DNA of 64,000 nt from Spirochaetia bacterium (GCA_965262935.1 OZ253572.1:6937980-7001979), one strand, 5' to 3'. Counted from the first letter of the stretch, positions 1 through 64,000 are shown. The notes: generated by a model not told the origin, from the sequence alone. Numbers and translations: made by a program.

Positions 1-165
1 ACTTGAAAACGATTCTCAGCCTTACGGACTTATCACTTGAGGCCCGCAGGGCGCACTGCGATCGCTACTTCTAGCGGCATGCGCGCCAGGGTTGGCGCGG
101 CTCCGCTTGCAAGCGGGAACGCTCGGCGGTATGCTCCGGCAGTGGCTAGACCAGCTTACATTGAG

Positions 166-348
166 ATGCAACCTTTTGATAACTTCCGGCACACTACGTA
201 TTGGTGTCGCAAGTGCGCCGAGCGTAGAGGCCTTCACAGAACGGCAAGCGGCCAGAGCGGCCACCACCGCGTTCTTTCCCCAGGGCAGCCTATCGGTCGT
301 AGTTGCGCTGGATGCGGTGCCGATCTCATATTCGACCCTGACGCATAG
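166..348 (+). CDS. Small putative zinc-ribbon protein
   Basis: ATG at 166 in the 37..348 ORF gives 60 aa with two CxxC pairs (CRKC, CAGC); lower GC than the backbone. Confidence 0.4.
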   Translation: MQPFDNFRHTTYWCRKCAERRGLHRTASGQSGHHRVLSPGQPIGRSCAGCGADLIFDPDA

Positions 349-363
349 CGCTGGCCGGGCCGA

Positions 364-675
364 GTGCCCGCCGGTCGCCCCATTGTAAGATTGTATATAA
401 TTCCCAAAAATAGACTATGGGATAATTCTGGCAACTTCTTACCCTCTCAACTACCAGCTATCACTAAACATTTGAGGTCCATCGCCGGGCCCATGTGCAA
501 TCTGTGTAAAGCGAAGGACAGTTGGGCTACGTACGAATCATTGTGCGGATTGCCCTCCCTCGACCCCAGTCGAGCGCTTTCTCTCGAAAAAGGAGTCGCG
601 GTCATTCTCGTCAGTTGCACAACATGCGGGAACACCCTCATTCTCCGGGCAGACTTTGCCCTCAAGGACCTCTGA
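364..675 (+). CDS. Small putative zinc-ribbon protein (start uncertain)
   Basis: CNLC ... CTTCG pairs; TATAAT at 396-401; ATG at 417 is one G out of frame with DNSGNF, so the true start may be there. Confidence 0.55.
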   Translation: MPAGRPIVRLYIIPKNRLWDNSGNFLPSQLPAITKHLRSIAGPMCNLCKAKDSWATYESLCGLPSLDPSRALSLEKGVAVILVSCTTCGNTLILRADFALKDL

Positions 676-1019
676 AAAAAACTTGATAGGAAGAACTGTC
701 ACAACCAGTAATACGCACGGCCAACCTCCTTGGTGCGGCAACGAGTCGAACTCCTCCCGTTTGGTGACTCAAGTACTGAGCATGTGCGCTTGGTTACTCA
801 AGTATATTATCACCCAAATTATCTTCCTTTCGACGTTCGATGCGCTGCCCGTACGCACCGCTACCGAGGCTTCGCCGATGTCCTCGCGGACACCCACGCA
901 CGGCTCGCGGTGGATCGTGGAGCGGCTACTCCTTCTCTCCAGATCTCCAGAGGTACTCTCACCTCCTATCATCTGCCAGTTAGCCTGGCGCTCTCGGCGC
1001 CGAAGTTCGCGTCCGGCGC

Positions 1020-1570
1020 TTGGTGGATGGCTCCGATACGGGCGCTGGTGTGCCGGCCTCGCCGGTCGCCACTTCGGCGCCTCACCCGACACTCGGCGGG
1101 TCCCCTGACGGCGGACCGAGCGGCGCATCAGCCGGAGCAGCGGGCGGCGCAACGGAGAGTGGCTGCCAAGCGGGCACAGAGGTGGCGGCCTCGCGGGTGG
1201 CCACTCCGGCGCCGGAGTCGGCACCTGGCGTGTATTCTGACGGCGGCCCGAGCGGCGTCTCAGCCAGGGCGGCGGCGTCCACAACCCGCGATTCTGTCCA
1301 CAGCCGCCACCAATCCCCGCCGTGGCGCCACATTCCTGCGGCTGTCCGGCGACACGTCTGGCAACGCGACGGAGGACGCTGCTGCTATCGCGATCTGCTG
1401 TCCGGGCGCCGCTGCACCTCTTCCCATCTGCTGCAGACCGACCACCTGTTGCCAGTCGCCGAGGCGGCGCCCCGGACCTGTTCAACTTTAACTTACAACT
1501 ACTCTGCTTTGCCCATCGCAGCTTGCGCCACGGCCATGGGTCGGCTGCGCCGCCGGAGCGCCCGATGTAG
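1020..1570 (+). pseudogene. HNH endonuclease remnant, frameshifted
   Basis: RHIPAAVRRHVWQRDGGRCC...RC...DHLLPVA continues in another frame as GG...NLQLLCFAH; low-complexity Ala/Pro linker upstream; no clear N-terminal domain. Confidence 0.75.
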
Positions 1571-1815
1571 CGCCTCCTCCGCGCTGCTGGCGCGCCGGTC
1601 GACTCGGCTCGCCGACGGCTTGCAGGTGGACGTGGCCGGGCGGGACGCCCTTCCCATCTCCGCGCGCGGAGCGTGCGTCTTCGCCGCCGCATCATCAGAC
1701 CCTGGCCGTGGTCTACCGTCTACGACCCTCCTGCTTCCGGCGATTCGGCACCCTCGCCAACGATCCGCTCTGCAGCACCGCTAGCTAGCGCACCGTCTAT
1801 AATGGCCGTCAACCC

Positions 1816-2739
1816 ATGCATCGTCCTGCGGGCATCGAGCTTGTCACACGCAGGTCGCGGCTCAATCTGCGGCTGCGCCTGATCGCGGCGTTCGCGGCCG
1901 GGGTGCTCGCAGTCGGCTGCGGGGCCTTCGTTGCCGATCCCGGCTACCGGGCAACGCAGTTGCCGGACGATGTCACCAAGCTCTTCGAGGTACAACAAGT
2001 GGTCGCGAATCCGGACGCCGACACGGTGTGGATCTTCGAGCAGGGCGGCCCTTCGCACGGTATCTCCAATGAGGTGCTCTTTTCCTTTCTGAGATACCGC
2101 GGCCACGAAGACATTCATCTCGTGCAGGCGCACCAGACGCTCACGCTCAATCCCCGCCTGGCCGCGCGGCATGCGCGACTGTCCCTTGCGAACCTGCAGG
2201 CGGAGGTCGACGTGAGCGTCGAAGTCCTGCGCCGCGTGATCGATCACTTCAAGGCGCAGGACAAGCGCGTCGTGGTGGTGGGATATTCCTACGGGTCGTT
2301 CCTGGTGGCGCGCTACCTGGCGCTGCACGGCCCGGATGGCGCTGACCGTTATCTGCTGATGGCCGGACGCCTGGACATGCCGACGGACTTCGTCGACGGA
2401 GCCCTGGCGGGGATGCTCTACCACTTTCCGAATACCGTAGCCGCGGAGCTGTCCGACCGGCGGCCGACCACCGACCAGGAGTCGATCGAGTTGCGCATTG
2501 CCGGCGCGACCTTTCACGACCGCTACACGGAACGGCTCAGCGACGCCGACCTGCGCAAGGCGATCTACGTGTACGCCACGGCGGACACCGTGGTCGGACG
2601 GCTCGCCGAACCCGAACTGCGATTCCTCCAGGACAACGAGGCCACCGTCATCCCCGGCGACGGCGCCAACCACTACAACCTGGCTCTGGACCAGGCGATT
2701 CTCGACCGGATCCACGACGCACTGCAGCAACAACCCTGA
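1816..2739 (+). CDS. Alpha/beta-fold hydrolase, probable lipoprotein
   Basis: GYSYG nucleophile motif, candidate Asp (ADTVV) and His (ANH); lipobox-like LAVGC; TATAAT at 1798-1803. Confidence 0.8.
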   Translation: MHRPAGIELVTRRSRLNLRLRLIAAFAAGVLAVGCGAFVADPGYRATQLPDDVTKLFEVQQVVANPDADTVWIFEQGGPSHGISNEVLFSFLRYRGHEDIHLVQAHQTLTLNPRLAARHARLSLANLQAEVDVSVEVLRRVIDHFKAQDKRVVVVGYSYGSFLVARYLALHGPDGADRYLLMAGRLDMPTDFVDGALAGMLYHFPNTVAAELSDRRPTTDQESIELRIAGATFHDRYTERLSDADLRKAIYVYATADTVVGRLAEPELRFLQDNEATVIPGDGANHYNLALDQAILDRIHDALQQQP

Positions 2740-2885
2740 CCCCGCCACGCCCCGCCCTGATCGTCCACCAGGGACCCATAGAGAGCCCCGAGAGCCCAGG
2801 TGCAGGACCGGTTGTCCGATCTGTACAAATCTGAGACACTAAGGGGACTACATGCCCCGAGTGGGCACTGGGAGGAGGAAGCGCA

Positions 2886-3389
2886 ATGACAAGACTCGCT
2901 TCTATTCTGGGCGTCGCGACGGTCGCGACGCTGGTACTGCTATCCGGCTGCGAAACAGCCGTCACGACGGACTACGCAAAAGACCTGGAAGGCACCTGGA
3001 CGGTTGAATTCATGCGGGATATGACTACTGACGCAGGAACAACGACTGCGGTAGCGGCAGAGATCACGAGAACTGGCACGAACAAGGGCACCGTGTCGCT
3101 CACAATAACTGATACGCCTGCCGTGCCCCCCGGGCCGGTAGAGGTGACGGGAAACATCGAAGTCACTGCCACCGTGATCACGGTCTCCGGTATTATGGTC
3201 AATCCTATGGCGGTTCTGGCTGCCCTTCCTGGGGGTGCCGAGCTTCTTACGCAGGACCAACCGCTCACGTATGAACGCTCGGATGACGGTAGCGAGCTCA
3301 CAGTAGGCAATGCAACGCTTTTTACCGCTCTCCTGGGCAGGACGGAGATCACGCTCACCAAGGAGATGGCAAGCACCGCTAGTAGGTAG
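2886..3389 (+). CDS. Hypothetical lipoprotein, beta-strand rich (lipocalin-like by inference)
   Basis: GGAGGAGG SD; signal peptide ending LLSGC; LEGTW motif; Thr/Val rich. Confidence 0.7.
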   Translation: MTRLASILGVATVATLVLLSGCETAVTTDYAKDLEGTWTVEFMRDMTTDAGTTTAVAAEITRTGTNKGTVSLTITDTPAVPPGPVEVTGNIEVTATVITVSGIMVNPMAVLAALPGGAELLTQDQPLTYERSDDGSELTVGNATLFTALLGRTEITLTKEMASTASR

Positions 3390-3414
3390 AGATTCGAGAC
3401 GGCCGGGGCGGGGC

Positions 3415-4806
3415 CTAGTAGCGGAGCGTGGTCTGGATGAACACGTTGTCCTTGGCGTCGTCCCGGCGCAATATTCCCGTTTTGGTGCTGTCGGGGCCGT
3501 CGAGCGTGAACCACAGGTTTGCGCCGGCGGCCGCCGACCAGGTGTCGGTGATCGCGTAGCTCACCCGCGGCGCCAGGTGGAGGGCCGCCTCGTTGATGCC
3601 CCACACGCCGGTCGCTTCGACGCTGAGTTGTTCGCGCAGGAAGCTGGTCTGCAGGCGGCTGATCAGGTACCAGGCGGACGGCTCGTGCTGGAACAGTTCG
3701 CGGTCGTGCAGCGAGCCGATGATCGACTCCAGGAACGGGCTGTAATCGGATTCCCAGGCATCCTCGTCGAACAGCACCAGCCGGTGGATTACCCCGGCCG
3801 TGGCGAACAGTTGCTGCTGGCCGATCGCGAACGGGTGGTCCATCTGCAGCACCGAACGGATCTCCGGGTTCTTGACGTCGATGCGCGACCCGTCGAGGTT
3901 GTCCTGGTGGAACTTGGCGCCGACATCGGCGGAGATCACCCAGCCGTCGAGCCCCACGCTGGCGCCGAGGCCGATGTTGTGGGCGCGCCCGTAGGCGGGC
4001 ACAATCGTGCCCTCGATCTCGTGCAGCACCCCGATCCGCTCGTCAAGGCCGCTCAAGTCGATATCGGGAATCTGATCGCGGAACCAGGAGTAGCTCACCT
4101 GTAGATCGGCCAGGAAGGTGGAGTAGGAGATCGCGCCGTGGATCGAGTGGGCGTACTCCGAGAACGGCTGCACTTCCGGGGTGCGAAGCGCCATGTCGAT
4201 GTCCAGCAGGCCGAATTGGAAGTCGAGGTCGAATTCGTCCACGGTCACCCGGTAGGGGGCCAGGAATGGCACGTATACCAACTCGATACTGAGATCGTCG
4301 GTGGGATAGGCGGTTACGTGCAGCAGCGGGTCGGCGAGCGGCCCCTCGAACAGGTCGCCAAGCGCCGGCACCTCGAGGTTGACGTGATTGATCACGTCCA
4401 GCGGGCTCAGGAAATCGACCTTGCCCCAGTGCACGAACTTCTTGCCGATCTCGACATCGAAGGCGTCGAACCGCAGCGACACGTACGCCCGCCGGATCAT
4501 GTCGTCGATGTCGCGTGCCGTCAGCGCACCGGGGGCCACCGAAAACCCCTCCTCGTCGTACTGCAGGTGCGCCACCACTTCCAGGAACGCCGACCAGAAG
4601 CCGGCCTCGTCGTCCGCGTGGAGCTGGGTCAGGGCGGTCAGCCGCACCCGTTCGTTGCTGTAGAACGACTCCTCCGCCACCCCGCCGTAGTGGTCGAGCC
4701 GCACGAACCCGCCCACCGCGACCTCCTGGGCGAACAGGACCGGGAGCGCCGCCAGAGCCCAGGCCAGCAGCGCCGCGATGCGTGTGCCGGGAAACCTCAT
4801 CGCCAC
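3415..4806 (-). CDS. Putative outer-membrane beta-barrel protein (DUF1302-like)
   Basis: Signal peptide; GKKFVHWGKVDFLSPLD motif; C-terminal aromatic residue (TTLRY); abuts the upstream gene. Confidence 0.7.
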   Translation of the reverse strand: MAMRFPGTRIAALLAWALAALPVLFAQEVAVGGFVRLDHYGGVAEESFYSNERVRLTALTQLHADDEAGFWSAFLEVVAHLQYDEEGFSVAPGALTARDIDDMIRRAYVSLRFDAFDVEIGKKFVHWGKVDFLSPLDVINHVNLEVPALGDLFEGPLADPLLHVTAYPTDDLSIELVYVPFLAPYRVTVDEFDLDFQFGLLDIDMALRTPEVQPFSEYAHSIHGAISYSTFLADLQVSYSWFRDQIPDIDLSGLDERIGVLHEIEGTIVPAYGRAHNIGLGASVGLDGWVISADVGAKFHQDNLDGSRIDVKNPEIRSVLQMDHPFAIGQQQLFATAGVIHRLVLFDEDAWESDYSPFLESIIGSLHDRELFQHEPSAWYLISRLQTSFLREQLSVEATGVWGINEAALHLAPRVSYAITDTWSAAAGANLWFTLDGPDSTKTGILRRDDAKDNVFIQTTLRY

Positions 4807-5577
4807 TTACCTCTGCCTCAGGTAGCGCTGGGTAAAGAACCGGTCCGGAATCTCGCCCGAGAACGCCAGCTCCTCGAGCACGATCTCCGACACGTGGCCG
4901 GTCTGATGGTTCAGCATCCGCACCCGTGACGGGAACGCGTAGCCGTCCGCCTCATGCTCCTCCTCCACGATCAGCTCCTTCAAGCGGTCGCCGGCCAGAT
5001 CGTAGAACACGACCCGCTCGCGCATGAAGTTGTCCTTGCGGACGAAGTGCTCCTCGCGCGCATACCCGAATGTGCGCCGCAGCTCCTCGGTGCGCCCGCG
5101 CACCTCCACCACGTAGTAGGCATCGTCGTCCGACGGCAGCAGCGCATGCTCGTACTCGGTCTGGTCGCGGCTCACCAGGTCCCGGAACGTGAAGTCGCTG
5201 CCGAGAAAGAAGCCGCCGCCCGATGAGCCGAGGTCGACGCGCTTGATGCGGTCCATGGCGGGCAGGTAGATCCACATGCTGTCGTCGCCCTGCTCCACGT
5301 TGGAGTGCACCAACAGCGCCATGTCGCGCACGTTGGGCGGGTAGGTGAATACGAACAGCCGGTCTTCGCGCTCGGCGCCGCGCTGTTTCTGGTAGGAATC
5401 GGCGCGGATCACGCGCTGGTCGCCGCTGGGGGCGGTGATGGTCAGGGTGAGGGCGGCGCTCAGGTTGTCGAGTGCACCGCGGGCGTCGGCGCGCTCGACG
5501 ATCTCGACCGCGTCCTGGGCCGCCAGCGGAGATGCCGCGGCCAATGCGGCCAGCAGCATCGCGGTAATGAGGATCAT
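4807..5577 (-). CDS. Outer-membrane lipoprotein-sorting protein (LolA-like / DUF1329-type)
   Basis: Signal peptide; WIYLPAMDRIKRV and FLGSDFTFRDL motifs; ends FFTQRYLRQR; ATGA overlap with the MMPL gene. Confidence 0.85.
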   Translation of the reverse strand: MILITAMLLAALAAASPLAAQDAVEIVERADARGALDNLSAALTLTITAPSGDQRVIRADSYQKQRGAEREDRLFVFTYPPNVRDMALLVHSNVEQGDDSMWIYLPAMDRIKRVDLGSSGGGFFLGSDFTFRDLVSRDQTEYEHALLPSDDDAYYVVEVRGRTEELRRTFGYAREEHFVRKDNFMRERVVFYDLAGDRLKELIVEEEHEADGYAFPSRVRMLNHQTGHVSEIVLEELAFSGEIPDRFFTQRYLRQR

Positions 5578-7826
5578 GCAACCTCCGTGCGGGCGAGCTG
5601 CCATCCGGCAATCAGCAGACTCATGACCAGAGCGCCGAGGATGGCTGCGGCGATCATTATACCGAAGTGCACGGCGCCGGAGAACGAAGACACCGCCAGC
5701 GACAGGAACGCCACCACCGAGGTGAGGAAACTCATGAACATCGGCACCCCGCAGCCGCGCACCACGGCGGCGGCCCGACCGACCAGGGCGGCGCGCGCCC
5801 CGGCGACCGGTGCCGGCGGGCCGGCGTGATGCAGCGCGTTCAGCACGTGGATCGTGTAGTCCACCGTCAGGCCCATGGTGATGGCCAGGGCGATCACCGT
5901 GTAGTCGTCGATGCGCACCCCGAAGGCGGGCGCCAGGCCGGTGACCGCGATCAGCACCGCCGCCGCCGGCACCAGGCTCAGCAGTGCCTGGCGCAGGTTG
6001 CGGAACACCGCCAGCACGGTCACGAAGATCAGCACCGCGCTCGCCGCCAGGGCGCTCAACCAGTTGCGGCGCAGCCGTTCACCGTGCGCGATCAGCTCGC
6101 GGGCCGGTCCGGCAATGGCCACCCGCCACTCCGCCGGCACCCGCTCCCGGATCGCCTCAACCGCCCGTTGCAGATCGCCGAGGGTGGCGAAGTCGCGGTA
6201 GCGCAGGATGCCGTGCAGCCACACCGCCGACAGGCTGCCGTCGGTCAGTGCCGCGTAGTCGGCCGGGCTCGCCGACGTGCTGTAGAACAGCAGGTATTGC
6301 GACACGATGCGCGCGAACCGCTCGGGATCGTCGCTCGCCGGCAGTTCCCGCGCGTCCGCCTCGCCGGCAGCGAAGTAGCGGTGGATGCGTTCCACCACCG
6401 ACAGCAGCGAGTGCCGATGCCCCACCGCCGGCAGTTCGCCCAGGATCCGGTGCGCGGTGCGCAGGTGCTCCAGCGCCGCCGGGTGCAGGAAGGCGTCCGC
6501 CGTCCCGGCGTCGATATGCACCGCGAACGGCACCGTGCCCGCGAACGCCCGGTTGAAGATGGCCTCCGCCTGCACCATGGTCGACGCCGCCGGGAGCTGG
6601 TGCAACGGGTAGGGCTCCGGGGTCAGCCGGCCGATCTGCGGCGCGGCCACGGCCACCGGCAACGCCAGCAGCACCGTCGCCGCCACGCGATGGCGGGCCA
6701 GCGTGAGCAGCGCCCGCACCAGCAGGCGGTGGATGCGCCGCGCCACCGCCCCGGCGGCGGTGCGCTGCCGGGCCGCGCGCAGACGGCCCGCGGCCGGCAT
6801 CCACCACAGCGCCAGCGCCAGGGCGGCCAGCGCGCCGGCGCTCACCGTCACCGCCACGAACCGGTGCACGGTGCTGCCCAGGCCGCCCAGGGCCAGGAAC
6901 CCGATCACCGTGGTGACCGCGGTCAGTATCAGCGGCAGGCGCAGGTAGCCGCGCGCCGCGCGTCCCGAGCCGTCGCCGCGCCAGCCCAGGTGATAGCCCA
7001 TGTGGATCGCGTAGTCGCTGAACAACCCGCCGGCAAACACCGGCGCCAGGATCAACAGCGGCGTACCGGCGCCGGCCAGCAGCACGAACAGCGCGCCGCC
7101 CGCGGCCGCCGCACTCACCGTCACCGCCAGCGCCACCAGCACGCCGCGCGCGCCGCCGAAGGTGAGCAGCAGAATCACCACGGTGGCGGCGCCGACCAGC
7201 GGCAGCAGCTTGCGCAGGTCACGCACCATCAACCGGCCGGTCAGCTCCACTACCGGCCGCACCCCGGTATAGTGCAGCGCAACACCGTACTGCTCCGCCA
7301 GCCTGCGCTGCAGTGCGTCGAGCCGCTGCACCAGCACCGTCGGCGCCAGCCGCGACCCCAACTCCAGGTAGAAGGCGGCGGCTTCGAAGTCGGCGCTCCA
7401 GTACGGGTGAATCTCCGGGAACCGTTCGTAGGCCGCGCGCAACTCCGCCGCCACCCGCTCGTCATGGCGTTCCAGCAGCGCCGCCGGCACGAACGGCCGC
7501 ACCACGATGTCGAACTCGGTGGCCCGCACCACGGTGGCGCGCAGCGGCGACGAGTAGCCGCGCAACCCCTCCATGGCGCGCAAGAACGCGTCCACCTCCG
7601 CCAGGACGGCCAAGTTGTCCGCATCCAGCCCGTCGCCGGCGCGGTCGCCGAACTCCACCGCCACCGCCACCACGTTCTCGCCCTGCGACGGCAGCACGGC
7701 CTGATCGGACGGCCCGCCCGCCGGCGCCGCCACCGCCGCCGGCCGCCATAGTGCCGCCAGCAGCACCAGCAGCGCCGCCGCCACCGGCACCGCCGCCAGC
7801 ACCACCCGCCGCCGGCCAGCGCTCAT
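5574..7826 (-). CDS. MMPL/RND-family transporter
   Basis: Two TM repeats with GLFSDYAIH and GLTVDYTIH motifs and periplasmic loops; ORF open to 7925, ATG 7826 preferred. Confidence 0.85.
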   Translation of the reverse strand: MSAGRRRVVLAAVPVAAALLVLLAALWRPAAVAAPAGGPSDQAVLPSQGENVVAVAVEFGDRAGDGLDADNLAVLAEVDAFLRAMEGLRGYSSPLRATVVRATEFDIVVRPFVPAALLERHDERVAAELRAAYERFPEIHPYWSADFEAAAFYLELGSRLAPTVLVQRLDALQRRLAEQYGVALHYTGVRPVVELTGRLMVRDLRKLLPLVGAATVVILLLTFGGARGVLVALAVTVSAAAAGGALFVLLAGAGTPLLILAPVFAGGLFSDYAIHMGYHLGWRGDGSGRAARGYLRLPLILTAVTTVIGFLALGGLGSTVHRFVAVTVSAGALAALALALWWMPAAGRLRAARQRTAAGAVARRIHRLLVRALLTLARHRVAATVLLALPVAVAAPQIGRLTPEPYPLHQLPAASTMVQAEAIFNRAFAGTVPFAVHIDAGTADAFLHPAALEHLRTAHRILGELPAVGHRHSLLSVVERIHRYFAAGEADARELPASDDPERFARIVSQYLLFYSTSASPADYAALTDGSLSAVWLHGILRYRDFATLGDLQRAVEAIRERVPAEWRVAIAGPARELIAHGERLRRNWLSALAASAVLIFVTVLAVFRNLRQALLSLVPAAAVLIAVTGLAPAFGVRIDDYTVIALAITMGLTVDYTIHVLNALHHAGPPAPVAGARAALVGRAAAVVRGCGVPMFMSFLTSVVAFLSLAVSSFSGAVHFGIMIAAAILGALVMSLLIAGWQLARTEVA

Positions 7827-8111
7827 CGGTGTCCCAACATCGACCGGGGGCTGTGCGGCGCCATCAACCTGGGCAGTATCGAGTCGGCGCTCCAGAGTCA
7901 TCCGTGGCGCATTTTGGACGGACATCCGAAGCCGCGCAATTCGCTATTCCAACGCTGCCGTCAAGGGAGTGCCGCACGGCATGGTAACGATCTGGTTGCT
8001 CCTGCCCCGGAATTTGACCCGCTTCGTCCGCAGCTCTTGATACGCCCGCCGATGCACTCTTCCGCCGTGCACGGCCACCTCAGTGGGCGCGATAGGTAGA
8101 GGTAGCGTAGT

Positions 8112-8495
8112 TTACTTCTGTTCAAACAGGTAGCGTCGCAACTCTCTGATTTCCGAAAGTACTTCTGTGTGGTTCGACTGCATCTTCGATTCGAGAGAGT
8201 CCATATCGGCTCGCAGGTCGCTGATGCTAGCGATCAGCCGTTTCTCTACTCGATCCAGATCGTTGTAGATGCGCGTCTCGATGCGCGTCATGTTTTCGTT
8301 TACCCGCGTCTCTACACGGCCTAGGGCATGGCTGGCCAAGATGAGTATCGACACGACTATGCCTGCCAGAGCTATCACCACCCCGCCATGGACCCACGCT
8401 GCGCCAAGCAGCTTCCGGAAGGATCCTCGGCGCCTTTGTTCCGTGCGGTCGAGTTCAGACACGCGGCTATCGCCGAGTCTCTGTTGATCGTTCAC
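8112..8495 (-). CDS. Hypothetical protein, single TM plus coiled coil
   Basis: Hydrophobic VVIALAGIVVSILIL followed by a heptad-like helix; GTGA overlap with the upstream ORF. Confidence 0.65.
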   Translation of the reverse strand: MNDQQRLGDSRVSELDRTEQRRRGSFRKLLGAAWVHGGVVIALAGIVVSILILASHALGRVETRVNENMTRIETRIYNDLDRVEKRLIASISDLRADMDSLESKMQSNHTEVLSEIRELRRYLFEQK

Positions 8496-8755
8496 GACTT
8501 CTTCTCTAACTCTTGCAACTTATTGACGATCTCAGTCGATTCTGATCCGCTATAGTACTCCAGCTTTACCACAACTCCGAGGTGCTCTCCAGAGCCGACT
8601 TGGAATCCGAACAGTTCTGCTATCTCCTTGGTGGTAGCCGAACTGTCGCCAACTATGCAGGCGTTGGGGGCGCTGAGCTTCACGTGGGAATCCTTAAACC
8701 GGTCGGGAATGTCAGGCAGCGGTCCGTTTGTTGTGACGACCAGATAGCAATCCAT
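8492..8755 (-). CDS. Small hypothetical protein
   Basis: 87-aa globular-looking ORF of low GC, with a sigma70-like promoter upstream. Confidence 0.65.
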   Translation of the reverse strand: MDCYLVVTTNGPLPDIPDRFKDSHVKLSAPNACIVGDSSATTKEIAELFGFQVGSGEHLGVVVKLEYYSGSESTEIVNKLQELEKKS

Positions 8756-8770
8756 TGCTTCGTTTGGTCA

Positions 8771-8800
8771 ACCCTAGCCCGCCCGGTTAACACTTGTCAA
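8771..8800 (-). promoter_or_regulatory. Sigma70-like promoter for the 8755 gene pair
   Basis: TTGACA (8800-8795), N18, TAGGGT (8776-8771); a second TTGACA at 8826-8821. Confidence 0.5.
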
Positions 8801-8889
8801 CCAATAACGCTTCTCAAACTTGTCAACTAATTGTTATTGCAGGACTTACGGGTGTATCAATCGTATCACTTGTATTAGTCCCGCTCCTT

Positions 8890-9085
8890 GTCAGCCGTAC
8901 GTGGTGGTACCGGTAAGAGTACAGCGAGAGCATGGCGGCGTGCTTCTCAAGCTTTTTGAGGAGGCGTGAGTCAACCGCGTGTACCGCCTCATCGACATCC
9001 GTATCGACACGCTGTGCCGCTCGACGTATGACGTGTTCGCGGTGTCCAGGTCTGGCGAGCCCTGCACCACCACCTTCTCGATACC
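8890..9085 (-). mobile_element. IS1-family transposase C-terminal remnant, frameshifted
   Basis: GSPDLDTANTSYVERHSVSIRMSMRRYTRLT then, in another frame, KKLEKHAAMLSLY..YHHVR, typical of IS1-family DDE C-termini. Confidence 0.75.
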
Positions 9086-9124
9086 GCGCGTCGACGCGCG
9101 GTCGATCAGCTCCAGCACCGACAG

Positions 9125-10624
9125 TCAGTCGTTCTGGTCGGCCTTCGCCGCTTCGATCCGGTTGGCGATCCTGGCCCACTCGTTGTACAGGGACTCGGTA
9201 ACCTCGCCGAACCCGGCGGGGAAGCTGCCCGCTTCGGTGTCGAGCGGAATCTCCTCAACCGCCGAGCCGGCACCATCCGAATCGGGCCTGAACAGCCACG
9301 CACCCACCTGGTCCGGAGTCAGCGCCACATCCGCGCCGGGAATCCCTTCGCGCCGCTCCTCCGACAACTCCGACAACCGAACGAGGTTGGCGAGCGCCTC
9401 CAGGATCCATTCGCTGTGCGTGGTCAACAGAACGCGGACTCCCGAATGCACCAGCCGCGCCAGTTCCCGTGCAAATGCAGTCTGCAACGCGGGATGCAGA
9501 TGCGACTCCGGCTCTTCGATGATCAACAGGTCTCCGGGCTCCACAAGGTAGCGCAGATACAGCACCACCGGAGCCAGTTCCGACACCATCGAAGAGGTGC
9601 GCATCAACGGTACATCGGAATCCCACTTGGCCGGTCGATAGGCAAACGACGGATATCCGGTCTCGGATCGATTCAGGCGGACGGCGCCGGCCAGCAGATT
9701 CTGCTCCAATTCGTCCGCAAGTTTGCGCAAAGGAGTCCGCCGCGGCTGATTCATCCAGATCAGCCCATTCAGGAAGTCGGCAAGGACACCCGAGAGCAGC
9801 GGAACGCTCTCGGACGGACGCAGGCCGGCGGCAGTCGCACGCTGGATCAGGGCGCTGACCACCACCTGATGGCTATGCATCACCCCGGTGCGGTCGGACG
9901 GCAGGTAATACGCGCGGCGCGTCAGTGGCCGGGTCAGCGACTCGAACATGGCGTTGACCGCGGAGCTCAGCAGAAACGACGGATCCTCATCGTAGTAGCC
10001 GGGCAAGTCTGAATCCTCGGCGCTGAAACCGCTCACTTCGGGAAGCGTGTTGAACTGACCCGCTACCTCCACTCCCTTCGATCCGAAATCCACGCGGTAT
10101 CGGGCTTGCTCCCTACCGCGCTCGTCCGGAAGGTGTACCGCGATGGTGGCGCGGTGGTCAGCACTTTCTCGGCGCACCAGATCTTTAGCCACATCGGTGC
10201 CGAAACAGCGGTTCACTTCCTGCTCCACGTATCGTCCGCTACCGGGGATTCGCTCCAACACGGAACGAAACGCACTCGCCAGATCATCCGGCAGCGGAGC
10301 CGACTCGTTCCTGCCAAGTTGTGCCCACCAATTAGCGATACTCTCGCGCAGGTCGTCCTGGTCCATCAGCGCTTCTGCCATGGTGATGTTGAAGCTGAAC
10401 ATGTGGCGAGCCCGGATCGGCTCGTGCGGCTTCTGAAAGCTTGGGCTGAAACACTGGTGCAACGCGTACACCAACATCGCCAGGTAGGACTTGCCGGTGT
10501 TGCTCGGACCTGCGAACACGGTAAGTGGACGCAGGTCAACGGCAGCGCGTCGTATCGGACCGAAATCGGCGACCTCGATCCGGTAGTTGCCGTTGCCGCC
10601 CGCGACAGCACCCGCGCCGTTCAT
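9125..10624 (-). CDS. ABC-type AAA ATPase (AAA_15/AAA_21; OLD/AbiEii-like)
   Basis: FGPI N-terminal motif, Walker A GPSNTGKS, signature SSMVSEL, Walker B LIIEEPESHLHP, H-loop TTHS. Confidence 0.9.
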   Translation of the reverse strand: MNGAGAVAGGNGNYRIEVADFGPIRRAAVDLRPLTVFAGPSNTGKSYLAMLVYALHQCFSPSFQKPHEPIRARHMFSFNITMAEALMDQDDLRESIANWWAQLGRNESAPLPDDLASAFRSVLERIPGSGRYVEQEVNRCFGTDVAKDLVRRESADHRATIAVHLPDERGREQARYRVDFGSKGVEVAGQFNTLPEVSGFSAEDSDLPGYYDEDPSFLLSSAVNAMFESLTRPLTRRAYYLPSDRTGVMHSHQVVVSALIQRATAAGLRPSESVPLLSGVLADFLNGLIWMNQPRRTPLRKLADELEQNLLAGAVRLNRSETGYPSFAYRPAKWDSDVPLMRTSSMVSELAPVVLYLRYLVEPGDLLIIEEPESHLHPALQTAFARELARLVHSGVRVLLTTHSEWILEALANLVRLSELSEERREGIPGADVALTPDQVGAWLFRPDSDGAGSAVEEIPLDTEAGSFPAGFGEVTESLYNEWARIANRIEAAKADQND

Positions 10625-10650
10625 GGACAACGCCGATTGGTGCCGTCCGT

Positions 10651-10676
10651 GCGAACGGTACGAGTCGTACGTTCGC
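10651..10676. promoter_or_regulatory. Inverted repeat upstream of the ATPase (candidate operator)
   Basis: GCGAAC-G-GTACGA-G-TCGTAC-GTTCGC. Confidence 0.45.
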
Positions 10677-10752
10677 CATACCGGAGGATGCGAAGCCAAC
10701 CGCTATGCGGCGTCAGCGCGAGCGGGTTAGCCATCTGAGGGGCAAACTACCC

Positions 10753-10895
10753 TTAGCGGCGGCACGAGTCCAGAAACCGGCCGGCGGCGTCAATCAGTTC
10801 CCGGGTGATCGCTTCAGCGCCGTGCCCGGCGTCGTCCACGATCACGAACTCGGCGCGTGGCCAGGAGCGATGGAGCGTCCACGCGTTGACGATCG
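10753..10895 (-). pseudogene. pip: Proline iminopeptidase C-terminal fragment
   Basis: AWTLHRSWPRAEFVIVDDAGH matches the catalytic-His region; the rest of the gene is absent. Confidence 0.65.
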
Positions 10896-11011
10896 CGGGA
10901 AAGAGTCGTGTCATGCCGGGCTCCGCACGGGCTGTCACTTCTCCATGCGTCCTCTGACTATCGATTCCACCCGAAGGGGGAGGCCCGGTTCACGGGGGCC
11001 ATGCCGACGCA

Positions 11012-11049
11012 ACATTTCCGTTGACGTAAACAGAAATGTGTTTCATGAT
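11012..11049 (+). promoter_or_regulatory. hicB promoter with overlapping palindromic operator
   Basis: TTGACG (11021), N17, CATGAT (11044); ACATTTC...GAAATGT and AAACA...TGTTT inverted repeats. Confidence 0.6.
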
Positions 11050-11072
11050 AGTCCGCGCAATGAGAAATCCAT

Positions 11073-11489
11073 ATGCTATGTTATCCCATTGAACTTGAAG
11101 AGGATGGTGGGACTGTACTTGTTAGGTCGCCAGATTTTCCGGAACTGACGACGTTTGGAGAAGATCGTGACGAGGCGTTGGGGCGTGCGGTCAATGCGCT
11201 GGAGGAAGCGGTTGCCGCACGCATCCACGACCGGAAAGACATTCCGATGCCCTCTCCGGGCGGAGAGGTTCAAATCCTACTGCCAACCCTTACTGCTGTC
11301 AAAGTGATTCTGTACCAGGGCATGAGGGATCAGAATATCGGTAAGGCCGAGTTGGCCAGACGCCTGGGTTGGCATCTGCCGCAAGTAGATCGTGTGCTGA
11401 ATGTCAATCACCATTCGCGGCTTGATCAGATGGATGCCGCCTTGGGTGCTATCGGTCGACGCCTTGAAGTCACGTCAGTAGCTGCGTAG
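11073..11489 (+). CDS. hicB: HicB-family antitoxin with C-terminal HTH (no hicA partner)
   Basis: PDFPELTTFGEDRDEALGRA RNase-H-like part plus KAELARRLGWHLPQVDR HTH. Confidence 0.9.
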   Translation: MLCYPIELEEDGGTVLVRSPDFPELTTFGEDRDEALGRAVNALEEAVAARIHDRKDIPMPSPGGEVQILLPTLTAVKVILYQGMRDQNIGKAELARRLGWHLPQVDRVLNVNHHSRLDQMDAALGAIGRRLEVTSVAA

Positions 11490-11622
11490 GCCTGTCCACC
11501 ACCGAGGCCTCCTTCTGGGGAGCCAGCTCCTCCGCGAGGGACGCAACCGCCTCGCAAACGCGCTTGCGATCTTGATGTTCGCGTCATGGTAGCTGACTGT
11601 CAGCCTCAGGATTGGACGGAAC

Positions 11623-12183
11623 ATGATTCAACAGAAACACCTCGACCTGCTGCTCGATCTGGACACCGACAAGAACCTTCACAGCGGCGGCGCCCTGCTG
11701 GATCACCTGCGCGGGACCCATGATCTCCTTCATGCGTGGGGTAACGATCAGGCCGTCTGTATCGGCGGGTTGTTTCACAGCATCTACGGAACGCAAGCGT
11801 ACCAGACACAATCCGCTTCCCTGGACGACCGTCAACGGATTCGTGCCGTGATCAGCGAGCGCGCCGAACGACTGGCCTTCCTCTTTTGCGTGTCGAACCG
11901 AGCGGGGTTCTTCGAAGCGCTCGACAAGCACGATGCGACGCTCTGGAATCGCGTCCATGAACAGACCATACCGGTTACCCAAGATGAGCTGCGCGACCTC
12001 ATCGAAATGGAAATGGCCAATTTCGTGGAGTTCATGCCGAGACTGCCGTTCACGAAGGAGGAGCTCGCGGCATTCGAAGCCAGGGTCGAACGTACCAGTG
12101 ACCTCATCACGCAACGCGCGTACGCTGCAGCCAAGGCCGCCAACGAGACGAAACGCCGCGGCAATTCGCACCCCGATCTCTGA
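11623..12183 (+). CDS. DUF6817-like, HD-related protein
   Basis: HSGGALLDHLRGTHDLLHAWG...GLFHSIYGT and AERLAFLFC motifs. Confidence 0.75.
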   Translation: MIQQKHLDLLLDLDTDKNLHSGGALLDHLRGTHDLLHAWGNDQAVCIGGLFHSIYGTQAYQTQSASLDDRQRIRAVISERAERLAFLFCVSNRAGFFEALDKHDATLWNRVHEQTIPVTQDELRDLIEMEMANFVEFMPRLPFTKEELAAFEARVERTSDLITQRAYAAAKAANETKRRGNSHPDL

Positions 12184-12429
12184 CCGAGCGCAATGCGCGT
12201 GGTTGCCAGCATGCCGAGGCGCGGTCGCCGCCGTTAGCGGATCCAGACGAGTTCATCACCTCTCACGTGTGCGGACACCCGGCACGCTGTCGGCGCTGTC
12301 GGCGACCCGTGTCTTCCCTGCTGCGACCGTGTGCATCCGTTGCCAAAGGGCGCGCGTTATTCCATGTTGGCCGTGTGGGACTGCCCCGCGAGGTGGAAGC
12401 AGGAGGGAGCCGGCCCGAGGCCGGTCGTT

Positions 12430-13455
12430 GTGGTTGAACTGATTCGGCAGCTCAGCGCGCCGCTGGCGCCGCGGTCCGTTGCCGGATGCCTGCCGCGGTT
12501 GCGGCGGATCGGCGGCGTGCGCGGCGTGCTGTTCGACGTATACGGCACGCTGCTGATCTCCGCGGCGGGGGATATTGGCTCGGGAGCCGCCTCGTGGCAG
12601 GCGAAGTGCGCCGCTATGACGGCGGCATTGGACGACGCCGGTGTAGCGGGCGCGGCGCCGGGCGCAGCCGCCATGGTGGCGGCGCTGGAGGCGGCCATCC
12701 GCGCCGAGCACACGGCCGCGCGGGCGCGCGGGGTGGCGTATCCGGAGGTCGATTTGCGCGAGTTGTGGCGGCGCCTGCTGCCCGGCGCCGGGACGGCGGC
12801 GGTGGAGCGCGCCGCGGTCAGCTACGAGTGCCGCACCAACCCGGTGTGGCCGATGCCGGGGGCGGCCGCCGTGGTGGCCGCGCTGCAGGCGCGCGGGCCG
12901 GTGGGCATTGTCTCCAACGCGCAGTTCTTCACGCCGCTGGTGCTGGCCGCGCTGCTGCCGGAGCTCCGCATCGACCCACGGCTGGTGGTGTGGTCGTTCG
13001 CGGAGCGGGAGGCGAAACCATCGCCGCGGCTGTTCGCGGCCGCCGCCGCGCGCATGGCCCGGCACTGCCGCCTGCAGCCTCGCGAGCTCGTGATGGTGGG
13101 CAACGACCTACGCAATGACCTGCTGGGCGCACGCGCGGCGGGTCTGCGCACCGCCCTGTTCGCCGGCGATGCCCGCTCCCTGCGCCTGCGCCGCGACGAT
13201 CCGCGCTGTGCCGCCGTATGCCCCGACTTGGTGCTCACCGGTCTGTCGCAGTTGCCCCTCGCCCTGCGCCGCGACGGTCCGCGCCGGGATGCCGCGCGCC
13301 CCGGCCTGGTGCCCGCCCGTCTGGCGCAACGGCGCGCCGCCGTGCGCCGCGACGGCCCACGCGACCGCGGCCTGACCGACAGCCTGACGCCCGCCGGTCC
13401 GCCGCAACGGTCCGCCGCATCGCGCCGCGCCGTGGCGGCGGTTTTGGGGCGCTAG
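12430..13455 (+). CDS. HAD-superfamily hydrolase (start uncertain; ORF open from 12331)
   Basis: Motifs FDVYGTL, IVSNA, KPSP, MVGNDLRND. Confidence 0.85.
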   Translation: MVELIRQLSAPLAPRSVAGCLPRLRRIGGVRGVLFDVYGTLLISAAGDIGSGAASWQAKCAAMTAALDDAGVAGAAPGAAAMVAALEAAIRAEHTAARARGVAYPEVDLRELWRRLLPGAGTAAVERAAVSYECRTNPVWPMPGAAAVVAALQARGPVGIVSNAQFFTPLVLAALLPELRIDPRLVVWSFAEREAKPSPRLFAAAAARMARHCRLQPRELVMVGNDLRNDLLGARAAGLRTALFAGDARSLRLRRDDPRCAAVCPDLVLTGLSQLPLALRRDGPRRDAARPGLVPARLAQRRAAVRRDGPRDRGLTDSLTPAGPPQRSAASRRAVAAVLGR

Positions 13456-13465
13456 GGGCGCGGCC

Positions 13466-14665
13466 ATGCGAGCGACCCGCGCCACCATCGACCTGGCCCG
13501 GCTGCGCGCGAACCTGGAGGCGGTGGGTACGCACCTGCGCGCCGTGCGGGGTGCCTCGCGGCCGCCGCCACGGATCTGCCTGGCGGTCAAGGCCAACGCA
13601 TACGGTCACGGCGCCGTGCCGGTGGCGCGCGCCGCCCTGCAGGCGGGCGCAAGCGCCTTCGGGGTGGCCACCGTGGACGAGGGGGTGGCGCTGCGCGAGG
13701 CCGGCATCGACGCGCCGATCCTGCTGTTCAGCCTGCCGCTGCCGGAGGAGGCGCGCGCCATCGCCGCGGCCGGGCTCACGCCGCTGTGCGGCGACGCCGA
13801 CCTGGCACGCGACCTGGCACGCGCCGCCACGGCGGTGGGGCGTACCATCGACGTGCACCTGAAGATCGACACCGGCATGGCGCGGGTCGGCTGCCGGCCC
13901 CAGGAGGCCGTCGCCATCGCGGAGCAGTTGCGCGGCCTGGCCGGACTGCGCCTCACCGGCCTGTGCACTCACTTCGCCCGCTCCAGCGAGGCCGATCAGG
14001 AGTTCTCGCGCGCGCAGCTCGCCGCCTTCCACGACGCCATCGCCGCCATCCCCGACCGCCACCTGCTGCTGCACCACGCCGCCAACTCGGGCGCCATCGT
14101 CGGATTGCCGGAATCGCACCTGGACATGGTGCGCCTGGGGGTGATCGCGTACGGCTACTATCCCGGCGGCGACCTGCCGCGCCCCGTCGCGGTGCAGCCG
14201 GTCATGGAGCTGGCGACGCGCCTGACCTACCTGAAGCGGGTGCCCGCCGGCACCGGCATCTCCTACGGCCACACCCATCGCACCACCGCCGCCACCGTGA
14301 TCGCCACCCTGCCCGCCGGCTACGCGGACGGCTACCCGCGGCTCCTCTCCGGCCGCGCCGAAGTGCTCATCCGCGGGCGCCGCTACCCGGTGGTGGGCCG
14401 CATCTGCATGGACCAGTGCCTGGTCGACCTGGGGCCGCACCCCGACGCCGCCCGCTACGACCACGCGGTCCTGTTCGGCCCCGACCCCGCTGGCCCCGAC
14501 GCCGTCGAACTCGCCGACCGCATCGGCACCATCCCCTACGAAATCACCAGCGCCATATCCGCCCGCGTCCCGCGCCTCTATCTGGACGACACCGGTCAAG
14601 AGGCGTCTCATGAGTCGCACCAGAGCGCAGAACGTGGTGGGAGATCGGTGTCCGGGAGACATTGA
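13466..14665 (+). CDS. alr: Alanine racemase
   Basis: AVKANAYGHG (PLP Lys), HLKIDTGM, GYADG, GRICMD, TIPYE. Confidence 0.97.
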   Translation: MRATRATIDLARLRANLEAVGTHLRAVRGASRPPPRICLAVKANAYGHGAVPVARAALQAGASAFGVATVDEGVALREAGIDAPILLFSLPLPEEARAIAAAGLTPLCGDADLARDLARAATAVGRTIDVHLKIDTGMARVGCRPQEAVAIAEQLRGLAGLRLTGLCTHFARSSEADQEFSRAQLAAFHDAIAAIPDRHLLLHHAANSGAIVGLPESHLDMVRLGVIAYGYYPGGDLPRPVAVQPVMELATRLTYLKRVPAGTGISYGHTHRTTAATVIATLPAGYADGYPRLLSGRAEVLIRGRRYPVVGRICMDQCLVDLGPHPDAARYDHAVLFGPDPAGPDAVELADRIGTIPYEITSAISARVPRLYLDDTGQEASHESHQSAERGGRSVSGRH

Positions 14666-14712
14666 TCAAGCCCGCTGTGTGCAGGTCACAGCGATCATTC
14701 TCACATACCAAC

Positions 14713-14743
14713 TTGCCATTTTTACGAAGTTTCCGTAAAAATG
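14713..14743 (+). promoter_or_regulatory. Promoter with perfect 10-bp inverted repeat (candidate operator)
   Basis: TTGCCA at 14713; CATTTTTACG-N7-CGTAAAAATG at 14717-14743; ATG at 14749. Confidence 0.6.
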
Positions 14744-14748
14744 TATCT

Positions 14749-16095
14749 ATGAGCGGAGATATGGAGCCATCTACTACTTCAAGTGCGCTCCTGTCGTTCA
14801 CCGCAGAGAACGTTCGTTCCTACTCGAACGAGGTCCACCTCTCAATGCTTGGAACGAGACTGGCCGAAGCGGACGCGGTCCGCGATCTGCCGGCCGCGGG
14901 AACCCGGACGCCGACGAGCGTGTTGCCGGTTGCCGGCGTGTTCGGCGCCAATGCGTCCGGGAAGTCCACCCTGCTGCGCGCCATGCACGACATGCGCACC
15001 TTCGTCCTCTCCTCGTTTCGCCAAGGAGGAGCGGAAGCCAAGATCACTCGCCATCGGTTTCTTCTCCATGGCCCCGACATGCGCCCTTCTCGCTTCCAGA
15101 TCGAACTGATCCTGGACGGGGTGCGTTGGCAGTACGGGTTTGAGATTGATGACCGCCACGTCCTTGGCGAGTACGCCTACCACTATCCACGTGGGCGCCA
15201 AGCACTCGTATTCCGCCGAGAGCGCAACGCCCAGGCGATCAGCTTCGGTCCCGTGTTTCGTTCCTCAGGCAACGCACTCGCCCGGCTGGTCCCGGATAAC
15301 GCGCTCCTGTTGTCAGTAGCGGGTGCCGCCAAAGACACCCTGATTGGACCGCTGTTTACCTGGTTCCGCAACAATCTCCGTTTGATGGAGTCCGGCAATC
15401 GGGACCTGCGCATCGCGCTCACGGCTGATCTCATCCGGTCGCCCTATGCGCGTGAAGGCGCACTCGCCCTGCTGCAAGCCGCCGACCTCGGTATCGCCGA
15501 TGTCGAGCGGTTTCAACCGGAACTCGAGCCGGAAATGGTCGACCGCATCGCGCGCGCGCTCCGGATCCTGAACGAACCAGAGGATGACACTGACGCGAGC
15601 AACAAGTCATTCGTCTACAGCGAAGTAATTCGACTCCTTCACGTGGGCCGAGACGGTGCGGAAGCGATCGACGCGGGACTGGAGTCGCAAGGCACGCTGG
15701 TGTGGCTCGGCTTGGTGGGCCCGGTGCTTCAAGCCCTTCAAGACGGAACAGCCGTTCTGATTGACGAATTGGACGTGAGTCTTCACCCTCACTTGGCGCA
15801 CGAACTCGTTTCCTTTTTCCAGGGCCGTGACACCAACCGACGTTGTGCCCAGCTCATATTCAACGCGCACGATACCAGCATCCTCGGAGACAGCGGCCAG
15901 CGCTTCCTCGGCCGCGACCAGATCTGGTTCACTGAGAAGGATATAGATGGTGGCACCACTCTCTATCCGCTGTCGGACTTCCGCCCGAAGGGTGATGAAG
16001 CCGTAGGGCGTCGATATCTGCAGGGACGCTACGGGGCCGTGCCGGTGTTGAATCCAGCCGGGTTCCGCAAGGCTGCGGATACTATCGGTTCGTGA
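14749..16095 (+). CDS. AAA_21 ATPase (RloA / AbiLi-like)
   Basis: Walker A GANASGKS, signature ESQGT, Walker B LIDELDVSLHP, RDQIWFTEK, YLQGRYGAVP. Confidence 0.92.
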   Translation: MSGDMEPSTTSSALLSFTAENVRSYSNEVHLSMLGTRLAEADAVRDLPAAGTRTPTSVLPVAGVFGANASGKSTLLRAMHDMRTFVLSSFRQGGAEAKITRHRFLLHGPDMRPSRFQIELILDGVRWQYGFEIDDRHVLGEYAYHYPRGRQALVFRRERNAQAISFGPVFRSSGNALARLVPDNALLLSVAGAAKDTLIGPLFTWFRNNLRLMESGNRDLRIALTADLIRSPYAREGALALLQAADLGIADVERFQPELEPEMVDRIARALRILNEPEDDTDASNKSFVYSEVIRLLHVGRDGAEAIDAGLESQGTLVWLGLVGPVLQALQDGTAVLIDELDVSLHPHLAHELVSFFQGRDTNRRCAQLIFNAHDTSILGDSGQRFLGRDQIWFTEKDIDGGTTLYPLSDFRPKGDEAVGRRYLQGRYGAVPVLNPAGFRKAADTIGS

Positions 16096-16675
16096 CTCGC
16101 CCATTAGCCGGGCACCCGCGCCGGCGCGGCATTCCGCGTGTACCGCGACACGTGATCCGCGTTCTCACGGAGGGCAAGATCACGGAACCGGACTATCTGA
16201 CAAAGTGGGCGCGTCTCAACCGCCGCAACGTCCGCCTTGAGATCGGCGATAGCGGAATGACCCCGGACGCTCTCGTGCGCCGTGCGAAGGAGTACGTGAA
16301 GCGGAACCGTCGGACGAAACGTTCGGACCCGGAGTTCGACGAGATCTGGTGCGTATTCGACGCGGCATCAACGTCGCGGTCTCCAATCCATGCTTCGAAC
16401 TCTGGCTGGTGCTGCATCGGGAAGAGCAGACTGCCTACATCGACCGCGGTGACATCCAACAGCGGTCGGACATACTTCAACTCACTGCCAACAAGCGGAT
16501 TCTGCCCGTGGCAGAGCCTATCCTCGTCGATGCCGTTGACATGGCAAAGCAGCGCGCCAGAGCGCTCGACCGACGGCACGCCGATAATGGATCGCCGCCG
16601 CGCTCGAACCCCAGCACCGATGCATGGCGCCTTGTCGATCGGCTGCGGGCTGGGATGCAGGGCGGGCCGACCTAG
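16092..16675 (+). pseudogene. rloB: RloB-family protein with internal deletion and frameshift
   Basis: TEGKITEPDY...WCVFD joins out of frame directly to GINVAVSNPCFELWLVLH...NPST; junction near 16361. Confidence 0.85.
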
Positions 16676-16690
16676 CAGCCCGTCCTGCAT
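16655..16690. terminator. Hairpin between convergent rloB and ilvC
   Basis: ATGCAGGGCGGGC-N10-GCCCGTCCTGCAT, one G-T pair, no U tract. Confidence 0.45.
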
Positions 16691-16695
16691 GCAGG

Positions 16696-17712
16696 CTAGT
16701 TCTTGGACTTGTCGACCAGGCGCTCCTTGGCGATCCAGGGCATCATGGAGCGCAGCTTGGCGCCGACCTCCTCGAGCTGGTGGGCGGCGTGGTCGGAGCG
16801 CATGCGCAGGAACTCCTCGCGGCCGGCGCGGTTCTCGTCCATCCAGCTGCGCGCGAAGGTGCCTTCCTGGATCTCGGCCAGGATCTTCTTCATCTCGGCC
16901 TTGATGCGGTCGTCGATCAGGCGCGCGCCCGAGACGTAGTCGCCGTACTCGGCAGTGTCGGACACCGAGTAGCGCATCAACGACATGCCGCCCTCGTAGA
17001 TCAGGTCGACGATCAGCTTGACCTCGTGGATGGTCTCGAAGTAGGCCATCTCCGGGGCGTAGCCGGCCTCCACCAGCGTCTCGTAGCCGGCCTGCATCAG
17101 ATGGGTCAGGCCGCCGCACAGCACCGACTGCTCGCCGAACAGGTCGGTTTCGGTCTCCTCGCGGAAGTTGGTCTCGATCACCCCGGCGCGCGCACCGCCG
17201 ATCGCCGAGGCGTACGCCAGGGCCAGGTTCTTGCCGCCGCCGGAGGCTTCATTGGCCACCGCCACCAGGCACGGCACGCCGTAGCCGAGTTCGTACTGGC
17301 GGCGCACCGTGTGGCCCGGCCCCTTGGGCGCGACCATGGTCACGTCCACGTCGGCGGCCGGCTTGATCAATCCGAAGTGGATGTTGAAGCCGTGGGCGAA
17401 CATCAGGTTGTTGCCGGCCACCAGGCCCGGCTTGATGTCGCGCTCGTAGATCTCGGCCTGCAGATGGTCGGGCACCAGCATCATGATGGCGTCCGCCCAG
17501 GCGGCAGCGGCAGCCGTCTCCAGCACCGGTATGCCGGTCTCCTTTACCTTGGCCGCGCTGGCGCTGTCGGGACGCAGCCCCACCGCCACCTCCACGCCCG
17601 AGTCGCGCAGATTGTTGGCGTGCGCGAAACCCTGACTGCCGTATCCGATCACGGCCACTTTCTTGCCGGCGATCCACTGGCGCTCGATGTCATCCTCGTA
17701 ATAGACCTGCAT
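16696..17712 (-). CDS. ilvC: Ketol-acid reductoisomerase
   Basis: [42 protein letters not shown]. Confidence 0.98.
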
Positions 17713-17777
17713 GATTCCTCCCGAATTTCGGAAGCCAAAGCATACCGGGAACGTCCGCCGCGTGCTATACTGACGCG

Positions 17778-18491
17778 GTGGGAGTGGACTTGAAGGTCAC
17801 TGAACTACCGTCCGCGGCGATCATCGCTGCCCTCGACCGCATGGTGACCATGGTACAAGAGGAAGAAGATCCCGTTGAGCTCAAGGCATACCGCGCGCTG
17901 TTCAAGAAACACGTGCCCTTCAACCTGCGCGGCTACGTAACGGCGCACATGGTAAAGGAACTGGCCGGCGCCAGCGCCCGGCCGGACCGGAACGCGGATG
18001 CGCGGCGCGGAGACCAGCGCCGCCGGCCACGCCGGGCAGCCGCGCCGGCCGCCGCGGCTGCCGATACCGCCAGCGCCGCCGCCGAGCCACGCCGGGAACG
18101 CAGCGCCGAACTGCGCCGCCGGCCGCGCCGGGAAACCGCGCCGGCCGCCGCGGCTGCCGATGCCGCCAGCGCCGCCGGCGAAGCACGCCGGGAACGCAGC
18201 GCCGAGCAGCGCCGCCGGCCGCGCCGGGAAACCGAGCCGGCGCCCGAGGGCCTGAGCCGCCTGTTCGTCAGCATCGGGCGCAACCGGCGCGTCCTGCCCG
18301 ACGATCTGGCCGAGCTGATCAGCGACTCGGTGACCGTGGAACGATCCGAACTGGGTGAAATCAGAGTCCTCGACAGCTACTCGTTCGTCGAGGTTCCGGA
18401 GGCGGTCGCGGAGGACACCATCGCCGCCCTGTCCGGAACCAGTTTCAAGGGGCGGCGGATCACGGTCGATTTCGCCCGCGCCAAGACCTGA
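17778..18491 (+). CDS. DbpA RNA-binding-domain protein without a helicase core
   Basis: C-terminal [11 protein letters not shown]...[12 protein letters not shown]...[10 protein letters not shown]; extended -10 TGCTATACT just upstream. Confidence 0.85.
18015..18240 (+). repeat. 96-bp intragenic tandem repeat, about 2.3 copies
   Basis: 32-aa unit (Q/L)[26 protein letters not shown]. Confidence 0.85.
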
Positions 18492-18556
18492 GCACCCCGG
18501 TCCCGCCGCGTCCCGGCGACCCGCCGCCGCGTTGGCCGCCGGCGGGCAGCACCGAG

Positions 18557-19164
18557 GTGTGGCCGCAGGCCGACCTGCCGCGGCTGGCGCCGTTGCTGCA
18601 GCTTGCGCCGCGCGCGGAAACTGGAAATCGGCAGCGGCAACGGCAATTTCCTCGCCGCGCACAGCGCCGCCCGCGGCGACACCCTGGTGATCGGTACGGA
18701 ACTGAAGCTGGAACGGTGCCGCAAGAGCGCCCGCAAGCTGGGCGCCGCCGGCGCCGGCAATGGCCTCATCATCCATGGCCGCGCCGAGCAGGTGATCGGC
18801 TGGCTGCCGCCGGGGAGCCTGGACGCGGTGCACATCTATTTTCCCGATCCGTGGCCGAAGCGGCGCCACCGCAAGCGGCGCTTGCTGGCGCGGCAGCGAG
18901 GTGGCGCAACTGACGCGCCTGCTGCGGCCCGGCGGCTGTCTCCATCTGGTCACCGATTTCTTCGACTACTACCTGCAGGCCGTCGTGCTGCTGCTGCTGC
19001 AGCCCGATCTGGAGGTGGACCGCGACCCCGCCCTGCTGCCGGCGGCGGCCAATCTGTCCCGCTACGGACCGCGTCTGGAGGCCCTCGGCAAGAGCATCCT
19101 GTGCGCCACCGCGCGCCGGCGCGATGCCGCGCACCGGACCCACGGCAGCGGTCATCGCTGCTAG
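18557..19164 (+). CDS. trmB: tRNA (guanine-N7)-methyltransferase with two frameshifts (error or pseudogene)
   Basis: LEIGSGNG, FPDPWPKRRHRKRR, LRPGG..VTD split over three frames; shifts near 18619 and 18897. Confidence 0.8.
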
Positions 19165-19168
19165 CGGG

Positions 19169-19525
19169 TCAGCGGTTGCGGCGCTCCTCCGAGGACTGGC
19201 AGCCGATACACAGCAGCGCGTAGGGGATCGCCTCCAGGCGTTCGCGGGGAATGCGCGAGCCGCACTTCATGCACACGCCGTAGTGGCCGTTGGGAATGCG
19301 CGCCAACGCCGAATCGATCAGATTGAGACGGCGCATTTCCTGAACGCCGAGTGCCTCGAGCGTCTTGCGGTCGACATCCTCGGCGGCAACATCCACCAGA
19401 TCCTTGGGATCCATATCTTCCCAAAGCTCGCGAAACTCCGCGTCTTCCTGGGCCAGATGTGTCAGGATGTCCTTCTTCAGTGCGGTCAACCGCTGCCGCA
19501 TAGATTCGGTGAACGCTTTGTCCAA
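19169..19525 (-). CDS. dksA: DksA/TraR C4 zinc-finger transcription factor
   Basis: DxxDxA tip (DLVDVA); YGVCMKCG..IPRERLEAIP...CIGCQ. Confidence 0.85.
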   Translation of the reverse strand: MDKAFTESMRQRLTALKKDILTHLAQEDAEFRELWEDMDPKDLVDVAAEDVDRKTLEALGVQEMRRLNLIDSALARIPNGHYGVCMKCGSRIPRERLEAIPYALLCIGCQSSEERRNR

Positions 19526-19721
19526 GCCAGTCGACTCCCTACCAGAGCGGTGCCCCGACGCCGGCCGAGCCGGTGTGGGCGGGGCTGCGCATGTATGGGT
19601 GAATTATCGACCCCTTGTCAAGCTCCGTGAGTGCTTTGATGCTTTGTGAGCTTTGTATTGCAAGGCGTTTGGTTGACAAAACCGCCTAGCGGAGAAATCA
19701 TTGCCACTGAAAGGAGTTTTC

Positions 19722-19940
19722 TTGGCCAAAGAAGAGGCAATCGAGATTCAGGGCACGGTCAGAGAATCGTTACCCAATACCATGTTCCGGGTCGAGCTGC
19801 AGAACGGGCACCGGGTGCTTGCTCACCTGTCCGGAAAGATGCGCCGCCACTACATTCGCATCGTGCCCGGCGATCGGGTTCGGGTAGCTCTGTCCCCTTA
19901 CGATCTCACCCGAGGTCGCATCATCTACCGCGAACATTGA
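19722..19940 (+). CDS. infA: Translation initiation factor IF-1
   Basis: [32 protein letters not shown]; AAGGAG SD before TTG. Confidence 0.98.
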
Positions 19941-19953
19941 CGGTCGGGATGGG

Positions 19954-19985
19954 CCGCTAGCGACGCCGCAAGGCGACGCTAGCGG
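19954..19985. terminator. GNRA-capped hairpin after infA
   Basis: CCGCTAGCG-A-CGCC-GCAA-GGCG-A-CGCTAGCGG. Confidence 0.55.
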
Positions 19986-20166
19986 GGCGCTGACGGTGCC
20001 GAGTCGGCGAACCGCGGCGCAGTGTGTCCGCGGGCCGGGCTCCTCGGCGCACGGTGCGACCTTCCCCAGGGGGCGCTGATGTCCACTTCGGCGCTCGCCA
20101 GCGTCGGCCTGGTCACGCTCTGGGTCTGCCGACCAACGGTCAGCGCCGGGTCCAGTCCGGCTGGCA

Positions 20167-20730
20167 TCAATACCCGCCCGCGCCGCTGTCCGGCGGCAAT
20201 GCCGGGGCGGCCGCCTGCTGTTCCCGCAACCGTTCCAGGAGGTCCGATTCGGCCCCGCCGACGAGCGTCCGTCCGGCGCGGGCGCCGGTTCCGGCCGCCC
20301 GCCGTGCATCCTGCGCAGCGCCAGCTCGAGGTTGATTCGGGCATCCGCCGACTGTGGGCCGAGCATCAGCGCGTCGCGGAAGTGCAGCGCCGCCTCCCGA
20401 TAGCGGCCCGCCCGGTAGTGGGCATGGCCGAGGTTGAACGCCCACCCGGCGGCGCAGTTCCGGCGGCGCGTCATCGGCCACGCGCTGCAACAGCGCCAGC
20501 CCCGCATCGCTATCTCCCAGAGCCAGATAGGCGTTCGCCAGGTTGTAGGCCACAAACGGCGACCCGGCGTGCGTCGCGCCGCGGTAGTGGCGCATCGCGC
20601 GTACCAGGTCGCCGCGCGCAAAATCGTAGTTGCCCTCCAGGACGGCCACCGGCGGCTGCCGCCCGCCGGCGGCCAGCAGCACCAGCGCCAGCACCAGCGC
20701 CGGCGCTGTGCTCAGAACGTAGCGCGCCAT
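20167..20730 (-). CDS. TPR protein (BatC-like) with compensating frameshifts
   Basis: AYNLANAY in one frame; AFNLGHAHY...ADARINLELA in another. Confidence 0.75.
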   Translation of the reverse strand: MARYVLSTAPALVLALVLLAAGGRQPPVAVLEGNYDFARGDLVRAMRHYRGATHAGSPFVAYNLANAYLALGDSDAGLALLQRVADDAPPELRRRVGVQPRPCPLPGGPLSGGGAALPRRADARPTVGGCPNQPRAGAAQDARRAAGTGARAGRTLVGGAESDLLERLREQQAAAPALPPDSGAGGY

Positions 20731-21773
20731 CGTACCGCTCGGACCGCCGCGCACCCGGCCAGCGCCAGCAACGCGATCAGCGCCAGGACCGCGTAACGCG
20801 GCCGGCGAGCCGTATTGCGGGGCGCCGCGTGGCCGCGCCGCCATGCCTCCAGGTAAGCGCCCGCCGCGGCCATGGTGTCAGGCAGCAGCGGGTCCGCGAT
20901 CACCCCGCCGCTGAGCCGCGCGATCTCCCGCATCGCGCGCTCGTCGCGCGCCGACTGTTCGCCAGTCGCCGGGGACACCGCCGCGCCGGCTTGCCGGGCG
21001 GGCCGGGCGGGCCGGGCGGGCCCGGCTGCCGCGGCGCCGCCGGCCGGCACCGGCGCCCCCGCCGCCGTGCCCACCGGCACGGTCACGATCGCCACCCCGG
21101 CCCGCCCCGCCTGCCGCGCCACCGGCAGCGGCTCACCGGCGCTGCTCTCGCCATCCGACACCAATACCACGGTGCGCACCGCGCCCGCCCTGCCCGGCAA
21201 CTCGAAGGCCGCGTAACGCAACGCCGCGGCGAGTTGCGATGCGCCGAGTGCCGGCGCCTGGTCGTGCAGCGCGGCCAGGAGCTGCCGCAACGCGTAGCGA
21301 TCGTCGGTGAACGGCATCAGCAGATGGCTGGTGTCGCTGAATCCCACCACCGCAACCGTGGCGCCGGGCAGCGCCTCGACCAGCTCGCCGGCGGCCGCCA
21401 GCCCGTGCCGCAGACGGCTCGGCGCCACGTCCGTAACCGCCATGCTGCGCGACAGGTCGACCAGGAGCACCACCTCGCCGCCGCTCGGCTCCTGTTCCGG
21501 CCAGCCCACGCCCCAGCGCACGTCGGCGGCGCCCAGGATCACAGCGGCCACCGCCACACAGGTCAGCACGCCATCGGCGCCGCGCTTGCAGCGCAGCACC
21601 GCGGCCGGCGCAGGACCGGCCGCCGGCAGCGACGCCACGCGGCCCAGGGCATGCAGGTCGCGCCGGGCGCGGCGCGCGGCATACGCCAGCACGGCGGCCA
21701 GCGGCGCCAGCACGGCAAGCAGCAGCAGCACCCACGGCTGCTCAACGGTGATCGCACCGGACAGGTTCAGCAT
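20712..21773 (-). CDS. batB: VWA domain protein (BatB-like)
   Basis: MIDAS DLSRSM, DVAPSRL, MPFTDD, VSDGE; N- and C-terminal TM segments. Confidence 0.85.
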   Translation of the reverse strand: MLNLSGAITVEQPWVLLLLAVLAPLAAVLAYAARRARRDLHALGRVASLPAAGPAPAAVLRCKRGADGVLTCVAVAAVILGAADVRWGVGWPEQEPSGGEVVLLVDLSRSMAVTDVAPSRLRHGLAAAGELVEALPGATVAVVGFSDTSHLLMPFTDDRYALRQLLAALHDQAPALGASQLAAALRYAAFELPGRAGAVRTVVLVSDGESSAGEPLPVARQAGRAGVAIVTVPVGTAAGAPVPAGGAAAAGPARPARPARQAGAAVSPATGEQSARDERAMREIARLSGGVIADPLLPDTMAAAGAYLEAWRRGHAAPRNTARRPRYAVLALIALLALAGCAAVRAVRWRATF

Positions 21774-21787
21774 CCGCGCATGGCCCC

Positions 21788-22786
21788 TCAGAACAGCTCC
21801 GCGAGCACCACGCGGCGCAGCGCCACGTCGAGCAACAGCACGCACAGCGCCGCCAGCAGCACCGCGCGGTGGCGCGGCCGGCGCGATACCCGCACCCCGG
21901 TATGCCGATCGAGTCGTTCCAGCGCGTCGATCTCGCGGAACACCGCGGCCAGCGCCTCCGGTTCGGCCGCGGCGAAGAAGCGCCCGCCGGTGATCCGGGC
22001 CACCCGCTCCAGCAGGGCGGCATCGAACCGGCCGCGGTACCGGCCGCGCTGCGTCAGTCCGGTGCGCGGGTCGGTAATCTCCAGCACCGCGTCGCCGGCG
22101 CCGCCCATGCCGACGGTATAGATGCGCACGCCGTGCGCCGCAGCCAGCGCCGCGGCGTCCTCCGGCGTCAGCTCGCCGGCGTTGTGGTCGCCATCGGTGA
22201 GCAGCACGATCACCCGGCCCGGCGCGGCGCTGTCCGGCAGGTGCAGGAGGGCCACCGCGATACCCATGCCGATGGCGGTGGCGTCGCCCAGCGACATGAC
22301 CGCGGCGCCGTCGAGGGCAGCGTGCAGGGCTGCCCGGTCGAGCGTCTTGGGGACCCGCAGCACGGCGCGCTCGCTGAAGCTCACCATGCCGATGGCGTCG
22401 TTGCCGCGGCCGGCGACGAAGCCGCGAATTACCCTGACGGCGGCGGCCAGGCGGCTGTCTTCGCCCAGGTCGCGCGCCGCCATGCTCGGCGACTCGTCGA
22501 GCACGATCATCAGGTCGAGTCCCGCGGTCAGGAACACCTCCTCCTGGCGCACCCGCGCCGGGCCGGCAGCGGCGACGATCAGCAGCGCGGCGGCCAGCCA
22601 GAACGGGGCGCGGGCCGCGACGGCGAGCGCGCCCGGCATGCCGCGGTACACGAACGGGGTGCCGGCCCACCGCTGCAGCGGCGCACGCAGCACGCCGCCG
22701 CGCCCCGGACGGAAGTGGACCAGGTAGACGGCCGGCGGCACCAGCAGCAGCACGCCCAGCAGCAGCGGCTGCTCAAAGCTCCACAT
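21788..22786 (-). CDS. batA: VWA domain protein (BatA-like)
   Basis: DESPSM, TAIGMG, LLTDG.HNAG, IYTVGMG, TGGRFF. Confidence 0.9.
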   Translation of the reverse strand: MWSFEQPLLLGVLLLVPPAVYLVHFRPGRGGVLRAPLQRWAGTPFVYRGMPGALAVAARAPFWLAAALLIVAAAGPARVRQEEVFLTAGLDLMIVLDESPSMAARDLGEDSRLAAAVRVIRGFVAGRGNDAIGMVSFSERAVLRVPKTLDRAALHAALDGAAVMSLGDATAIGMGIAVALLHLPDSAAPGRVIVLLTDGDHNAGELTPEDAAALAAAHGVRIYTVGMGGAGDAVLEITDPRTGLTQRGRYRGRFDAALLERVARITGGRFFAAAEPEALAAVFREIDALERLDRHTGVRVSRRPRHRAVLLAALCVLLLDVALRRVVLAELF

Positions 22787-24230
22787 CGGTTCCTCCCCGC
22801 CGGCGTGCGGCGCGCTCCTCCAGGATCGCGTCGATTGCCCGCGCCAGCGTGACCAGCTGCCGTGCCGCGTCCCGCATCTCCACGGCGCCGGCGCCGCGGC
22901 CGGCGAACTTCACCCGATCGGCGGTGTCCAGAATCGCCGCCAGGTCCGCGCCCAGCCCGTGCGGCAACCCCTGTTCCGGGAGTGCCGCGCGCAGCTCGCC
23001 GACCGTCAGGGCGTGCGCCGGCAGCGCCAGCCGCTCGGCAAGGTAGCCGCGCGCCAGGTGCGACAGGCGGGCATAGAACGACACCGCATCGGGCGGTGCC
23101 GCGGATGCGGATGCGGAGGATGCGGAGGATGCGGCGGATGCTGGGGATGCGGCCGATGCGGCCGATGCGGCCGATGCGCCGGTGGCGGCGGTCTGCAGTT
23201 GCTGCACCCCGCGTTCCAGTAGCAGGCGCGGCCGGGTGCGGGCGCGCCGTGCGCGCACCCGGCCGCCGGCACCGGCCAGCAGCAAGCCGCCGCTGACCAG
23301 GAGGTAGGGCACGACCAGCACCGCCAGCGCGCCGCCGATCAGGAGCGCCGCGCTGCCGGGCACCGCCATCTGCGCGGCCGGCGGGCGCAGGGCGGGCGGC
23401 GCATCGCCGTAGCGCGGCAGCACGGAGACGGTGAGAAAGCCGACGCCGGTCAACTGGAACGGGCCCACGTCGATCGGCGGCAGCTCGCCAACGCCGGGCC
23501 GGTAGCTGGTGAACAGGACACGCACTTCCCAGCTCCCGTCGGTGCGCGGCAGCACGTCCACGCCGTGCACCGACAACCACTCGCCGGCTGCGACGGCGCC
23601 GGGCGCGCTGAGCTGCGCGGCGCCGCGCACCACGATGCGCGCCAACACCCGGTCGCCGACGCCGAACTGCGCCGGCTCGAACCGCACCTCCTGCCCCCGC
23701 TCCGGTTCGGCAAACTCATCCGGTGCGGCCGGGTCCGCCGCCGCGCCGGCGGCGCCGTTCACCTGGGCAACCGCCGGCGCCACCGCGCACCACGGTGCAG
23801 CGCTCAGGATCAGCCACGCCGCGAGCCGGGCGGGCGCGGCCCGTGGGCGCCGCCGGCCGGCATCTCGCCGACCGCACCGGGCCGCGCGGAGCCGGCGCCA
23901 AGCCCTCGGCGCTGATAGCCGAACGCCGGACAGCCGCCCTGCTCCCCGGCACCTCCGCGAGCGGAGCCGCACGCCGGCGCCGCTACGGGTCAGCACGGCG
24001 ACACCCGCAGCCGGAGGGTGCGTAGCGCACGCCGGGCCGAGCGCCCCGGCACCTTGCGCACGGCGACCGTGGCCGCGGCCGCACCGGCGGTCCCGGCGCA
24101 CGGCACCAGGCACCCGGCGCCACCTCCAGCGGAGTCGCACACCGGCGCCGCTACGGGTCAGCACGGCGACACCCGCCGCCAGAGGGGTCGTGGCGCCGTG
24201 GCGCAGCGCGGCGCCCACGGACGTCAGCAC
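22773..24230 (-). CDS. Bat-cluster membrane protein (BatD/DUF4381-like; start uncertain)
   Basis: Signal-like segment, beta-rich domain, TM, FYARLS..ADRVKFA; GTG overlaps the DUF58 stop. Confidence 0.7.
   Translation of the reverse strand: MLTSVGAALRHGATTPLAAGVAVLTRSGAGVRLRWRWRRVPGAVRRDRRCGRGHGRRAQGAGALGPACATHPPAAGVAVLTRSGAGVRLRSRRCRGAGRLSGVRLSAPRAWRRLRAARCGRRDAGRRRPRAAPARLAAWLILSAAPWCAVAPAVAQVNGAAGAAADPAAPDEFAEPERGQEVRFEPAQFGVGDRVLARIVVRGAAQLSAPGAVAAGEWLSVHGVDVLPRTDGSWEVRVLFTSYRPGVGELPPIDVGPFQLTGVGFLTVSVLPRYGDAPPALRPPAAQMAVPGSAALLIGGALAVLVVPYLLVSGGLLLAGAGGRVRARRARTRPRLLLERGVQQLQTAATGASAASAASAASPASAASSASSASASAAPPDAVSFYARLSHLARGYLAERLALPAHALTVGELRAALPEQGLPHGLGADLAAILDTADRVKFAGRGAGAVEMRDAARQLVTLARAIDAILEERAARRRGGTDVEL
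23098..23180. repeat. 9-bp-unit tandem repeat encoding ASA/ASS
   Basis: GATGCGG(CC/AG/CG) units. Confidence 0.8.
23950..24185. repeat. Two direct repeats of about 65 bp, 168 bp apart
   Basis: Identical 35-bp core CCGGCGCCGCTACGGGTCAGCACGGCGACACCCGC at 23974-24008 and 24142-24176. Confidence 0.9.
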
Positions 24231-25177
24231 GGTGTGCCGCGCCGACTGCGCCCGCGGCGACGGAAGAACGCCGCCAGGGCGGCGCCGGGATCCTCGCCAG
24301 TGGCAATCTCCAGCAAATCGACGCGCTGGCGGCGGCAGCCGGCGCGGATGTCGCGGAAGTGTTCCTCCCAGTAGGCGCGATAGGCGGCGCGGAAGCGGCG
24401 CGACCGGCCGGCGGCGTAGGTCACCCGCCCGGTTTCCGGATCCTGCAGTTGCACTCCGCCAACCGCCGGGAACTCGCCGTCGCCGGCGGCGCCGACGCGC
24501 ACCGCGACCACCTCATGGCGGCGGCGCAGCACCGCGAGCTGCGGCCAGAAGCCGGTGGTCTTGAAGTCGGACACCAGCACGCAGGTGGCGCGCCGATGCA
24601 GCAGACCCGCCACGCCGCGCAGGGCGAGGGCGAGATCGGAACCGCGCCCGCGCGGTTCGATGGCCAGCACGTCGCCAACGATGCGCAGCGGGTGGCCGCG
24701 CCCGCGCCGCGCCGGCAGCCAGCGTTCGCGGCGGTCGGAAAACAGGTAGGCGCTCACCGACTCGCCGGCGCGCTGCACGGCGTGGGCGAGAATGGCAACC
24801 ACCCAGGCGGCCAGTTCGCGCCGCGCGCCGTCTCCGCCCAGCAGCGACCGGGAAACGTCCACCACCAGCACCAGGTTCAGCTCGCGCTCCTCGCGAAACA
24901 CCTTGGTGAACGCGCTGCCCATGCGCGAGGTCACGTTCCAGTCGATCAACCGCGCATCGTCGCCGACCGCGTACTCGCGCACCTGGTCGAACTCCATGCC
25001 CTGGCCGCGGAACGCGCTGCGCTGCCCGCCGGCCTGCAAACTGGCCACCGTTTGCCGGGCGAGCAGTTCCAGCAAGCGCGCCTGCGCGGCGATCGGCCGC
25101 TGCAGCACCCGCCCCCGTTGCGCAGCGCCGCCCGGACCCGCCGCCGGCGCGCTGCCGTCCGTGGCGGTTCCGCTCAT
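24224..25177 (-). CDS. DUF58 (VWA-like) protein
   Basis: GQGMEFDQVREYAVGDDARLIDWNVTSR, KVFREERE, VDVSRS, VSDF. Confidence 0.92.
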   Translation of the reverse strand: MSGTATDGSAPAAGPGGAAQRGRVLQRPIAAQARLLELLARQTVASLQAGGQRSAFRGQGMEFDQVREYAVGDDARLIDWNVTSRMGSAFTKVFREERELNLVLVVDVSRSLLGGDGARRELAAWVVAILAHAVQRAGESVSAYLFSDRRERWLPARRGRGHPLRIVGDVLAIEPRGRGSDLALALRGVAGLLHRRATCVLVSDFKTTGFWPQLAVLRRRHEVVAVRVGAAGDGEFPAVGGVQLQDPETGRVTYAAGRSRRFRAAYRAYWEEHFRDIRAGCRRQRVDLLEIATGEDPGAALAAFFRRRGRSRRGTPC

Positions 25178-25276
25178 GGCGCGCACCAGCGGCGTACCGC
25201 CGGCCCCGCCAGCCGTGCCGGACCGGGGTGGCGGACGCCGTGGCGGGTCGCTCCACCGGTGCCGAGCGCCACGAGT

Positions 25277-26314
25277 CTACGGCACCTCCACATGAGCCAA
25301 CAGCGCCTCGATCACCGGTTCGGCGGTCATTCCCTCCGACTCGCCCTCATAGCTCATCACCAGGCGATGCCGCAGCACGTCGGGCGCCACCGCCTTGACA
25401 TCGTCGGGAATGGCGAACGAGCGGCCGGCGAACAGAGCGGCGATCTTCGCGCACCGGTACAGGCAGATCGACGCGCGCGGCGACGCGCCATGCTCGATGA
25501 AGCTCAGGTAGTCGGGTTGCGCACCCGCGGCGCCGCCAGCCGGGCGCGTGGCGCGCATCAGCGTCACGATGTACTCCTCGATGCGGCGGTCGAGCCGGAT
25601 GCGCGCCGCGCCCGCACGCAGGTCAGCGATGGCGGCGCGGCCGAGCAGCGGGCGCAGCGCCACCGGCTGCTCGTCGCCGACCAGGCGCAGCACTTCCAGC
25701 TCCTCCTCGTAGGCGGGGTACGGGACGCGCAGCTTGAGCAGAAACCGGTCGAGTTGCGCCTCCGGCAGCGGATAGGTGCCCTGCTGCTCGATCGGATTCT
25801 GCGTCGCCAGCACCAGGAACGGTTCCTCCAGCGCGTAGGTCTCGTTGCCGAGCGTGACCTGACGCTCCTCCATCGCCTCCAGCAGCGCGGACTGCACCTT
25901 GGCCGGCGCCCGGTTGATCTCGTCGGCAAGCACCACGTGCGCGAAGATCGGACCCTTGCGCGCCACGAACTCGCCGCTCTGGGGGCGAAACACCATGGTG
26001 CCGGTCACGTCGGCGGGGAGCAGATCGGGCGTGAACTGCAGGCGCCGGAAACTCACGCCCGCGACCTCGGCGAGCGCCTTTACCGCGCGCGTCTTGGCCA
26101 GCCCCGGCATCCCTTCCAGCAGCACATGCCCGCCGGCGAGCAGCGCCATCATCATTCCCCGCACCATCGCGTGCTGGCCGACGATGCGCTTGCCCACCTC
26201 GGCGAAGCAGGCGTCGAGCAGGCGCCGCTGCTCGGCTGCCTGTTCGGCTGCCTGTTCGTCGGCCGCGGGCGCCGCCGCCTGCTCAACTCCGGTAGTCGGC
26301 ATTTTCGCGGACAT
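25277..26314 (-). CDS. moxR: MoxR-family AAA+ ATPase
   Basis: LLEGMPGLAKT, QFTPDLLPAD, ADEINRAPAKVQSALLEAM, LPEAQLDRF. Confidence 0.95.
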   Translation of the reverse strand: MSAKMPTTGVEQAAAPAADEQAAEQAAEQRRLLDACFAEVGKRIVGQHAMVRGMMMALLAGGHVLLEGMPGLAKTRAVKALAEVAGVSFRRLQFTPDLLPADVTGTMVFRPQSGEFVARKGPIFAHVVLADEINRAPAKVQSALLEAMEERQVTLGNETYALEEPFLVLATQNPIEQQGTYPLPEAQLDRFLLKLRVPYPAYEEELEVLRLVGDEQPVALRPLLGRAAIADLRAGAARIRLDRRIEEYIVTLMRATRPAGGAAGAQPDYLSFIEHGASPRASICLYRCAKIAALFAGRSFAIPDDVKAVAPDVLRHRLVMSYEGESEGMTAEPVIEALLAHVEVP

Positions 26315-27629
26315 ACTCGTAGCCGAGATCGGCGGCCAGCGCGCGCACGGTGTGCGGTGCCCGCTGCGGCGCCCGCTCGGCCGCCGCCCCGGGATCCGCC
26401 GCGCCGGCGATTCGGATGCCGATGCGCACCACCCGGTCGTGCGGAGGAAAGCCGCCGCTGGAGTCGCAGCGGCAGGACGCCAGGTAGTCGCTCAAGTCGC
26501 GCTCCAGCGCCGGCCCCAGGGTGAATACGCCGCCGGCGAACACCTGCCGGTCGCCGAGCGAGATGGTCAGGTCGCGCGCGCCGAGATGACGCAGATCGGG
26601 CCGGCTGCCCAGGTAGTCGCCAACGGCGCCGGCGATGCGCCCCACGTTGGGGTCGTTGCCGTACACCGCGGTCTTCACCAGCGGTCCGTTGCCGACCGCC
26701 TTGGCCACCGCCAGCGCGTCCGCCTCCGCCAGATGCGAGGTCACCGCTATCTCCATGACGTGGCGGGTGCCTTCGCCGTTGCGCACGATGTCGCCGGCCA
26801 GCGCCGTGCACACCTGCCGCACGGCGGCGCCCAGGCCGGCCACGCGCGGCGCCCCCGGCGCCCGCTCCGCGCTGCTGAGCAACACCGCCATGTCGCTGGT
26901 GCTCTGGTCGCCATCCACGGTGATGGCGTTGAACGACGACCGCGCGGCGCGCTGCAACTCCTCCTGCAGTTCGGCCGCCGTGGCCGGCGCATCGGTGACA
27001 ATGAACGCCAGCATGGTGCCCATGTCCGGCTCGATCATGCCGGCGCCCTTGGCGATGCCCAGCACGCGGTGGCCGCAGGCGGTCGTGGCGCTGCGCAGCT
27101 TGGCGTAGGCGTCGGTGGTCATGATCGCCTCGGCCGCGGCCAGCGCGGACGTGGTGCCGAGGTTGGCGGCCAGCGCCGGGGCGGCGGCGGCCAGGGCGGC
27201 AACCGGCAGCTGCCAGCCGATCACGCCGGTGGACGCCGGCAGCAGCTCCGCAGCCGGCACGCCGAGCGCATCGCCGACGCTCGCCAGCACGCTGCGCGCA
27301 GCCGCCTCGCCGCCGGCGGCGCACACGTTGGCCACCTTGTTGTTGATCACCAGGCCTCGTACCGGCTGCCCGCGCTGGCCGCGCACGATCTCCACCGGCG
27401 CCCCGGTAACGCGATTGCGGGTCAGCACCGCGGCCCAGGCGCGGCTCGCGGCGGGCGCCAGGATGGCGGTCAGCTTGATCGGCAGCGGTTGCGCCGCGGC
27501 GCCCAGCTCCGCCGGGATGAACTCGGTGGCGGTGACGGCGAACCGGAAGCCGCGCGGAACCAGCGCGCGTTCCTGCAGCGCCGCCCGGTAGGCGCTCGCG
27601 GTGTCGTAGACTTCAGACGTGGTACCCAC
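26283..27629 (-). CDS. argJ: Ornithine acetyltransferase / N-acetylglutamate synthase
   Basis: STGVIG, IMTTD, KGAGMIEPDMGTML (autocleavage Thr), DGDQSTSD, YVRENADYRS. Confidence 0.95.
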   Translation of the reverse strand: MGTTSEVYDTASAYRAALQERALVPRGFRFAVTATEFIPAELGAAAQPLPIKLTAILAPAASRAWAAVLTRNRVTGAPVEIVRGQRGQPVRGLVINNKVANVCAAGGEAAARSVLASVGDALGVPAAELLPASTGVIGWQLPVAALAAAAPALAANLGTTSALAAAEAIMTTDAYAKLRSATTACGHRVLGIAKGAGMIEPDMGTMLAFIVTDAPATAAELQEELQRAARSSFNAITVDGDQSTSDMAVLLSSAERAPGAPRVAGLGAAVRQVCTALAGDIVRNGEGTRHVMEIAVTSHLAEADALAVAKAVGNGPLVKTAVYGNDPNVGRIAGAVGDYLGSRPDLRHLGARDLTISLGDRQVFAGGVFTLGPALERDLSDYLASCRCDSSGGFPPHDRVVRIGIRIAGAADPGAAAERAPQRAPHTVRALAADLGYEYVRENADYRS

Positions 27630-27902
27630 CCGTGGACTTATAGTACACCGCCCCGCGCGACGACAACTCCCTGCGATTAGTTCGGGGTTCACAAACGCAG
27701 CCACCGACTCTCGATCTCACGCATCAGCAAGTCACCGTCGGTTTCAGACGAAGCGGTCACGCCCCTGATGCAGATAGGAGTGCGAAGGCTTGGCGGGGCG
27801 GCGGCTCTCGGCTTGACGAACTAGGCAGATGACTTCGATCGCACTTACGCATTCCGCTATTGTAGACATACGCGTCCGCTCCACGGAAATGGTGACTCAT
27901 CA

Positions 27903-29060
27903 ATGCTCAAGACGATTCTACGCCGACAATTTTCGATGCCTCTCCAATCTTCGAACTTCAAGCTCGGACGAGTCCAACGTGCTTCTCGGCGCGAACGGCA
28001 CCGGCAAGTCCATCCGTTTTGGACAGTCCTCCGGAAGATTCAGGATCTCGTGGCACGCGGACGGTCGGAGTCGACGAAGTATTCCCGGCGCGTGACCTTA
28101 CCCTAGAGTCAAGATATCGAAACGAGCCAACGTTTTGAACTTGAAACATGTATCGATGAGCCAATCCTACCGTATAAGTACGGCTTGACCGTAGAGCATG
28201 ACTCATTATCCGAGCGTCGAGATGCGGATCACCGAAGGAGACCCTCGAGCATGACGGCACGACCCATCTTCGAATTCGCAGGAACGGTTTTGCTCAATTG
28301 TACCATGAACGACTACGCTGCCAGGTTCCCGAGTACTTTCCCGTTCGATTGGACTCTGTCCGGAATCGGGATCCTCTGAATGAACGACCCCGACAACCAA
28401 AAGCTCACACAGTTCAAGAAGGACATAAAGCGAATTATGTCATCGTCGGCTCATGTCCTCCTTTGATTAGGCCGGAAGCTAGATCGTCAGAAGACGAATT
28501 CCTCGATCCACTGATGGAGAACTTCGCTCGGTTGGTATCGTCCTCGCTATTCGCAGGAGAACATGGGTTCTATCGGACGTCTGTTCGATGCACTCCGCGA
28601 ACTCTCTTCCCAACTTCGACTCCATAAGGCTTCGGGAATCTGGCGAAAACTCACGTGCGCTAAAGGTAGTTTTCCTGCAATCCGCTCTCAACATCGCGGT
28701 CGATTACGGGCTGGATCAGCTGTCGGATCGGGCAGTGCAAGCCCTTATAGCGTTGTACAGCCTTACCCATCTTACGGATGACCGTCGGGTTTCCAGCTGT
28801 TCGTTGACGAACCTGACAACTACCTCTCCTTGAGGGAGATTCAACCGTGGTTATCGCATGTAATTGAAAAGTGTGGCGAGTCATTAGATCAGGTTGTCGT
28901 TATCTTCCCACCATCCAACCACGATTGACTACATGGCCGGCGCTCACGGGCGATGAGTTCTCTCGCGACGGGGACGGACCGGCACGGGTAAGCGATGAAT
29001 CAAAGATCCGAGAGCGGTGGTCTGTCGCTCGGAGAGCATCGCTCGCGGCTGGCAGGAATG
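27903..29060 (+). pseudogene. Heavily degraded AAA_21-type ATPase
   Basis: Pieces in shifting frames: FYADNFRCL, LLGANGTGKS, FDQLSD-like signature, LFVDEPDNYL..EIQPW, SHHP-like H-loop. Confidence 0.75.
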
Positions 29061-29610
29061 AGCGCGAGTATCATTCTACTCTGTGAGGATCGGCGGACTG
29101 ACACGTTCGTGCGACGGTTTCTGAAACATCGCAGGTTTCGCACGCACGACATCCACACCGTTCCTCTCCCTACGAAGGGCTCCGGTGAACAAAGGGTCCG
29201 AGAGCAGTTCCCGAAGGAGTTGCAGGGAATTCGTGGCAAAAAGCGGGCGGTCCTCCTGGTAGTCACGGATGCGGATGTGAATACCACGGCCAACCGGCAA
29301 TCCCTATTGGATCGGGAGTGTGACACGCAAAAGGTACGCCGGAAACAGCCGACAGACCCGGTGGTTGTCGCTATTCTCAAAGAGAAACATCGAAACTTGG
29401 CTATGGCACCTGGAGACTCACAAAGCTGTTGATGAGACGTGCGACTACAAAATAGCGCATTTTCGCGGCTTGAAGACAACAAACATGCACGATCTCGCGG
29501 ACGAATTATCTCGGATGTGTCAACGCGAGCAGCGGCTACTCCCAACCGCGCCTCCATCGTTGAGAGAGGCGTGTCTCGAATATCGGAATCTGACGCAATT
29601 CCTCGGCTGA
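29058..29610 (+). pseudogene. TOPRIM-like ATPase partner (DUF4276-like) with one frameshift
   Basis: LLCED, VTDAD, RNIETWL motifs; frameshift near 29378. Confidence 0.7.
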
Positions 29611-29664
29611 GGACAAGCTCTTCACTCCTTCCACCGCCGCGCCGACGCTTAGTGGCAGCAAGCG

Positions 29665-30489
29665 ATGTTGAGCCCGGAACTGGTGGCCGGCGCGGCCGCG
29701 ATGGCGGGCGTGCTGGTCACGCTGATTGTGATGGCGGCGGTGCGCGCCGGCGGCGCGGGCGGCGGCGCAGTGCGCCGGCGGGTGGACCAGCTCGACCAAC
29801 TGTCACGGCGGCTGATGCGCTTCGAGGAAGCGCTCACCGTGCCGCGTCAGCGCGGCGCCTACGGTGAGCGCCCTGCTGGAGGAGTTGCTGGCTACCTGGC
29901 TGCCGCGCTCCAGCTTCGCCACCCAGGTCACGCTGCCGGGCGGGGCGCGGGTCGATGCCATGGTCCGGCTCGGCCAGCGCAACGTCGCCATCGACGCCAA
30001 GTTCCCGTTCGAGGCCGTGGAGCAGGAGGCGCCCGGCGAGCCGCTCAGCAAGGCCGCCGCGCGCGCCGTCACCCGCCACGTCGCCGCGGTCGGCGACAAG
30101 TACGTGCTGCCGGACGCCGGCACCTACAACTTCGCCCTGCTGTATGTGCCGAGCGACGCCCTCTACCTGCGCTGCTTCGCCGGTCCGGGGGACGACCTCC
30201 TGCGCGCCGCCCTGCAGCGCCGCGTGGTTCCGGTGGGGCCGTCGGGCCTGTACCTCTACCTGCACACCGTCCGGCCACGCCCTGCGCGGCCTGCACCTGG
30301 CAGACTCCGCAACTGGAACTGGCCGACACCCTACAACGCGCCCGCGACGAGGTTACCGCGCTGCTCGACGCGGATACGCGCATGGAGAGCCAGCTGCTGC
30401 AACTGGGCCGCGGCCATGCCACCGCCCGCAACCGGCTGCGCAACCTCGCGGTCGCCCTGGAACGGCTCGCCGGCTCGCGCACCGACTAA
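29665..30489 (+). CDS. rmuC: RmuC-family protein with frameshifts (error or pseudogene)
   Basis: RGAYGE, VDAMVRL...IDAKFP, T.NFALLYVPSDALY, VPVGPS spread over three frames. Confidence 0.75.
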   Translation: MLSPELVAGAAAMAGVLVTLIVMAAVRAGGAGGGAVRRRVDQLDQLSRRLMRFEEALTVPRQRGAYGERPAGGVAGYLAAALQLRHPGHAAGRGAGRCHGPARPAQRRHRRQVPVRGRGAGGARRAAQQGRRARRHPPRRRGRRQVRAAGRRHLQLRPAVCAERRPLPALLRRSGGRPPARRPAAPRGSGGAVGPVPLPAHRPATPCAACTWQTPQLELADTLQRARDEVTALLDADTRMESQLLQLGRGHATARNRLRNLAVALERLAGSRTD

Positions 30490-30732
30490 CCGCTTCCAAC
30501 GCCGCTGCCGCCGCCCCGGGCAACGCCGAAGTGCCGCGATTGAACGCGGCGCCGGCCACCCACAACGCGGCATCCGGCAGGCGGCGGTGCAGGTCGTGGT
30601 GCTTGGCCACCGCGTTGCCCGGCTAGGGCACGGAGCGGAACGGCTCGCGTGCCACCGCTCCCTTCCGCACCTGCCAGTCGACACCATGCGGCGCGACTTG
30701 GCGCGCGCGGCAACAGCGGCTAAGCTGCGCCG

Positions 30733-31776
30733 ATGGTGGTGCCTGAGGCGATCAACTGGGGCATTCTGGGGCCGGGCCGCATTGCCGGCCGGTTCGCCGC
30801 CGGCTTGCGCGACGCGGCCGGGGCGCGGCTGGTGGCGGTGGGCTCGCGCTCTGCCGAGCGCGCCGCGCAGTTCGCGGCCGAGCAGCGCACCGCCGGCAGC
30901 GAGGCGCCGCGCGCACATGCCGGCTACGAGGCGCTGGCGGCCGACCCGGACGTACATGCCATTTACGTTGCCACGCCGCATCCGCAGCACGCCGCCGCCT
31001 GCCGCTTGTGCCTGCAGGCGGGCAAGCACGTCCTGTGCGAGAAACCGCTCACCGTCAATGCCGCCGAAGCGCGCGCCGTTGCCGCCTGCGCCCGCGAGCA
31101 CGGTGTGCTGCTGATGGAGGGCATGTGGACCCGGTTCATGCCGGCCACGGCGGCACTGCGCGCCCTGCTCGAAGCGGGGGAGATCGGAGAGCCGCACGTC
31201 GTGCACGCCGACATGGGGTTCGCCGCCACGCCCGATCCGGCCAGCCGCCTGTTCGCTCCCGACCTGGCCGGCGGCGCGTTGCTCGACGTGGGGGTCTACT
31301 GCGTAGCGTTCGCGTCGATGGTGCTCGGTACGCCGAACAGCGTCGCGGCCAGCGCCCACGTCGGCGCCACCGGCGTCGACGAGCGCACCGCGATATCGTT
31401 AAGTTACCCGAGCGGCGCGGTGGCCGCGCTGACCTGCTCGATCACCACCCGATTGCCGCATCCGGCCAGCGTGATCGGCAGCGACGGCTACGTGACCGTA
31501 GGCCCGCCGTTCTGGCACAGCGAGCGGCTCACCGTGTACCGCGGCGACGCGGCCCCGGATGAACGCAGCTACCCGATCGCGGGCAACGGCTTCAACTACG
31601 AGGCCGAGCACTTCATGGCGCTGATCCGGGCCGGCGCCCGGCAGTCGCCGGTGATGCCCGTTGCCGAGTCGATCGCCATCTGCGAGACCCTCGACGCGGT
31701 TCGGGACAGCATCGGCGTACGCTATCCATTCGAGGAGGAGCGGTCGGACCGCCGCCCGCCGAAAGAAGAGGCATGA
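30733..31776 (+). CDS. Gfo/Idh/MocA oxidoreductase
   Basis: WGILGPGRIA, KHVLCEKP, GGALLDVGVY. Confidence 0.93.
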   Translation: MVVPEAINWGILGPGRIAGRFAAGLRDAAGARLVAVGSRSAERAAQFAAEQRTAGSEAPRAHAGYEALAADPDVHAIYVATPHPQHAAACRLCLQAGKHVLCEKPLTVNAAEARAVAACAREHGVLLMEGMWTRFMPATAALRALLEAGEIGEPHVVHADMGFAATPDPASRLFAPDLAGGALLDVGVYCVAFASMVLGTPNSVAASAHVGATGVDERTAISLSYPSGAVAALTCSITTRLPHPASVIGSDGYVTVGPPFWHSERLTVYRGDAAPDERSYPIAGNGFNYEAEHFMALIRAGARQSPVMPVAESIAICETLDAVRDSIGVRYPFEEERSDRRPPKEEA

Positions 31777-32735
31777 TCTACCAGAAAATCGACGGCATGG
31801 ACAAACCGCTCGCGCGCGTGATTCAGGGCACCATCATGCTCAGCCGGGACCGGCTCGAGGAGTGCTTCGATCTCCTCGACGCCGTGTTCGAGCTGGGCGG
31901 AACCACCTTCGATACGGCGCACGGCTACGGCGGCGGCGATGCCGACCGGGTGCTGGGCCAGTGGATGGAGGCGCGCGGCAATCGCGACCGGGTGGTGATC
32001 GTCGGCAAGGGGTGTCATCACAACATCGACCGCCGGCGCGTAACACCGTATGACCTCGCTTCCGATTTGATGGATAGCCTGGCGCGCCTGCGCACCGACC
32101 ACATCGACCTGTACCTGCTGCACCGCGATGACCCGAGTCTGCCGGTGGGGCCGATCATGGATGCCCTGGCCGACCACCAGCGGGCGGGGCGCATGCGCGC
32201 GTTCGGCGGTTCCAACTGGTCCCCGCGGCGCATTCAGGAGGCCAACGCCTACGCCGAACAGCACGGCCTGCCGGCGATGCGCGCCAGCAGCCCCAACTTC
32301 AGCCTGGCCGTGCAGCGCCAGGAGCCGTGGCCCGAGTGCATCTCGATCAGCGGCCCGGACGGCGCCCAGGACCGTGACTGGTACCGTCTCACCCGGATGC
32401 CGCTGCTGGTGTGGTCGAGTCTGGCCGGCGGGTTCTTCTCCGGCGCATTGCGGCGCGACAACCTGCACACCTTCACCGATTACCTGATGAAGTTGAGCGC
32501 CGACACCTACGGCACGGAAGCGAATTTCCGCCGCTACGACGCGGCCAGGGCGGTTGCCGACGCGCGCGGCGTCAGCGTGGCCCAGGTGGCGCTGGGCTAC
32601 CTGTTCGGTAGCGGCTTGAACGTGTTTCCCCTGGTGGGGGCGCGCACCGCGCAGGAATTCGCCGCCAGCGCCGAGGCGGCGGAGCTGAATCTGGCTGCCG
32701 AAGAGATGGCGGCCCTGGAACTGGAGTCCGCGTAA
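31773..32735 (+). CDS. Aldo/keto reductase
   Basis: FDTAHGYG, DHIDLYLLHRDD, GGSNW, WSSLAGG. Confidence 0.93.
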   Translation: MIYQKIDGMDKPLARVIQGTIMLSRDRLEECFDLLDAVFELGGTTFDTAHGYGGGDADRVLGQWMEARGNRDRVVIVGKGCHHNIDRRRVTPYDLASDLMDSLARLRTDHIDLYLLHRDDPSLPVGPIMDALADHQRAGRMRAFGGSNWSPRRIQEANAYAEQHGLPAMRASSPNFSLAVQRQEPWPECISISGPDGAQDRDWYRLTRMPLLVWSSLAGGFFSGALRRDNLHTFTDYLMKLSADTYGTEANFRRYDAARAVADARGVSVAQVALGYLFGSGLNVFPLVGARTAQEFAASAEAAELNLAAEEMAALELESA

Positions 32736-32747
32736 CGACACCTGGGG

Positions 32748-35543
32748 GTGGGTATGGATATGACTTCCGACGGATTGCAGGACAACGAGCGCGTAATGAT
32801 CGACACCGGCAACGACCGGACAGCCGGCAACGGCCAGGCGCCGGCGAGCGAGTCGGGGGCGACCGTCGACCGCCCCAACGGCAGCAGCGCCGCGGCCACG
32901 CCAATGCCGGTGGAAGAGCTGAGCGAGTGGATCGAATCGTTCGAATACGTGCTCCGCAGCGGCGGCACCTCGCGCGCGCACTTCCTTCTGAACGAACTGG
33001 AGCGCTACGCCCACCAGCGCGGCATGGCGATGCCGTTCTCCGCCAACACCCCCTACGTGAACACGATCCCGCGCTCCCAGCAACCGGTGTTTCCCGGCCG
33101 CCGCGAGATCGAGCGGCGCATCAAGTCGATCATCCGCTGGAATGCAATGGCAATGGTAGTGCGCGCCAACAAGGCCTCCGACAACATCGGCGGCCACATC
33201 TCCTCGTTCGCTTCCGGCGCGACGCTGATCGAGGTCGCCCAGAACCACTTCCTGCGCGGTCCGGGAGCACCCGGCGGCGGCGACATCGTCTACTTCCAGG
33301 GCCACTCGGCGCCCGGCATGTACGCCCGCGCCTTTCTGGAGGGCCGTGTCTCGGAGCGGCAACTGGAAAACTTCCGCCGCGAACTGAGTCCCGGCGGCGG
33401 GCTCCCCTCCTATCCCCACCCGTGGCTGATGCCCGATTTCTGGTTCTCGCCATCGGTGTCGATGGGGCTGACGCCGATCATGTCGATCTACCAGGCGCGC
33501 TTCAACCGCTACCTGCACGACCGCCGCCTGCACGACACCTCGGCGCAGAAGGTGTGGGCGTTCCTGGGCGACGGCGAGATGGACGAACCGGAGTCGCTCG
33601 GCTCGATCACGCTCGCCGCGCGCGAGAAGCTGGACAACCTGATCTGGGTGATCAACTGCAACCTGCAGCGGCTCGACGGACCGGTGCGCGGCAACGGCAA
33701 GATCATCCAGGAACTGGAGGCGGCGTTCCGCGGCGCCGGTTGGAACGTGATCAAGGTGATCTGGGGCGAGGATTGGGACCCGCTGCTGGAGAATGATAAC
33801 GACGGCGTCCTGGCGCGGCGCATGAACGAGACGGTGGACGGCCAGTACCAGAAGTACACGGTGGCCAGCGGCGACTATATTCGCCAGGACTTCTTCGGCG
33901 CCGATGCACGGCTGCTGGACATGGTCAGGAACCACTCCGACGAGCAGCTCCGCAAGCTCAGGCGCGGCGGCCACGACCCGGAAAAGGTGTACGCCGCCTA
34001 CCAGGCCGCGGTGCAGCATCGCGGCGCCCCGACGGTGATACTGGCGCAGACCATCAAGGGCTACGGCCTCGGCGAGAGCGGCGAGGGCAAGAATATCACC
34101 CACCAGCAGAAGAAGCTCAACGAGGATGAGCTGGCCACCTTCCGCACCCGCTTCGGCATTCCGATCTCGGACGACCAGGTGGCCAAGGCGCCATTCTACC
34201 GGCCGCCCGAGGACAGCGAGGAGATGCAGTACCTGCACCAGCAGCGCCGCGCCCTCGGCGGCTACCTGCCGCACCGTGAGCCGGCGGCGCCGCCGCTGCC
34301 GGCGCTGCCGGCCGAGCTGTTCGAGGAGTTCTACGCCGGCACCGACGGGCGCGCGGTGTCGACCACCACGGTGTTCGTGCGCATCCTGTCCAAGCTGCTG
34401 CGCGACAAGGAGCTGGGCAAGCTGCTGGTGCCCATCGTGCCGGACGAGGCGCGCACTTTCGGCATGGAGACGCTGTTCCGCCAGGTGGGCATCTACAGCA
34501 GCCTGGGCCAGTTGTACGAGCCGGTGGACCGCGCGAACCTGCTCTACTACCGCGAGGCCACCGACGGCCAGGTGCTGGAAGAGGGCATCACCGAGGCGGG
34601 CTCGTTCTCCAGCTTCATCGCCGCCGGTACCGCCTACGCCACCCACGGCATCAACATCATTCCGTTCTACATCTTCTACTCGATGTTCGGCTTTCAGCGC
34701 GTCGGCGACCTGATCTGGGCGGCCGGGGACATGCGCGCCAAGGGGTTCTTCCTGGGCGGCACCGCCGGGCGCACCACCCTCAACGGCGAGGGGCTGCAGC
34801 ACCAGGACGGCCACAGCCACGTCGCGGCACTGAGCATTCCCAACCTCAAGGCGTACGATCCCGCCTACGCCTACGAGCTGGCGGTGATCATCCGCGACGG
34901 CATCGACCGCATGTTCGTCAGGCAGGAGAGCCTGTTCTACTACCTGACGGTGATGAACGAGAACTACGCCATGCCGGCGATGCCGGAGGGAGCGGAGGAG
35001 GGGATCCTGCGCGGCATCTACCGGCTGGCCGGCGCGCGCGCCGCCGATGGCACGCCGCGCGCCCACCTGCTCGGCAGCGGCACCATCCTGAACGAGACGC
35101 TGGCCGCCGCGGAGCTGCTGCGCGATTACGGCGTGGTGGCCGACGTGTGGAGCGTGACCAGCTACAAGGAGCTGTACAACGACATCAACGACGTGGAGCG
35201 GTGGAACACGCTGCACCCGGGCGAGTGCCGGCAGAGCTACCTGCAACAGGCGTTCGCCGGTGAGCGCGGCGTGTGCGTGGCGGCGTCCGACTACCTGAAG
35301 ATCCTGCCGCGTGCGCTGGCGCCGCACCTGCCGGGGCCGCTGGTGGCGCTGGGCACCGACGGCTTCGGGCGTAGCGAGACGCGCGAGGCGTTGCGCGACT
35401 TCTTCCAGGTCGACGCCCGGCACATCGCGGTGGCCGCGCTCAGCGCCCTCGCCGACGCCGGTGAGGTGGCGGCGGAACTGGTCGAAAAGGCGTTGGCCGA
35501 CCTGAACATCGAAGCCGACGCACCGAGCACCCTCACCCGCTAA
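32748..35543 (+). CDS. aceE: Pyruvate dehydrogenase E1, homodimeric type
   Basis: YFQGHSAPG, SYPHPWLMP, GDGEMDEPES (ThDP), GLQHQDG, LGTDGFGRS. Confidence 0.97.
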   Translation: MGMDMTSDGLQDNERVMIDTGNDRTAGNGQAPASESGATVDRPNGSSAAATPMPVEELSEWIESFEYVLRSGGTSRAHFLLNELERYAHQRGMAMPFSANTPYVNTIPRSQQPVFPGRREIERRIKSIIRWNAMAMVVRANKASDNIGGHISSFASGATLIEVAQNHFLRGPGAPGGGDIVYFQGHSAPGMYARAFLEGRVSERQLENFRRELSPGGGLPSYPHPWLMPDFWFSPSVSMGLTPIMSIYQARFNRYLHDRRLHDTSAQKVWAFLGDGEMDEPESLGSITLAAREKLDNLIWVINCNLQRLDGPVRGNGKIIQELEAAFRGAGWNVIKVIWGEDWDPLLENDNDGVLARRMNETVDGQYQKYTVASGDYIRQDFFGADARLLDMVRNHSDEQLRKLRRGGHDPEKVYAAYQAAVQHRGAPTVILAQTIKGYGLGESGEGKNITHQQKKLNEDELATFRTRFGIPISDDQVAKAPFYRPPEDSEEMQYLHQQRRALGGYLPHREPAAPPLPALPAELFEEFYAGTDGRAVSTTTVFVRILSKLLRDKELGKLLVPIVPDEARTFGMETLFRQVGIYSSLGQLYEPVDRANLLYYREATDGQVLEEGITEAGSFSSFIAAGTAYATHGINIIPFYIFYSMFGFQRVGDLIWAAGDMRAKGFFLGGTAGRTTLNGEGLQHQDGHSHVAALSIPNLKAYDPAYAYELAVIIRDGIDRMFVRQESLFYYLTVMNENYAMPAMPEGAEEGILRGIYRLAGARAADGTPRAHLLGSGTILNETLAAAELLRDYGVVADVWSVTSYKELYNDINDVERWNTLHPGECRQSYLQQAFAGERGVCVAASDYLKILPRALAPHLPGPLVALGTDGFGRSETREALRDFFQVDARHIAVAALSALADAGEVAAELVEKALADLNIEADAPSTLTR

Positions 35544-35575
35544 GCCGGATGCCTGCGCCTCCAGCGCACTCAAGT

Positions 35576-35652
35576 GTGCAGAGCCGCAGGCTCTGCAAGA
35601 GCTCGGTGCAGCCGAGCTCACGGTGCAGCCGAGCTCACGGTGCAGCCGAGCT
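35576..35652. repeat. Hairpin plus 17-bp tandem repeat, three copies
   Basis: TGCAGAGCC/GGCTCTGCA hairpin; CGGTGCAGCCGAGCTCA at 35604, 35621 and 35638 (last copy partial). Confidence 0.85.
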
Positions 35653-35690
35653 TACACAACACTAACGGTTACCTGTTCAAACGCTAAACA
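35651..35690 (+). promoter_or_regulatory. Candidate Pho box
   Basis: CTTACAC, CTAACGG, CTGTTCA, CTAAACA at exact 11-bp period upstream of pstS. Confidence 0.55.
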
Positions 35691-35732
35691 GCGCTAGCGA
35701 CTTTCGAGACACCAAACCTTGTTTCGAAAGGA

Positions 35733-36761
35733 GTGATTCTCGTGACACATTTCACGTTCGCGCAACGCGCCGGCCTGTTGCTGGTGGCGGCGTTCCTGGC
35801 AACCGGCAGCCTGGCGATGGCCAAGGCGTCCGGCGAGGCCGGCGAAGGCGCCTGGTCGTTCATTATGAGCGAGGAGTCCGACGACCCGATGCTGCCCGGC
35901 ATCAACCCGCTCGACGTACAGGGCAACATCGTCACCGCCGGCAGTTCCACCGTGTTCCCGCTGTCCGAGCGCCTGGTCGAGCGGTTCAAGGACGAGGGCT
36001 ACGCCGGCAACATCAGCGTCGACAGCATCGGCAGCGGCGCCGGCTTCGAGCGGTTCTGCTCCAGCGGCGAAACCGACATCTCCAACGCCAGCCGGCCGAT
36101 CAAGGACGCGGAAGTGGCCAACTGTCAGGCTATCGGTCGCGAGCCGATCGAGATCCGGGTCGGCACCGATGCCCTGGCCGTCGTCGTGAGCAAGGACAAC
36201 ACGTTCGCCGACAACGTCAGCATGGAGCAGTTGGGCGCCCTGTTCAGCACCGCCGCCAACTGGAGCGACATCAACCCGGAGTGGCCGAACGAGCCGATTC
36301 AGCGCTTCATTCCCGGCACCGACAGCGGCACCTTCGACTACTTCGTGGAACAGGTGTTCGACAAGGACCAGGTGCCGATCCTGAGCGCCGGCAACCTGCA
36401 GATGAGCGAGGATGACAACATCCTGGTGCAGGGCGTCCTCGGCGGCTCCTACTCGGTGGGCTTCTTCGGCTACGCCTACTACTCCGAGAACGCGGACAAG
36501 CTGAACGTGCTCAACATCGACGGCGTCGAGGCAAGCAGGGAGAGCGTCGACGATGCCTCCTACCCGCTGGCGCGCCCGCTGTCCATCTACACCACCGCGG
36601 ACCTCATGACGGAGAAGCCGCAAGTGGCCGCATTCGTCGCCTTCTACCTGACCTATGTCAACGAGGAAGTGGTCGACGTGGGGTACTTCCCGGCCAACCA
36701 GGCGGCGCTCGACGGCGCCAAGCAGGCCTGGCTGGACGCCGTAGGCGCCGGCAACTACTAG
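35733..36761 (+). CDS. pstS: PstS-family phosphate-binding protein
   Basis: GSSTVFP, GSGAGFERFC, DISNASR, DSGTFDYF, YPLARPL. Confidence 0.92.
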   Translation: MILVTHFTFAQRAGLLLVAAFLATGSLAMAKASGEAGEGAWSFIMSEESDDPMLPGINPLDVQGNIVTAGSSTVFPLSERLVERFKDEGYAGNISVDSIGSGAGFERFCSSGETDISNASRPIKDAEVANCQAIGREPIEIRVGTDALAVVVSKDNTFADNVSMEQLGALFSTAANWSDINPEWPNEPIQRFIPGTDSGTFDYFVEQVFDKDQVPILSAGNLQMSEDDNILVQGVLGGSYSVGFFGYAYYSENADKLNVLNIDGVEASRESVDDASYPLARPLSIYTTADLMTEKPQVAAFVAFYLTYVNEEVVDVGYFPANQAALDGAKQAWLDAVGAGNY

Positions 36762-36810
36762 CGCCCGCGGGACCGGAACCGATCCATATGCGCCCCGCTG
36801 CGTGGCCGCC

Positions 36811-36840
36811 CCCGCCGGCGACCCGCGGCGGGATTTTTTT
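36811..36840 (+). terminator. Rho-independent terminator after pstS
   Basis: CCCGCCG-N8-CGGCGGG followed by ATTTTTTT. Confidence 0.85.
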
Positions 36841-36881
36841 GTCCAACTTGTCCAAGCGAGGAATTCGAGGAGGTTGCTTCG

Positions 36882-37010
36882 ATGCAGCGCGTATTGGTGC
36901 TGTGCACCGGCAACTCGTGCCGGTCGCAGATGTTGCACGGCTACCTGGCGCAGGACCGGTCGCTTGCAGTGGCGTCCGCCGGCGTCGACCCGCACCGCCT
37001 CAACCCCGGC
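36882..37010 (+). pseudogene. arsC: Arsenate reductase / LMW-PTP N-terminal fragment
   Basis: GAGGAGG SD; VLVLCTGNSCRSQM P-loop, SAG...LNP, then breaks off. Confidence 0.8.
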
Positions 37011-37044
37011 GTATGCCGAGCGAGCATCTCGGCGACTGGCATCT

Positions 37045-37347
37045 CTATCTCGCTAGTGCCGGTTGCGGCTCGTAGCGCCGGACCTCAATCTCATCCTCTC
37101 GCGCTTGCGCCTGTGCGACGTCGTAGGCCGCCTGTAGCCGTATCCAGGTCTCCGTCGTCGAGCCGAAGGCCTTCGCAAGCCGGACGGCCATGACACCTGA
37201 TATGCGAGCGCGGCAATTCACCAGGTTCGAGAGCGCCTGGCGACTCACACCAAGCACCTTCGCGCCTTCCGTGACGTTGAGGCCAAGCGGCTCCAAACAA
37301 GACACGCGCACCACCTTTCCCGGATGCGGCGGGTTCTTCATAGGCAT
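37045..37347 (-). CDS. higA: HigA antitoxin
   Basis: MKNPPHPG, LGVSRQALSNLVN, MAVRLAKAFG, W.RLQAAYD. Confidence 0.93.
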   Translation of the reverse strand: MPMKNPPHPGKVVRVSCLEPLGLNVTEGAKVLGVSRQALSNLVNCRARISGVMAVRLAKAFGSTTETWIRLQAAYDVAQAQAREDEIEVRRYEPQPALAR

Positions 37348-37365
37348 ATGGTTTCTCCGTTCGTT

Positions 37366-37495
37366 TTAGTGATAGTCGACCAATTCAACGTCATGGACGT
37401 CCTTCCACCCGATCGTGCATATCGGGACCGATGAGGCTGCGGTCGCCCGCCTCATAGAACCGCTTGAGCCCACGATGCCGAAAGCTCCGTATCAC
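37366..37495 (-). pseudogene. higB: HigB toxin with internal deletion
   Basis: VIRSFRHRGLKRFYE start joined out of frame to the DVELVDYH* end; only 130 bp remain. Confidence 0.85.
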
Positions 37496-37501
37496 CTGCA
37501 A

Positions 37502-37530
37502 ACCGTAATGTGTCCATCGACACTTGTCAA
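37502..37530 (-). promoter_or_regulatory. higBA promoter, leaderless
   Basis: TTGACA-N17-TACGGT, GTG start 6 nt downstream. Confidence 0.65.
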
Positions 37531-37544
37531 CACGTATGATCCGC

Positions 37545-38008
37545 TCCGCGCCAGGGGCGGCGTTCAGGAAGCCGATCACGCCCAGGATCACGAACATCAG
37601 GAAGAAGGTGAGGATCACCTCCATGACCACCGACGGCGCCGCCGGGATGGCGGGGACGTGGGCGCCCATCAGCCCGCGGTGCTCGGGCAGGAGGAGCCAA
37701 AGCGCGAAACTGGCCAGCACCGCGCCGGCGATCTGGCTGGCGATGTAGGGCGCCACCAGCCGCGTTGGCAGACGGCCGACGCTCCAGAACCCGATGGTCA
37801 CGGCGGGGTTGAAGTGGGCGGCGGAGATGTCTCCCCCCGCGTAGATCATCGCCGCCACCACCAGCCCCGGCGCGGCGGCCACGCCGATGTGGGTCACCAC
37901 GCCGCCGGCCATGTCGTTGACCATGATCGAGCCGGTGGCGGCGAACACGAGCGCGAAGGTGCCCACCACCTCCGCCAGGAGCGCATCGGGACGGTAATCA
38001 GTCTGCAT
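37545..38008 (-). pseudogene. Aquaporin/MIP fragment
   Basis: AEVVGTFALVF, ISAAHFNPAVT, EVILTFFLMFVI; second NPA missing. Confidence 0.8.
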
Positions 38009-38237
38009 GGGATCGTGGAACGAGCTGCTGTACGCGCTCCTGCTCACCTCCTCCGAGCACAACCGCACCCTGCCGCTGGCGATGCGCTACTTCATGCAGC
38101 AATTCACCTTCGACTTCTCGGCCATGTTCGCCATGTTCGCCGCCCTGGTGATCTACGTGGTGCCGTCGATCATCCTGTACATCGTGCTGCAGGAGCAGAT
38201 CATGTCCGGCATCGCCGCCGGCGCCATCAACGAGTAA
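38007..38237 (+). pseudogene. Carbohydrate ABC permease C-terminal fragment
   Basis: SWNELLYAL..TLPL...P..ILY..LQ....GI.AGA; contains a 9-bp duplication GCCATGTTC. Confidence 0.75.
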
Positions 38238-38288
38238 CGCCCAGGTGGGCGCCGGCAGGCTGGTCGCGAAGCGCCGTCTGCCGAGCCG

Positions 38289-39659
38289 TCAATCGCGGTC
38301 ATAGCGCCACTGGAGGTGAAACGCCCGCTCCACCCGTTCGCACATGCGCTGCACGGCGGCGGCGCCCGGCGCGAAACACAGCATCTGGCTCTTGGTGACC
38401 TGCCGCCCGGCGTCGAGGTTGAAGTTGATCGGCAGCACGCCGGCTTCGGCGCCGGGGTGGTACAGGCAGCCCTCCCGCTCCAGGGCGGCGAGCACGGCCC
38501 GCGCCGGCAGGGGGTCGTGGAAGCGCAGGTTGCGCATCAGCCAGGCGCCGGCCGGGATGAAGTGACGCGCCAGGATCGACGGGTAGGAGGCGCCGGTAAC
38601 GCGCGCGTTGATTTCGGCGGCGACCGCCTGCAGTTCCCGTTCGCGGCGCAGCAGCACGAAGTCGACCGACGCGGTGCCGCGGTAGCCCTGGGCGTGCAGC
38701 CAGAGCGCCGCCCGCGCGGCGACCGCCAGCAGCCGGTCGACCGCTCCCGGAACCTCGGCGGCGTACGGCGGCGGCGCCACGTTGCCCTCGTGCACGCTGT
38801 GCGCGCCCAGGATCTGCTCGGTCACGTCGTACAGGGTCACCTCTTGCTCGCTCAGGAACAGTTGCACGCTCGGCGAGCCGAGCAGTTGCACGCCGTTGCT
38901 GCCGTGCTCCAGCCAGCCTTGCACCAGGCAGGAGCCCTCATGAAACAGGTACGCCGGGATCTGCTCCGCAGCGATATCCGCCGCCGGGAGACACACCATG
39001 CCGATGCCGGAGCCGCCGATCGGCGCCTTCAGCGCGACCTGGGAGTAGCCGCGCGCCCGCAGCCTCCGGCAACACGCCACGGCATGGCCGGGCGACTCGG
39101 CCACCTCGGTATCGAAGGTGGGCAATCCCTCACGCGCCAGGAACTGGTGCAGCAGCAGCTTGTTGTTGCCGTTGTGGCTGCCGGCATGACTGCTCAGGGT
39201 GCGCTTGCCGGCGCGGTGCGCCAGCTCCTCCAACGTGTGATCGGTCACGAATCCGTCGATCCACGGCGCCGGGTGGGCATGCAGCAGTTCGACCAGGGCG
39301 TCGCGGTCGTCACCGGCGCCGGGCCGCCCCTGGTAGACGGCCGGTGACACCAGACGGCACTCCGGCAGGCTGAGCCCGAGCCCCTCGTGGTAGGCCCGCA
39401 GCCCGCGATCCGGCTCCGTTTCCAGGAGCAGCAGGTTCGGCGAGCCGGTAAACAGCAGATCGATCAGCGGCAGCAGGCGCCCGCCGTAGGAGTCGACCCC
39501 CTTGATCTGCTCGGCGAGGATCTCGGTCTGCCGCCGGTTGCCGTAGAACAGCGACCGCAGGTTCGCCACAAATACCGCACTGCGGTCCCAAAACCGCGGC
39601 AGGCGGGCGGGGTGCACGCGCACGGCCGGCGCAGGACCGGCGCCGCCCCGATGCGTCAT
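38289..39659 (-). CDS. ATP-grasp-fold protein (pre-ATP-grasp + ATP-grasp, putative ligase)
   Basis: NNKLLL, ALKAPIGGSGIG, LVQGW, SPSVQ, HEGN, YRGTASVDF, EINARVTG. Confidence 0.75.
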   Translation of the reverse strand: MTHRGGAGPAPAVRVHPARLPRFWDRSAVFVANLRSLFYGNRRQTEILAEQIKGVDSYGGRLLPLIDLLFTGSPNLLLLETEPDRGLRAYHEGLGLSLPECRLVSPAVYQGRPGAGDDRDALVELLHAHPAPWIDGFVTDHTLEELAHRAGKRTLSSHAGSHNGNNKLLLHQFLAREGLPTFDTEVAESPGHAVACCRRLRARGYSQVALKAPIGGSGIGMVCLPAADIAAEQIPAYLFHEGSCLVQGWLEHGSNGVQLLGSPSVQLFLSEQEVTLYDVTEQILGAHSVHEGNVAPPPYAAEVPGAVDRLLAVAARAALWLHAQGYRGTASVDFVLLRRERELQAVAAEINARVTGASYPSILARHFIPAGAWLMRNLRFHDPLPARAVLAALEREGCLYHPGAEAGVLPINFNLDAGRQVTKSQMLCFAPGAAAVQRMCERVERAFHLQWRYDRD

Positions 39660-39946
39660 CCGGCCACCCGCGGCCGCAGCGCGCGCCAGGGAACGGTACT
39701 CGGGATTGACGTCGAACGCAGTGAGCGAGTGCCGCGCCTGGCCACGCCGTCCTCCCAGGGTGTGTTCGGCGCCAGATAGCCTTGGCGCTGGATCTCCTGC
39801 AGTACGTCGCGGCGCACCTCGCGCACCGCGGCGGCGGGCAACCGGCCGCGAAAGAACAGGTAGCCGCGCTCGCAGGCGGCGACGCGCAGAGCCGCGGCAT
39901 CGCCGAGCAACTCGCTGCATTCCTGATAGGGGGTTGCGTTCTCCAT
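39656..39946 (-). pseudogene. Phytanoyl-CoA dioxygenase (PhyH) family N-terminal fragment
   Basis: SELLGDAAALR....RGYLFFRG.L....V; HxD and catalytic core absent. Confidence 0.65.
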
Positions 39947-40086
39947 CGATCCGACGCCCCGGTATGTTAGATGGCGCAGGCGCCGCCGGCAACGCGCCGC
40001 TGCGCCGCTTGCGCGGGTGCGGCTCGCTCGCGTCTGCGGGCCGGCGGTCGACGGCGGCCCGCAGTCATGGTATTTGTGACTGACCG

Positions 40087-41514
40087 ATGCCGAAACAGCC
40101 GAACATTCTCGTGCTGCTCGCCGACCAGCTTCGTTACGACGCCCTGAGTTGCAACGGCGCACCGGTGTGTCGCACGCCGGCCATGGACTCGGTGGGCGCG
40201 GCGGGCATGCGCTTCGCCAATGCCTTCACGCCGATCGCGCTGTGTACGCCGGCGCGTGCCTCGCTGCTCACCGGCCGCTATCCCCACAACCACCGGCAAC
40301 TGTCCAACATGGGCAACTTCAACGGCGTGTTCGACGACCAACTCATCGGTCAGCCCACGCTGCTGTCCCGGCTCGCCGGGGCCGGCTATCGGATCGGCTA
40401 TGCCGGCAAGTGGCACCTGCCGCGCGAGGGCGACGGCGCGCTGTGGGGCGTGCACCGCTGGCATACGCCCGGCGAGTGGTCGCGCCCGCTCGCGCAGCAG
40501 GGCTACGAATTCGCCCGCGACGAGGTGCAGCGCCTGGAGTGGGGCGGGGCGGCGCCGTTCGCGGGGCGCAACACGCTGCCCGCCGAGCAGACCCAGGAAG
40601 CGTGGACGGCGGACCGGGCGATCGAAATGATCGACGCATTCGGCGGCGGGGACGCCCCCTTTCTGGTCACCGCTTCATTCTTCGGACCGCACTTCCCTTA
40701 CGCCGTGCCGGAGCCGTACGACACCAGGTACGACCCCGCCGCGGTTGCGCGGCCGGCGAACTTCGACGAGCGGTTCGCCGGCAAGCCGCTGATCCAGCAG
40801 AAGGAATTGCTGCGCTGGAACGCCGCCCACCTGACCTGGCCCGATTGGCAGCGGGTGATCGCCGCCTACTGGGGCTACTGCAGCTTCGTCGACCACCAGA
40901 TGGGCCGCGTGCTGGCAGCGCTGGAGCGCTCCGGGCGGCGCGACGACACCGTGGTGGTGGTGACCGCCGATCACGGCGACATGCTCGGCAACCACCGCCT
41001 GTTCAACAAGGGCTTCCACATGTACGAGGAGACCCACCGCGTGCCGCTGCTGATTGCCGGTCCCGGCATCGAGCGGGGCGCCACCACCGCGCCGTTCGCG
41101 AATCTGGTCGACCTGGCTCCCACGCTGCTGGAGCTGGCCGCGGCCGAGCCGCTGGCGGACGCGGATGGCCGCTCCCTGGCGCCGCTGCTGGCCGGGCGGA
41201 CGCCGGCCGACTGGCCCGACGACGTGTTTGCCGAGTTCCACGGTTACGAGACCACCCTGTGCAGCACGCGCATGATCCGCACGGCGAACTGGAAGTACGT
41301 CTACAACCCCGCTACCGAGGACGAACTGTACGACCTGCGCTCGGATCCGGGGGAGTTGCACAACCTCGCCGGGCTGCTGGCGTTCGGGCATGTGCTGCGC
41401 CGCATGAAGGAGCGCCTGGTGGCCCGCATGCGAGCGACCGGTGACGGCCTGGCAGCCGAAAACGCCTGGCAGGCCAACTCCTACGACCTGTTCCTGTCCG
41501 GCCGCGAACGCTGA
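40087..41514 (+). CDS. Sulfatase (Cys-type formylglycine)
   Basis: PNILVLLADQ, CTPARASLLTGRY, GKWH, ADHG, RVPL. Confidence 0.95.
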   Translation: MPKQPNILVLLADQLRYDALSCNGAPVCRTPAMDSVGAAGMRFANAFTPIALCTPARASLLTGRYPHNHRQLSNMGNFNGVFDDQLIGQPTLLSRLAGAGYRIGYAGKWHLPREGDGALWGVHRWHTPGEWSRPLAQQGYEFARDEVQRLEWGGAAPFAGRNTLPAEQTQEAWTADRAIEMIDAFGGGDAPFLVTASFFGPHFPYAVPEPYDTRYDPAAVARPANFDERFAGKPLIQQKELLRWNAAHLTWPDWQRVIAAYWGYCSFVDHQMGRVLAALERSGRRDDTVVVVTADHGDMLGNHRLFNKGFHMYEETHRVPLLIAGPGIERGATTAPFANLVDLAPTLLELAAAEPLADADGRSLAPLLAGRTPADWPDDVFAEFHGYETTLCSTRMIRTANWKYVYNPATEDELYDLRSDPGELHNLAGLLAFGHVLRRMKERLVARMRATGDGLAAENAWQANSYDLFLSGRER

Positions 41515-41581
41515 CCGGGCCACGCCGCCGATCGAAGCGCGGTGGCGAGCCTGAAAGCGATATTCGGTATAGTTGGCTGTC

Positions 41582-41848
41582 ATGAAGACGCGAATCGATG
41601 GGTTCGGCCGAGTCGTGATACCAAAACCACTGCGCGAGCAATATCGGTTCGAGGCGGGAACCGAGGTTGAGATCGTCACGACTGCAGACGGCATTACGCT
41701 GGTGCCCGTCATGCCCAAGCGGCGAATCGTGCGCCGCGGCCGCATCGCCGCGGTCGATACCGGCGCCGGCGCGGCGGCCGCGGAGATCTTAACCGTCGAC
41801 CGTGTCAGAACCGCTCACCTGGAAGGCAAGGGCGCACTGCTGGCGTGA
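41582..41848 (+). CDS. AbrB/MazE/SpoVT (VapB-like) DNA-binding protein
   Basis: IDGFGRVVIPKPLRE...GTEVE...GITLVP; TATAGT at 41568. Confidence 0.85.
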   Translation: MKTRIDGFGRVVIPKPLREQYRFEAGTEVEIVTTADGITLVPVMPKRRIVRRGRIAAVDTGAGAAAAEILTVDRVRTAHLEGKGALLA

Positions 41849-42276
41849 CCTCCGTGAGCATCGATACCACCTTTCTGCGCCGTTGCATCGCGACTCTGAA
41901 GCTGGCGCTGGAGCACCTGCAGCGCGCCGAGGAGGACGCCATCATCTACGACCTCCATCGGGCGGCCTGCGTCAAGGAGTTCGAACTGGTGCTGGAGCAG
42001 AGCGGGAAGCTGCTGCGCAAGCGCCTGGCGCCCTACTTCGCGAGCAACCGGCACGCTGACCGTCTTGTCTTCAAGGACCTGTTCCGCCACGCCACCAAGC
42101 ATGGGCTGATCGACTCGGACGCGGTCGAACGGTGGCTTCGCTACCGAGACAACCGCAACCAGACCGCGCACGACTACGGCTCGGGCTTCGCCGAAGCCAC
42201 CCTGAAGCTCCTGCCCGACTTCATTGCCGACGCGAGCGCGCTGGCCGACATGATCGAGAGCGCCCCTGATGAATGA
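41845..42276 (+). CDS. HEPN-domain protein (HI0074 / HepT-like)
   Basis: KEFELVLEQSGKLL; RNQTAHDY (RX4HXY). Confidence 0.88.
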   Translation: MTSVSIDTTFLRRCIATLKLALEHLQRAEEDAIIYDLHRAACVKEFELVLEQSGKLLRKRLAPYFASNRHADRLVFKDLFRHATKHGLIDSDAVERWLRYRDNRNQTAHDYGSGFAEATLKLLPDFIADASALADMIESAPDE

Positions 42277-42781
42277 CCGTCTGCATCTATCCCCCAAGCA
42301 CCGCGCCGAGATCGAGGCGCTGCTGCGCAAGCACCTGCCCGATGTCGAAGTGTGGGCCTACGGCAGCCGGGTGACCGGCCGCAGCCACGACGGCAGCGAC
42401 CTCGACCTGGTGCTGCGCGCACCGGGCTTGCAGAGGATCCCCGCCGTCGCCCTGGCAGATCTGGCTGACTCGATCCGCGAGTCCGCCATCCCGTTCCTGG
42501 TGGAAGCGCACGACTGGGCCCGCCTGCCGGCGCACTTCCACCCCGAAATCGAGCACGACCACGTCGTACTGTTGACAAATCCAGGCCGGCGCGGCCTCGA
42601 TCGAACACGGAGGAAGCCGATGGCAGCCAAAAAAGACGTGATCCGCCCCCTTGACGAGGGTGTTCACCACAGAAGTGGTCAACGTCCGAGGCCCCAGACT
42701 CCCAGGCCGACGGCCAACCCCGCCGGCCAACGGCCCGACGACGGTAAACCGACGGAGAGTGGCGCGGCTCCCAAGGACTGA
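42269..42781 (+). CDS. Minimal nucleotidyltransferase (MNT) with aberrant C-terminal extension
   Basis: YGSRVTGRSHDGSDLDL (GSX10DXD); domain ends near 42575. Confidence 0.85.
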   Translation: MNDRLHLSPKHRAEIEALLRKHLPDVEVWAYGSRVTGRSHDGSDLDLVLRAPGLQRIPAVALADLADSIRESAIPFLVEAHDWARLPAHFHPEIEHDHVVLLTNPGRRGLDRTRRKPMAAKKDVIRPLDEGVHHRSGQRPRPQTPRPTANPAGQRPDDGKPTESGAAPKD

Positions 42782-42793
42782 TTGCCCCGGAGG

Positions 42794-43885
42794 CTACCAG
42801 TCGCGAGAGTCGGGCACCGGGAGCCAGCGGCCATCGTCGCGGATCGACTGCTGGCTGATCAGGCCGGGCAGGGTCATGTCCATCGCCTCGTGGATCCCGA
42901 ACGGGGCGTCCGGCTGGCCACGCACCAGCTTGTCGAAGTCCAGGATCTCGTAGTAGTCGCCGCCGCCGTGACCGGCGCCGATTGCGGCCGCGGGAGGGTT
43001 CTTCCACAGCTCGGGCAGGTAGCCGGCCACCGCCGCCATGCTGAACCAGCGCGGGGTTGCGGAGAGTTCTCGCAGCCAGATCTGCGCTTCGCATGCCGGG
43101 ATGCGGCCCGATTCGAAGCAGCCGTCGGTGCCCTGGGCGTGGTACGCCGTCATGGCGTGCGGGCGGTCGGACAGCATGTCGACGCGGATCTTGATCAGCG
43201 CGCCGCGGGCGGTCCTGCACAGCATCACCGGGGTCATCTGGGCGTATTCGTCGCCACGCGGGTCGCGCAGCCTGACCTCGGTATCGGCGCAGCACACCTG
43301 GGCCACGCGGTCGCCCGGCATCCACTGCAGGATCGGCCCGAGGCTGTGGGTGCCGTAGGTGACGCCGGCAATCCCGGTCTGCCAGGTGCGCCGCCACGGC
43401 GTGTCCTCGTTCAGCTGCTTGACTTCGTGCACGTATTCGCCCTCGGCGTAATACACCTGCCCGAACAGGCCGCGCCGCACGAGCGCGGTCACCAGCACGT
43501 TGTCCTTCCGGTAGAGGTAGTTCTCGGCCATCATGTAGGCCGCCGTGCTGGCCGTGCTGGCGCGCACCAGCGCCCGGCACTCGTCGAGACTCACCGCCGC
43601 GGGCACCTCGCTCAGGACGTGGATGCCCCGCTCCAACGCGGCAATCGCCATCGACGCGTGGTACGGCATCGGCGTGCCGATGACCATCGCGTCAATGCTC
43701 GCCTCGTCGAGCATCCGCTCGTAGTCCAGGTACTGCAGATGCGCCCCCATGCGCGCCGCCGCGGCCGGGAGCCCCTCCGCATCGACGTCGCACACCGCCG
43801 TGACCCGGAAGCCGGCCGCCCGCAGGCCCGCCGCGAAGCTCCCGCCGCGCCGGCACGCGCCTGCTATTCCCACCCTGATCGCCAT
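42794..43885 (-). CDS. Gfo/Idh/MocA oxidoreductase
   Basis: IRVGIAG, HVLSEVP, MAENY, YGTHSLGP, HGGGD. Confidence 0.9.
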   Translation of the reverse strand: MAIRVGIAGACRRGGSFAAGLRAAGFRVTAVCDVDAEGLPAAAARMGAHLQYLDYERMLDEASIDAMVIGTPMPYHASMAIAALERGIHVLSEVPAAVSLDECRALVRASTASTAAYMMAENYLYRKDNVLVTALVRRGLFGQVYYAEGEYVHEVKQLNEDTPWRRTWQTGIAGVTYGTHSLGPILQWMPGDRVAQVCCADTEVRLRDPRGDEYAQMTPVMLCRTARGALIKIRVDMLSDRPHAMTAYHAQGTDGCFESGRIPACEAQIWLRELSATPRWFSMAAVAGYLPELWKNPPAAAIGAGHGGGDYYEILDFDKLVRGQPDAPFGIHEAMDMTLPGLISQQSIRDDGRWLPVPDSRDW

Positions 43886-43914
43886 CACCCCACCACCTTT
43901 GCCGCACGTCCGGC

Positions 43915-44834
43915 TCAGTCGAGAATGTCTCCGTCCCACAGGCGGCGGAGAAAGTCCATCACCGGCAGGACTTGAATGTCGTTCCACCGCGCCGGCCGGG
44001 CGCCGCGATACACGCCGTAACAGCACACCCGGTCGGCGCCGAACTCGGCACGCATCCGCTCCAGGCCACGCTGGTAGCGGCGCTCCCATCTGGCCGCCGA
44101 CTTTATTGCCACCGCGACGAATCCCCGCCGCGTCTCGCACAGGACGTCCACCTCGACGCGGTCGTAGCTGCGCCAGTAGTAGAGCGGATAGCGCAGGTTC
44201 CCATAGGCGATGTAGGCCCGCATTCGCGCGCGATCGCCGACAGGTTGGTCACCTGCCCGTTCTGGCGCGCGGCGACTTCGAGGAAGCGGCTGAAGCTGCC
44301 GATGCTCCGCGTGAGCGCCTCGGCGCGAATCTCCTCCTGCAGATAGGTCTCGGCGTAAGCAAGGAGATATCCCACGGGGTCGGCTCCGGTCACGGCGAGC
44401 GGCATGCTGCCGTGTACGAGGAGATCATCTATCGACCTCTCGAACTCCAGTTCTGCCGAGACGAGCGGGAACATGTGCTCTACCACGGCGCGTCCCGCCA
44501 ACAGGTTACCGCCGCCGCGCTTGAGCTTACGCGCGCTCGAGCCCGAGAGCACGAAGCGCAAGTGCCGCCGCTCGATCAGGCGATGAACCTCGTCCAGCAG
44601 GTCCGCCACCTTCTGCACCTCGTCGATCACCACCCAGGTTCCAGCCGGCAGCCCCTCCACCTCCCGGTACAGTGCCTCCGGATCGCGACTCAGACGAAGC
44701 GACTCGCGTGTGTTCAGGAGGTCATAGGTTGGCGCTCCTGCGAAGTTGCTCTCTATCCACGTTGACTTGCCGGTCCCCCGCGGTCCGAACAGAAAGAAGG
44801 ACGAGGCCGGTGGACGGAGCCTTCTCGCATACAT
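43915..44834 (-). pseudogene. AAA_14 + DUF4143 ATPase with internal deletion
   Basis: GPRGTGKS, IDEVQK, SGSSA, LAGRA; breaks at NLSAIARE and resumes out of frame at RAY..YYWR..EVD. Confidence 0.85.
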
Positions 44835-44835
44835 A

Positions 44836-44864
44836 GTTGTCATTTTTACCGTAAATATGACAAC
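44836..44864. promoter_or_regulatory. 14-bp-arm inverted repeat next to the start codon
   Basis: GTTGTCATTTTTAC-C-GTAAATATGACAAC, one mismatch. Confidence 0.65.
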
Positions 44865-45172
44865 AGTCCATGCAAAACAATGCCCCTTAATCACATCTTA
44901 CGGCGGTGGCGCCGTTGGTGGCCGGATGCCGGGGACCGCATCGTCGCGTGGGCGTGGTGCCACCGGGCGACGCGGGCGCCACCGCGGCAGCGGCGCATCC
45001 GTCCCGTGCGGAGTGAGGCCGCACCTGACAAGAGCGGGTTTCGGTGTTATCTTCCACCCCTGCCAGCCCGAGAGCATCAATTTCTACTGCGGCTCTCTGC
45101 ATCCCATCTCGTCACCGCCCACGCGGCGGTACGCGCTCGGAGCCCTTACCCTGACTATCGGCCGGAGGATCG

Positions 45173-46585
45173 ATGGCAACTGACGTAAAGCTCCCGGAAC
45201 TGGGAGAGAATATCGAAGCAGGTGACGTTGCGCGCGTCTTGGTGAGCCCGGGCGACCATGTGGACAAGGACGCGCCGCTGCTGGAGTTGGAGACCGACAA
45301 GGCGGTGGTGGAGGTGCCGGCGCCCGATGCCGGCGTGGTCACCGCCATCATGGTCAAGGCCGGCGACACCATCAGTGTCGGCGACACGATAGCCAGCCTG
45401 GAACCGGACGGCGCCGACGAAGCTGCGGCAGCGCAACCGGAAGCGGCATCCGCCGCGCCATCCGGGCCGGCCGCCGACCAGCCGCAGCCGGATGCCGAGC
45501 CGGCGCACACACCCGCGCAGGCGGCGGGCAGCCTGCTGGCCGCGGCCTCCGGCGTCACCGCCGCCCCTGCCACGGGAGCCGCTCCGGCTGCGCCAGCGCG
45601 CGCCGAGCCCGAATCGCCGGCGCCGCCCACCGCGGCCGGCACCGCGCCACCCGCCGCTGCGCCGGCGCCCGCGCCGGTAGCCGTGCAGCCGATTCCGGCC
45701 ACCCCCGCGGTGCGCCGCCTGGCGCGCGAGATCGGCGTCGCCATCGGCGTCGTCAGCGGCACCGGCGAAGGCGGCCGCATCCTGCTCGACGACGTCAAGG
45801 CGGCCGCCAAGCGGCTGCTGCAAGCGCCCGCCCCCGCGGCCGCGCACCCGACGGCCGCGCCGTTGCCCGATTTTGCGCAGTGGGGGCCGGTCGAGGAACA
45901 GGCGATGAATGCGGTGCGCCGCGCCACCACGACCCATCTGACCGCGGCCTGGCAGACCATCCCGGCGGTCACCCAAATGGACAAGGCGGACATCACCGAG
46001 CTGGAGCTGCTGCGCAAGCGCTATGCGCCGCGCGCCGAGGCGGGCGGCGGCAAGCTCACCGTGACCGCCATCCTGGTCAAGGTGCTGGCCACCGCCCTGA
46101 AGGTGTTTCCGCAGTTCAACGCCAGCATCGACCTGGCGCGCGCCACCGTGATCTACAAGCGCTACTGCACCATCGGCATCGCCGTCGACACCGACCGCGG
46201 TCTCCTGGTGCCGGTGATCCGCGACGCCGACCGCAAGAACATCATCGAGATCGCCGCCGCCCTCGGGGAGATCTCGGCGCGCGCCCGCTCCCGCAAGCTG
46301 AGCCCCGCCGAGATGGCCGGCGGCTGCTTTACCATCTCCAACCTGGGCGGCATCGGCGGCTCCCATTTCTCGCCGATCATCAACGCCCCCGAGGTGGCGA
46401 TCCTGGGCGTCTCGCGCGCCGAGATCGAGCCGGTATGGCGCGACGGGGCGTTCGTGCCGCGCCTGCGCCTGCCGCTGTCCCTGACCTACGACCATCGCCT
46501 GATCGACGGCGCCGACGGCATCCGCTTTCTGCGCTGGGTCATCGAAGCGCTGGAGCAGCCCCTGCTGCTGGCACTGGAGGGCTGA
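45173..46585 (+). CDS. aceF: Dihydrolipoamide acetyltransferase (PDH E2, single lipoyl domain)
   Basis: ETDKA lipoyl Lys, ATPAVRRLARE, FTISNLGG, DHRLIDG. Confidence 0.93.
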   Translation: MATDVKLPELGENIEAGDVARVLVSPGDHVDKDAPLLELETDKAVVEVPAPDAGVVTAIMVKAGDTISVGDTIASLEPDGADEAAAAQPEAASAAPSGPAADQPQPDAEPAHTPAQAAGSLLAAASGVTAAPATGAAPAAPARAEPESPAPPTAAGTAPPAAAPAPAPVAVQPIPATPAVRRLAREIGVAIGVVSGTGEGGRILLDDVKAAAKRLLQAPAPAAAHPTAAPLPDFAQWGPVEEQAMNAVRRATTTHLTAAWQTIPAVTQMDKADITELELLRKRYAPRAEAGGGKLTVTAILVKVLATALKVFPQFNASIDLARATVIYKRYCTIGIAVDTDRGLLVPVIRDADRKNIIEIAAALGEISARARSRKLSPAEMAGGCFTISNLGGIGGSHFSPIINAPEVAILGVSRAEIEPVWRDGAFVPRLRLPLSLTYDHRLIDGADGIRFLRWVIEALEQPLLLALEG

Positions 46586-46590
46586 AAGCC

Positions 46591-48018
46591 ATGGCTGACG
46601 TGATGCAACGAACCCACCTGGCGGTGCTCGGCGGCGGCCCCGGCGGCTACGCGGCGGCGTTCATGGCCACCGACCTGGGGCTGCAGGTGACTCTGATCGA
46701 CGACGCGCCGAATCCGGGCGGGGTGTGCCTGTACCGCGGCTGCATCCCCTCCAAGGCGCTCCTGCACGTCGCCAAGCTGCTGCACGAGGCCGAGGCGGCG
46801 GCGGAGTGGGGCGTGCGGTTCCGCAAGCCGAAGATCGACCTGGACCGGCTGCGCGCCTGGAAGGAGAGCGTGGTCGGCAAGATGACCGCCGGCCTCGGCA
46901 TGTTGAGCAGGCAGCGCAAGGTGAACTACGTGCAGGGCCGCGGCCGCTTCAGCGACGATGGAACGCTGCTGGTGACCGGCGCGGGCGGCCGGCAGAGCGT
47001 GAGCTACGACCGGGCGATCATCGCCACCGGGTCGCGGCCGGCGCGCATTCCGGCGCTGTGGCTGGACAGCGAGCGGATGATGGACTCGACCGCCGCCCTG
47101 GAGCTGCGCGACGTGCCGCCCTCGCTGCTGGTGATCGGCGGCGGCTACATCGGCCTGGAACTCGGCTCGGTGTACGCCGCGCTCGGCTCCGCGGTGACGG
47201 TTGTGGAGATGCTGCCCGGCATCCTGCCCGGCGCCGACCGCGACCTGGCCGGCATCCTGGCGCGGCAGGTGGCGACGCGCTTCGCCAAGGTGCACGTGAA
47301 CACGCGCGTGGCGGCGCTGGAGGAAACCGCCGACGGCATCGCCGCCACGCTCGATACCCCCGCCGGCAAGGTCACCGAGACCTTCGCCAAGGTACTGATG
47401 AGCGTCGGGCGCACCCCCAACACCGATGACCTGGGCCTGGAACACCTCGGCATCATTACCGACGGACGCGGTTTCATCCCGGTGGACGAGCAGCGCCGCA
47501 CCGCCGATGCATCGGTGTTCGCGATCGGCGACGTGGCGGGCGAACCGGGGTTGGCGCACAAGGCCACCCACGAGGGCCGCACCGCCGCCGAGGCCGCCGC
47601 GGGCATGAAGGTGGCGTTCGAGCCGCGGGCGATACCGGCGGTGGTGTTCACCGACCCGGAGGTGGCGTGGTGCGGGCTCACCGAGACGGCCGCACGCGAG
47701 CAGGGCCGCGAGGTGAGCGTACAGCGGTTTCCGTGGGCCGCCTCCGGGCGCGCCACCACCATGGGCCGGCCCGACGGCCTCACCAAGCTGGTGCTGGATC
47801 CCGGCAGCGAGGCGGTGCTGGGCATGGGCGTGGTGGGAGTCGGCGCCGGCGAGCTGATCGCCGAGGGCGTGCTGGCGGTGGAGATGGCCGCCCTGGCCAC
47901 CGACCTGCGCCTGACCATCCACCCGCATCCCACCCTGAGCGAGACGGTCATGGAGAGCGCCGACCTGTTCTTCGGCCAGAGCACCCACCTGTACCGGCCG
48001 CGCCGGCCCGGGAAATGA
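46591..48018 (+). CDS. lpdA: Dihydrolipoamide dehydrogenase
   Basis: GGGPGGY, GGVCLYRGCIPSK, GGGYIGLE, HPHPTLSE. Confidence 0.96.
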   Translation: MADVMQRTHLAVLGGGPGGYAAAFMATDLGLQVTLIDDAPNPGGVCLYRGCIPSKALLHVAKLLHEAEAAAEWGVRFRKPKIDLDRLRAWKESVVGKMTAGLGMLSRQRKVNYVQGRGRFSDDGTLLVTGAGGRQSVSYDRAIIATGSRPARIPALWLDSERMMDSTAALELRDVPPSLLVIGGGYIGLELGSVYAALGSAVTVVEMLPGILPGADRDLAGILARQVATRFAKVHVNTRVAALEETADGIAATLDTPAGKVTETFAKVLMSVGRTPNTDDLGLEHLGIITDGRGFIPVDEQRRTADASVFAIGDVAGEPGLAHKATHEGRTAAEAAAGMKVAFEPRAIPAVVFTDPEVAWCGLTETAAREQGREVSVQRFPWAASGRATTMGRPDGLTKLVLDPGSEAVLGMGVVGVGAGELIAEGVLAVEMAALATDLRLTIHPHPTLSETVMESADLFFGQSTHLYRPRRPGK

Positions 48019-49322
48019 CCGCCCCGGTGCCAGACGGGACCGTCCGCTTGCCGGGGTGCGACGCCGCATCCGACGCCCCAGCCGATCGCTGGCGGTACTC
48101 CCCCGGACTGGGCACCGCGGCAGCAGCCGCCGCTTTAGCCGCAACTCGCTACGGGTGGTCGGCTTGCGCGCCCGCCGCTGACCGCGGGAACCCGAAAGCG
48201 GCCGCCGGGCGGCGCGCCGCTACTGATCTCGATGTCGCCGAGTGGGACGCCTATCTGGCGGCCGCCGGGGCACCCGCCTACCGGGCGCGGCAGATTCGCC
48301 ACCACCTGTTCCGCCGCCACACCGCCTCCTTCGCCGCCATGGCGCAGCTTCCGGCGGCGCTGCGCGAGCGCCTGGACCGCGACCTGACCCCTTATGGCCT
48401 GGCTGAGCGCAGCCGCACCGGTTCCCGCGACGGCCTGACCACCAAGCTTCTGCTGCAGGCCGGCGACGGCCACCTGGTGGAGGCGGTCTCCATTCAGGAG
48501 CCGGTGCCGCCGGACCCGCGGCGCGTGCGCCGCGCCCGCCACACGGTGTGCGTCAGCAGCCAGGTGGGTTGCGCCATGGGCTGCATCTTCTGCGCCTCCG
48601 GCATCGGTGGCGTGGCCCGCAACCTCACCGCCGGCGAGATGCTCGACCAGGTGGCCATCGTGCAGCGCGAGTTCGGACCGCTGACCAACCTGGTGTTCAT
48701 GGGCATGGGCGAGCCGCTGGCCAACTACCCCGCGTTGCGCCGCGCCCTGGCCGAGCTGTGCGCCGCCGACGCGTTCGGCTTCAGTGCGCGGCGCATCACG
48801 GTCAGCACCGTGGGGCTGGTGTCCGGCATCGAACGGCTGGCACGCGACGGCCCGCCGGTCGGGCTGGCGGTGAGCCTGCACGCCGCCGATGACCGCCTGC
48901 GGCGCCGCCTGGTGCCCACCTCGGGACGCTGGCCGGTAGCCGACATCGTCGCCGCGGCGGCCGCCTACGCGCGCGCCACCGGGCGCACCGCCACCTTCGA
49001 GTACGTGCTCCTGGAGGGGATCAACGATGCCGTGGCCGACGCCGAACGTCTGGCCGAACTCCTGAAACGGGACGCACCCGCGCCCGCCAAGGTGAACGTG
49101 ATTCCCTACAACCCGGTACCCGAATTCGCCAACCTGCGCCGCCCCTCCGCCACGCGCGTACACGCCTTCGTGCAGGCGCTGCGCCGCCGCGCCGTGCCGG
49201 TCACGGTACGCAAGGAAAAAGGCCAGGAAGTGGCAGCCGCCTGCGGCCAACTCCGCCGCCACGCCGCCACACTCTCCTCCGACAAGCGCGTGCCACACGC
49301 TTCCGAGGGGCGCTCTCGATAA
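48015..49322 (+). CDS. rlmN: 23S rRNA/tRNA m2A methyltransferase RlmN (radical SAM)
   Basis: CVSSQVGCAMGCIFC, FMGMGEP, SLHA, AACGQL; long N-terminal extension, start uncertain. Confidence 0.93.
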   Translation: MTAPVPDGTVRLPGCDAASDAPADRWRYSPGLGTAAAAAALAATRYGWSACAPAADRGNPKAAAGRRAATDLDVAEWDAYLAAAGAPAYRARQIRHHLFRRHTASFAAMAQLPAALRERLDRDLTPYGLAERSRTGSRDGLTTKLLLQAGDGHLVEAVSIQEPVPPDPRRVRRARHTVCVSSQVGCAMGCIFCASGIGGVARNLTAGEMLDQVAIVQREFGPLTNLVFMGMGEPLANYPALRRALAELCAADAFGFSARRITVSTVGLVSGIERLARDGPPVGLAVSLHAADDRLRRRLVPTSGRWPVADIVAAAAAYARATGRTATFEYVLLEGINDAVADAERLAELLKRDAPAPAKVNVIPYNPVPEFANLRRPSATRVHAFVQALRRRAVPVTVRKEKGQEVAAACGQLRRHAATLSSDKRVPHASEGRSR

Positions 49323-49324
49323 CG

Positions 49325-49580
49325 TTGGCCTACTGCCTGACCGTGCATAGGACCCAGGGCAGCGAGTTCGGCGTCACCCTCGTCGTGCTCACCAACCCCT
49401 GCTGGCTGCTCTCCCGTGAGCTCCTGTACACGGCACTGACCCGCCACCAGGACCGGCTGGTCATCCTGCACGAGGCCCGCTTGACGAGTATCGCCGCTAT
49501 GCAGGCGACGAGCACTCGCAGATCGCCCGGCGGATGACGAACCTCTTTGCCGCTCCCCTGCCGCGCGAAGTGGTAGCCGT
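49325..49580 (+). pseudogene. RecD-like SF1 helicase C-terminal fragment
   Basis: LAYCLTVHRTQGSEF, SRELLYTALTR (motifs V and VI). Confidence 0.8.
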
Positions 49581-49646
49581 AACGGCTGGCGGAGATTGTG
49601 GGACAGCAGCACCAATTGGTGTAGCATGTGGTCTCAGGACAAGACG

Positions 49647-49761
49647 ATGCTGACACAGCAACGCATTCAGGAACTGATCGAACTTCCCAAGACCATAGTC
49701 CGCAGGCGGCCCAGTATTTTCCGGAGATAACGCAACTGGGGCTTCTTAATGGACATCAATA
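49647..49761 (+). pseudogene. Internally deleted upstream partner of the DUF1828 gene
   Basis: MLTQQRIQELIELPKTI start joined out of frame to QYFPEITQLGLLNGHQ*, which overlaps the next ATG. Confidence 0.5.
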
Positions 49762-50198
49762 GCATCAGGGCCTCGCTCAACGGCCGTACGGCAGCGGGCT
49801 TCGACATCTACGCGCGGCGCGAAGGCGCATACCAACTCATCATCCCAATCTGCCATGAGGACGGCGACATGGTGGACATTTACCTGCAGGAAAGTCCGCG
49901 CAGCGAAGCATACATCCGCATCTGCGACTTCGGCATGGCGCTGATGAGGCTTTCTTACTCCTACGATCTGAACACGGACACCCGGCTACGTATCTTCGAC
50001 GACATCCTGATCAACAACCAGGTCGCCAATGACAATGGCAACCTTTGCCTCGACGTACCGGTCGGAACGCTCTACGAAGGAATCATGCAGTTCGCCGGCT
50101 GTGTCCAAAAGGTGTGCAACATGCGCTACTGGGCGAGGGAAACCGACGCTGACGCATAACACGCGCGACTTCTACCTCTTCGGCGTGCTCGGCAACGT
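49749..50198 (+). pseudogene. DUF1828(/DUF1829) protein, truncated
   Basis: P..HEDGD.V.IY, I.DFGMALMRLS; stops at 50159; an out-of-frame DFYLFGV piece follows. Confidence 0.65.
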
Positions 50199-51239
50199 CT
50201 ACGACCCGTAGCGGGCGGCCATCTGCTGCAGGGTGACCGCCGGTACCCCGCCGGCGTTGCCGGCTTGGCCGAAGGCGGTCATGCGCGCCTCGCACACCTC
50301 CTGCATGGCCGCGCGCGCGGCCTTCAGGTAGTCGCGCGGGTCGAAGCCGGAAGGCGACTCGGCCAGCACCTTGCGCACCGCGCCGGTCATCGCCAGCCGG
50401 TTGTCGGTGTCGACGTTGATCTTGCGCACGCCGTGGCGGATGCCGCGCTGGATCTCCTCCACCGGCACGCCCCAGGTCTGGCGGATCTCGCCGCCGTAGG
50501 CGTTGAACAAATCCTGAAGCTCCTGCGGCACCGACGACGAGCCGTGCATGACCAGGTGGGTGCCCGGCAGGCGGCGGTGGATCTCCTCGATGCGCGCCAT
50601 CGCCAGCACCTCGCCGTCCGGCTGGTGGGAGAACTTGTAGGCGCCGTGGCTGGTGCCGATCGCCACCGCCAGCGCGTCCACGCCGGTATCGGCCACGAAC
50701 CGCTCCGCCTCGTCGGGGTCGGTCAGGAGCAGGTCGTGCGACAGCACGCCCTCGGCGCCGTGGCCATCCTCCTTGTCCCCCATGCCGGTCTCCAACGAAC
50801 CGAGCACACCGATCTCGCCTTCCACCGTCACCCCGCGCGCGTGCGCCACGGCGACCACCTCGCGCGTCACGCGCACGTTGTAGTCGTAATCGGCGGGCGT
50901 GGCGGCGTCCTCACCCAGGGAGCCGTCCATCATCACCGAGGTGAAGCCCAGTTCGATGGCGCTGCGGCAGGTGGCCGGGCTGTTGCCGTGATCCTGATGC
51001 ATGGCGATCGGGATGTGCGGGCAGACTTCGGCGGCCGCCAGTATCAGGTGGCGCAGGTAGGCCTCCTGCGCGTAGCTGCGCGCGCCGCGCGAGGCCTGGA
51101 TGATGACCGGCGACTCGGTGTTGGCGGCGGCGGCCATGATGGCCTGGATCTGTTCCATGTTGTTGACGTTGAACGCCGCCAGTCCGTAATCGTTCTCGGC
51201 GGCGTGATCAAGAAGAATGCGCATCGGCACAAGTGGCAT
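50199..51239 (-). CDS. fba: Fructose-bisphosphate aldolase, class II
   Basis: [32 protein letters not shown]. Confidence 0.97.
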
Positions 51240-51313
51240 AACGGCGTGAATGTAGCGCGGCGGGCCGGGGTTTGACCACCGGGCGCCTGTTGCCGTACCG
51301 TCCCGGAGTCGCC

Positions 51314-52621
51314 ATGCAAGACTACTTTGCCGGCATCGAGCCGATCCGCTACGAGGGCCCCGACTCGCGCAATCCGCTGTGCTACCGCTACTACGATCCC
51401 GACCGGATCGTCGCCGGCAAGCGCATGGCGGATCACTTCCGCTTCGCGGTCGCCTACTGGCACACCTTCCGCGGCACCGGCGCCGACCCGTTCGGCCAGC
51501 CGACCCTGGTGCGCCCCTGGGACGACCCGGTGGACTCGGTCGACAACGCGCTGCGCCGCATGCGCGTCGCGTTCGCCTTCATCGGCACGCTCGGCGTCGA
51601 CTACTACTGCTTCCACGACCGCGACATCGCCCCCGAGGGGGCGTCGCTGGCGGAGTCGAACCGCAACCTGGACCAGGTGGTCGATCTGGCCGAGCAACTG
51701 CAGGCCGACACCGGCATCCGGCTGCTGTGGGGCACCGCCAACCTGTTCGCCAACCCGCGCTACATGAACGGCGCCGCCACCAACCCGGACGCGCACGTGT
51801 TCGCCTACGCGGCGGCGCAGGTCAAGAAGGCGATGGAGGTAACCCACCGCCTCGGCGGCGCCAACTACGTGTTCTGGGGCGGGCGCGAGGGCTACGCCAC
51901 GCTGCTCAACACCGACATGAAGCGGGAGCAGGATCACCTCGCGCGCTTCCTGCACATGGCAGCCGACTACGCGCGCGAGATCGGCTTCGGCGGCACCCTG
52001 CTGATCGAACCGAAACCGAAGGAGCCCACCACCCACCAGTACGACTTCGACGCCGCCGCCGTGCTCGCCTTCCTGCGCGGCTACGGGCTCGACCGCTTCA
52101 AGCTCAACGTCGAGTGCAACCACGCCACCCTGGCCGGCCACACCTTCGCCCACGAACTGCAGACGGCCGCCGACGCCGGCCTGCTGGGCTCGGTCGACGC
52201 CAACACCGGCGATCCGCTGATCGGCTGGGACACCGACCAGTTCAACCTCGACCTGGCGGTGACCAGCGCGGTGATGACGATCGTGCTGCGCCAGGGCGGC
52301 ATCGCGCCGGGCGGCTTCAACTTCGACGCCAAGCTGCGCCGCGAGTCGACCGACATCCGCGACCTGTTCGCCGCCCACGCCGGCAGCATCGACGCGTTCG
52401 CCCGCGGCCTGCTGATTGCCGACCGCATCATCGCCGACGGCACCCTCGACGACTGGCGGCGGGCGCGCTACGCCAGCTACGACGCCGGCACGGGGGCCGA
52501 CATCGAGCGCGGCAGCACCAGTTTTCGCGACCTGGAGCAGTGGGTTCTGCAGGCGGGAGAGCCGCGGCCAGCCTCCGGGCGCCAGGAACAGTTCGAGAAT
52601 CTGGTCGCCGGTTTCTGGTAG
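51314..52621 (+). CDS. xylA: Xylose isomerase
   Basis: [32 protein letters not shown]. Confidence 0.97.
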
Positions 52622-52664
52622 AATCGCGGTTGGTTCCTCACTTGGCCCGCATGAGCCTGCCGTC

Positions 52665-53897
52665 ATGAATCCCAATCTTTCCCAGGAACAGATTCTGAAT
52701 CTGCTGCACCACCGGCGCAGCGACCGCTACGTGGTCAACACCGCCAATACGGTGGAGGTGATCCTGTTCGGCAACTGCTTCAGCGAGGTGCAGATCGACG
52801 GCCTGGACCAGGTCGACGAGCTGTCGCGCAGCGGCCGCAAGCTGATCTTCATTCCCAACCACCAGAGCGAATACGACTGGATGCTGCTGCAGACCTATCT
52901 CGCGCAGCGCTACATCCGCACCGCCATTCAGGCGGGTGAGAACCTGTACGTCGGCCCGGTCGACACCTTTCTGCGCAAGTGCGGGGCGTTCATGACGATC
53001 CGCGACCGGCGCTCCTTCTACGCCAGGCACTGGTTTGCCGACTGGATGCTGCGGATGCTGCGGACGCGGCCCTTCGTGCTCACCAAGGAGCAGTACAACA
53101 AGCTGTACCTGCCCCAGATCAAGCGTGTCCTGGCGGAGGGCCTGCACCTGATGATCTTTCCCGGTTACGAAATCGACCGCCGCACCGGCGAAGCGAAATA
53201 CGGTCGCTCCTACTCGGGCGAGTTTGCCGAGCTGTCCGCCTACGTGTTCCTGGTCCTGAACACCGCGATCCGCCAGATGGGCGCCGAGGAGGCCCTGTAC
53301 ATACCGGTCAACATCTCCTACGAGCGCATCCCGGAGGATATCGTGTTCCGCGAGTACCAGGCGCGCTCCCGCAAGAGCAAGATCGCGAAGTACGTCTACG
53401 ATCATTACTACGCGTTCATCAAGATGCCGTTCGCGCGCCGTATCCGCGACCAGCGCTCGCGGGTCATGATTCGCTTCGGCGAGGGCATCCCGTCCGGCCG
53501 CCACCGCCGCGCGCGCGAACTGGCCACGGTTATGCACGAGCAGATCGGCAAGCTGATGACGGTATACGAGAGCACCCTGCTGTTCGCCTCCTTCGATGAC
53601 CGCTACAAGATAGGCCGCGATGAACTGGAAGATCGCGTGGCCGCCAACCTGGAGCGCGTAGAGGCGCACGGGCTCGACACCACGCCGCTGTACGACGCCA
53701 ACGGCCGCCGCCTGGCGCTGGAAGAACTGCTCGCGCGCACGGTAAAGGTGTACAATTTCCCCGATGTCCCCATCATCCCGTCGAAGTCCTACATGACGCT
53801 CGAATATGACGACCGGGAGGTCTTTATCCACCATCCCCACCTGGCTTCCTACTACGGCAACAAGCTCAAGCACATCCTGCAGGCCGACGCCGCGTGA
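52665..53897 (+). CDS. PlsC/PlsB-family glycerolipid acyltransferase
   Basis: PNHQSEYD (HxxxxD), AGENL, GAF..IR, IFP..GRS, IPVNISYE. Confidence 0.8.
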   Translation: MNPNLSQEQILNLLHHRRSDRYVVNTANTVEVILFGNCFSEVQIDGLDQVDELSRSGRKLIFIPNHQSEYDWMLLQTYLAQRYIRTAIQAGENLYVGPVDTFLRKCGAFMTIRDRRSFYARHWFADWMLRMLRTRPFVLTKEQYNKLYLPQIKRVLAEGLHLMIFPGYEIDRRTGEAKYGRSYSGEFAELSAYVFLVLNTAIRQMGAEEALYIPVNISYERIPEDIVFREYQARSRKSKIAKYVYDHYYAFIKMPFARRIRDQRSRVMIRFGEGIPSGRHRRARELATVMHEQIGKLMTVYESTLLFASFDDRYKIGRDELEDRVAANLERVEAHGLDTTPLYDANGRRLALEELLARTVKVYNFPDVPIIPSKSYMTLEYDDREVFIHHPHLASYYGNKLKHILQADAA

Positions 53898-55846
53898 CGC
53901 AGATTCCCGACCGGATTCCCGACCGCCTGCGCGCCCTCAGCAGCCGTTCCGACCCGGGCGAGGAATATTCCTTCCTGCCGCCCGGCTATCGGGCCGGTCA
54001 GACCAAGTTCATCATCGTCACCGGCAGCGTGATCAGCGGCCTCGGCAAGGGGGTGTTCTCCGCCGGCCTGGCGTCGCTGCTGGAGGAGCACGGCTGGCGC
54101 ACCAACCTGATCAAGATGGACGGCTACTTCAACGAGGACGCCGGCACCCTGAGCCCGTACCGCCACGGCGAGGTATTCGTGCTCGACGACGGCACCGAGT
54201 GCGACATGGACATCGGCACCTATGAACGGTTCGTCGACAAGAGCTTCTCGCAGCACAACATCTTCACCAACGGGCGGCTGACCCGGCGCTTGAACGAGCT
54301 GGAACGCAGCGGCCAGTTCTCCGGCTCCGACGTGCAGTTCTTTCCGCACGTGACCGGCGAGGTAATCCGCTTCGTGCGCGAGTCGTCGCTGGCCAACGAG
54401 GCGGACATCACCCTGGTGGAGATCGGCGGCACGGTCGGCGACGAGGAGGTGCGGCCGTACATCTCGGCGATGAGCGAACTCGCCTACCAGGAGGGCGAGA
54501 ACAACGTCTTGTTCATCAACCTGGCGTGGATCATCGAGGCCCCGCACCTGAACGAGCAGAAGAGCAAGGCCGCCCAGCACGGCACGCAGATGCTGATGCA
54601 GATGGGCATCAAACCGCACATGCTGGTGTGCCGGTGCGAGAATCCGGTGGAGCCCGGCGTGCTGCGCAAGCTGGCTCAGCGGCTGCGCCTGCCGGAACGC
54701 AACGTGATCGATCTGCACAGTCAGAAGTCGGTGTACCAGGTGCCGGACCACCTGGCGGCGCAGGACGTCGACGAGCTGACCCTGACCTACTTCGGCATGC
54801 AGCCCAAGGCCCGGCGGACACGGTTCAACTTCACCGAGTACCTCGGCCGGCTCACCCGCGCCAGCGAACGGGTGGTGGTGGGGCTGGCCGGCAAGTACAT
54901 GGGGCCGCGCGACACCTACGCCAGCATCCACAGCGCACTGGAGCACGCCGGCTGCGCCTGCGGCGTGCGGGTAGAGGTGGTGGACATCCCCACCGACGCC
55001 ATCGAACTGGCCGCCGGCGGCAGGGAACGGGTGGCGAACGCCGCGCGCCATCTGACCACGATGGACGGCATCATCGTGCCGGGCGGGTTCGGGGCGCGCG
55101 GCTGGGAAGGCAAGATCGCCTGCATCGCCCATGCGCGCACCAACGAGCTGCCGATGCTGGGCATCTGCTACGGATTCCAGGCGGCGATGGTGGAGTACGC
55201 CCGCTCCTGCTGCGACATGGCGGACGCCAACAGCACCGAGAACGACGCCACCACCACCGACCCGGTCGTGTGCCTGCTGCCGGAGCAGTACGAGATCGAA
55301 GGGATCGGCGGCTCGATGCGGCTCGGCGGCAAACAGGTAAAGCTGCGCGCCGGGTCGCTGGTGTCGGGCCTGTACGGGGGGCTGACGGCGCACGAGCGGT
55401 TCCGCCACCGTTACGAGTTCAACCCCCTCTACAAGGGCCTGTTCGAAGATTGCGGCATGGTGTTCTCCGGGTGGAAGGCGGATCAGTCGATCTACCAGGT
55501 TGCCGAGCTGCCCGACCATCCGTTCTTTATCGGGGTGCAGTTCCACCCCGAATTCACCAGCCGGCCGGCGCGCCCCAATCCGCTGTTCCACGGCTTCGTG
55601 GCCGCCTGCATCGCGCGCCGGCGGGCGCGGCACGACGGCGCCGCGCACGTACCCCGCGCCGGCGCCGCGGCTCGGGATGGCGGCGCAACGGTCGCGGCGG
55701 GGGCCGCCAGGGCCGCGGGCGACGCTGGCGGCGCTGGCGGCCTAGCGCGCGCCGCGCAGCGCTCGCCGGTAGCCACCGGGGCCGCTGGCGCGGCCGCGTC
55801 CCGCGCCGGCGCCGCGGCCAACGGCGACCGCACCGCGCCGCCGTGA
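53894..55846 (+). CDS. pyrG: CTP synthase
   Basis: SGLGKG, HGEVFV, EIGGTVGD, PGGFG, GICYG, RHRYE, QFHPE; Ala-rich tail. Confidence 0.96.
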   Translation: MTQIPDRIPDRLRALSSRSDPGEEYSFLPPGYRAGQTKFIIVTGSVISGLGKGVFSAGLASLLEEHGWRTNLIKMDGYFNEDAGTLSPYRHGEVFVLDDGTECDMDIGTYERFVDKSFSQHNIFTNGRLTRRLNELERSGQFSGSDVQFFPHVTGEVIRFVRESSLANEADITLVEIGGTVGDEEVRPYISAMSELAYQEGENNVLFINLAWIIEAPHLNEQKSKAAQHGTQMLMQMGIKPHMLVCRCENPVEPGVLRKLAQRLRLPERNVIDLHSQKSVYQVPDHLAAQDVDELTLTYFGMQPKARRTRFNFTEYLGRLTRASERVVVGLAGKYMGPRDTYASIHSALEHAGCACGVRVEVVDIPTDAIELAAGGRERVANAARHLTTMDGIIVPGGFGARGWEGKIACIAHARTNELPMLGICYGFQAAMVEYARSCCDMADANSTENDATTTDPVVCLLPEQYEIEGIGGSMRLGGKQVKLRAGSLVSGLYGGLTAHERFRHRYEFNPLYKGLFEDCGMVFSGWKADQSIYQVAELPDHPFFIGVQFHPEFTSRPARPNPLFHGFVAACIARRRARHDGAAHVPRAGAAARDGGATVAAGAARAAGDAGGAGGLARAAQRSPVATGAAGAAASRAGAAANGDRTAPP

Positions 55847-55965
55847 GCGCACGTGCGGCGGCTGCGCCCGCCACGCACGATCGTGACCGCGACCGCGCAG
55901 CGGGAAACGCCGGGCGCCGGCCGCCGGCGTAAGGCGCACGGACGGGGCGCGATGCGGAGCATGCA

Positions 55966-57246
55966 ATGCCGGTGACGGCGGTGGTCGGCGCCAACTGGGG
56001 CGACGAAGGCAAGGGCAAGCTGTGCGATTACCTGGCGGAGACCGCCGACCTGGTGATCCGCTTCCAGGGCGGCAAGAACGCCGGCCACACCGTGATCAAC
56101 CAGTACGGCAAGTTCGCCCTGCACCTGGTACCGTGCGGGGTGTGCCACGCCCACACCACCAACCTGCTGGGACCGGGCGTGGCGGTCGACGTGGCCGCGC
56201 TGCTGGCGGAGCTGGCCGAGCTGCGTGCCCGCGGCGCACCCAATCCGCGCGTGCTGATCGCCGACCGCGCCCAGGTGGTGCTGCCGTGGCACGTCGAGCT
56301 GGACCGCCTGGAGGAGGCGCGCCGCGGGGCGGCGAAGTTCGGCTCCACCGTGTCGGGCATCGCGCCGTTCTACGCCGACAAGTACCTGAAGGTGGGCATC
56401 CAGGTGGGCGAGCTGTTCGACGCCGATCACCTGCGCGGCCGGCTGCAGCACACCCTGCCGCGCATCAACGTGCTGCTCGAGCATCTCTACCGCGCCGACC
56501 CGCTGCGCCTGGACCGCGTCGTCGAGGAGTTGCTGGCCCTGGGCGCCGAGGTGCGCGAGATGACGGTAGACTCCACCGCGCTGCTGCAGGCGGCGCTGCG
56601 CGACGGCAAGCACCTGCTGCTGGAGGGCCAGCTCGGCGCACTGCGCGATCCCGACCACGGCATCTACCCGTATACCACCTCCTCGTCGCCGCTGGCCGGC
56701 TTCGCCACCGTCGGCGCCGGCGTGCCCGCGCATGCCATCGACCGGGTGGTGGCCACCGTCAAGGCGTACTCCTCCTGCGTCGGCGCCGGGCCGTTCACCA
56801 CCGAACTCACCGGGCCGTGCGGCGACGAGTTGCGCGCGCGCGGCGGCGACGCCGGCGAGTACGGCGCCACCACCGGGCGCCCGCGCCGGGTCGGCTGGTT
56901 CGACGCCGTCGCCACGCGCTACGGCTGCGCCGTGCAGGGCGCCACCGAGCTGGCCGTAACCCTGCTGGACGTGCTCGGCTACCGGGATGCCATTCCGATC
57001 TGCACCGCCTACGAGGTGGACGGCCGGCGCGTGCACGACTTCCCGGCCACGGCCGTGCTGGAGCGCGCGCGCCCGCTGTACGAGACCCTGCCCGGCTGGC
57101 GGTGCGACATCAGCGGCGTGCGCAGCTTCGCCGAGCTGCCCGCGGAGGCGCAGTCCTACGTGCAGACCATCGAGGCCGCCGCCGGCGTACCGGTGCGCTG
57201 GATCTCCATCGGCCCGCGCCGCGAACAGCTCATCCACATCACCTGA
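55966..57246 (+). CDS. purA: Adenylosuccinate synthetase
   Basis: WGDEGKGK, NAGHT, HGIYPYTTSS, GATTGRPRRVGWFD. Confidence 0.97.
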   Translation: MPVTAVVGANWGDEGKGKLCDYLAETADLVIRFQGGKNAGHTVINQYGKFALHLVPCGVCHAHTTNLLGPGVAVDVAALLAELAELRARGAPNPRVLIADRAQVVLPWHVELDRLEEARRGAAKFGSTVSGIAPFYADKYLKVGIQVGELFDADHLRGRLQHTLPRINVLLEHLYRADPLRLDRVVEELLALGAEVREMTVDSTALLQAALRDGKHLLLEGQLGALRDPDHGIYPYTTSSSPLAGFATVGAGVPAHAIDRVVATVKAYSSCVGAGPFTTELTGPCGDELRARGGDAGEYGATTGRPRRVGWFDAVATRYGCAVQGATELAVTLLDVLGYRDAIPICTAYEVDGRRVHDFPATAVLERARPLYETLPGWRCDISGVRSFAELPAEAQSYVQTIEAAAGVPVRWISIGPRREQLIHIT

Positions 57247-58590
57247 CTACCTGTTTGCCTGCATGCCGGCGTAGGGTGCCAGCAGCCATTCGGCGGCCGC
57301 TTGTATCGCAGTCCCGGCCGGCGGCGGCAAGGGGAAGGCGTCACCGGTCAGGGTGATCAGTCGCTTGCCGGCACGCGGGAACTGACTGCCGGCCGCGGCC
57401 AGGGCGCGCAACTCACGGGCGGAAGTCGCCGTATCGGTGGCGTCCGCACACACCTGGATCAACTCCATGCCGCCGGCGGCGTCGCGCGCCAGGAAGTCGA
57501 CCTCGTAGCCTTCCGGCGTGCGCACGTAGGTGACCTCGCGCCGCCGGCGCTCCAGCTCGATCAGGACCGCGGTTTCCAGCGCATGGCCGACGTTGGCCCG
57601 CCCGCTACGGTCGAACACCGGGATCAGGCCGGTATCGACCGGATACACCTTGCGCGGGTTTACCATGCGCTGGCGCTCGGAAACCGACTCCATCCACACC
57701 ACCCGCACCAGGTAGCAGTCCTCCAGGTAGGCGAGGTATTCGTGCAGCGTGTCGCGGGCCACCGGCAGGCCCTGGGAACGCAGCACGGCGTAAAACTTCT
57801 CCACGCTGAAGGTGGACCCGGCATTGCCCAGGAGGTGGCGCACCAGCCAGCGCAGCGCGGTCACGTTGCGCACCTGGTGGCGCTCCACCACGTCGCGCAG
57901 CACCGCCACGTCCACATAGTCGCGGTAGAGCTGATGCCGGGACTCGGCGTCGAGCCCCTGCGCTTCCGGAAAGCCGCCGGTGGCAAGCCAGTCCAGCAGC
58001 GCCCGCTCCAGGGAGGAGCGTTCGCGGCGCGTCCCGCGCTCCGGATCGGCGGGGATCGACTGCCCTCGGTGGCGCAGCGCTTCGGCGAACGCGAACGGAT
58101 GGATCAACACCTGCCACGCCCGTCCGCGCAGCGCGGTGGCGATCTCTCGCGACAGCAGCGCCGCGGACGATCCGCTGATCAGCACCTCGCTGCCGCCGGC
58201 GTCGAGCAGCCGGCGCACGAACCGCTCCCAGCCCGGCACCAGCTGGATCTCGTCGAAGCACCACGTCACCGTTTCGTCGTGAGCCTGCCGGACGCGCCGG
58301 TAGTATTCGTCCACCAGCACGCCAAGCTCCTCAGCTTCCAGACCGGCCAGGCGCTCGTCTTCGAAGGACAGAAACGGCAGCCGGTCCAGGGCGATGCCCC
58401 GCTCGATACGCTCGCGGCGAAGCTGATGCAGAAAGGTGGTCTTGCCGGCGCGCCGCATCCCGGTCACCGCCGTGGCCTTGCCCGGCAATCCGGTGCGTCC
58501 GAACACCCGGCGCGGCGTAAACGACGGCAGCGGCCGCCCGAGCGACTCCACAAGCTGTCCCACCAAAGCCTGCCGCAACGAAACGGCCAT
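57247..58590 (-). CDS. AAA_14 + DUF4143 ATPase, intact
   Basis: GMRRAGKT, FDEIQ, SGSSA, LRGR, GGFPE, KVY..DTG, EVDF. Confidence 0.92.
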   Translation of the reverse strand: MAVSLRQALVGQLVESLGRPLPSFTPRRVFGRTGLPGKATAVTGMRRAGKTTFLHQLRRERIERGIALDRLPFLSFEDERLAGLEAEELGVLVDEYYRRVRQAHDETVTWCFDEIQLVPGWERFVRRLLDAGGSEVLISGSSAALLSREIATALRGRAWQVLIHPFAFAEALRHRGQSIPADPERGTRRERSSLERALLDWLATGGFPEAQGLDAESRHQLYRDYVDVAVLRDVVERHQVRNVTALRWLVRHLLGNAGSTFSVEKFYAVLRSQGLPVARDTLHEYLAYLEDCYLVRVVWMESVSERQRMVNPRKVYPVDTGLIPVFDRSGRANVGHALETAVLIELERRRREVTYVRTPEGYEVDFLARDAAGGMELIQVCADATDTATSARELRALAAAGSQFPRAGKRLITLTGDAFPLPPPAGTAIQAAAEWLLAPYAGMQANR

Positions 58591-58593
58591 CTC

Positions 58594-58649
58594 ATTTCTC
58601 CTTATTAAAAGGAGAAATTACCATGGATTTCGCCTCTTGAAAAGGCGAA
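58594..58649. promoter_or_regulatory. Two related inverted repeats 33 bp apart; the first contains the SD
   Basis: ATTTCTCCTT-N5-AAGGAGAAAT (58594-58618) and TTCGCCT-N7-AGGCGAA (58629-58649). Confidence 0.7.
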
Positions 58650-58657
58650 TGTGCTCC

Positions 58658-60262
58658 TCAGTAGTCGTCGAACACTGCCGGATCGACGGCCGGAAGCGTG
58701 GCCGCCTTCCAGATGTCCACGGGTGCGTCGTTGCTCTGCTCCGGTCCCGGCGTGCTGCGGCCGGCAGCGACCAGTCGCTTCAGGCGCGCCACCATCTCCT
58801 TCACCACCGCGGGGTGTTCGGCATGCAGGTTGTGACGCTCGGCCGGGTCGCGCTGCATGTCGTAGAGCTGGACCAGCGGCAGCCCATCGCGCGCCGCGGC
58901 GGCGTCGTCCAGGGTCCAGCCCCCCGAGCCGGGGCACAGCACCAGCTTCCAGCGCTGGTCGCGGATGGCGAACTTGCCGGAGATCGAGTGGTGCACGACA
59001 TGGTCGCGGATCGGCTCGCCGCTGCCCTGCAACAAGGGCAGCATGCTGAAACTGTCCTCCCCGGCGGTGGCGGGCAGCGAGGCGTTCAGGAAGTCGGCGC
59101 AGGTGGCCAGCAGATCGGTCAGGCACACGAGCTGGTCGCTGCCGCTGCCGGGCTCGATCACCCCCGGCCAGCGCGCGATGAACGGGACGCGATGGCCGCC
59201 GTCCCAGGCGTCGGACTTGTAACCGCGAAAGCCGGCGCTCGGATGGTGCCCCTGCGCCTCCATCTGGTCGGCGCCGATGTACGGCGCACAGCCGTTGTCG
59301 CTGGTGAAGACGACCAGGGTGTTGTCGGCGACGCCGTGGCGCTGCAGGGAGTCGAGCACTTGGCCGAACACGTCGTCGGTTTCCATCACCAGATCGGCGT
59401 ACAGGTTGTTCAGTCCGCTGGCTCCGATCCAGCGCTTGTTCACCGACAGCGGGGTGTGCGGCGAGGTCATCGGCAGATACAGGAAGAACGGCTGCCGTTC
59501 GGCGGAGCGGGCGGCGATGTAGCGGTCGGCGGCGCGGGCGAACGCCGGCAGGAGCTGCTCGAAGTGCCAGTAGGGCATCGCCGGGCCCGGCAGGCTGGCC
59601 AGATTGTCGCCGAGCAGCCGCGCCGGCAGGAACTCCGAGGGCGTGCCGATGGTGGCGTCGTTTTCGATGTAGCAATAGGGCGGCCAGTTGGGCACGTCGA
59701 CGCCGAAATAGTAGTCGAACCCGCGCGCGGTGGGGCCGCCCGCGATCGTGCGCGAAAAGAAATCGCGCCACAGCGCCCGTTGCCGCTCGGTTGCCTCGAG
59801 CCCGGCGCCGGCCGGCTCCTCGTTCGGGTGCGGCGGCAGGAAATCCTCGTTTGCGGCACTAGGCCAGTTGGCCGATGCCGCGGTTGGTCCGGGCCGCGTC
59901 CCTGCTGAAGCAAAGGGCCAGTCCATGCCGAGATGCCACTTGCCGATCGCGCCGCAGTGATAGCCGTGGCTGTGCAGCAGTTTGCCCACCGTGAGCCGCC
60001 GTTCGTCGATCAGCGGCGGGCCGTACGGACTGACGATGCCCTTCTGCAGGGGCGAACGCCAGTTGTAGCGGCCGGTCAGCACGCCGTACCGGGAAGGGGT
60101 GCACACCGCGGAGCTGGAGTGCGCGTCCCGGCACACCATCCCCTCGCGCGCCAGCCGGTCGAACTGCGGCGTGGCGATTCTGCCGCGCGGATTGAGGCAG
60201 GACACGTCGCCACACCCCATGTCATCGACCAGAAAATAGACGACGTTCGGCTTGCTCGCCAT
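58658..60262 (-). CDS. Arylsulfatase
   Basis: PNVVYFLVDDMG, CTPSRYGVLTGRY, GKWHLG, SDNG, GGHRVP. Confidence 0.95.
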   Translation of the reverse strand: MASKPNVVYFLVDDMGCGDVSCLNPRGRIATPQFDRLAREGMVCRDAHSSSAVCTPSRYGVLTGRYNWRSPLQKGIVSPYGPPLIDERRLTVGKLLHSHGYHCGAIGKWHLGMDWPFASAGTRPGPTAASANWPSAANEDFLPPHPNEEPAGAGLEATERQRALWRDFFSRTIAGGPTARGFDYYFGVDVPNWPPYCYIENDATIGTPSEFLPARLLGDNLASLPGPAMPYWHFEQLLPAFARAADRYIAARSAERQPFFLYLPMTSPHTPLSVNKRWIGASGLNNLYADLVMETDDVFGQVLDSLQRHGVADNTLVVFTSDNGCAPYIGADQMEAQGHHPSAGFRGYKSDAWDGGHRVPFIARWPGVIEPGSGSDQLVCLTDLLATCADFLNASLPATAGEDSFSMLPLLQGSGEPIRDHVVHHSISGKFAIRDQRWKLVLCPGSGGWTLDDAAAARDGLPLVQLYDMQRDPAERHNLHAEHPAVVKEMVARLKRLVAAGRSTPGPEQSNDAPVDIWKAATLPAVDPAVFDDY

Positions 60263-60344
60263 CAATCGCTCACCGCCGTCGAGCGATGCTTCCACAGTCG
60301 GTCCGTGAACCGGTCGTCGTCTCGAACAGATCGGGTTCGGTGCT

Positions 60345-61472
60345 TCATGAGTTGCCCGCGAAGGGTAACTCGATCTGAGACGAGCGGACAGGCAGCGGCG
60401 CGGGCTCGTACTCGGCAGAGAATACGCCGCCGGTCACGGCTTCGATCGCGGTCGGGACGATGAGTTGCAGGTCGGTCTCCTGGGCGGTAACGACGGGGAA
60501 TTCGTAGTGCCGGTTGACGTGCCGGCAGGGGCGGCCTGCCTCCTCTCGGGATTGCACGAAGCCCAGATGTGCGTGCAGGCGTCGCTGAGCGTATGCGCTT
60601 CCGAGTGAGACGGCGGTCTCGATGGTATTGCGGATCGGTTGCTCGAGACCGCGTTCGATCTCGAAGCCTATACTGGAGCGGCCGCCGGCGCTGGCGGCTG
60701 CCGTGGTGGTGCCGGTGCCGAGGAACGGGTCGAGCACCGTGTCGCCGATCAGCGAGTACATCTGGATCAGGCGGTAGGCCAACTCGAACGGGTACGCGCC
60801 GCTGCGCGCGCGGGCGTCAGGCTCGTCGATACCCGTGTTGTTGCCGAGGAGTTGCCGGGTGCCGACCAAACCGAGCCATACGTCGGAGAACCACTCGTTG
60901 CGTTCCTCCCAGAAGAAGGCGCTGCGCCTGCGGCGGGCCTTGTCGGCGGGCGAGAACGTGCGCGGGACGCCGTTGCGGGCGATCAGGATGTACTCGTGCT
61001 CGTAGGTGACGTAGGCGCCGGCCGGCAGCATGCCGGAGCCGAGGAACTTGTTGGGGGCGTTGGTCGGTTTGCGCCACAGGATGTCGGGAAGTATGGAGAA
61101 CCCGATCTCGATCAAGGCGTGCAGGATGCGGCTGTGGTTGGAGAACAGCCGGAATTCGCCGCCGATCTTGCGGGTGGCGTCGCCGATGTTGATGCATGCC
61201 AGCCCGCCCGGCTGCAGCACCCGGTGGCACTCGCGCCACACCGCGTCGAGGCGGGAATGCATCGACTCGAACGCCTGGCTCCCATCCTCGGCGGTAAGCG
61301 CGTTCGCGATGCTCGAGTCGGCCGCGGCGAACTGCTCGTCCCACAGCGCGATCATCGGGTAGGGGGGCGAGGTCACCACCAGCGCCACCGAGCCGTCGGC
61401 CACCGCCGCCATCTGCCGCGCATCTGCGAAATGGATCTGGTGCTGCGTCGTCTCCATCGGCAGCCGGCTCAC
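60345..61472 (-). CDS. Orphan amino-DNA methyltransferase, beta class (N4-C likely)
   Basis: TSPPY (motif IV) precedes DPFLGTGTT (motif I); GTGA overlap with ridA. Confidence 0.9.
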   Translation of the reverse strand: MSRLPMETTQHQIHFADARQMAAVADGSVALVVTSPPYPMIALWDEQFAAADSSIANALTAEDGSQAFESMHSRLDAVWRECHRVLQPGGLACINIGDATRKIGGEFRLFSNHSRILHALIEIGFSILPDILWRKPTNAPNKFLGSGMLPAGAYVTYEHEYILIARNGVPRTFSPADKARRRRSAFFWEERNEWFSDVWLGLVGTRQLLGNNTGIDEPDARARSGAYPFELAYRLIQMYSLIGDTVLDPFLGTGTTTAAASAGGRSSIGFEIERGLEQPIRNTIETAVSLGSAYAQRRLHAHLGFVQSREEAGRPCRHVNRHYEFPVVTAQETDLQLIVPTAIEAVTGGVFSAEYEPAPLPVRSSQIELPFAGNS

Positions 61473-61846
61473 ACGCCGGCGACCACATCGATTTCGACGC
61501 GGAACTGTTTGGCCAAGCCGGCCTGCACCGTGCTGCGCGCCGGCCGCGGCGCGGGAAAGAACTCCTCGTAGATCGCGTTCATCTCCGCGAACCGCGCCAT
61601 GTCGGTCAGGTAGACGGTCGCCTTCAGCACCTTGTCCATCGCCGAGCCGCCCGCCTCCACCAGCGTCCTGACGTTGGCCAGCACCTGCCGCACTTCGGCG
61701 CCGAAGTCACCCTCCACCGGCTCACCGGTGGCCGGATCGACGCCCACCTGCCCGGAAACGAACAACAACTCGCCCCAGCGCAGCGCCGGCGTATAGGGCC
61801 CGGCCGGCGCCGCTCCCTGTGCCGACGTAATCGGTGTCTTGTCCAT
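61469..61846 (-). CDS. ridA: RidA/YjgF enamine deaminase
   Basis: GPY, FVSGQ, MN..Y..FF, PARS; TAAGGAG SD. Confidence 0.9.
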   Translation of the reverse strand: MDKTPITSAQGAAPAGPYTPALRWGELLFVSGQVGVDPATGEPVEGDFGAEVRQVLANVRTLVEAGGSAMDKVLKATVYLTDMARFAEMNAIYEEFFPAPRPARSTVQAGLAKQFRVEIDVVAGV

Positions 61847-61940
61847 GTAATTGCTCCTTATGGACGCCGCTACGGCGCCTCTGCGAGACCGCGCAGTCGC
61901 GGCGCCCAGCATGCCGCACCACGGCGAACGACGCCAGCAC

Positions 61941-61994
61941 CTACAGAGCGGGATCCAGCGTGATTGGGCGTTTACACGGTGCCCAGCGGCTCAA
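61941..61994 (-). pseudogene. hicA: HicA toxin remnant (17 codons)
   Basis: TTG overlapping the hicB end: MSRWAPCKR-PITLDPAL*, resembling fused N- and C-termini of this HicA subfamily. Confidence 0.55.
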
Positions 61995-62244
61995 GGGAAG
62001 GGTCTCGATTGAGGTCAATGCCGGAGAGAACCGGTAACGGATGACCGAGCCTGAGCCCGAGGAGCAGCCAATCTTCGAGTGTCGAACGCAACGAACGTTC
62101 ACACTCGATCAGGGTCGTCCCGAAGGCCACCACGCCCGCGCAGGGTGGAATCCTTCCCGCGAATGTTCCATCCTCCAGCTTGTCGTACGTGGCCGCGGCG
62201 AGCGCCTCCTCAAGATAATCGGAAAGGACATACTCCCCGGTCAT
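61972..62244 (-). CDS. hicB: HicB-family antitoxin, short form
   Basis: YDKLEDGTFAGRIPPC.GV.AFG.T...C...L...LEDW...G..LP. Confidence 0.88.
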   Translation of the reverse strand: MTGEYVLSDYLEEALAAATYDKLEDGTFAGRIPPCAGVVAFGTTLIECERSLRSTLEDWLLLGLRLGHPLPVLSGIDLNRDPSLEPLGTV

Positions 62245-62405
62245 TCGGTAAGCCATGCAACCCCGGAGTCTACTCCGCCAGCGCCGCGGCGTCACCCGTG
62301 CACCGCCGGCACCCGCCGGCACCCCTGGGGCGCTACCCGGACCCGGCATCTCTACTCCGGAGGTCGACTCTTGTACCGTCGCGGCTCGTACGGCACCATT
62401 GTGGC

Positions 62406-63680
62406 GTGAGCGTACAAACCATTACCCCGGCGGCGGGGCCGGTCGACGCCGACGTGCGGGTGCCCGGGTCCAAGAGCCTGACCAATCGCGCCATGTGTCT
62501 GGCCGCACTGGCCTCCGGCACGTCGACTCTGCACAACGCCCTGTTCAGCGACGACACGCGCTACTTCGGTGCCGCCCTGCAGGCGCTCGGCATCGAAGTG
62601 CGGCAGGACGCCGACGCCGCGACGATCAGCGTCGACGGCCAGGGCGGCGCCATTCCGGCACGCGAGGCGGAGTTGTTCGTGGGCAACGCCGGCACGGCGG
62701 CGCGCTTCCTGACCGCCCTGCTGGCGCTGGGCGAGGGCTGCTACACGGTCGATGGCGTACCGCGCATGCGCGAGCGGCCGATCGACGAGCTGCTCGCCGC
62801 GCTGGCCGCGCAGGGGGCGCGCATCACGTCGGACACGGAGCCGCCGCGCATGCCGTTCACCCTGTGCGGCGCCGGGTTGGCCGGGGGACACCTCGAAATC
62901 TCCGGCATGCGCAGCAGTCAGCCGATCTCCGCCCTGCTCATGGTGGCGCCGCTGGCGCGTATCAACATGACGCTGCACATCACCGGCGAGCTGGTATCGA
63001 AACCGTTCGTGGGCATGACCACGCGCCTCATGGCGCAGTTCGGCGTGACCGTGGCCGGCCGCGACACAAGCCTGTATATCGCCGCCGGGCAGCGCTACTG
63101 GGCGCACGATCTGGTGATCGAGCCGGATGCCACCAACGCCTCCTACTTCTTCGCGGCCGCCGCGGTCACCGGCGGCCGGGTGCGGGTGGCTGGCCTGACG
63201 CGCGACTCGCTGCAGGGCGACTTGGCGTTCCTGGAAGTGCTGCAGCGGATGCGCTGCAAGGTACGCTGGCGTGGCGACGTGGTCACCGTGCAGGGACCGG
63301 CGCAGCTCGCCGGCATCGACGTCAACCTGTCCTCGATCAGCGACACGGCGCCCACGCTGGCGGCGATCGCGCCGTTCGCCAAGACGCCGGTGACCATCCG
63401 CGGCATCGCCCACACGCGCCTGCAGGAGACCGACCGGGTGACCGCGCTGGCCACCGAGCTGCGCCGCCTCGGGGTGCCGGTCGAAGAGCGCGACGACGGC
63501 CTGCGCATCGAGCCGGCGCAGCCGCGCGGCGCCACGGTCCAAACCTACGACGACCACCGCATCGCGATGGCGTTCGCGGTCACCGGCCTGCGCGTCCCCG
63601 GCATCGCCATCGCCGACCCCGGCTGCACCGCCAAAACCTTCCCCGACTACTTCACCCGCTTCGCGCCACTCGAGGGATAG
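62406..63680 (+). CDS. aroA: 3-phosphoshikimate 1-carboxyvinyltransferase
   Basis: PGSKSLTNR, GNAGTAARF, RPI, SSQ, ETDR, DDHRIAMAF, KTFP. Confidence 0.97.
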   Translation: MSVQTITPAAGPVDADVRVPGSKSLTNRAMCLAALASGTSTLHNALFSDDTRYFGAALQALGIEVRQDADAATISVDGQGGAIPAREAELFVGNAGTAARFLTALLALGEGCYTVDGVPRMRERPIDELLAALAAQGARITSDTEPPRMPFTLCGAGLAGGHLEISGMRSSQPISALLMVAPLARINMTLHITGELVSKPFVGMTTRLMAQFGVTVAGRDTSLYIAAGQRYWAHDLVIEPDATNASYFFAAAAVTGGRVRVAGLTRDSLQGDLAFLEVLQRMRCKVRWRGDVVTVQGPAQLAGIDVNLSSISDTAPTLAAIAPFAKTPVTIRGIAHTRLQETDRVTALATELRRLGVPVEERDDGLRIEPAQPRGATVQTYDDHRIAMAFAVTGLRVPGIAIADPGCTAKTFPDYFTRFAPLEG

Positions 63681-63782
63681 CCACCCCCTCATGCGGCGGG
63701 CGGCGTGCACCGCCAACGGTAGGCCGATGCGCATGAACCGCCGGCGCGCCGCGCACATAATCTCAGTTCGGGGCTAACAGAC

Positions 63783-64000
63783 TCATCGAACCTTCCGGAA
63801 CGCCTCCGTCGCCTGCTCAATCCGGCTCGTGATGGACGCCGCCTCCGTGGTGCTTCGATCCGTGGCGTCTCGAAATGCTTGCTGGCGCGCGAGCTTCATC
63901 GCAGCGTTTCCGAGTTGATCCGAATCGACGATCTCTCCTTGCTCTATTCGTCTGGCAAGCCCGATCAACATCGCATCCGTGACCGCCACGTTGAGACCTC
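63783..64000 (-). CDS. C-terminus of a probable DUF262-family protein (runs off the window)
   Basis: Frame open to the window edge: LNVAVTDAMLIGLARR...F.DAT.RSTT....I.SRI..A. Confidence 0.5.
   Translation of the reverse strand, partial: GLNVAVTDAMLIGLARRIEQGEIVDSDQLGNAAMKLARQQAFRDATDRSTTEAASITSRIEQATEAFRKVR

Follow-up and report, generated by a model that had tools for sequence, protein, structure and literature searches.

Do the genes at the end of one spirochaete contig whose first and last parts are joined with the middle missing record an active process that cuts out toxin cores, or simply the way in which such modules die? The window, by which we mean the whole stretch of DNA that was analysed, comprises 64,000 nucleotides from a Spirochaetia bacterium (GCA_965262935.1 OZ253572.1:6937980-7001979), and a sequence-only reading of it had named five such loci, namely higB, hicA, rloB, an AAA_14 ATPase gene and the partner of a DUF1828 gene. 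Alignment to intact alleles bore this out, since all five are gene remnants that arose by deletion, with breakpoints within one base of the places given, and to these we can add the loss of a vapC gene, two deletions in a DUF1828/1829 gene, a helicase stub and a truncated aquaporin gene. With a probability of roughly three in four, we consider these to be the usual remains of toxin-antitoxin (TA) and anti-phage modules, located in variable islets between conserved genes and eroded by spontaneous deletions.

Comparison with contig C1 revealed that most of the window is a repetition:

3980 to 64000, no strand: second copy of the contig's own start.

Window positions 3980-18979 match C1:1-15000 with zero mismatches, and the remainder differs by 1-12% from C1:19-26 kb (direct) and C1:328-273 kb (inverted), the tail copy of the inverted block being shorter (37.6 kb vs 54.4 kb in the head copy). 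The differences between tail and head are substitutions with very few small gaps (e.g. 4,860 nt at 96.4% with 1 gap), the dN/dS of 0.08-0.53 across 24 ORFs indicates purifying selection, and the housekeeping genes of the tail copy have zero frameshifts. The tail is probably the haplotype of a co-occurring second strain that was appended by the assembler. Because the window is mostly this diverged second version, four of the five named loci belong to this variant and not to the main chromosome; the rloB deletion is that of the main chromosome, since it lies inside the exact-overlap part (its stretch is 100% identical to C1:10625-12745, one locus read twice). The last 64 kb of the assembly, which repeat the contig start and then continue as a diverged variant, are not extra genome content, and counting them as such inflates gene and pseudogene numbers and mixes two haplotypes.

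The hig locus and the gene that it interrupts are as follows:

37045 to 37347, minus strand: higA, intact orphan antitoxin gene (Pfam HTH_3, 33.1 bits).
37366 to 37495, minus strand: higB remnant with a 148-nt internal deletion at about 37402 and a frameshift (alignment to the full-length G014 gene).
37538 to 38068, minus strand: aquaporin (MIP) gene, 3′-truncated at the start of the hig cassette (Pfam MIP 10-150 of 222).

The remnant aligns with the full-length higB-higA of G014 at 83% and retains the HigBA order, with the RelE-fold HigB gene directly upstream of that for an HTH (XRE-type) HigA, but the toxin lacks 148 nt and its frame, and matches the Pfam HigB-like profile over 2-28 of 91 (E 0.0011, under the curated cut-off). 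The locus is a relic of the HigBA family rather than a working member. Its junction was spanned without any difference by contigs of public runs X9 and X10. The proposal that promoters had survived found no support here, in that a consensus scan upstream of higB gave zero sigma-70 sites. The HigA protein is 89-93% identical to copies in five other genomes across two genera, with dN/dS of 0.06-0.19 in 14/15 pairs, indicating purifying selection, part of which may predate each higB loss. Among seven higBA loci in related genomes, none has an intact higB (1 frameshift, 2 internal deletions, 4 whole-gene losses), and at least five distinct deletion junctions were found, counted by eye as were all our events, together with one further allele in a public run. 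HigA was kept at 6/7 of these loci; the G017 higA has a stop at codon 86, and most of higA is gone from a third hig copy in the same genome. Four hig loci, those of G022, G018 and the window and the third copy, retain a conserved upstream element (TTGACAAGTGTC...) with an inverted repeat, immediately ahead of the remaining sequence. The adjoining aquaporin gene, which is full length in G007, G008 and G004, has lost about 67 C-terminal residues, including the second NPA motif.

The vapC loss had escaped the first reading:

41573 to 41848, plus strand: vapB (AbrB/MazE-type antitoxin), alone, its vapC lost (MazE_antitoxin, 40.1 bits; head-copy comparison).
41845 to 42781, plus strand: HEPN-like (NTase_sub_bind) gene paired with an MNT nucleotidyltransferase gene, each apparently full length (Pfam NTase_sub_bind 4-123 of 126; NTP_transf_2).

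A 446-nt deletion at 41848/41849 removed the PIN toxin gene, so that the VapBC arrangement of VapB followed by a PIN-domain VapC is absent from the window, while the head copy keeps both genes (PIN, 49.6 bits). Contigs of X1, X9, X10 and X11 span this junction. At 11 vapBC loci, vapC is intact in 8 and deleted in 3 and vapB is kept in all 11; the dN/dS of vapB between tail and head is 0.22. The HEPN-like toxin of the window is not disarmed.

At the hic locus, which has the hicB-first order, the claim that both gene ends are fused stood only in part:

61941 to 61994, minus strand: hicA remnant, 9 codons followed by a 160-nt deletion at 61968/61967 (comparison with G008).
61972 to 62244, minus strand: hicB (UPF0150-type antitoxin), intact (Pfam UPF0150, 90.9 bits).

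The 160-nt deletion is present, but the sequence past the break is not the true C-terminus of HicA, the 3′ part of the gene having been lost earlier, in an ancestor common to the window and G008. The nine remaining codons match the start of a 76-aa gene that is intact in G014 and G020 and is tied to Pfam HicA_toxin solely via a 35%-identical paralogue with a PF07927 match. This hicA is intact at 2/7 loci, with at least four separate events, and hicB is unaltered at 5/7; in the genome as a whole, HicA genes are mostly intact.

The deletion on the main chromosome affects an abortive-infection pair:

14662 to 16095, plus strand: AbiLi (RloA-like AAA_21 ATPase), full length, partner of the broken rloB (Pfam AAA_21, 115.9 bits; PADLOC AbiLi E 2.8e-82, 274 bits).
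16092 to 16675, plus strand: rloB (AbiLii) remnant with a 49-nt deletion and frameshift at 16361/16362 (Pfam RloB; alignment to intact genes).

The rloB start codon overlaps the AbiLi stop (GTGA), and the remnant matches Pfam RloB in two segments (profile 3-74 and 97-195 of 195). With the intact genes of G007, G022 and G002 as references, the 49-nt loss takes out the VDQH...ARQS segment and shifts the frame; the VDQH segment presumably carries the catalytic acidic motif of Toprim proteins. Like the AbiL system, the pair consists of an AbiLi ATPase and an AbiLii/RloB Toprim protein, and the intact G007 relative matches PADLOC AbiLii (E 3.3e-25). Unlike AbiL, in which the AAA_21 ATPase has a complete RloB/Toprim partner, the window has a split RloB with a frameshifting deletion over the VDQH segment, and its AbiL system is presumably dead.

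The remaining remnants are ATPase, DUF1828 and helicase genes:

43915 to 44894, minus strand: AAA_14-DUF4143 ATPase (PADLOC candidate PDC-S01) with a 229-nt deletion at 44223/44224 (intact head allele).
49325 to 49537, plus strand: C-terminal stub of a large helicase (PADLOC PDC-S68 1007-1067 of 1221; UvrD_C_2).
49647 to 49761, plus strand: DUF1828-partner remnant with a 382-nt internal deletion at 49712/49713 (intact 166-aa allele C1:299796-300293).
49749 to 50198, plus strand: DUF1828/1829 gene (PDC-M24B-like) with deletions of 116 nt (50144/50145) and 255 nt (50196/50197) (head-copy comparison).

Intact head-copy alleles of the ATPase, the partner gene, the DUF1828/1829 gene and vapBC are about 92-98% identical to the window. 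Compared with the intact 402-aa allele of the same assembly (C1:308185-309393), the ATPase deletion is exactly 229 nt, with both 40-nt flanks identical and no microhomology; AAA_14 is kept and DUF4143 is left at 122-159 of 160, so that the window gene is not a PDC-S01 member, in contrast to the head allele (DUF4143 2-159; PDC-S01 match E 4.9e-54). Of its 166 codons, the partner gene keeps 23 at the 5′ end and 15 at the 3′ end, joined over a 3-nt microhomology (AGT). The outer edges of the DUF1828/1829 break are common to G006 and the window, although the two are only about 82% identical there, and the head copy holds a different stub of the same helicase family (PDC-S68 positions 23-234). Among the genes next to the disarmed ones, higA, hicB and the gene for the AbiLi ATPase are complete, as the sequence-only reading had it; the DUF1828/1829 gene is broken.

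The expectation that toxins decay first and antitoxins are kept was supported. Over 25 loci in related genomes (hicBA 7, higBA 7, vapBC 11), the toxin was broken at 15/25 and the antitoxin altered at 4/25, a difference that Fisher tests overstate since these loci are kin and not independent, and in which toxins scored as intact could carry inactivating missense changes; an intact toxin beside a broken antitoxin was seen at 0 of the 25. The suggested genome-wide count gave the same picture: among 17 HigB-like loci of the assembly itself, 8 are intact, 1 has a nonsense mutation and 8 are cut by deletion, and a HigA-like neighbour is present at 16. HigB-like genes are thus broken at 9/17 loci vs 1/17 for the HigA neighbours (Fisher p = 0.0066).

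Deletion was the commonest visible lesion (8/9 broken HigB-like genes, and every broken hicA and vapC seen), and one dead locus carries several. As a first lesion it is clear only for the ATPase, the partner gene and vapC, which are otherwise undamaged relative to the head copy; older remnants may have acquired a point mutation before the deletion. Retention of both gene ends did not hold as a rule, since relatives show 5′, 3′ and whole-gene losses, and the eight deleted HigB-like genes comprise five without the 5′ part, one without the 3′ part and two with internal deletions. Microhomology end joining, as had been proposed, is not indicated by the 13 clean junctions: one falls within an imperfect tandem repeat, the overlap amounts to 7-9 nt at two others, and at the remaining 10 it is 0-3 nt, roughly what chance would give. 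Scars alone cannot reveal a repair pathway.

Could the deletions be present in no cell and instead have arisen when the assembler collapsed or mis-joined a redundant, weakly supported contig end? The window is indeed a second copy, exact for 15 kb and then diverged and rearranged, and the four public runs used for junction bridging are strongly strain-mixed, with short contigs and many variants. The ATPase, rloB, DUF1828-partner and hicA junctions are known from the present assembly alone; for the ATPase, none of the 32 pieces listed, out of 7,977, bridges the junction, and two listed contigs end exactly there (44223), and one continues for 306 letters unlike the window. Nevertheless, substitutions under purifying selection mark the tail as real biological sequence and not read noise, the higB and vapC junctions were bridged in two and four other runs, most with zero differences, the rloB deletion is that of the main chromosome, and relatives carry independent deletions in the same gene families, which together make an artefact very unlikely. 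A true segmental duplication within one cell, with the tail copy decaying as redundant, is less probable still. It would fit two copies of about 45 kb in one contig, of which the tail lacks far more than the head (13 clean deletions, vs 7 events of at least 15 nt lacking in the head, besides the length difference), but a redundant copy is at odds with selected housekeeping genes free of frameshifts. Moreover, the copy starts exactly at contig base 1, within a gene that becomes complete only when the contig's end is joined to its start; such a beginning, followed by 15 kb of identity, is characteristic of a circular contig that overruns its starting point, and the single-contig relative G007 gave one match per locus searched.

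A directed process, whether a nuclease cut with repair or microhomology end joining, that removes toxin cores and spares ends, promoters and antitoxins could draw on the predominance of deletion, the +1 frameshift of all five named deletions (49, 148, 229, 382 and 160 nt), the common outer breakpoints of G006 and the window, and the full-length Ku (149 bits, positions 2-189 of 190). The other deletions, of 446, 116, 255 and 767 nt, obey no frame rule, and we noticed no junction motif. Aquaporin, helicase, DUF1828/1829 and ATPase genes and intergenic DNA are deleted alike, breakpoints differ between lineages, internal losses are a minority, and many toxins are intact, including 8 HigB-like, most HicA and the HEPN-like protein; survivorship alone accounts for the asymmetry, and active excision is the least probable of all the readings weighed here. 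Adaptive domestication, in which toxin loss is positively selected and orphan antitoxins and operators are kept for anti-addiction cover or host regulation, supplements ordinary erosion more than it replaces it, and as an account in its own right it is rather unlikely. The conservation and dN/dS of about 0.1 of higA, at loci none of which has an intact higB, the retained upstream element and the retention of vapB at 11/11 loci point in this direction, some 30 HigA-like genes are present in the genome together with several intact relatives of HigB, which orphans might in principle neutralise, and anti-addiction is established for ccd, as far as the available part of that source goes (PMC2654758). 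Against it stand a higA signal that may partly predate the toxin losses, the stop in G017, the third copy without most of higA, the negative promoter scan and a nearest intact HigB only 43% identical to the lost one, which makes cross-neutralisation doubtful. We would give poor odds to a bolder version, in which the antitoxins of this bacterial family, higA and its upstream operator-like element foremost, were domesticated, toxins were shed repeatedly by blunt end joining and the orphans confer immunity to incoming hig-type modules or act as host regulators; were it true, the breakpoints common to G006 and the window would hint at deletion alleles spreading by recombination or at hot spots.

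Under ordinary erosion, a cell that lost an antitoxin while the toxin still functioned would die, and survivors would be those with toxin-first or whole-module losses, leaving the antitoxin behind; the asymmetry arises because selection decides which deletions get seen. Purifying selection then maintains at least one antitoxin, higA, which most likely serves as a repressor or regulator or protects against related toxins; the dead gene would accumulate further deletions, and nearby non-toxin accessory genes would be eroded alike. The mostly blunt or 0-3 nt joints would fit error-prone end joining, Ku being encoded in the genome, or other illegitimate recombination, and the few small deletions between 7-9 nt direct repeats would fit replication slippage. 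That the orphan antitoxins are expressed and useful, and which repair pathway made the deletions, we infer from sequence. The breakpoints shared by G006 and the window are not predicted by random, independent deletion.

The window thus offers a base-resolution example of TA and defence module death in a high-GC genome, in which the main visible lesion is deletion, the toxin is lost first and selection retains the antitoxin. Gene callers would report the antitoxins here as lone regulators and overlook the toxin scars. In the E. coli ccdO157 system, a chromosomal TA system degenerating within the species, Mine and colleagues reportedly described in Genetics in 2009 that the toxin degenerates and the antitoxin stays functional; it is of another family than the systems here. 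The role proposed for our orphans resembles that of ccdEch, in that an antitoxin encoded in the chromosome could counteract a related toxin that enters the cell, but in the accessible part of that work ccdEch is a complete pair with experimentally tested anti-addiction against F-plasmid ccd (Saavedra De Bast et al. 2008, PMC2654758), whereas the antitoxins here are orphans with the distant HigB noted above, and no cognate mobile toxin was identified for them. As in bacterial pseudogene erosion under deletional bias, dead genes shrink by deletion, several per locus (Kuo and Ochman 2009, PMC2817411, and 2010, PMC2916853; Danneels et al. 2018, PMC6054270); those studies, in the parts available, give genome-wide statistics, and ours concerns individual loci.

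The closest counterpart is the erosion of chromosomal type II TA systems in Photorhabdus (Belot, Payelleville, Jurenas, Rocha and Van Melderen, Mol Biol Evol 2026, PMC13617665), where toxin-first deletion decay has already been described. According to the available portion of that paper, the non-validated systems mostly have truncated toxin ORFs with two point-mutation cases only, the pseudogenised copies comprise 185 toxin-only, 186 both and 8 antitoxin-only, and a two-step decay is proposed in which the toxin is inactivated first (PMC13617665). We found the same signature of a broken or absent toxin beside an intact antitoxin at syntenic loci, with the reverse rare (15/25 vs 4/25). In both cases, again as far as that portion goes, modules occupy small variable spots and are frequently lost whole or pseudogenised in the toxin; unlike Photorhabdus, ours is a high-GC lineage with other TA families, analysed by sequence. 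Base-level breakpoints, scored junction microhomology and purifying selection on one orphan antitoxin go beyond that part of the Photorhabdus work and provide a second lineage for the pattern.

The start of the single contig of this assembly (C1; 7,006,115 bases, of which the window covers 6,937,980 to 7,001,979) is repeated within the window. With the window as query, a megablast search of the genome it comes from returned the following matches between this tail copy and the head copy at the contig start:

3980-24000: matches C1:1-19999, in direct order
24204-30476: matches C1:19990-26098
30531 to the contig end: matches C1:327870 down to 273449, inverted

Over 3980-18979 the two copies showed no mismatches in fifteen 1-kb bins and differed by 6 gap columns only, while beyond 18979 their divergence rose to 1.4-12%. 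The first base of the contig lies inside a minus-strand gene (3415-4806) that is whole only across the end-to-start junction of the contig. The differences between the copies consisted of substitutions, small gaps being very rare (1 gap in 4,860 nt at 96.4% identity in one stretch), and in the diverged part dN/dS was 0.08-0.53 in 24 ORFs, 3 of the 27 rows (46725-47429, 48200-49322 and 62255-63680) being left out as read in the wrong frame with ratios above 1. In G007, a related genome that is likewise a single contig, each locus searched gave one match, in the order of the head copy. Our reading is that the contig of a circular chromosome overran its own start and then took up a diverged, rearranged variant, most likely the haplotype of a co-occurring strain; a true duplication inside one cell is unlikely, and under either reading the tail is biological sequence rather than read noise. 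With a second strain's haplotype added after closure of the circle, the assembly probably exceeds its true length by about 64 kb and has a chimeric end, a caveat that matters for gene counts. At 983-2059 lies a repeat of about 0.5-1 kb that recurs more than 20 times across the genome with 79-90% identity and probably represents an insertion sequence or another mobile repeat.

The sequence-only reading had described five genes whose two ends are fused with the middle missing, an observation that comparison with the head copy and with related genomes confirmed and extended. The deletions are:

between 16361 and 16362: rloB, 49 bases
at about 37402: higB, 148 bases
between 44223 and 44224: AAA_14-DUF4143 ATPase, exactly 229 bases
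between 49712 and 49713: DUF1828 partner, 382 bases
between 61968 and 61967: hicA, 160 bases fewer than in the related genome G008

In rloB, the Pfam RloB domain was matched as two separate segments (3-74 and 97-195 of 195), and the bases missing between TTCGAC and GCGG, with a shift of frame, are present in the intact genes of G007, G022 and G002. The gene and its neighbour make up an AbiL defence system (AbiLi, E 2.8e-82; AbiLii, E 3.3e-25 for the G007 relative of rloB), and since it falls in the exactly overlapping part it represents one main-chromosome locus read twice. The bases missing from higB were identified from G014, the one genome searched in which a higB of this family is full length. 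The G014 gene itself (C2, about 2924800-2924880) carries a 1-base frameshift about 10 codons ahead of its stop, which may reflect a genuine mutation or an error in a homopolymer. At the ATPase the flanks are identical to the head copy over 40/40 bases on each side, with no microhomology, and the head-copy gene is intact (402 aa; AAA_14 5-127 of 129, DUF4143 2-159 of 160). The DUF1828 partner, 166 aa long in the head copy, retains 23 N-terminal and 15 C-terminal codons. The hicA remnant was confirmed with one correction: the sequence after the break is common to G008 and is not the end of HicA, so that the window gene underwent at least two deletions; intact HicA (76 aa) is found in G014 and G020. 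Survival of the promoters, which had also been proposed, is suggested by an upstream element conserved across loci; a scan of 37300-37620 found neither a sigma-70-type site nor a terminator. All five lengths are of the form 3n+1, probably by chance, as nearby deletions of 446, 116, 255 and 767 nt break the rule.

Public sequencing runs, each of which contained at most 0.73 of the sampled words, provided assembled contigs for comparison over 30301-50300, a stretch that includes the DUF1828 partner junction and excludes those of rloB and hicA; the runs compared were those with a share above 0.30-0.37, and such contigs inform on bridged junctions, not on depth, strain shares or the absence of a form. 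The higB junction was crossed without any difference by contigs of runs X9 (37270-37942) and X10 (37270-37610). Contigs of X1, X9, X10 and X11 crossed the junction left by a lost vapC, reaching at least 39 bases beyond it on the shorter side, three of them without a difference. Of 7,977 pieces, the 32 listed include none that bridges the ATPase junction and none that crosses that of the DUF1828 partner. At the ATPase, an X9 contig stops at 44223 and an X11 contig matches to 44223 and then continues for 306 letters unlike the window, a continuation that would fit an undeleted ATPase allele. An X11 contig in which 37347 is joined to 37498 via 38 other letters appears to represent a further allele with higB deleted. 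The rows that join 37386 to 37458 and 37129 to 37360 are consistent with a third higBA cassette in the same genome (C1:4422953-4423140). This copy is more decayed than that of the window: about 12 higB codons are joined to the last few with a 3-nt microhomology, residues 74-99 are all that remains of higA, and the upstream element is retained.

Relative to the head copy, the tail lacks sequence at 13 clean deletions of 18-2,029 nt, and the head lacks tail sequence in 7 events of 15 nt or more; three replaced islets (37003-37972, 49347-49713 and 61857-62332) were left out of this count because the MAFFT gaps scattered there are not deletion events. Further losses in the tail include:

between 41848 and 41849: 446 nt, loss of vapC (PIN) with vapB left
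between 57261 and 57262: 767 nt, a second vapBC pair wholly absent
50144-50197: DUF1828/1829 gene with deletions of 116 and 255 nt
49325-49537: helicase stub of 70 aa, matching 1007-1067 of the 1221 positions of the PDC-S68 profile; parent roughly 1,200 aa

The dead locus formed by the helicase, the DUF1828 partner and the DUF1828/1829 gene holds at least four deletions. The head copy has a different PDC-S68 stub (profile 23-234); its 801-aa gene was rejected as the parent of the helicase stub, being a dynamin/GTPase-like protein by Pfam and PADLOC. In the DUF1828/1829 gene of G006 (C40) the left break lies within 1 nt of that in the window and the right edge is the same, although identity to the window at this site is ~82% for G006, against 98% between window and head copy immediately upstream; these common breakpoints point either to a hot spot or to recombination having transferred an old deletion allele. 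The aquaporin gene adjoining the higBA cassette is missing some 67 residues at its C-terminal end and is whole in G007, G008 and G004, and a HEPN-like toxin (41845-42276) is full length.

At two sites the head copy carries other genes. Where the window has hicB, a different, larger 7-kb islet (C1:279771-286109) encodes a C5 DNA methylase, a Vsr endonuclease, a 984-aa HATPase_c_3/HEF_HK/HATPase_c protein and a Response_reg_2 protein, and looks like a methylase-linked defence cluster. The hig site (C1:316663-317826) is likewise occupied by a different, larger islet, with an AAA_15/AAA_21 ATPase, whose best PADLOC match is NsnB (E 7e-30), and small ORFs without assignment, and lacks an aquaporin gene. 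Near a fructose-bisphosphate aldolase-like gene (C1:297900-298000) the head copy also has an imperfect 77-nt tandem duplication that is absent between 51210 and 51211.

Within toxin-antitoxin pairs, the decay is biased towards the toxin.

Toxin and antitoxin genes at loci of this and related genomes
hicBA, 7 loci: hicA intact at 2, cut at 5 (at least 4 events); hicB unaltered at 5, with a frameshift in G019 and 7 codons missing in G021 by the same deletion
higBA, 7 loci: higB intact at 0 (1 frameshift, 2 internal deletions, 4 whole-gene losses; at least 5 different junctions); higA kept at 6, with a stop at codon 86 in G017
vapBC, 11 loci: vapC intact at 8, gone or cut at 3; vapB kept at 11/11

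Taken together, the toxin was broken at 15/25 loci and the antitoxin altered at 4/25 (Fisher p = 0.003, which is overstated since the genomes are kin), and an intact toxin beside a broken antitoxin occurred at 0/25. The 17 HigB-like loci of this assembly comprise 8 intact genes, 1 with a TAG and 8 cut by deletion (5 without the 5′ part, 1 without the 3′ part, 2 internal); a HigA-like gene, as an unbroken tblastn match, adjoins 16 of them (p = 0.0066). The dN/dS of higA was 0.06-0.19 in 14/15 pairs and 0.34 in the least diverged one. When HicA and HicB were paired by coordinates across the whole genome, lone HicB was not clearly more frequent than lone HicA. Another broken hicA (C1:5243475-5243842; one in-frame TGA, profile 2-50 of 58) adjoins a HicB-like match. 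Coding density after GC3 filtering was 59% genome-wide and 65% in the window, but the filter drops low-GC3 genes and the value is therefore no reliable guide to the genome-wide pseudogene load.

The fused gene ends had suggested an active process that excises toxin cores, for instance by microhomology end-joining. No sign of a directed process was seen: the same kind of deletion affects non-toxin genes and intergenic DNA, the dead helicase locus bears several deletions, retention of both gene ends is a minority pattern genome-wide, and breakpoints vary among lineages. In this genome, moreover, HicA genes are mostly whole, as are half of those resembling HigB. Microhomology was 0-3 nt at 10/13 clean junctions and 7 and 9 nt at two, the remaining junction lying in an imperfect 77-nt tandem repeat. 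As Ku is present in the genome, end joining would be a reasonable source of the blunt joints. Survivorship accounts for the asymmetry between toxin and antitoxin, since a cell in which the antitoxin goes first dies while the toxin works.

These results thus support the toxin-first part of the earlier interpretation and do not support active excision. An earlier paper (PMC2654758) lays out the anti-addiction model and how chromosomal toxin-antitoxin systems decay. In Photorhabdus, according to Belot et al. (2026, PMC13617665), predicted systems that are non-functional mostly have truncated toxin ORFs, with point mutation in only two cases; pseudogenised copies number 185 for the toxin only, 186 for both genes and 8 for the antitoxin only, and decay is described as a two-step process in which the toxin goes first. 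Those eroded systems show the same pattern as here, and nothing we saw suggested a different mechanism. The present case is a new instance of already described gene decay.
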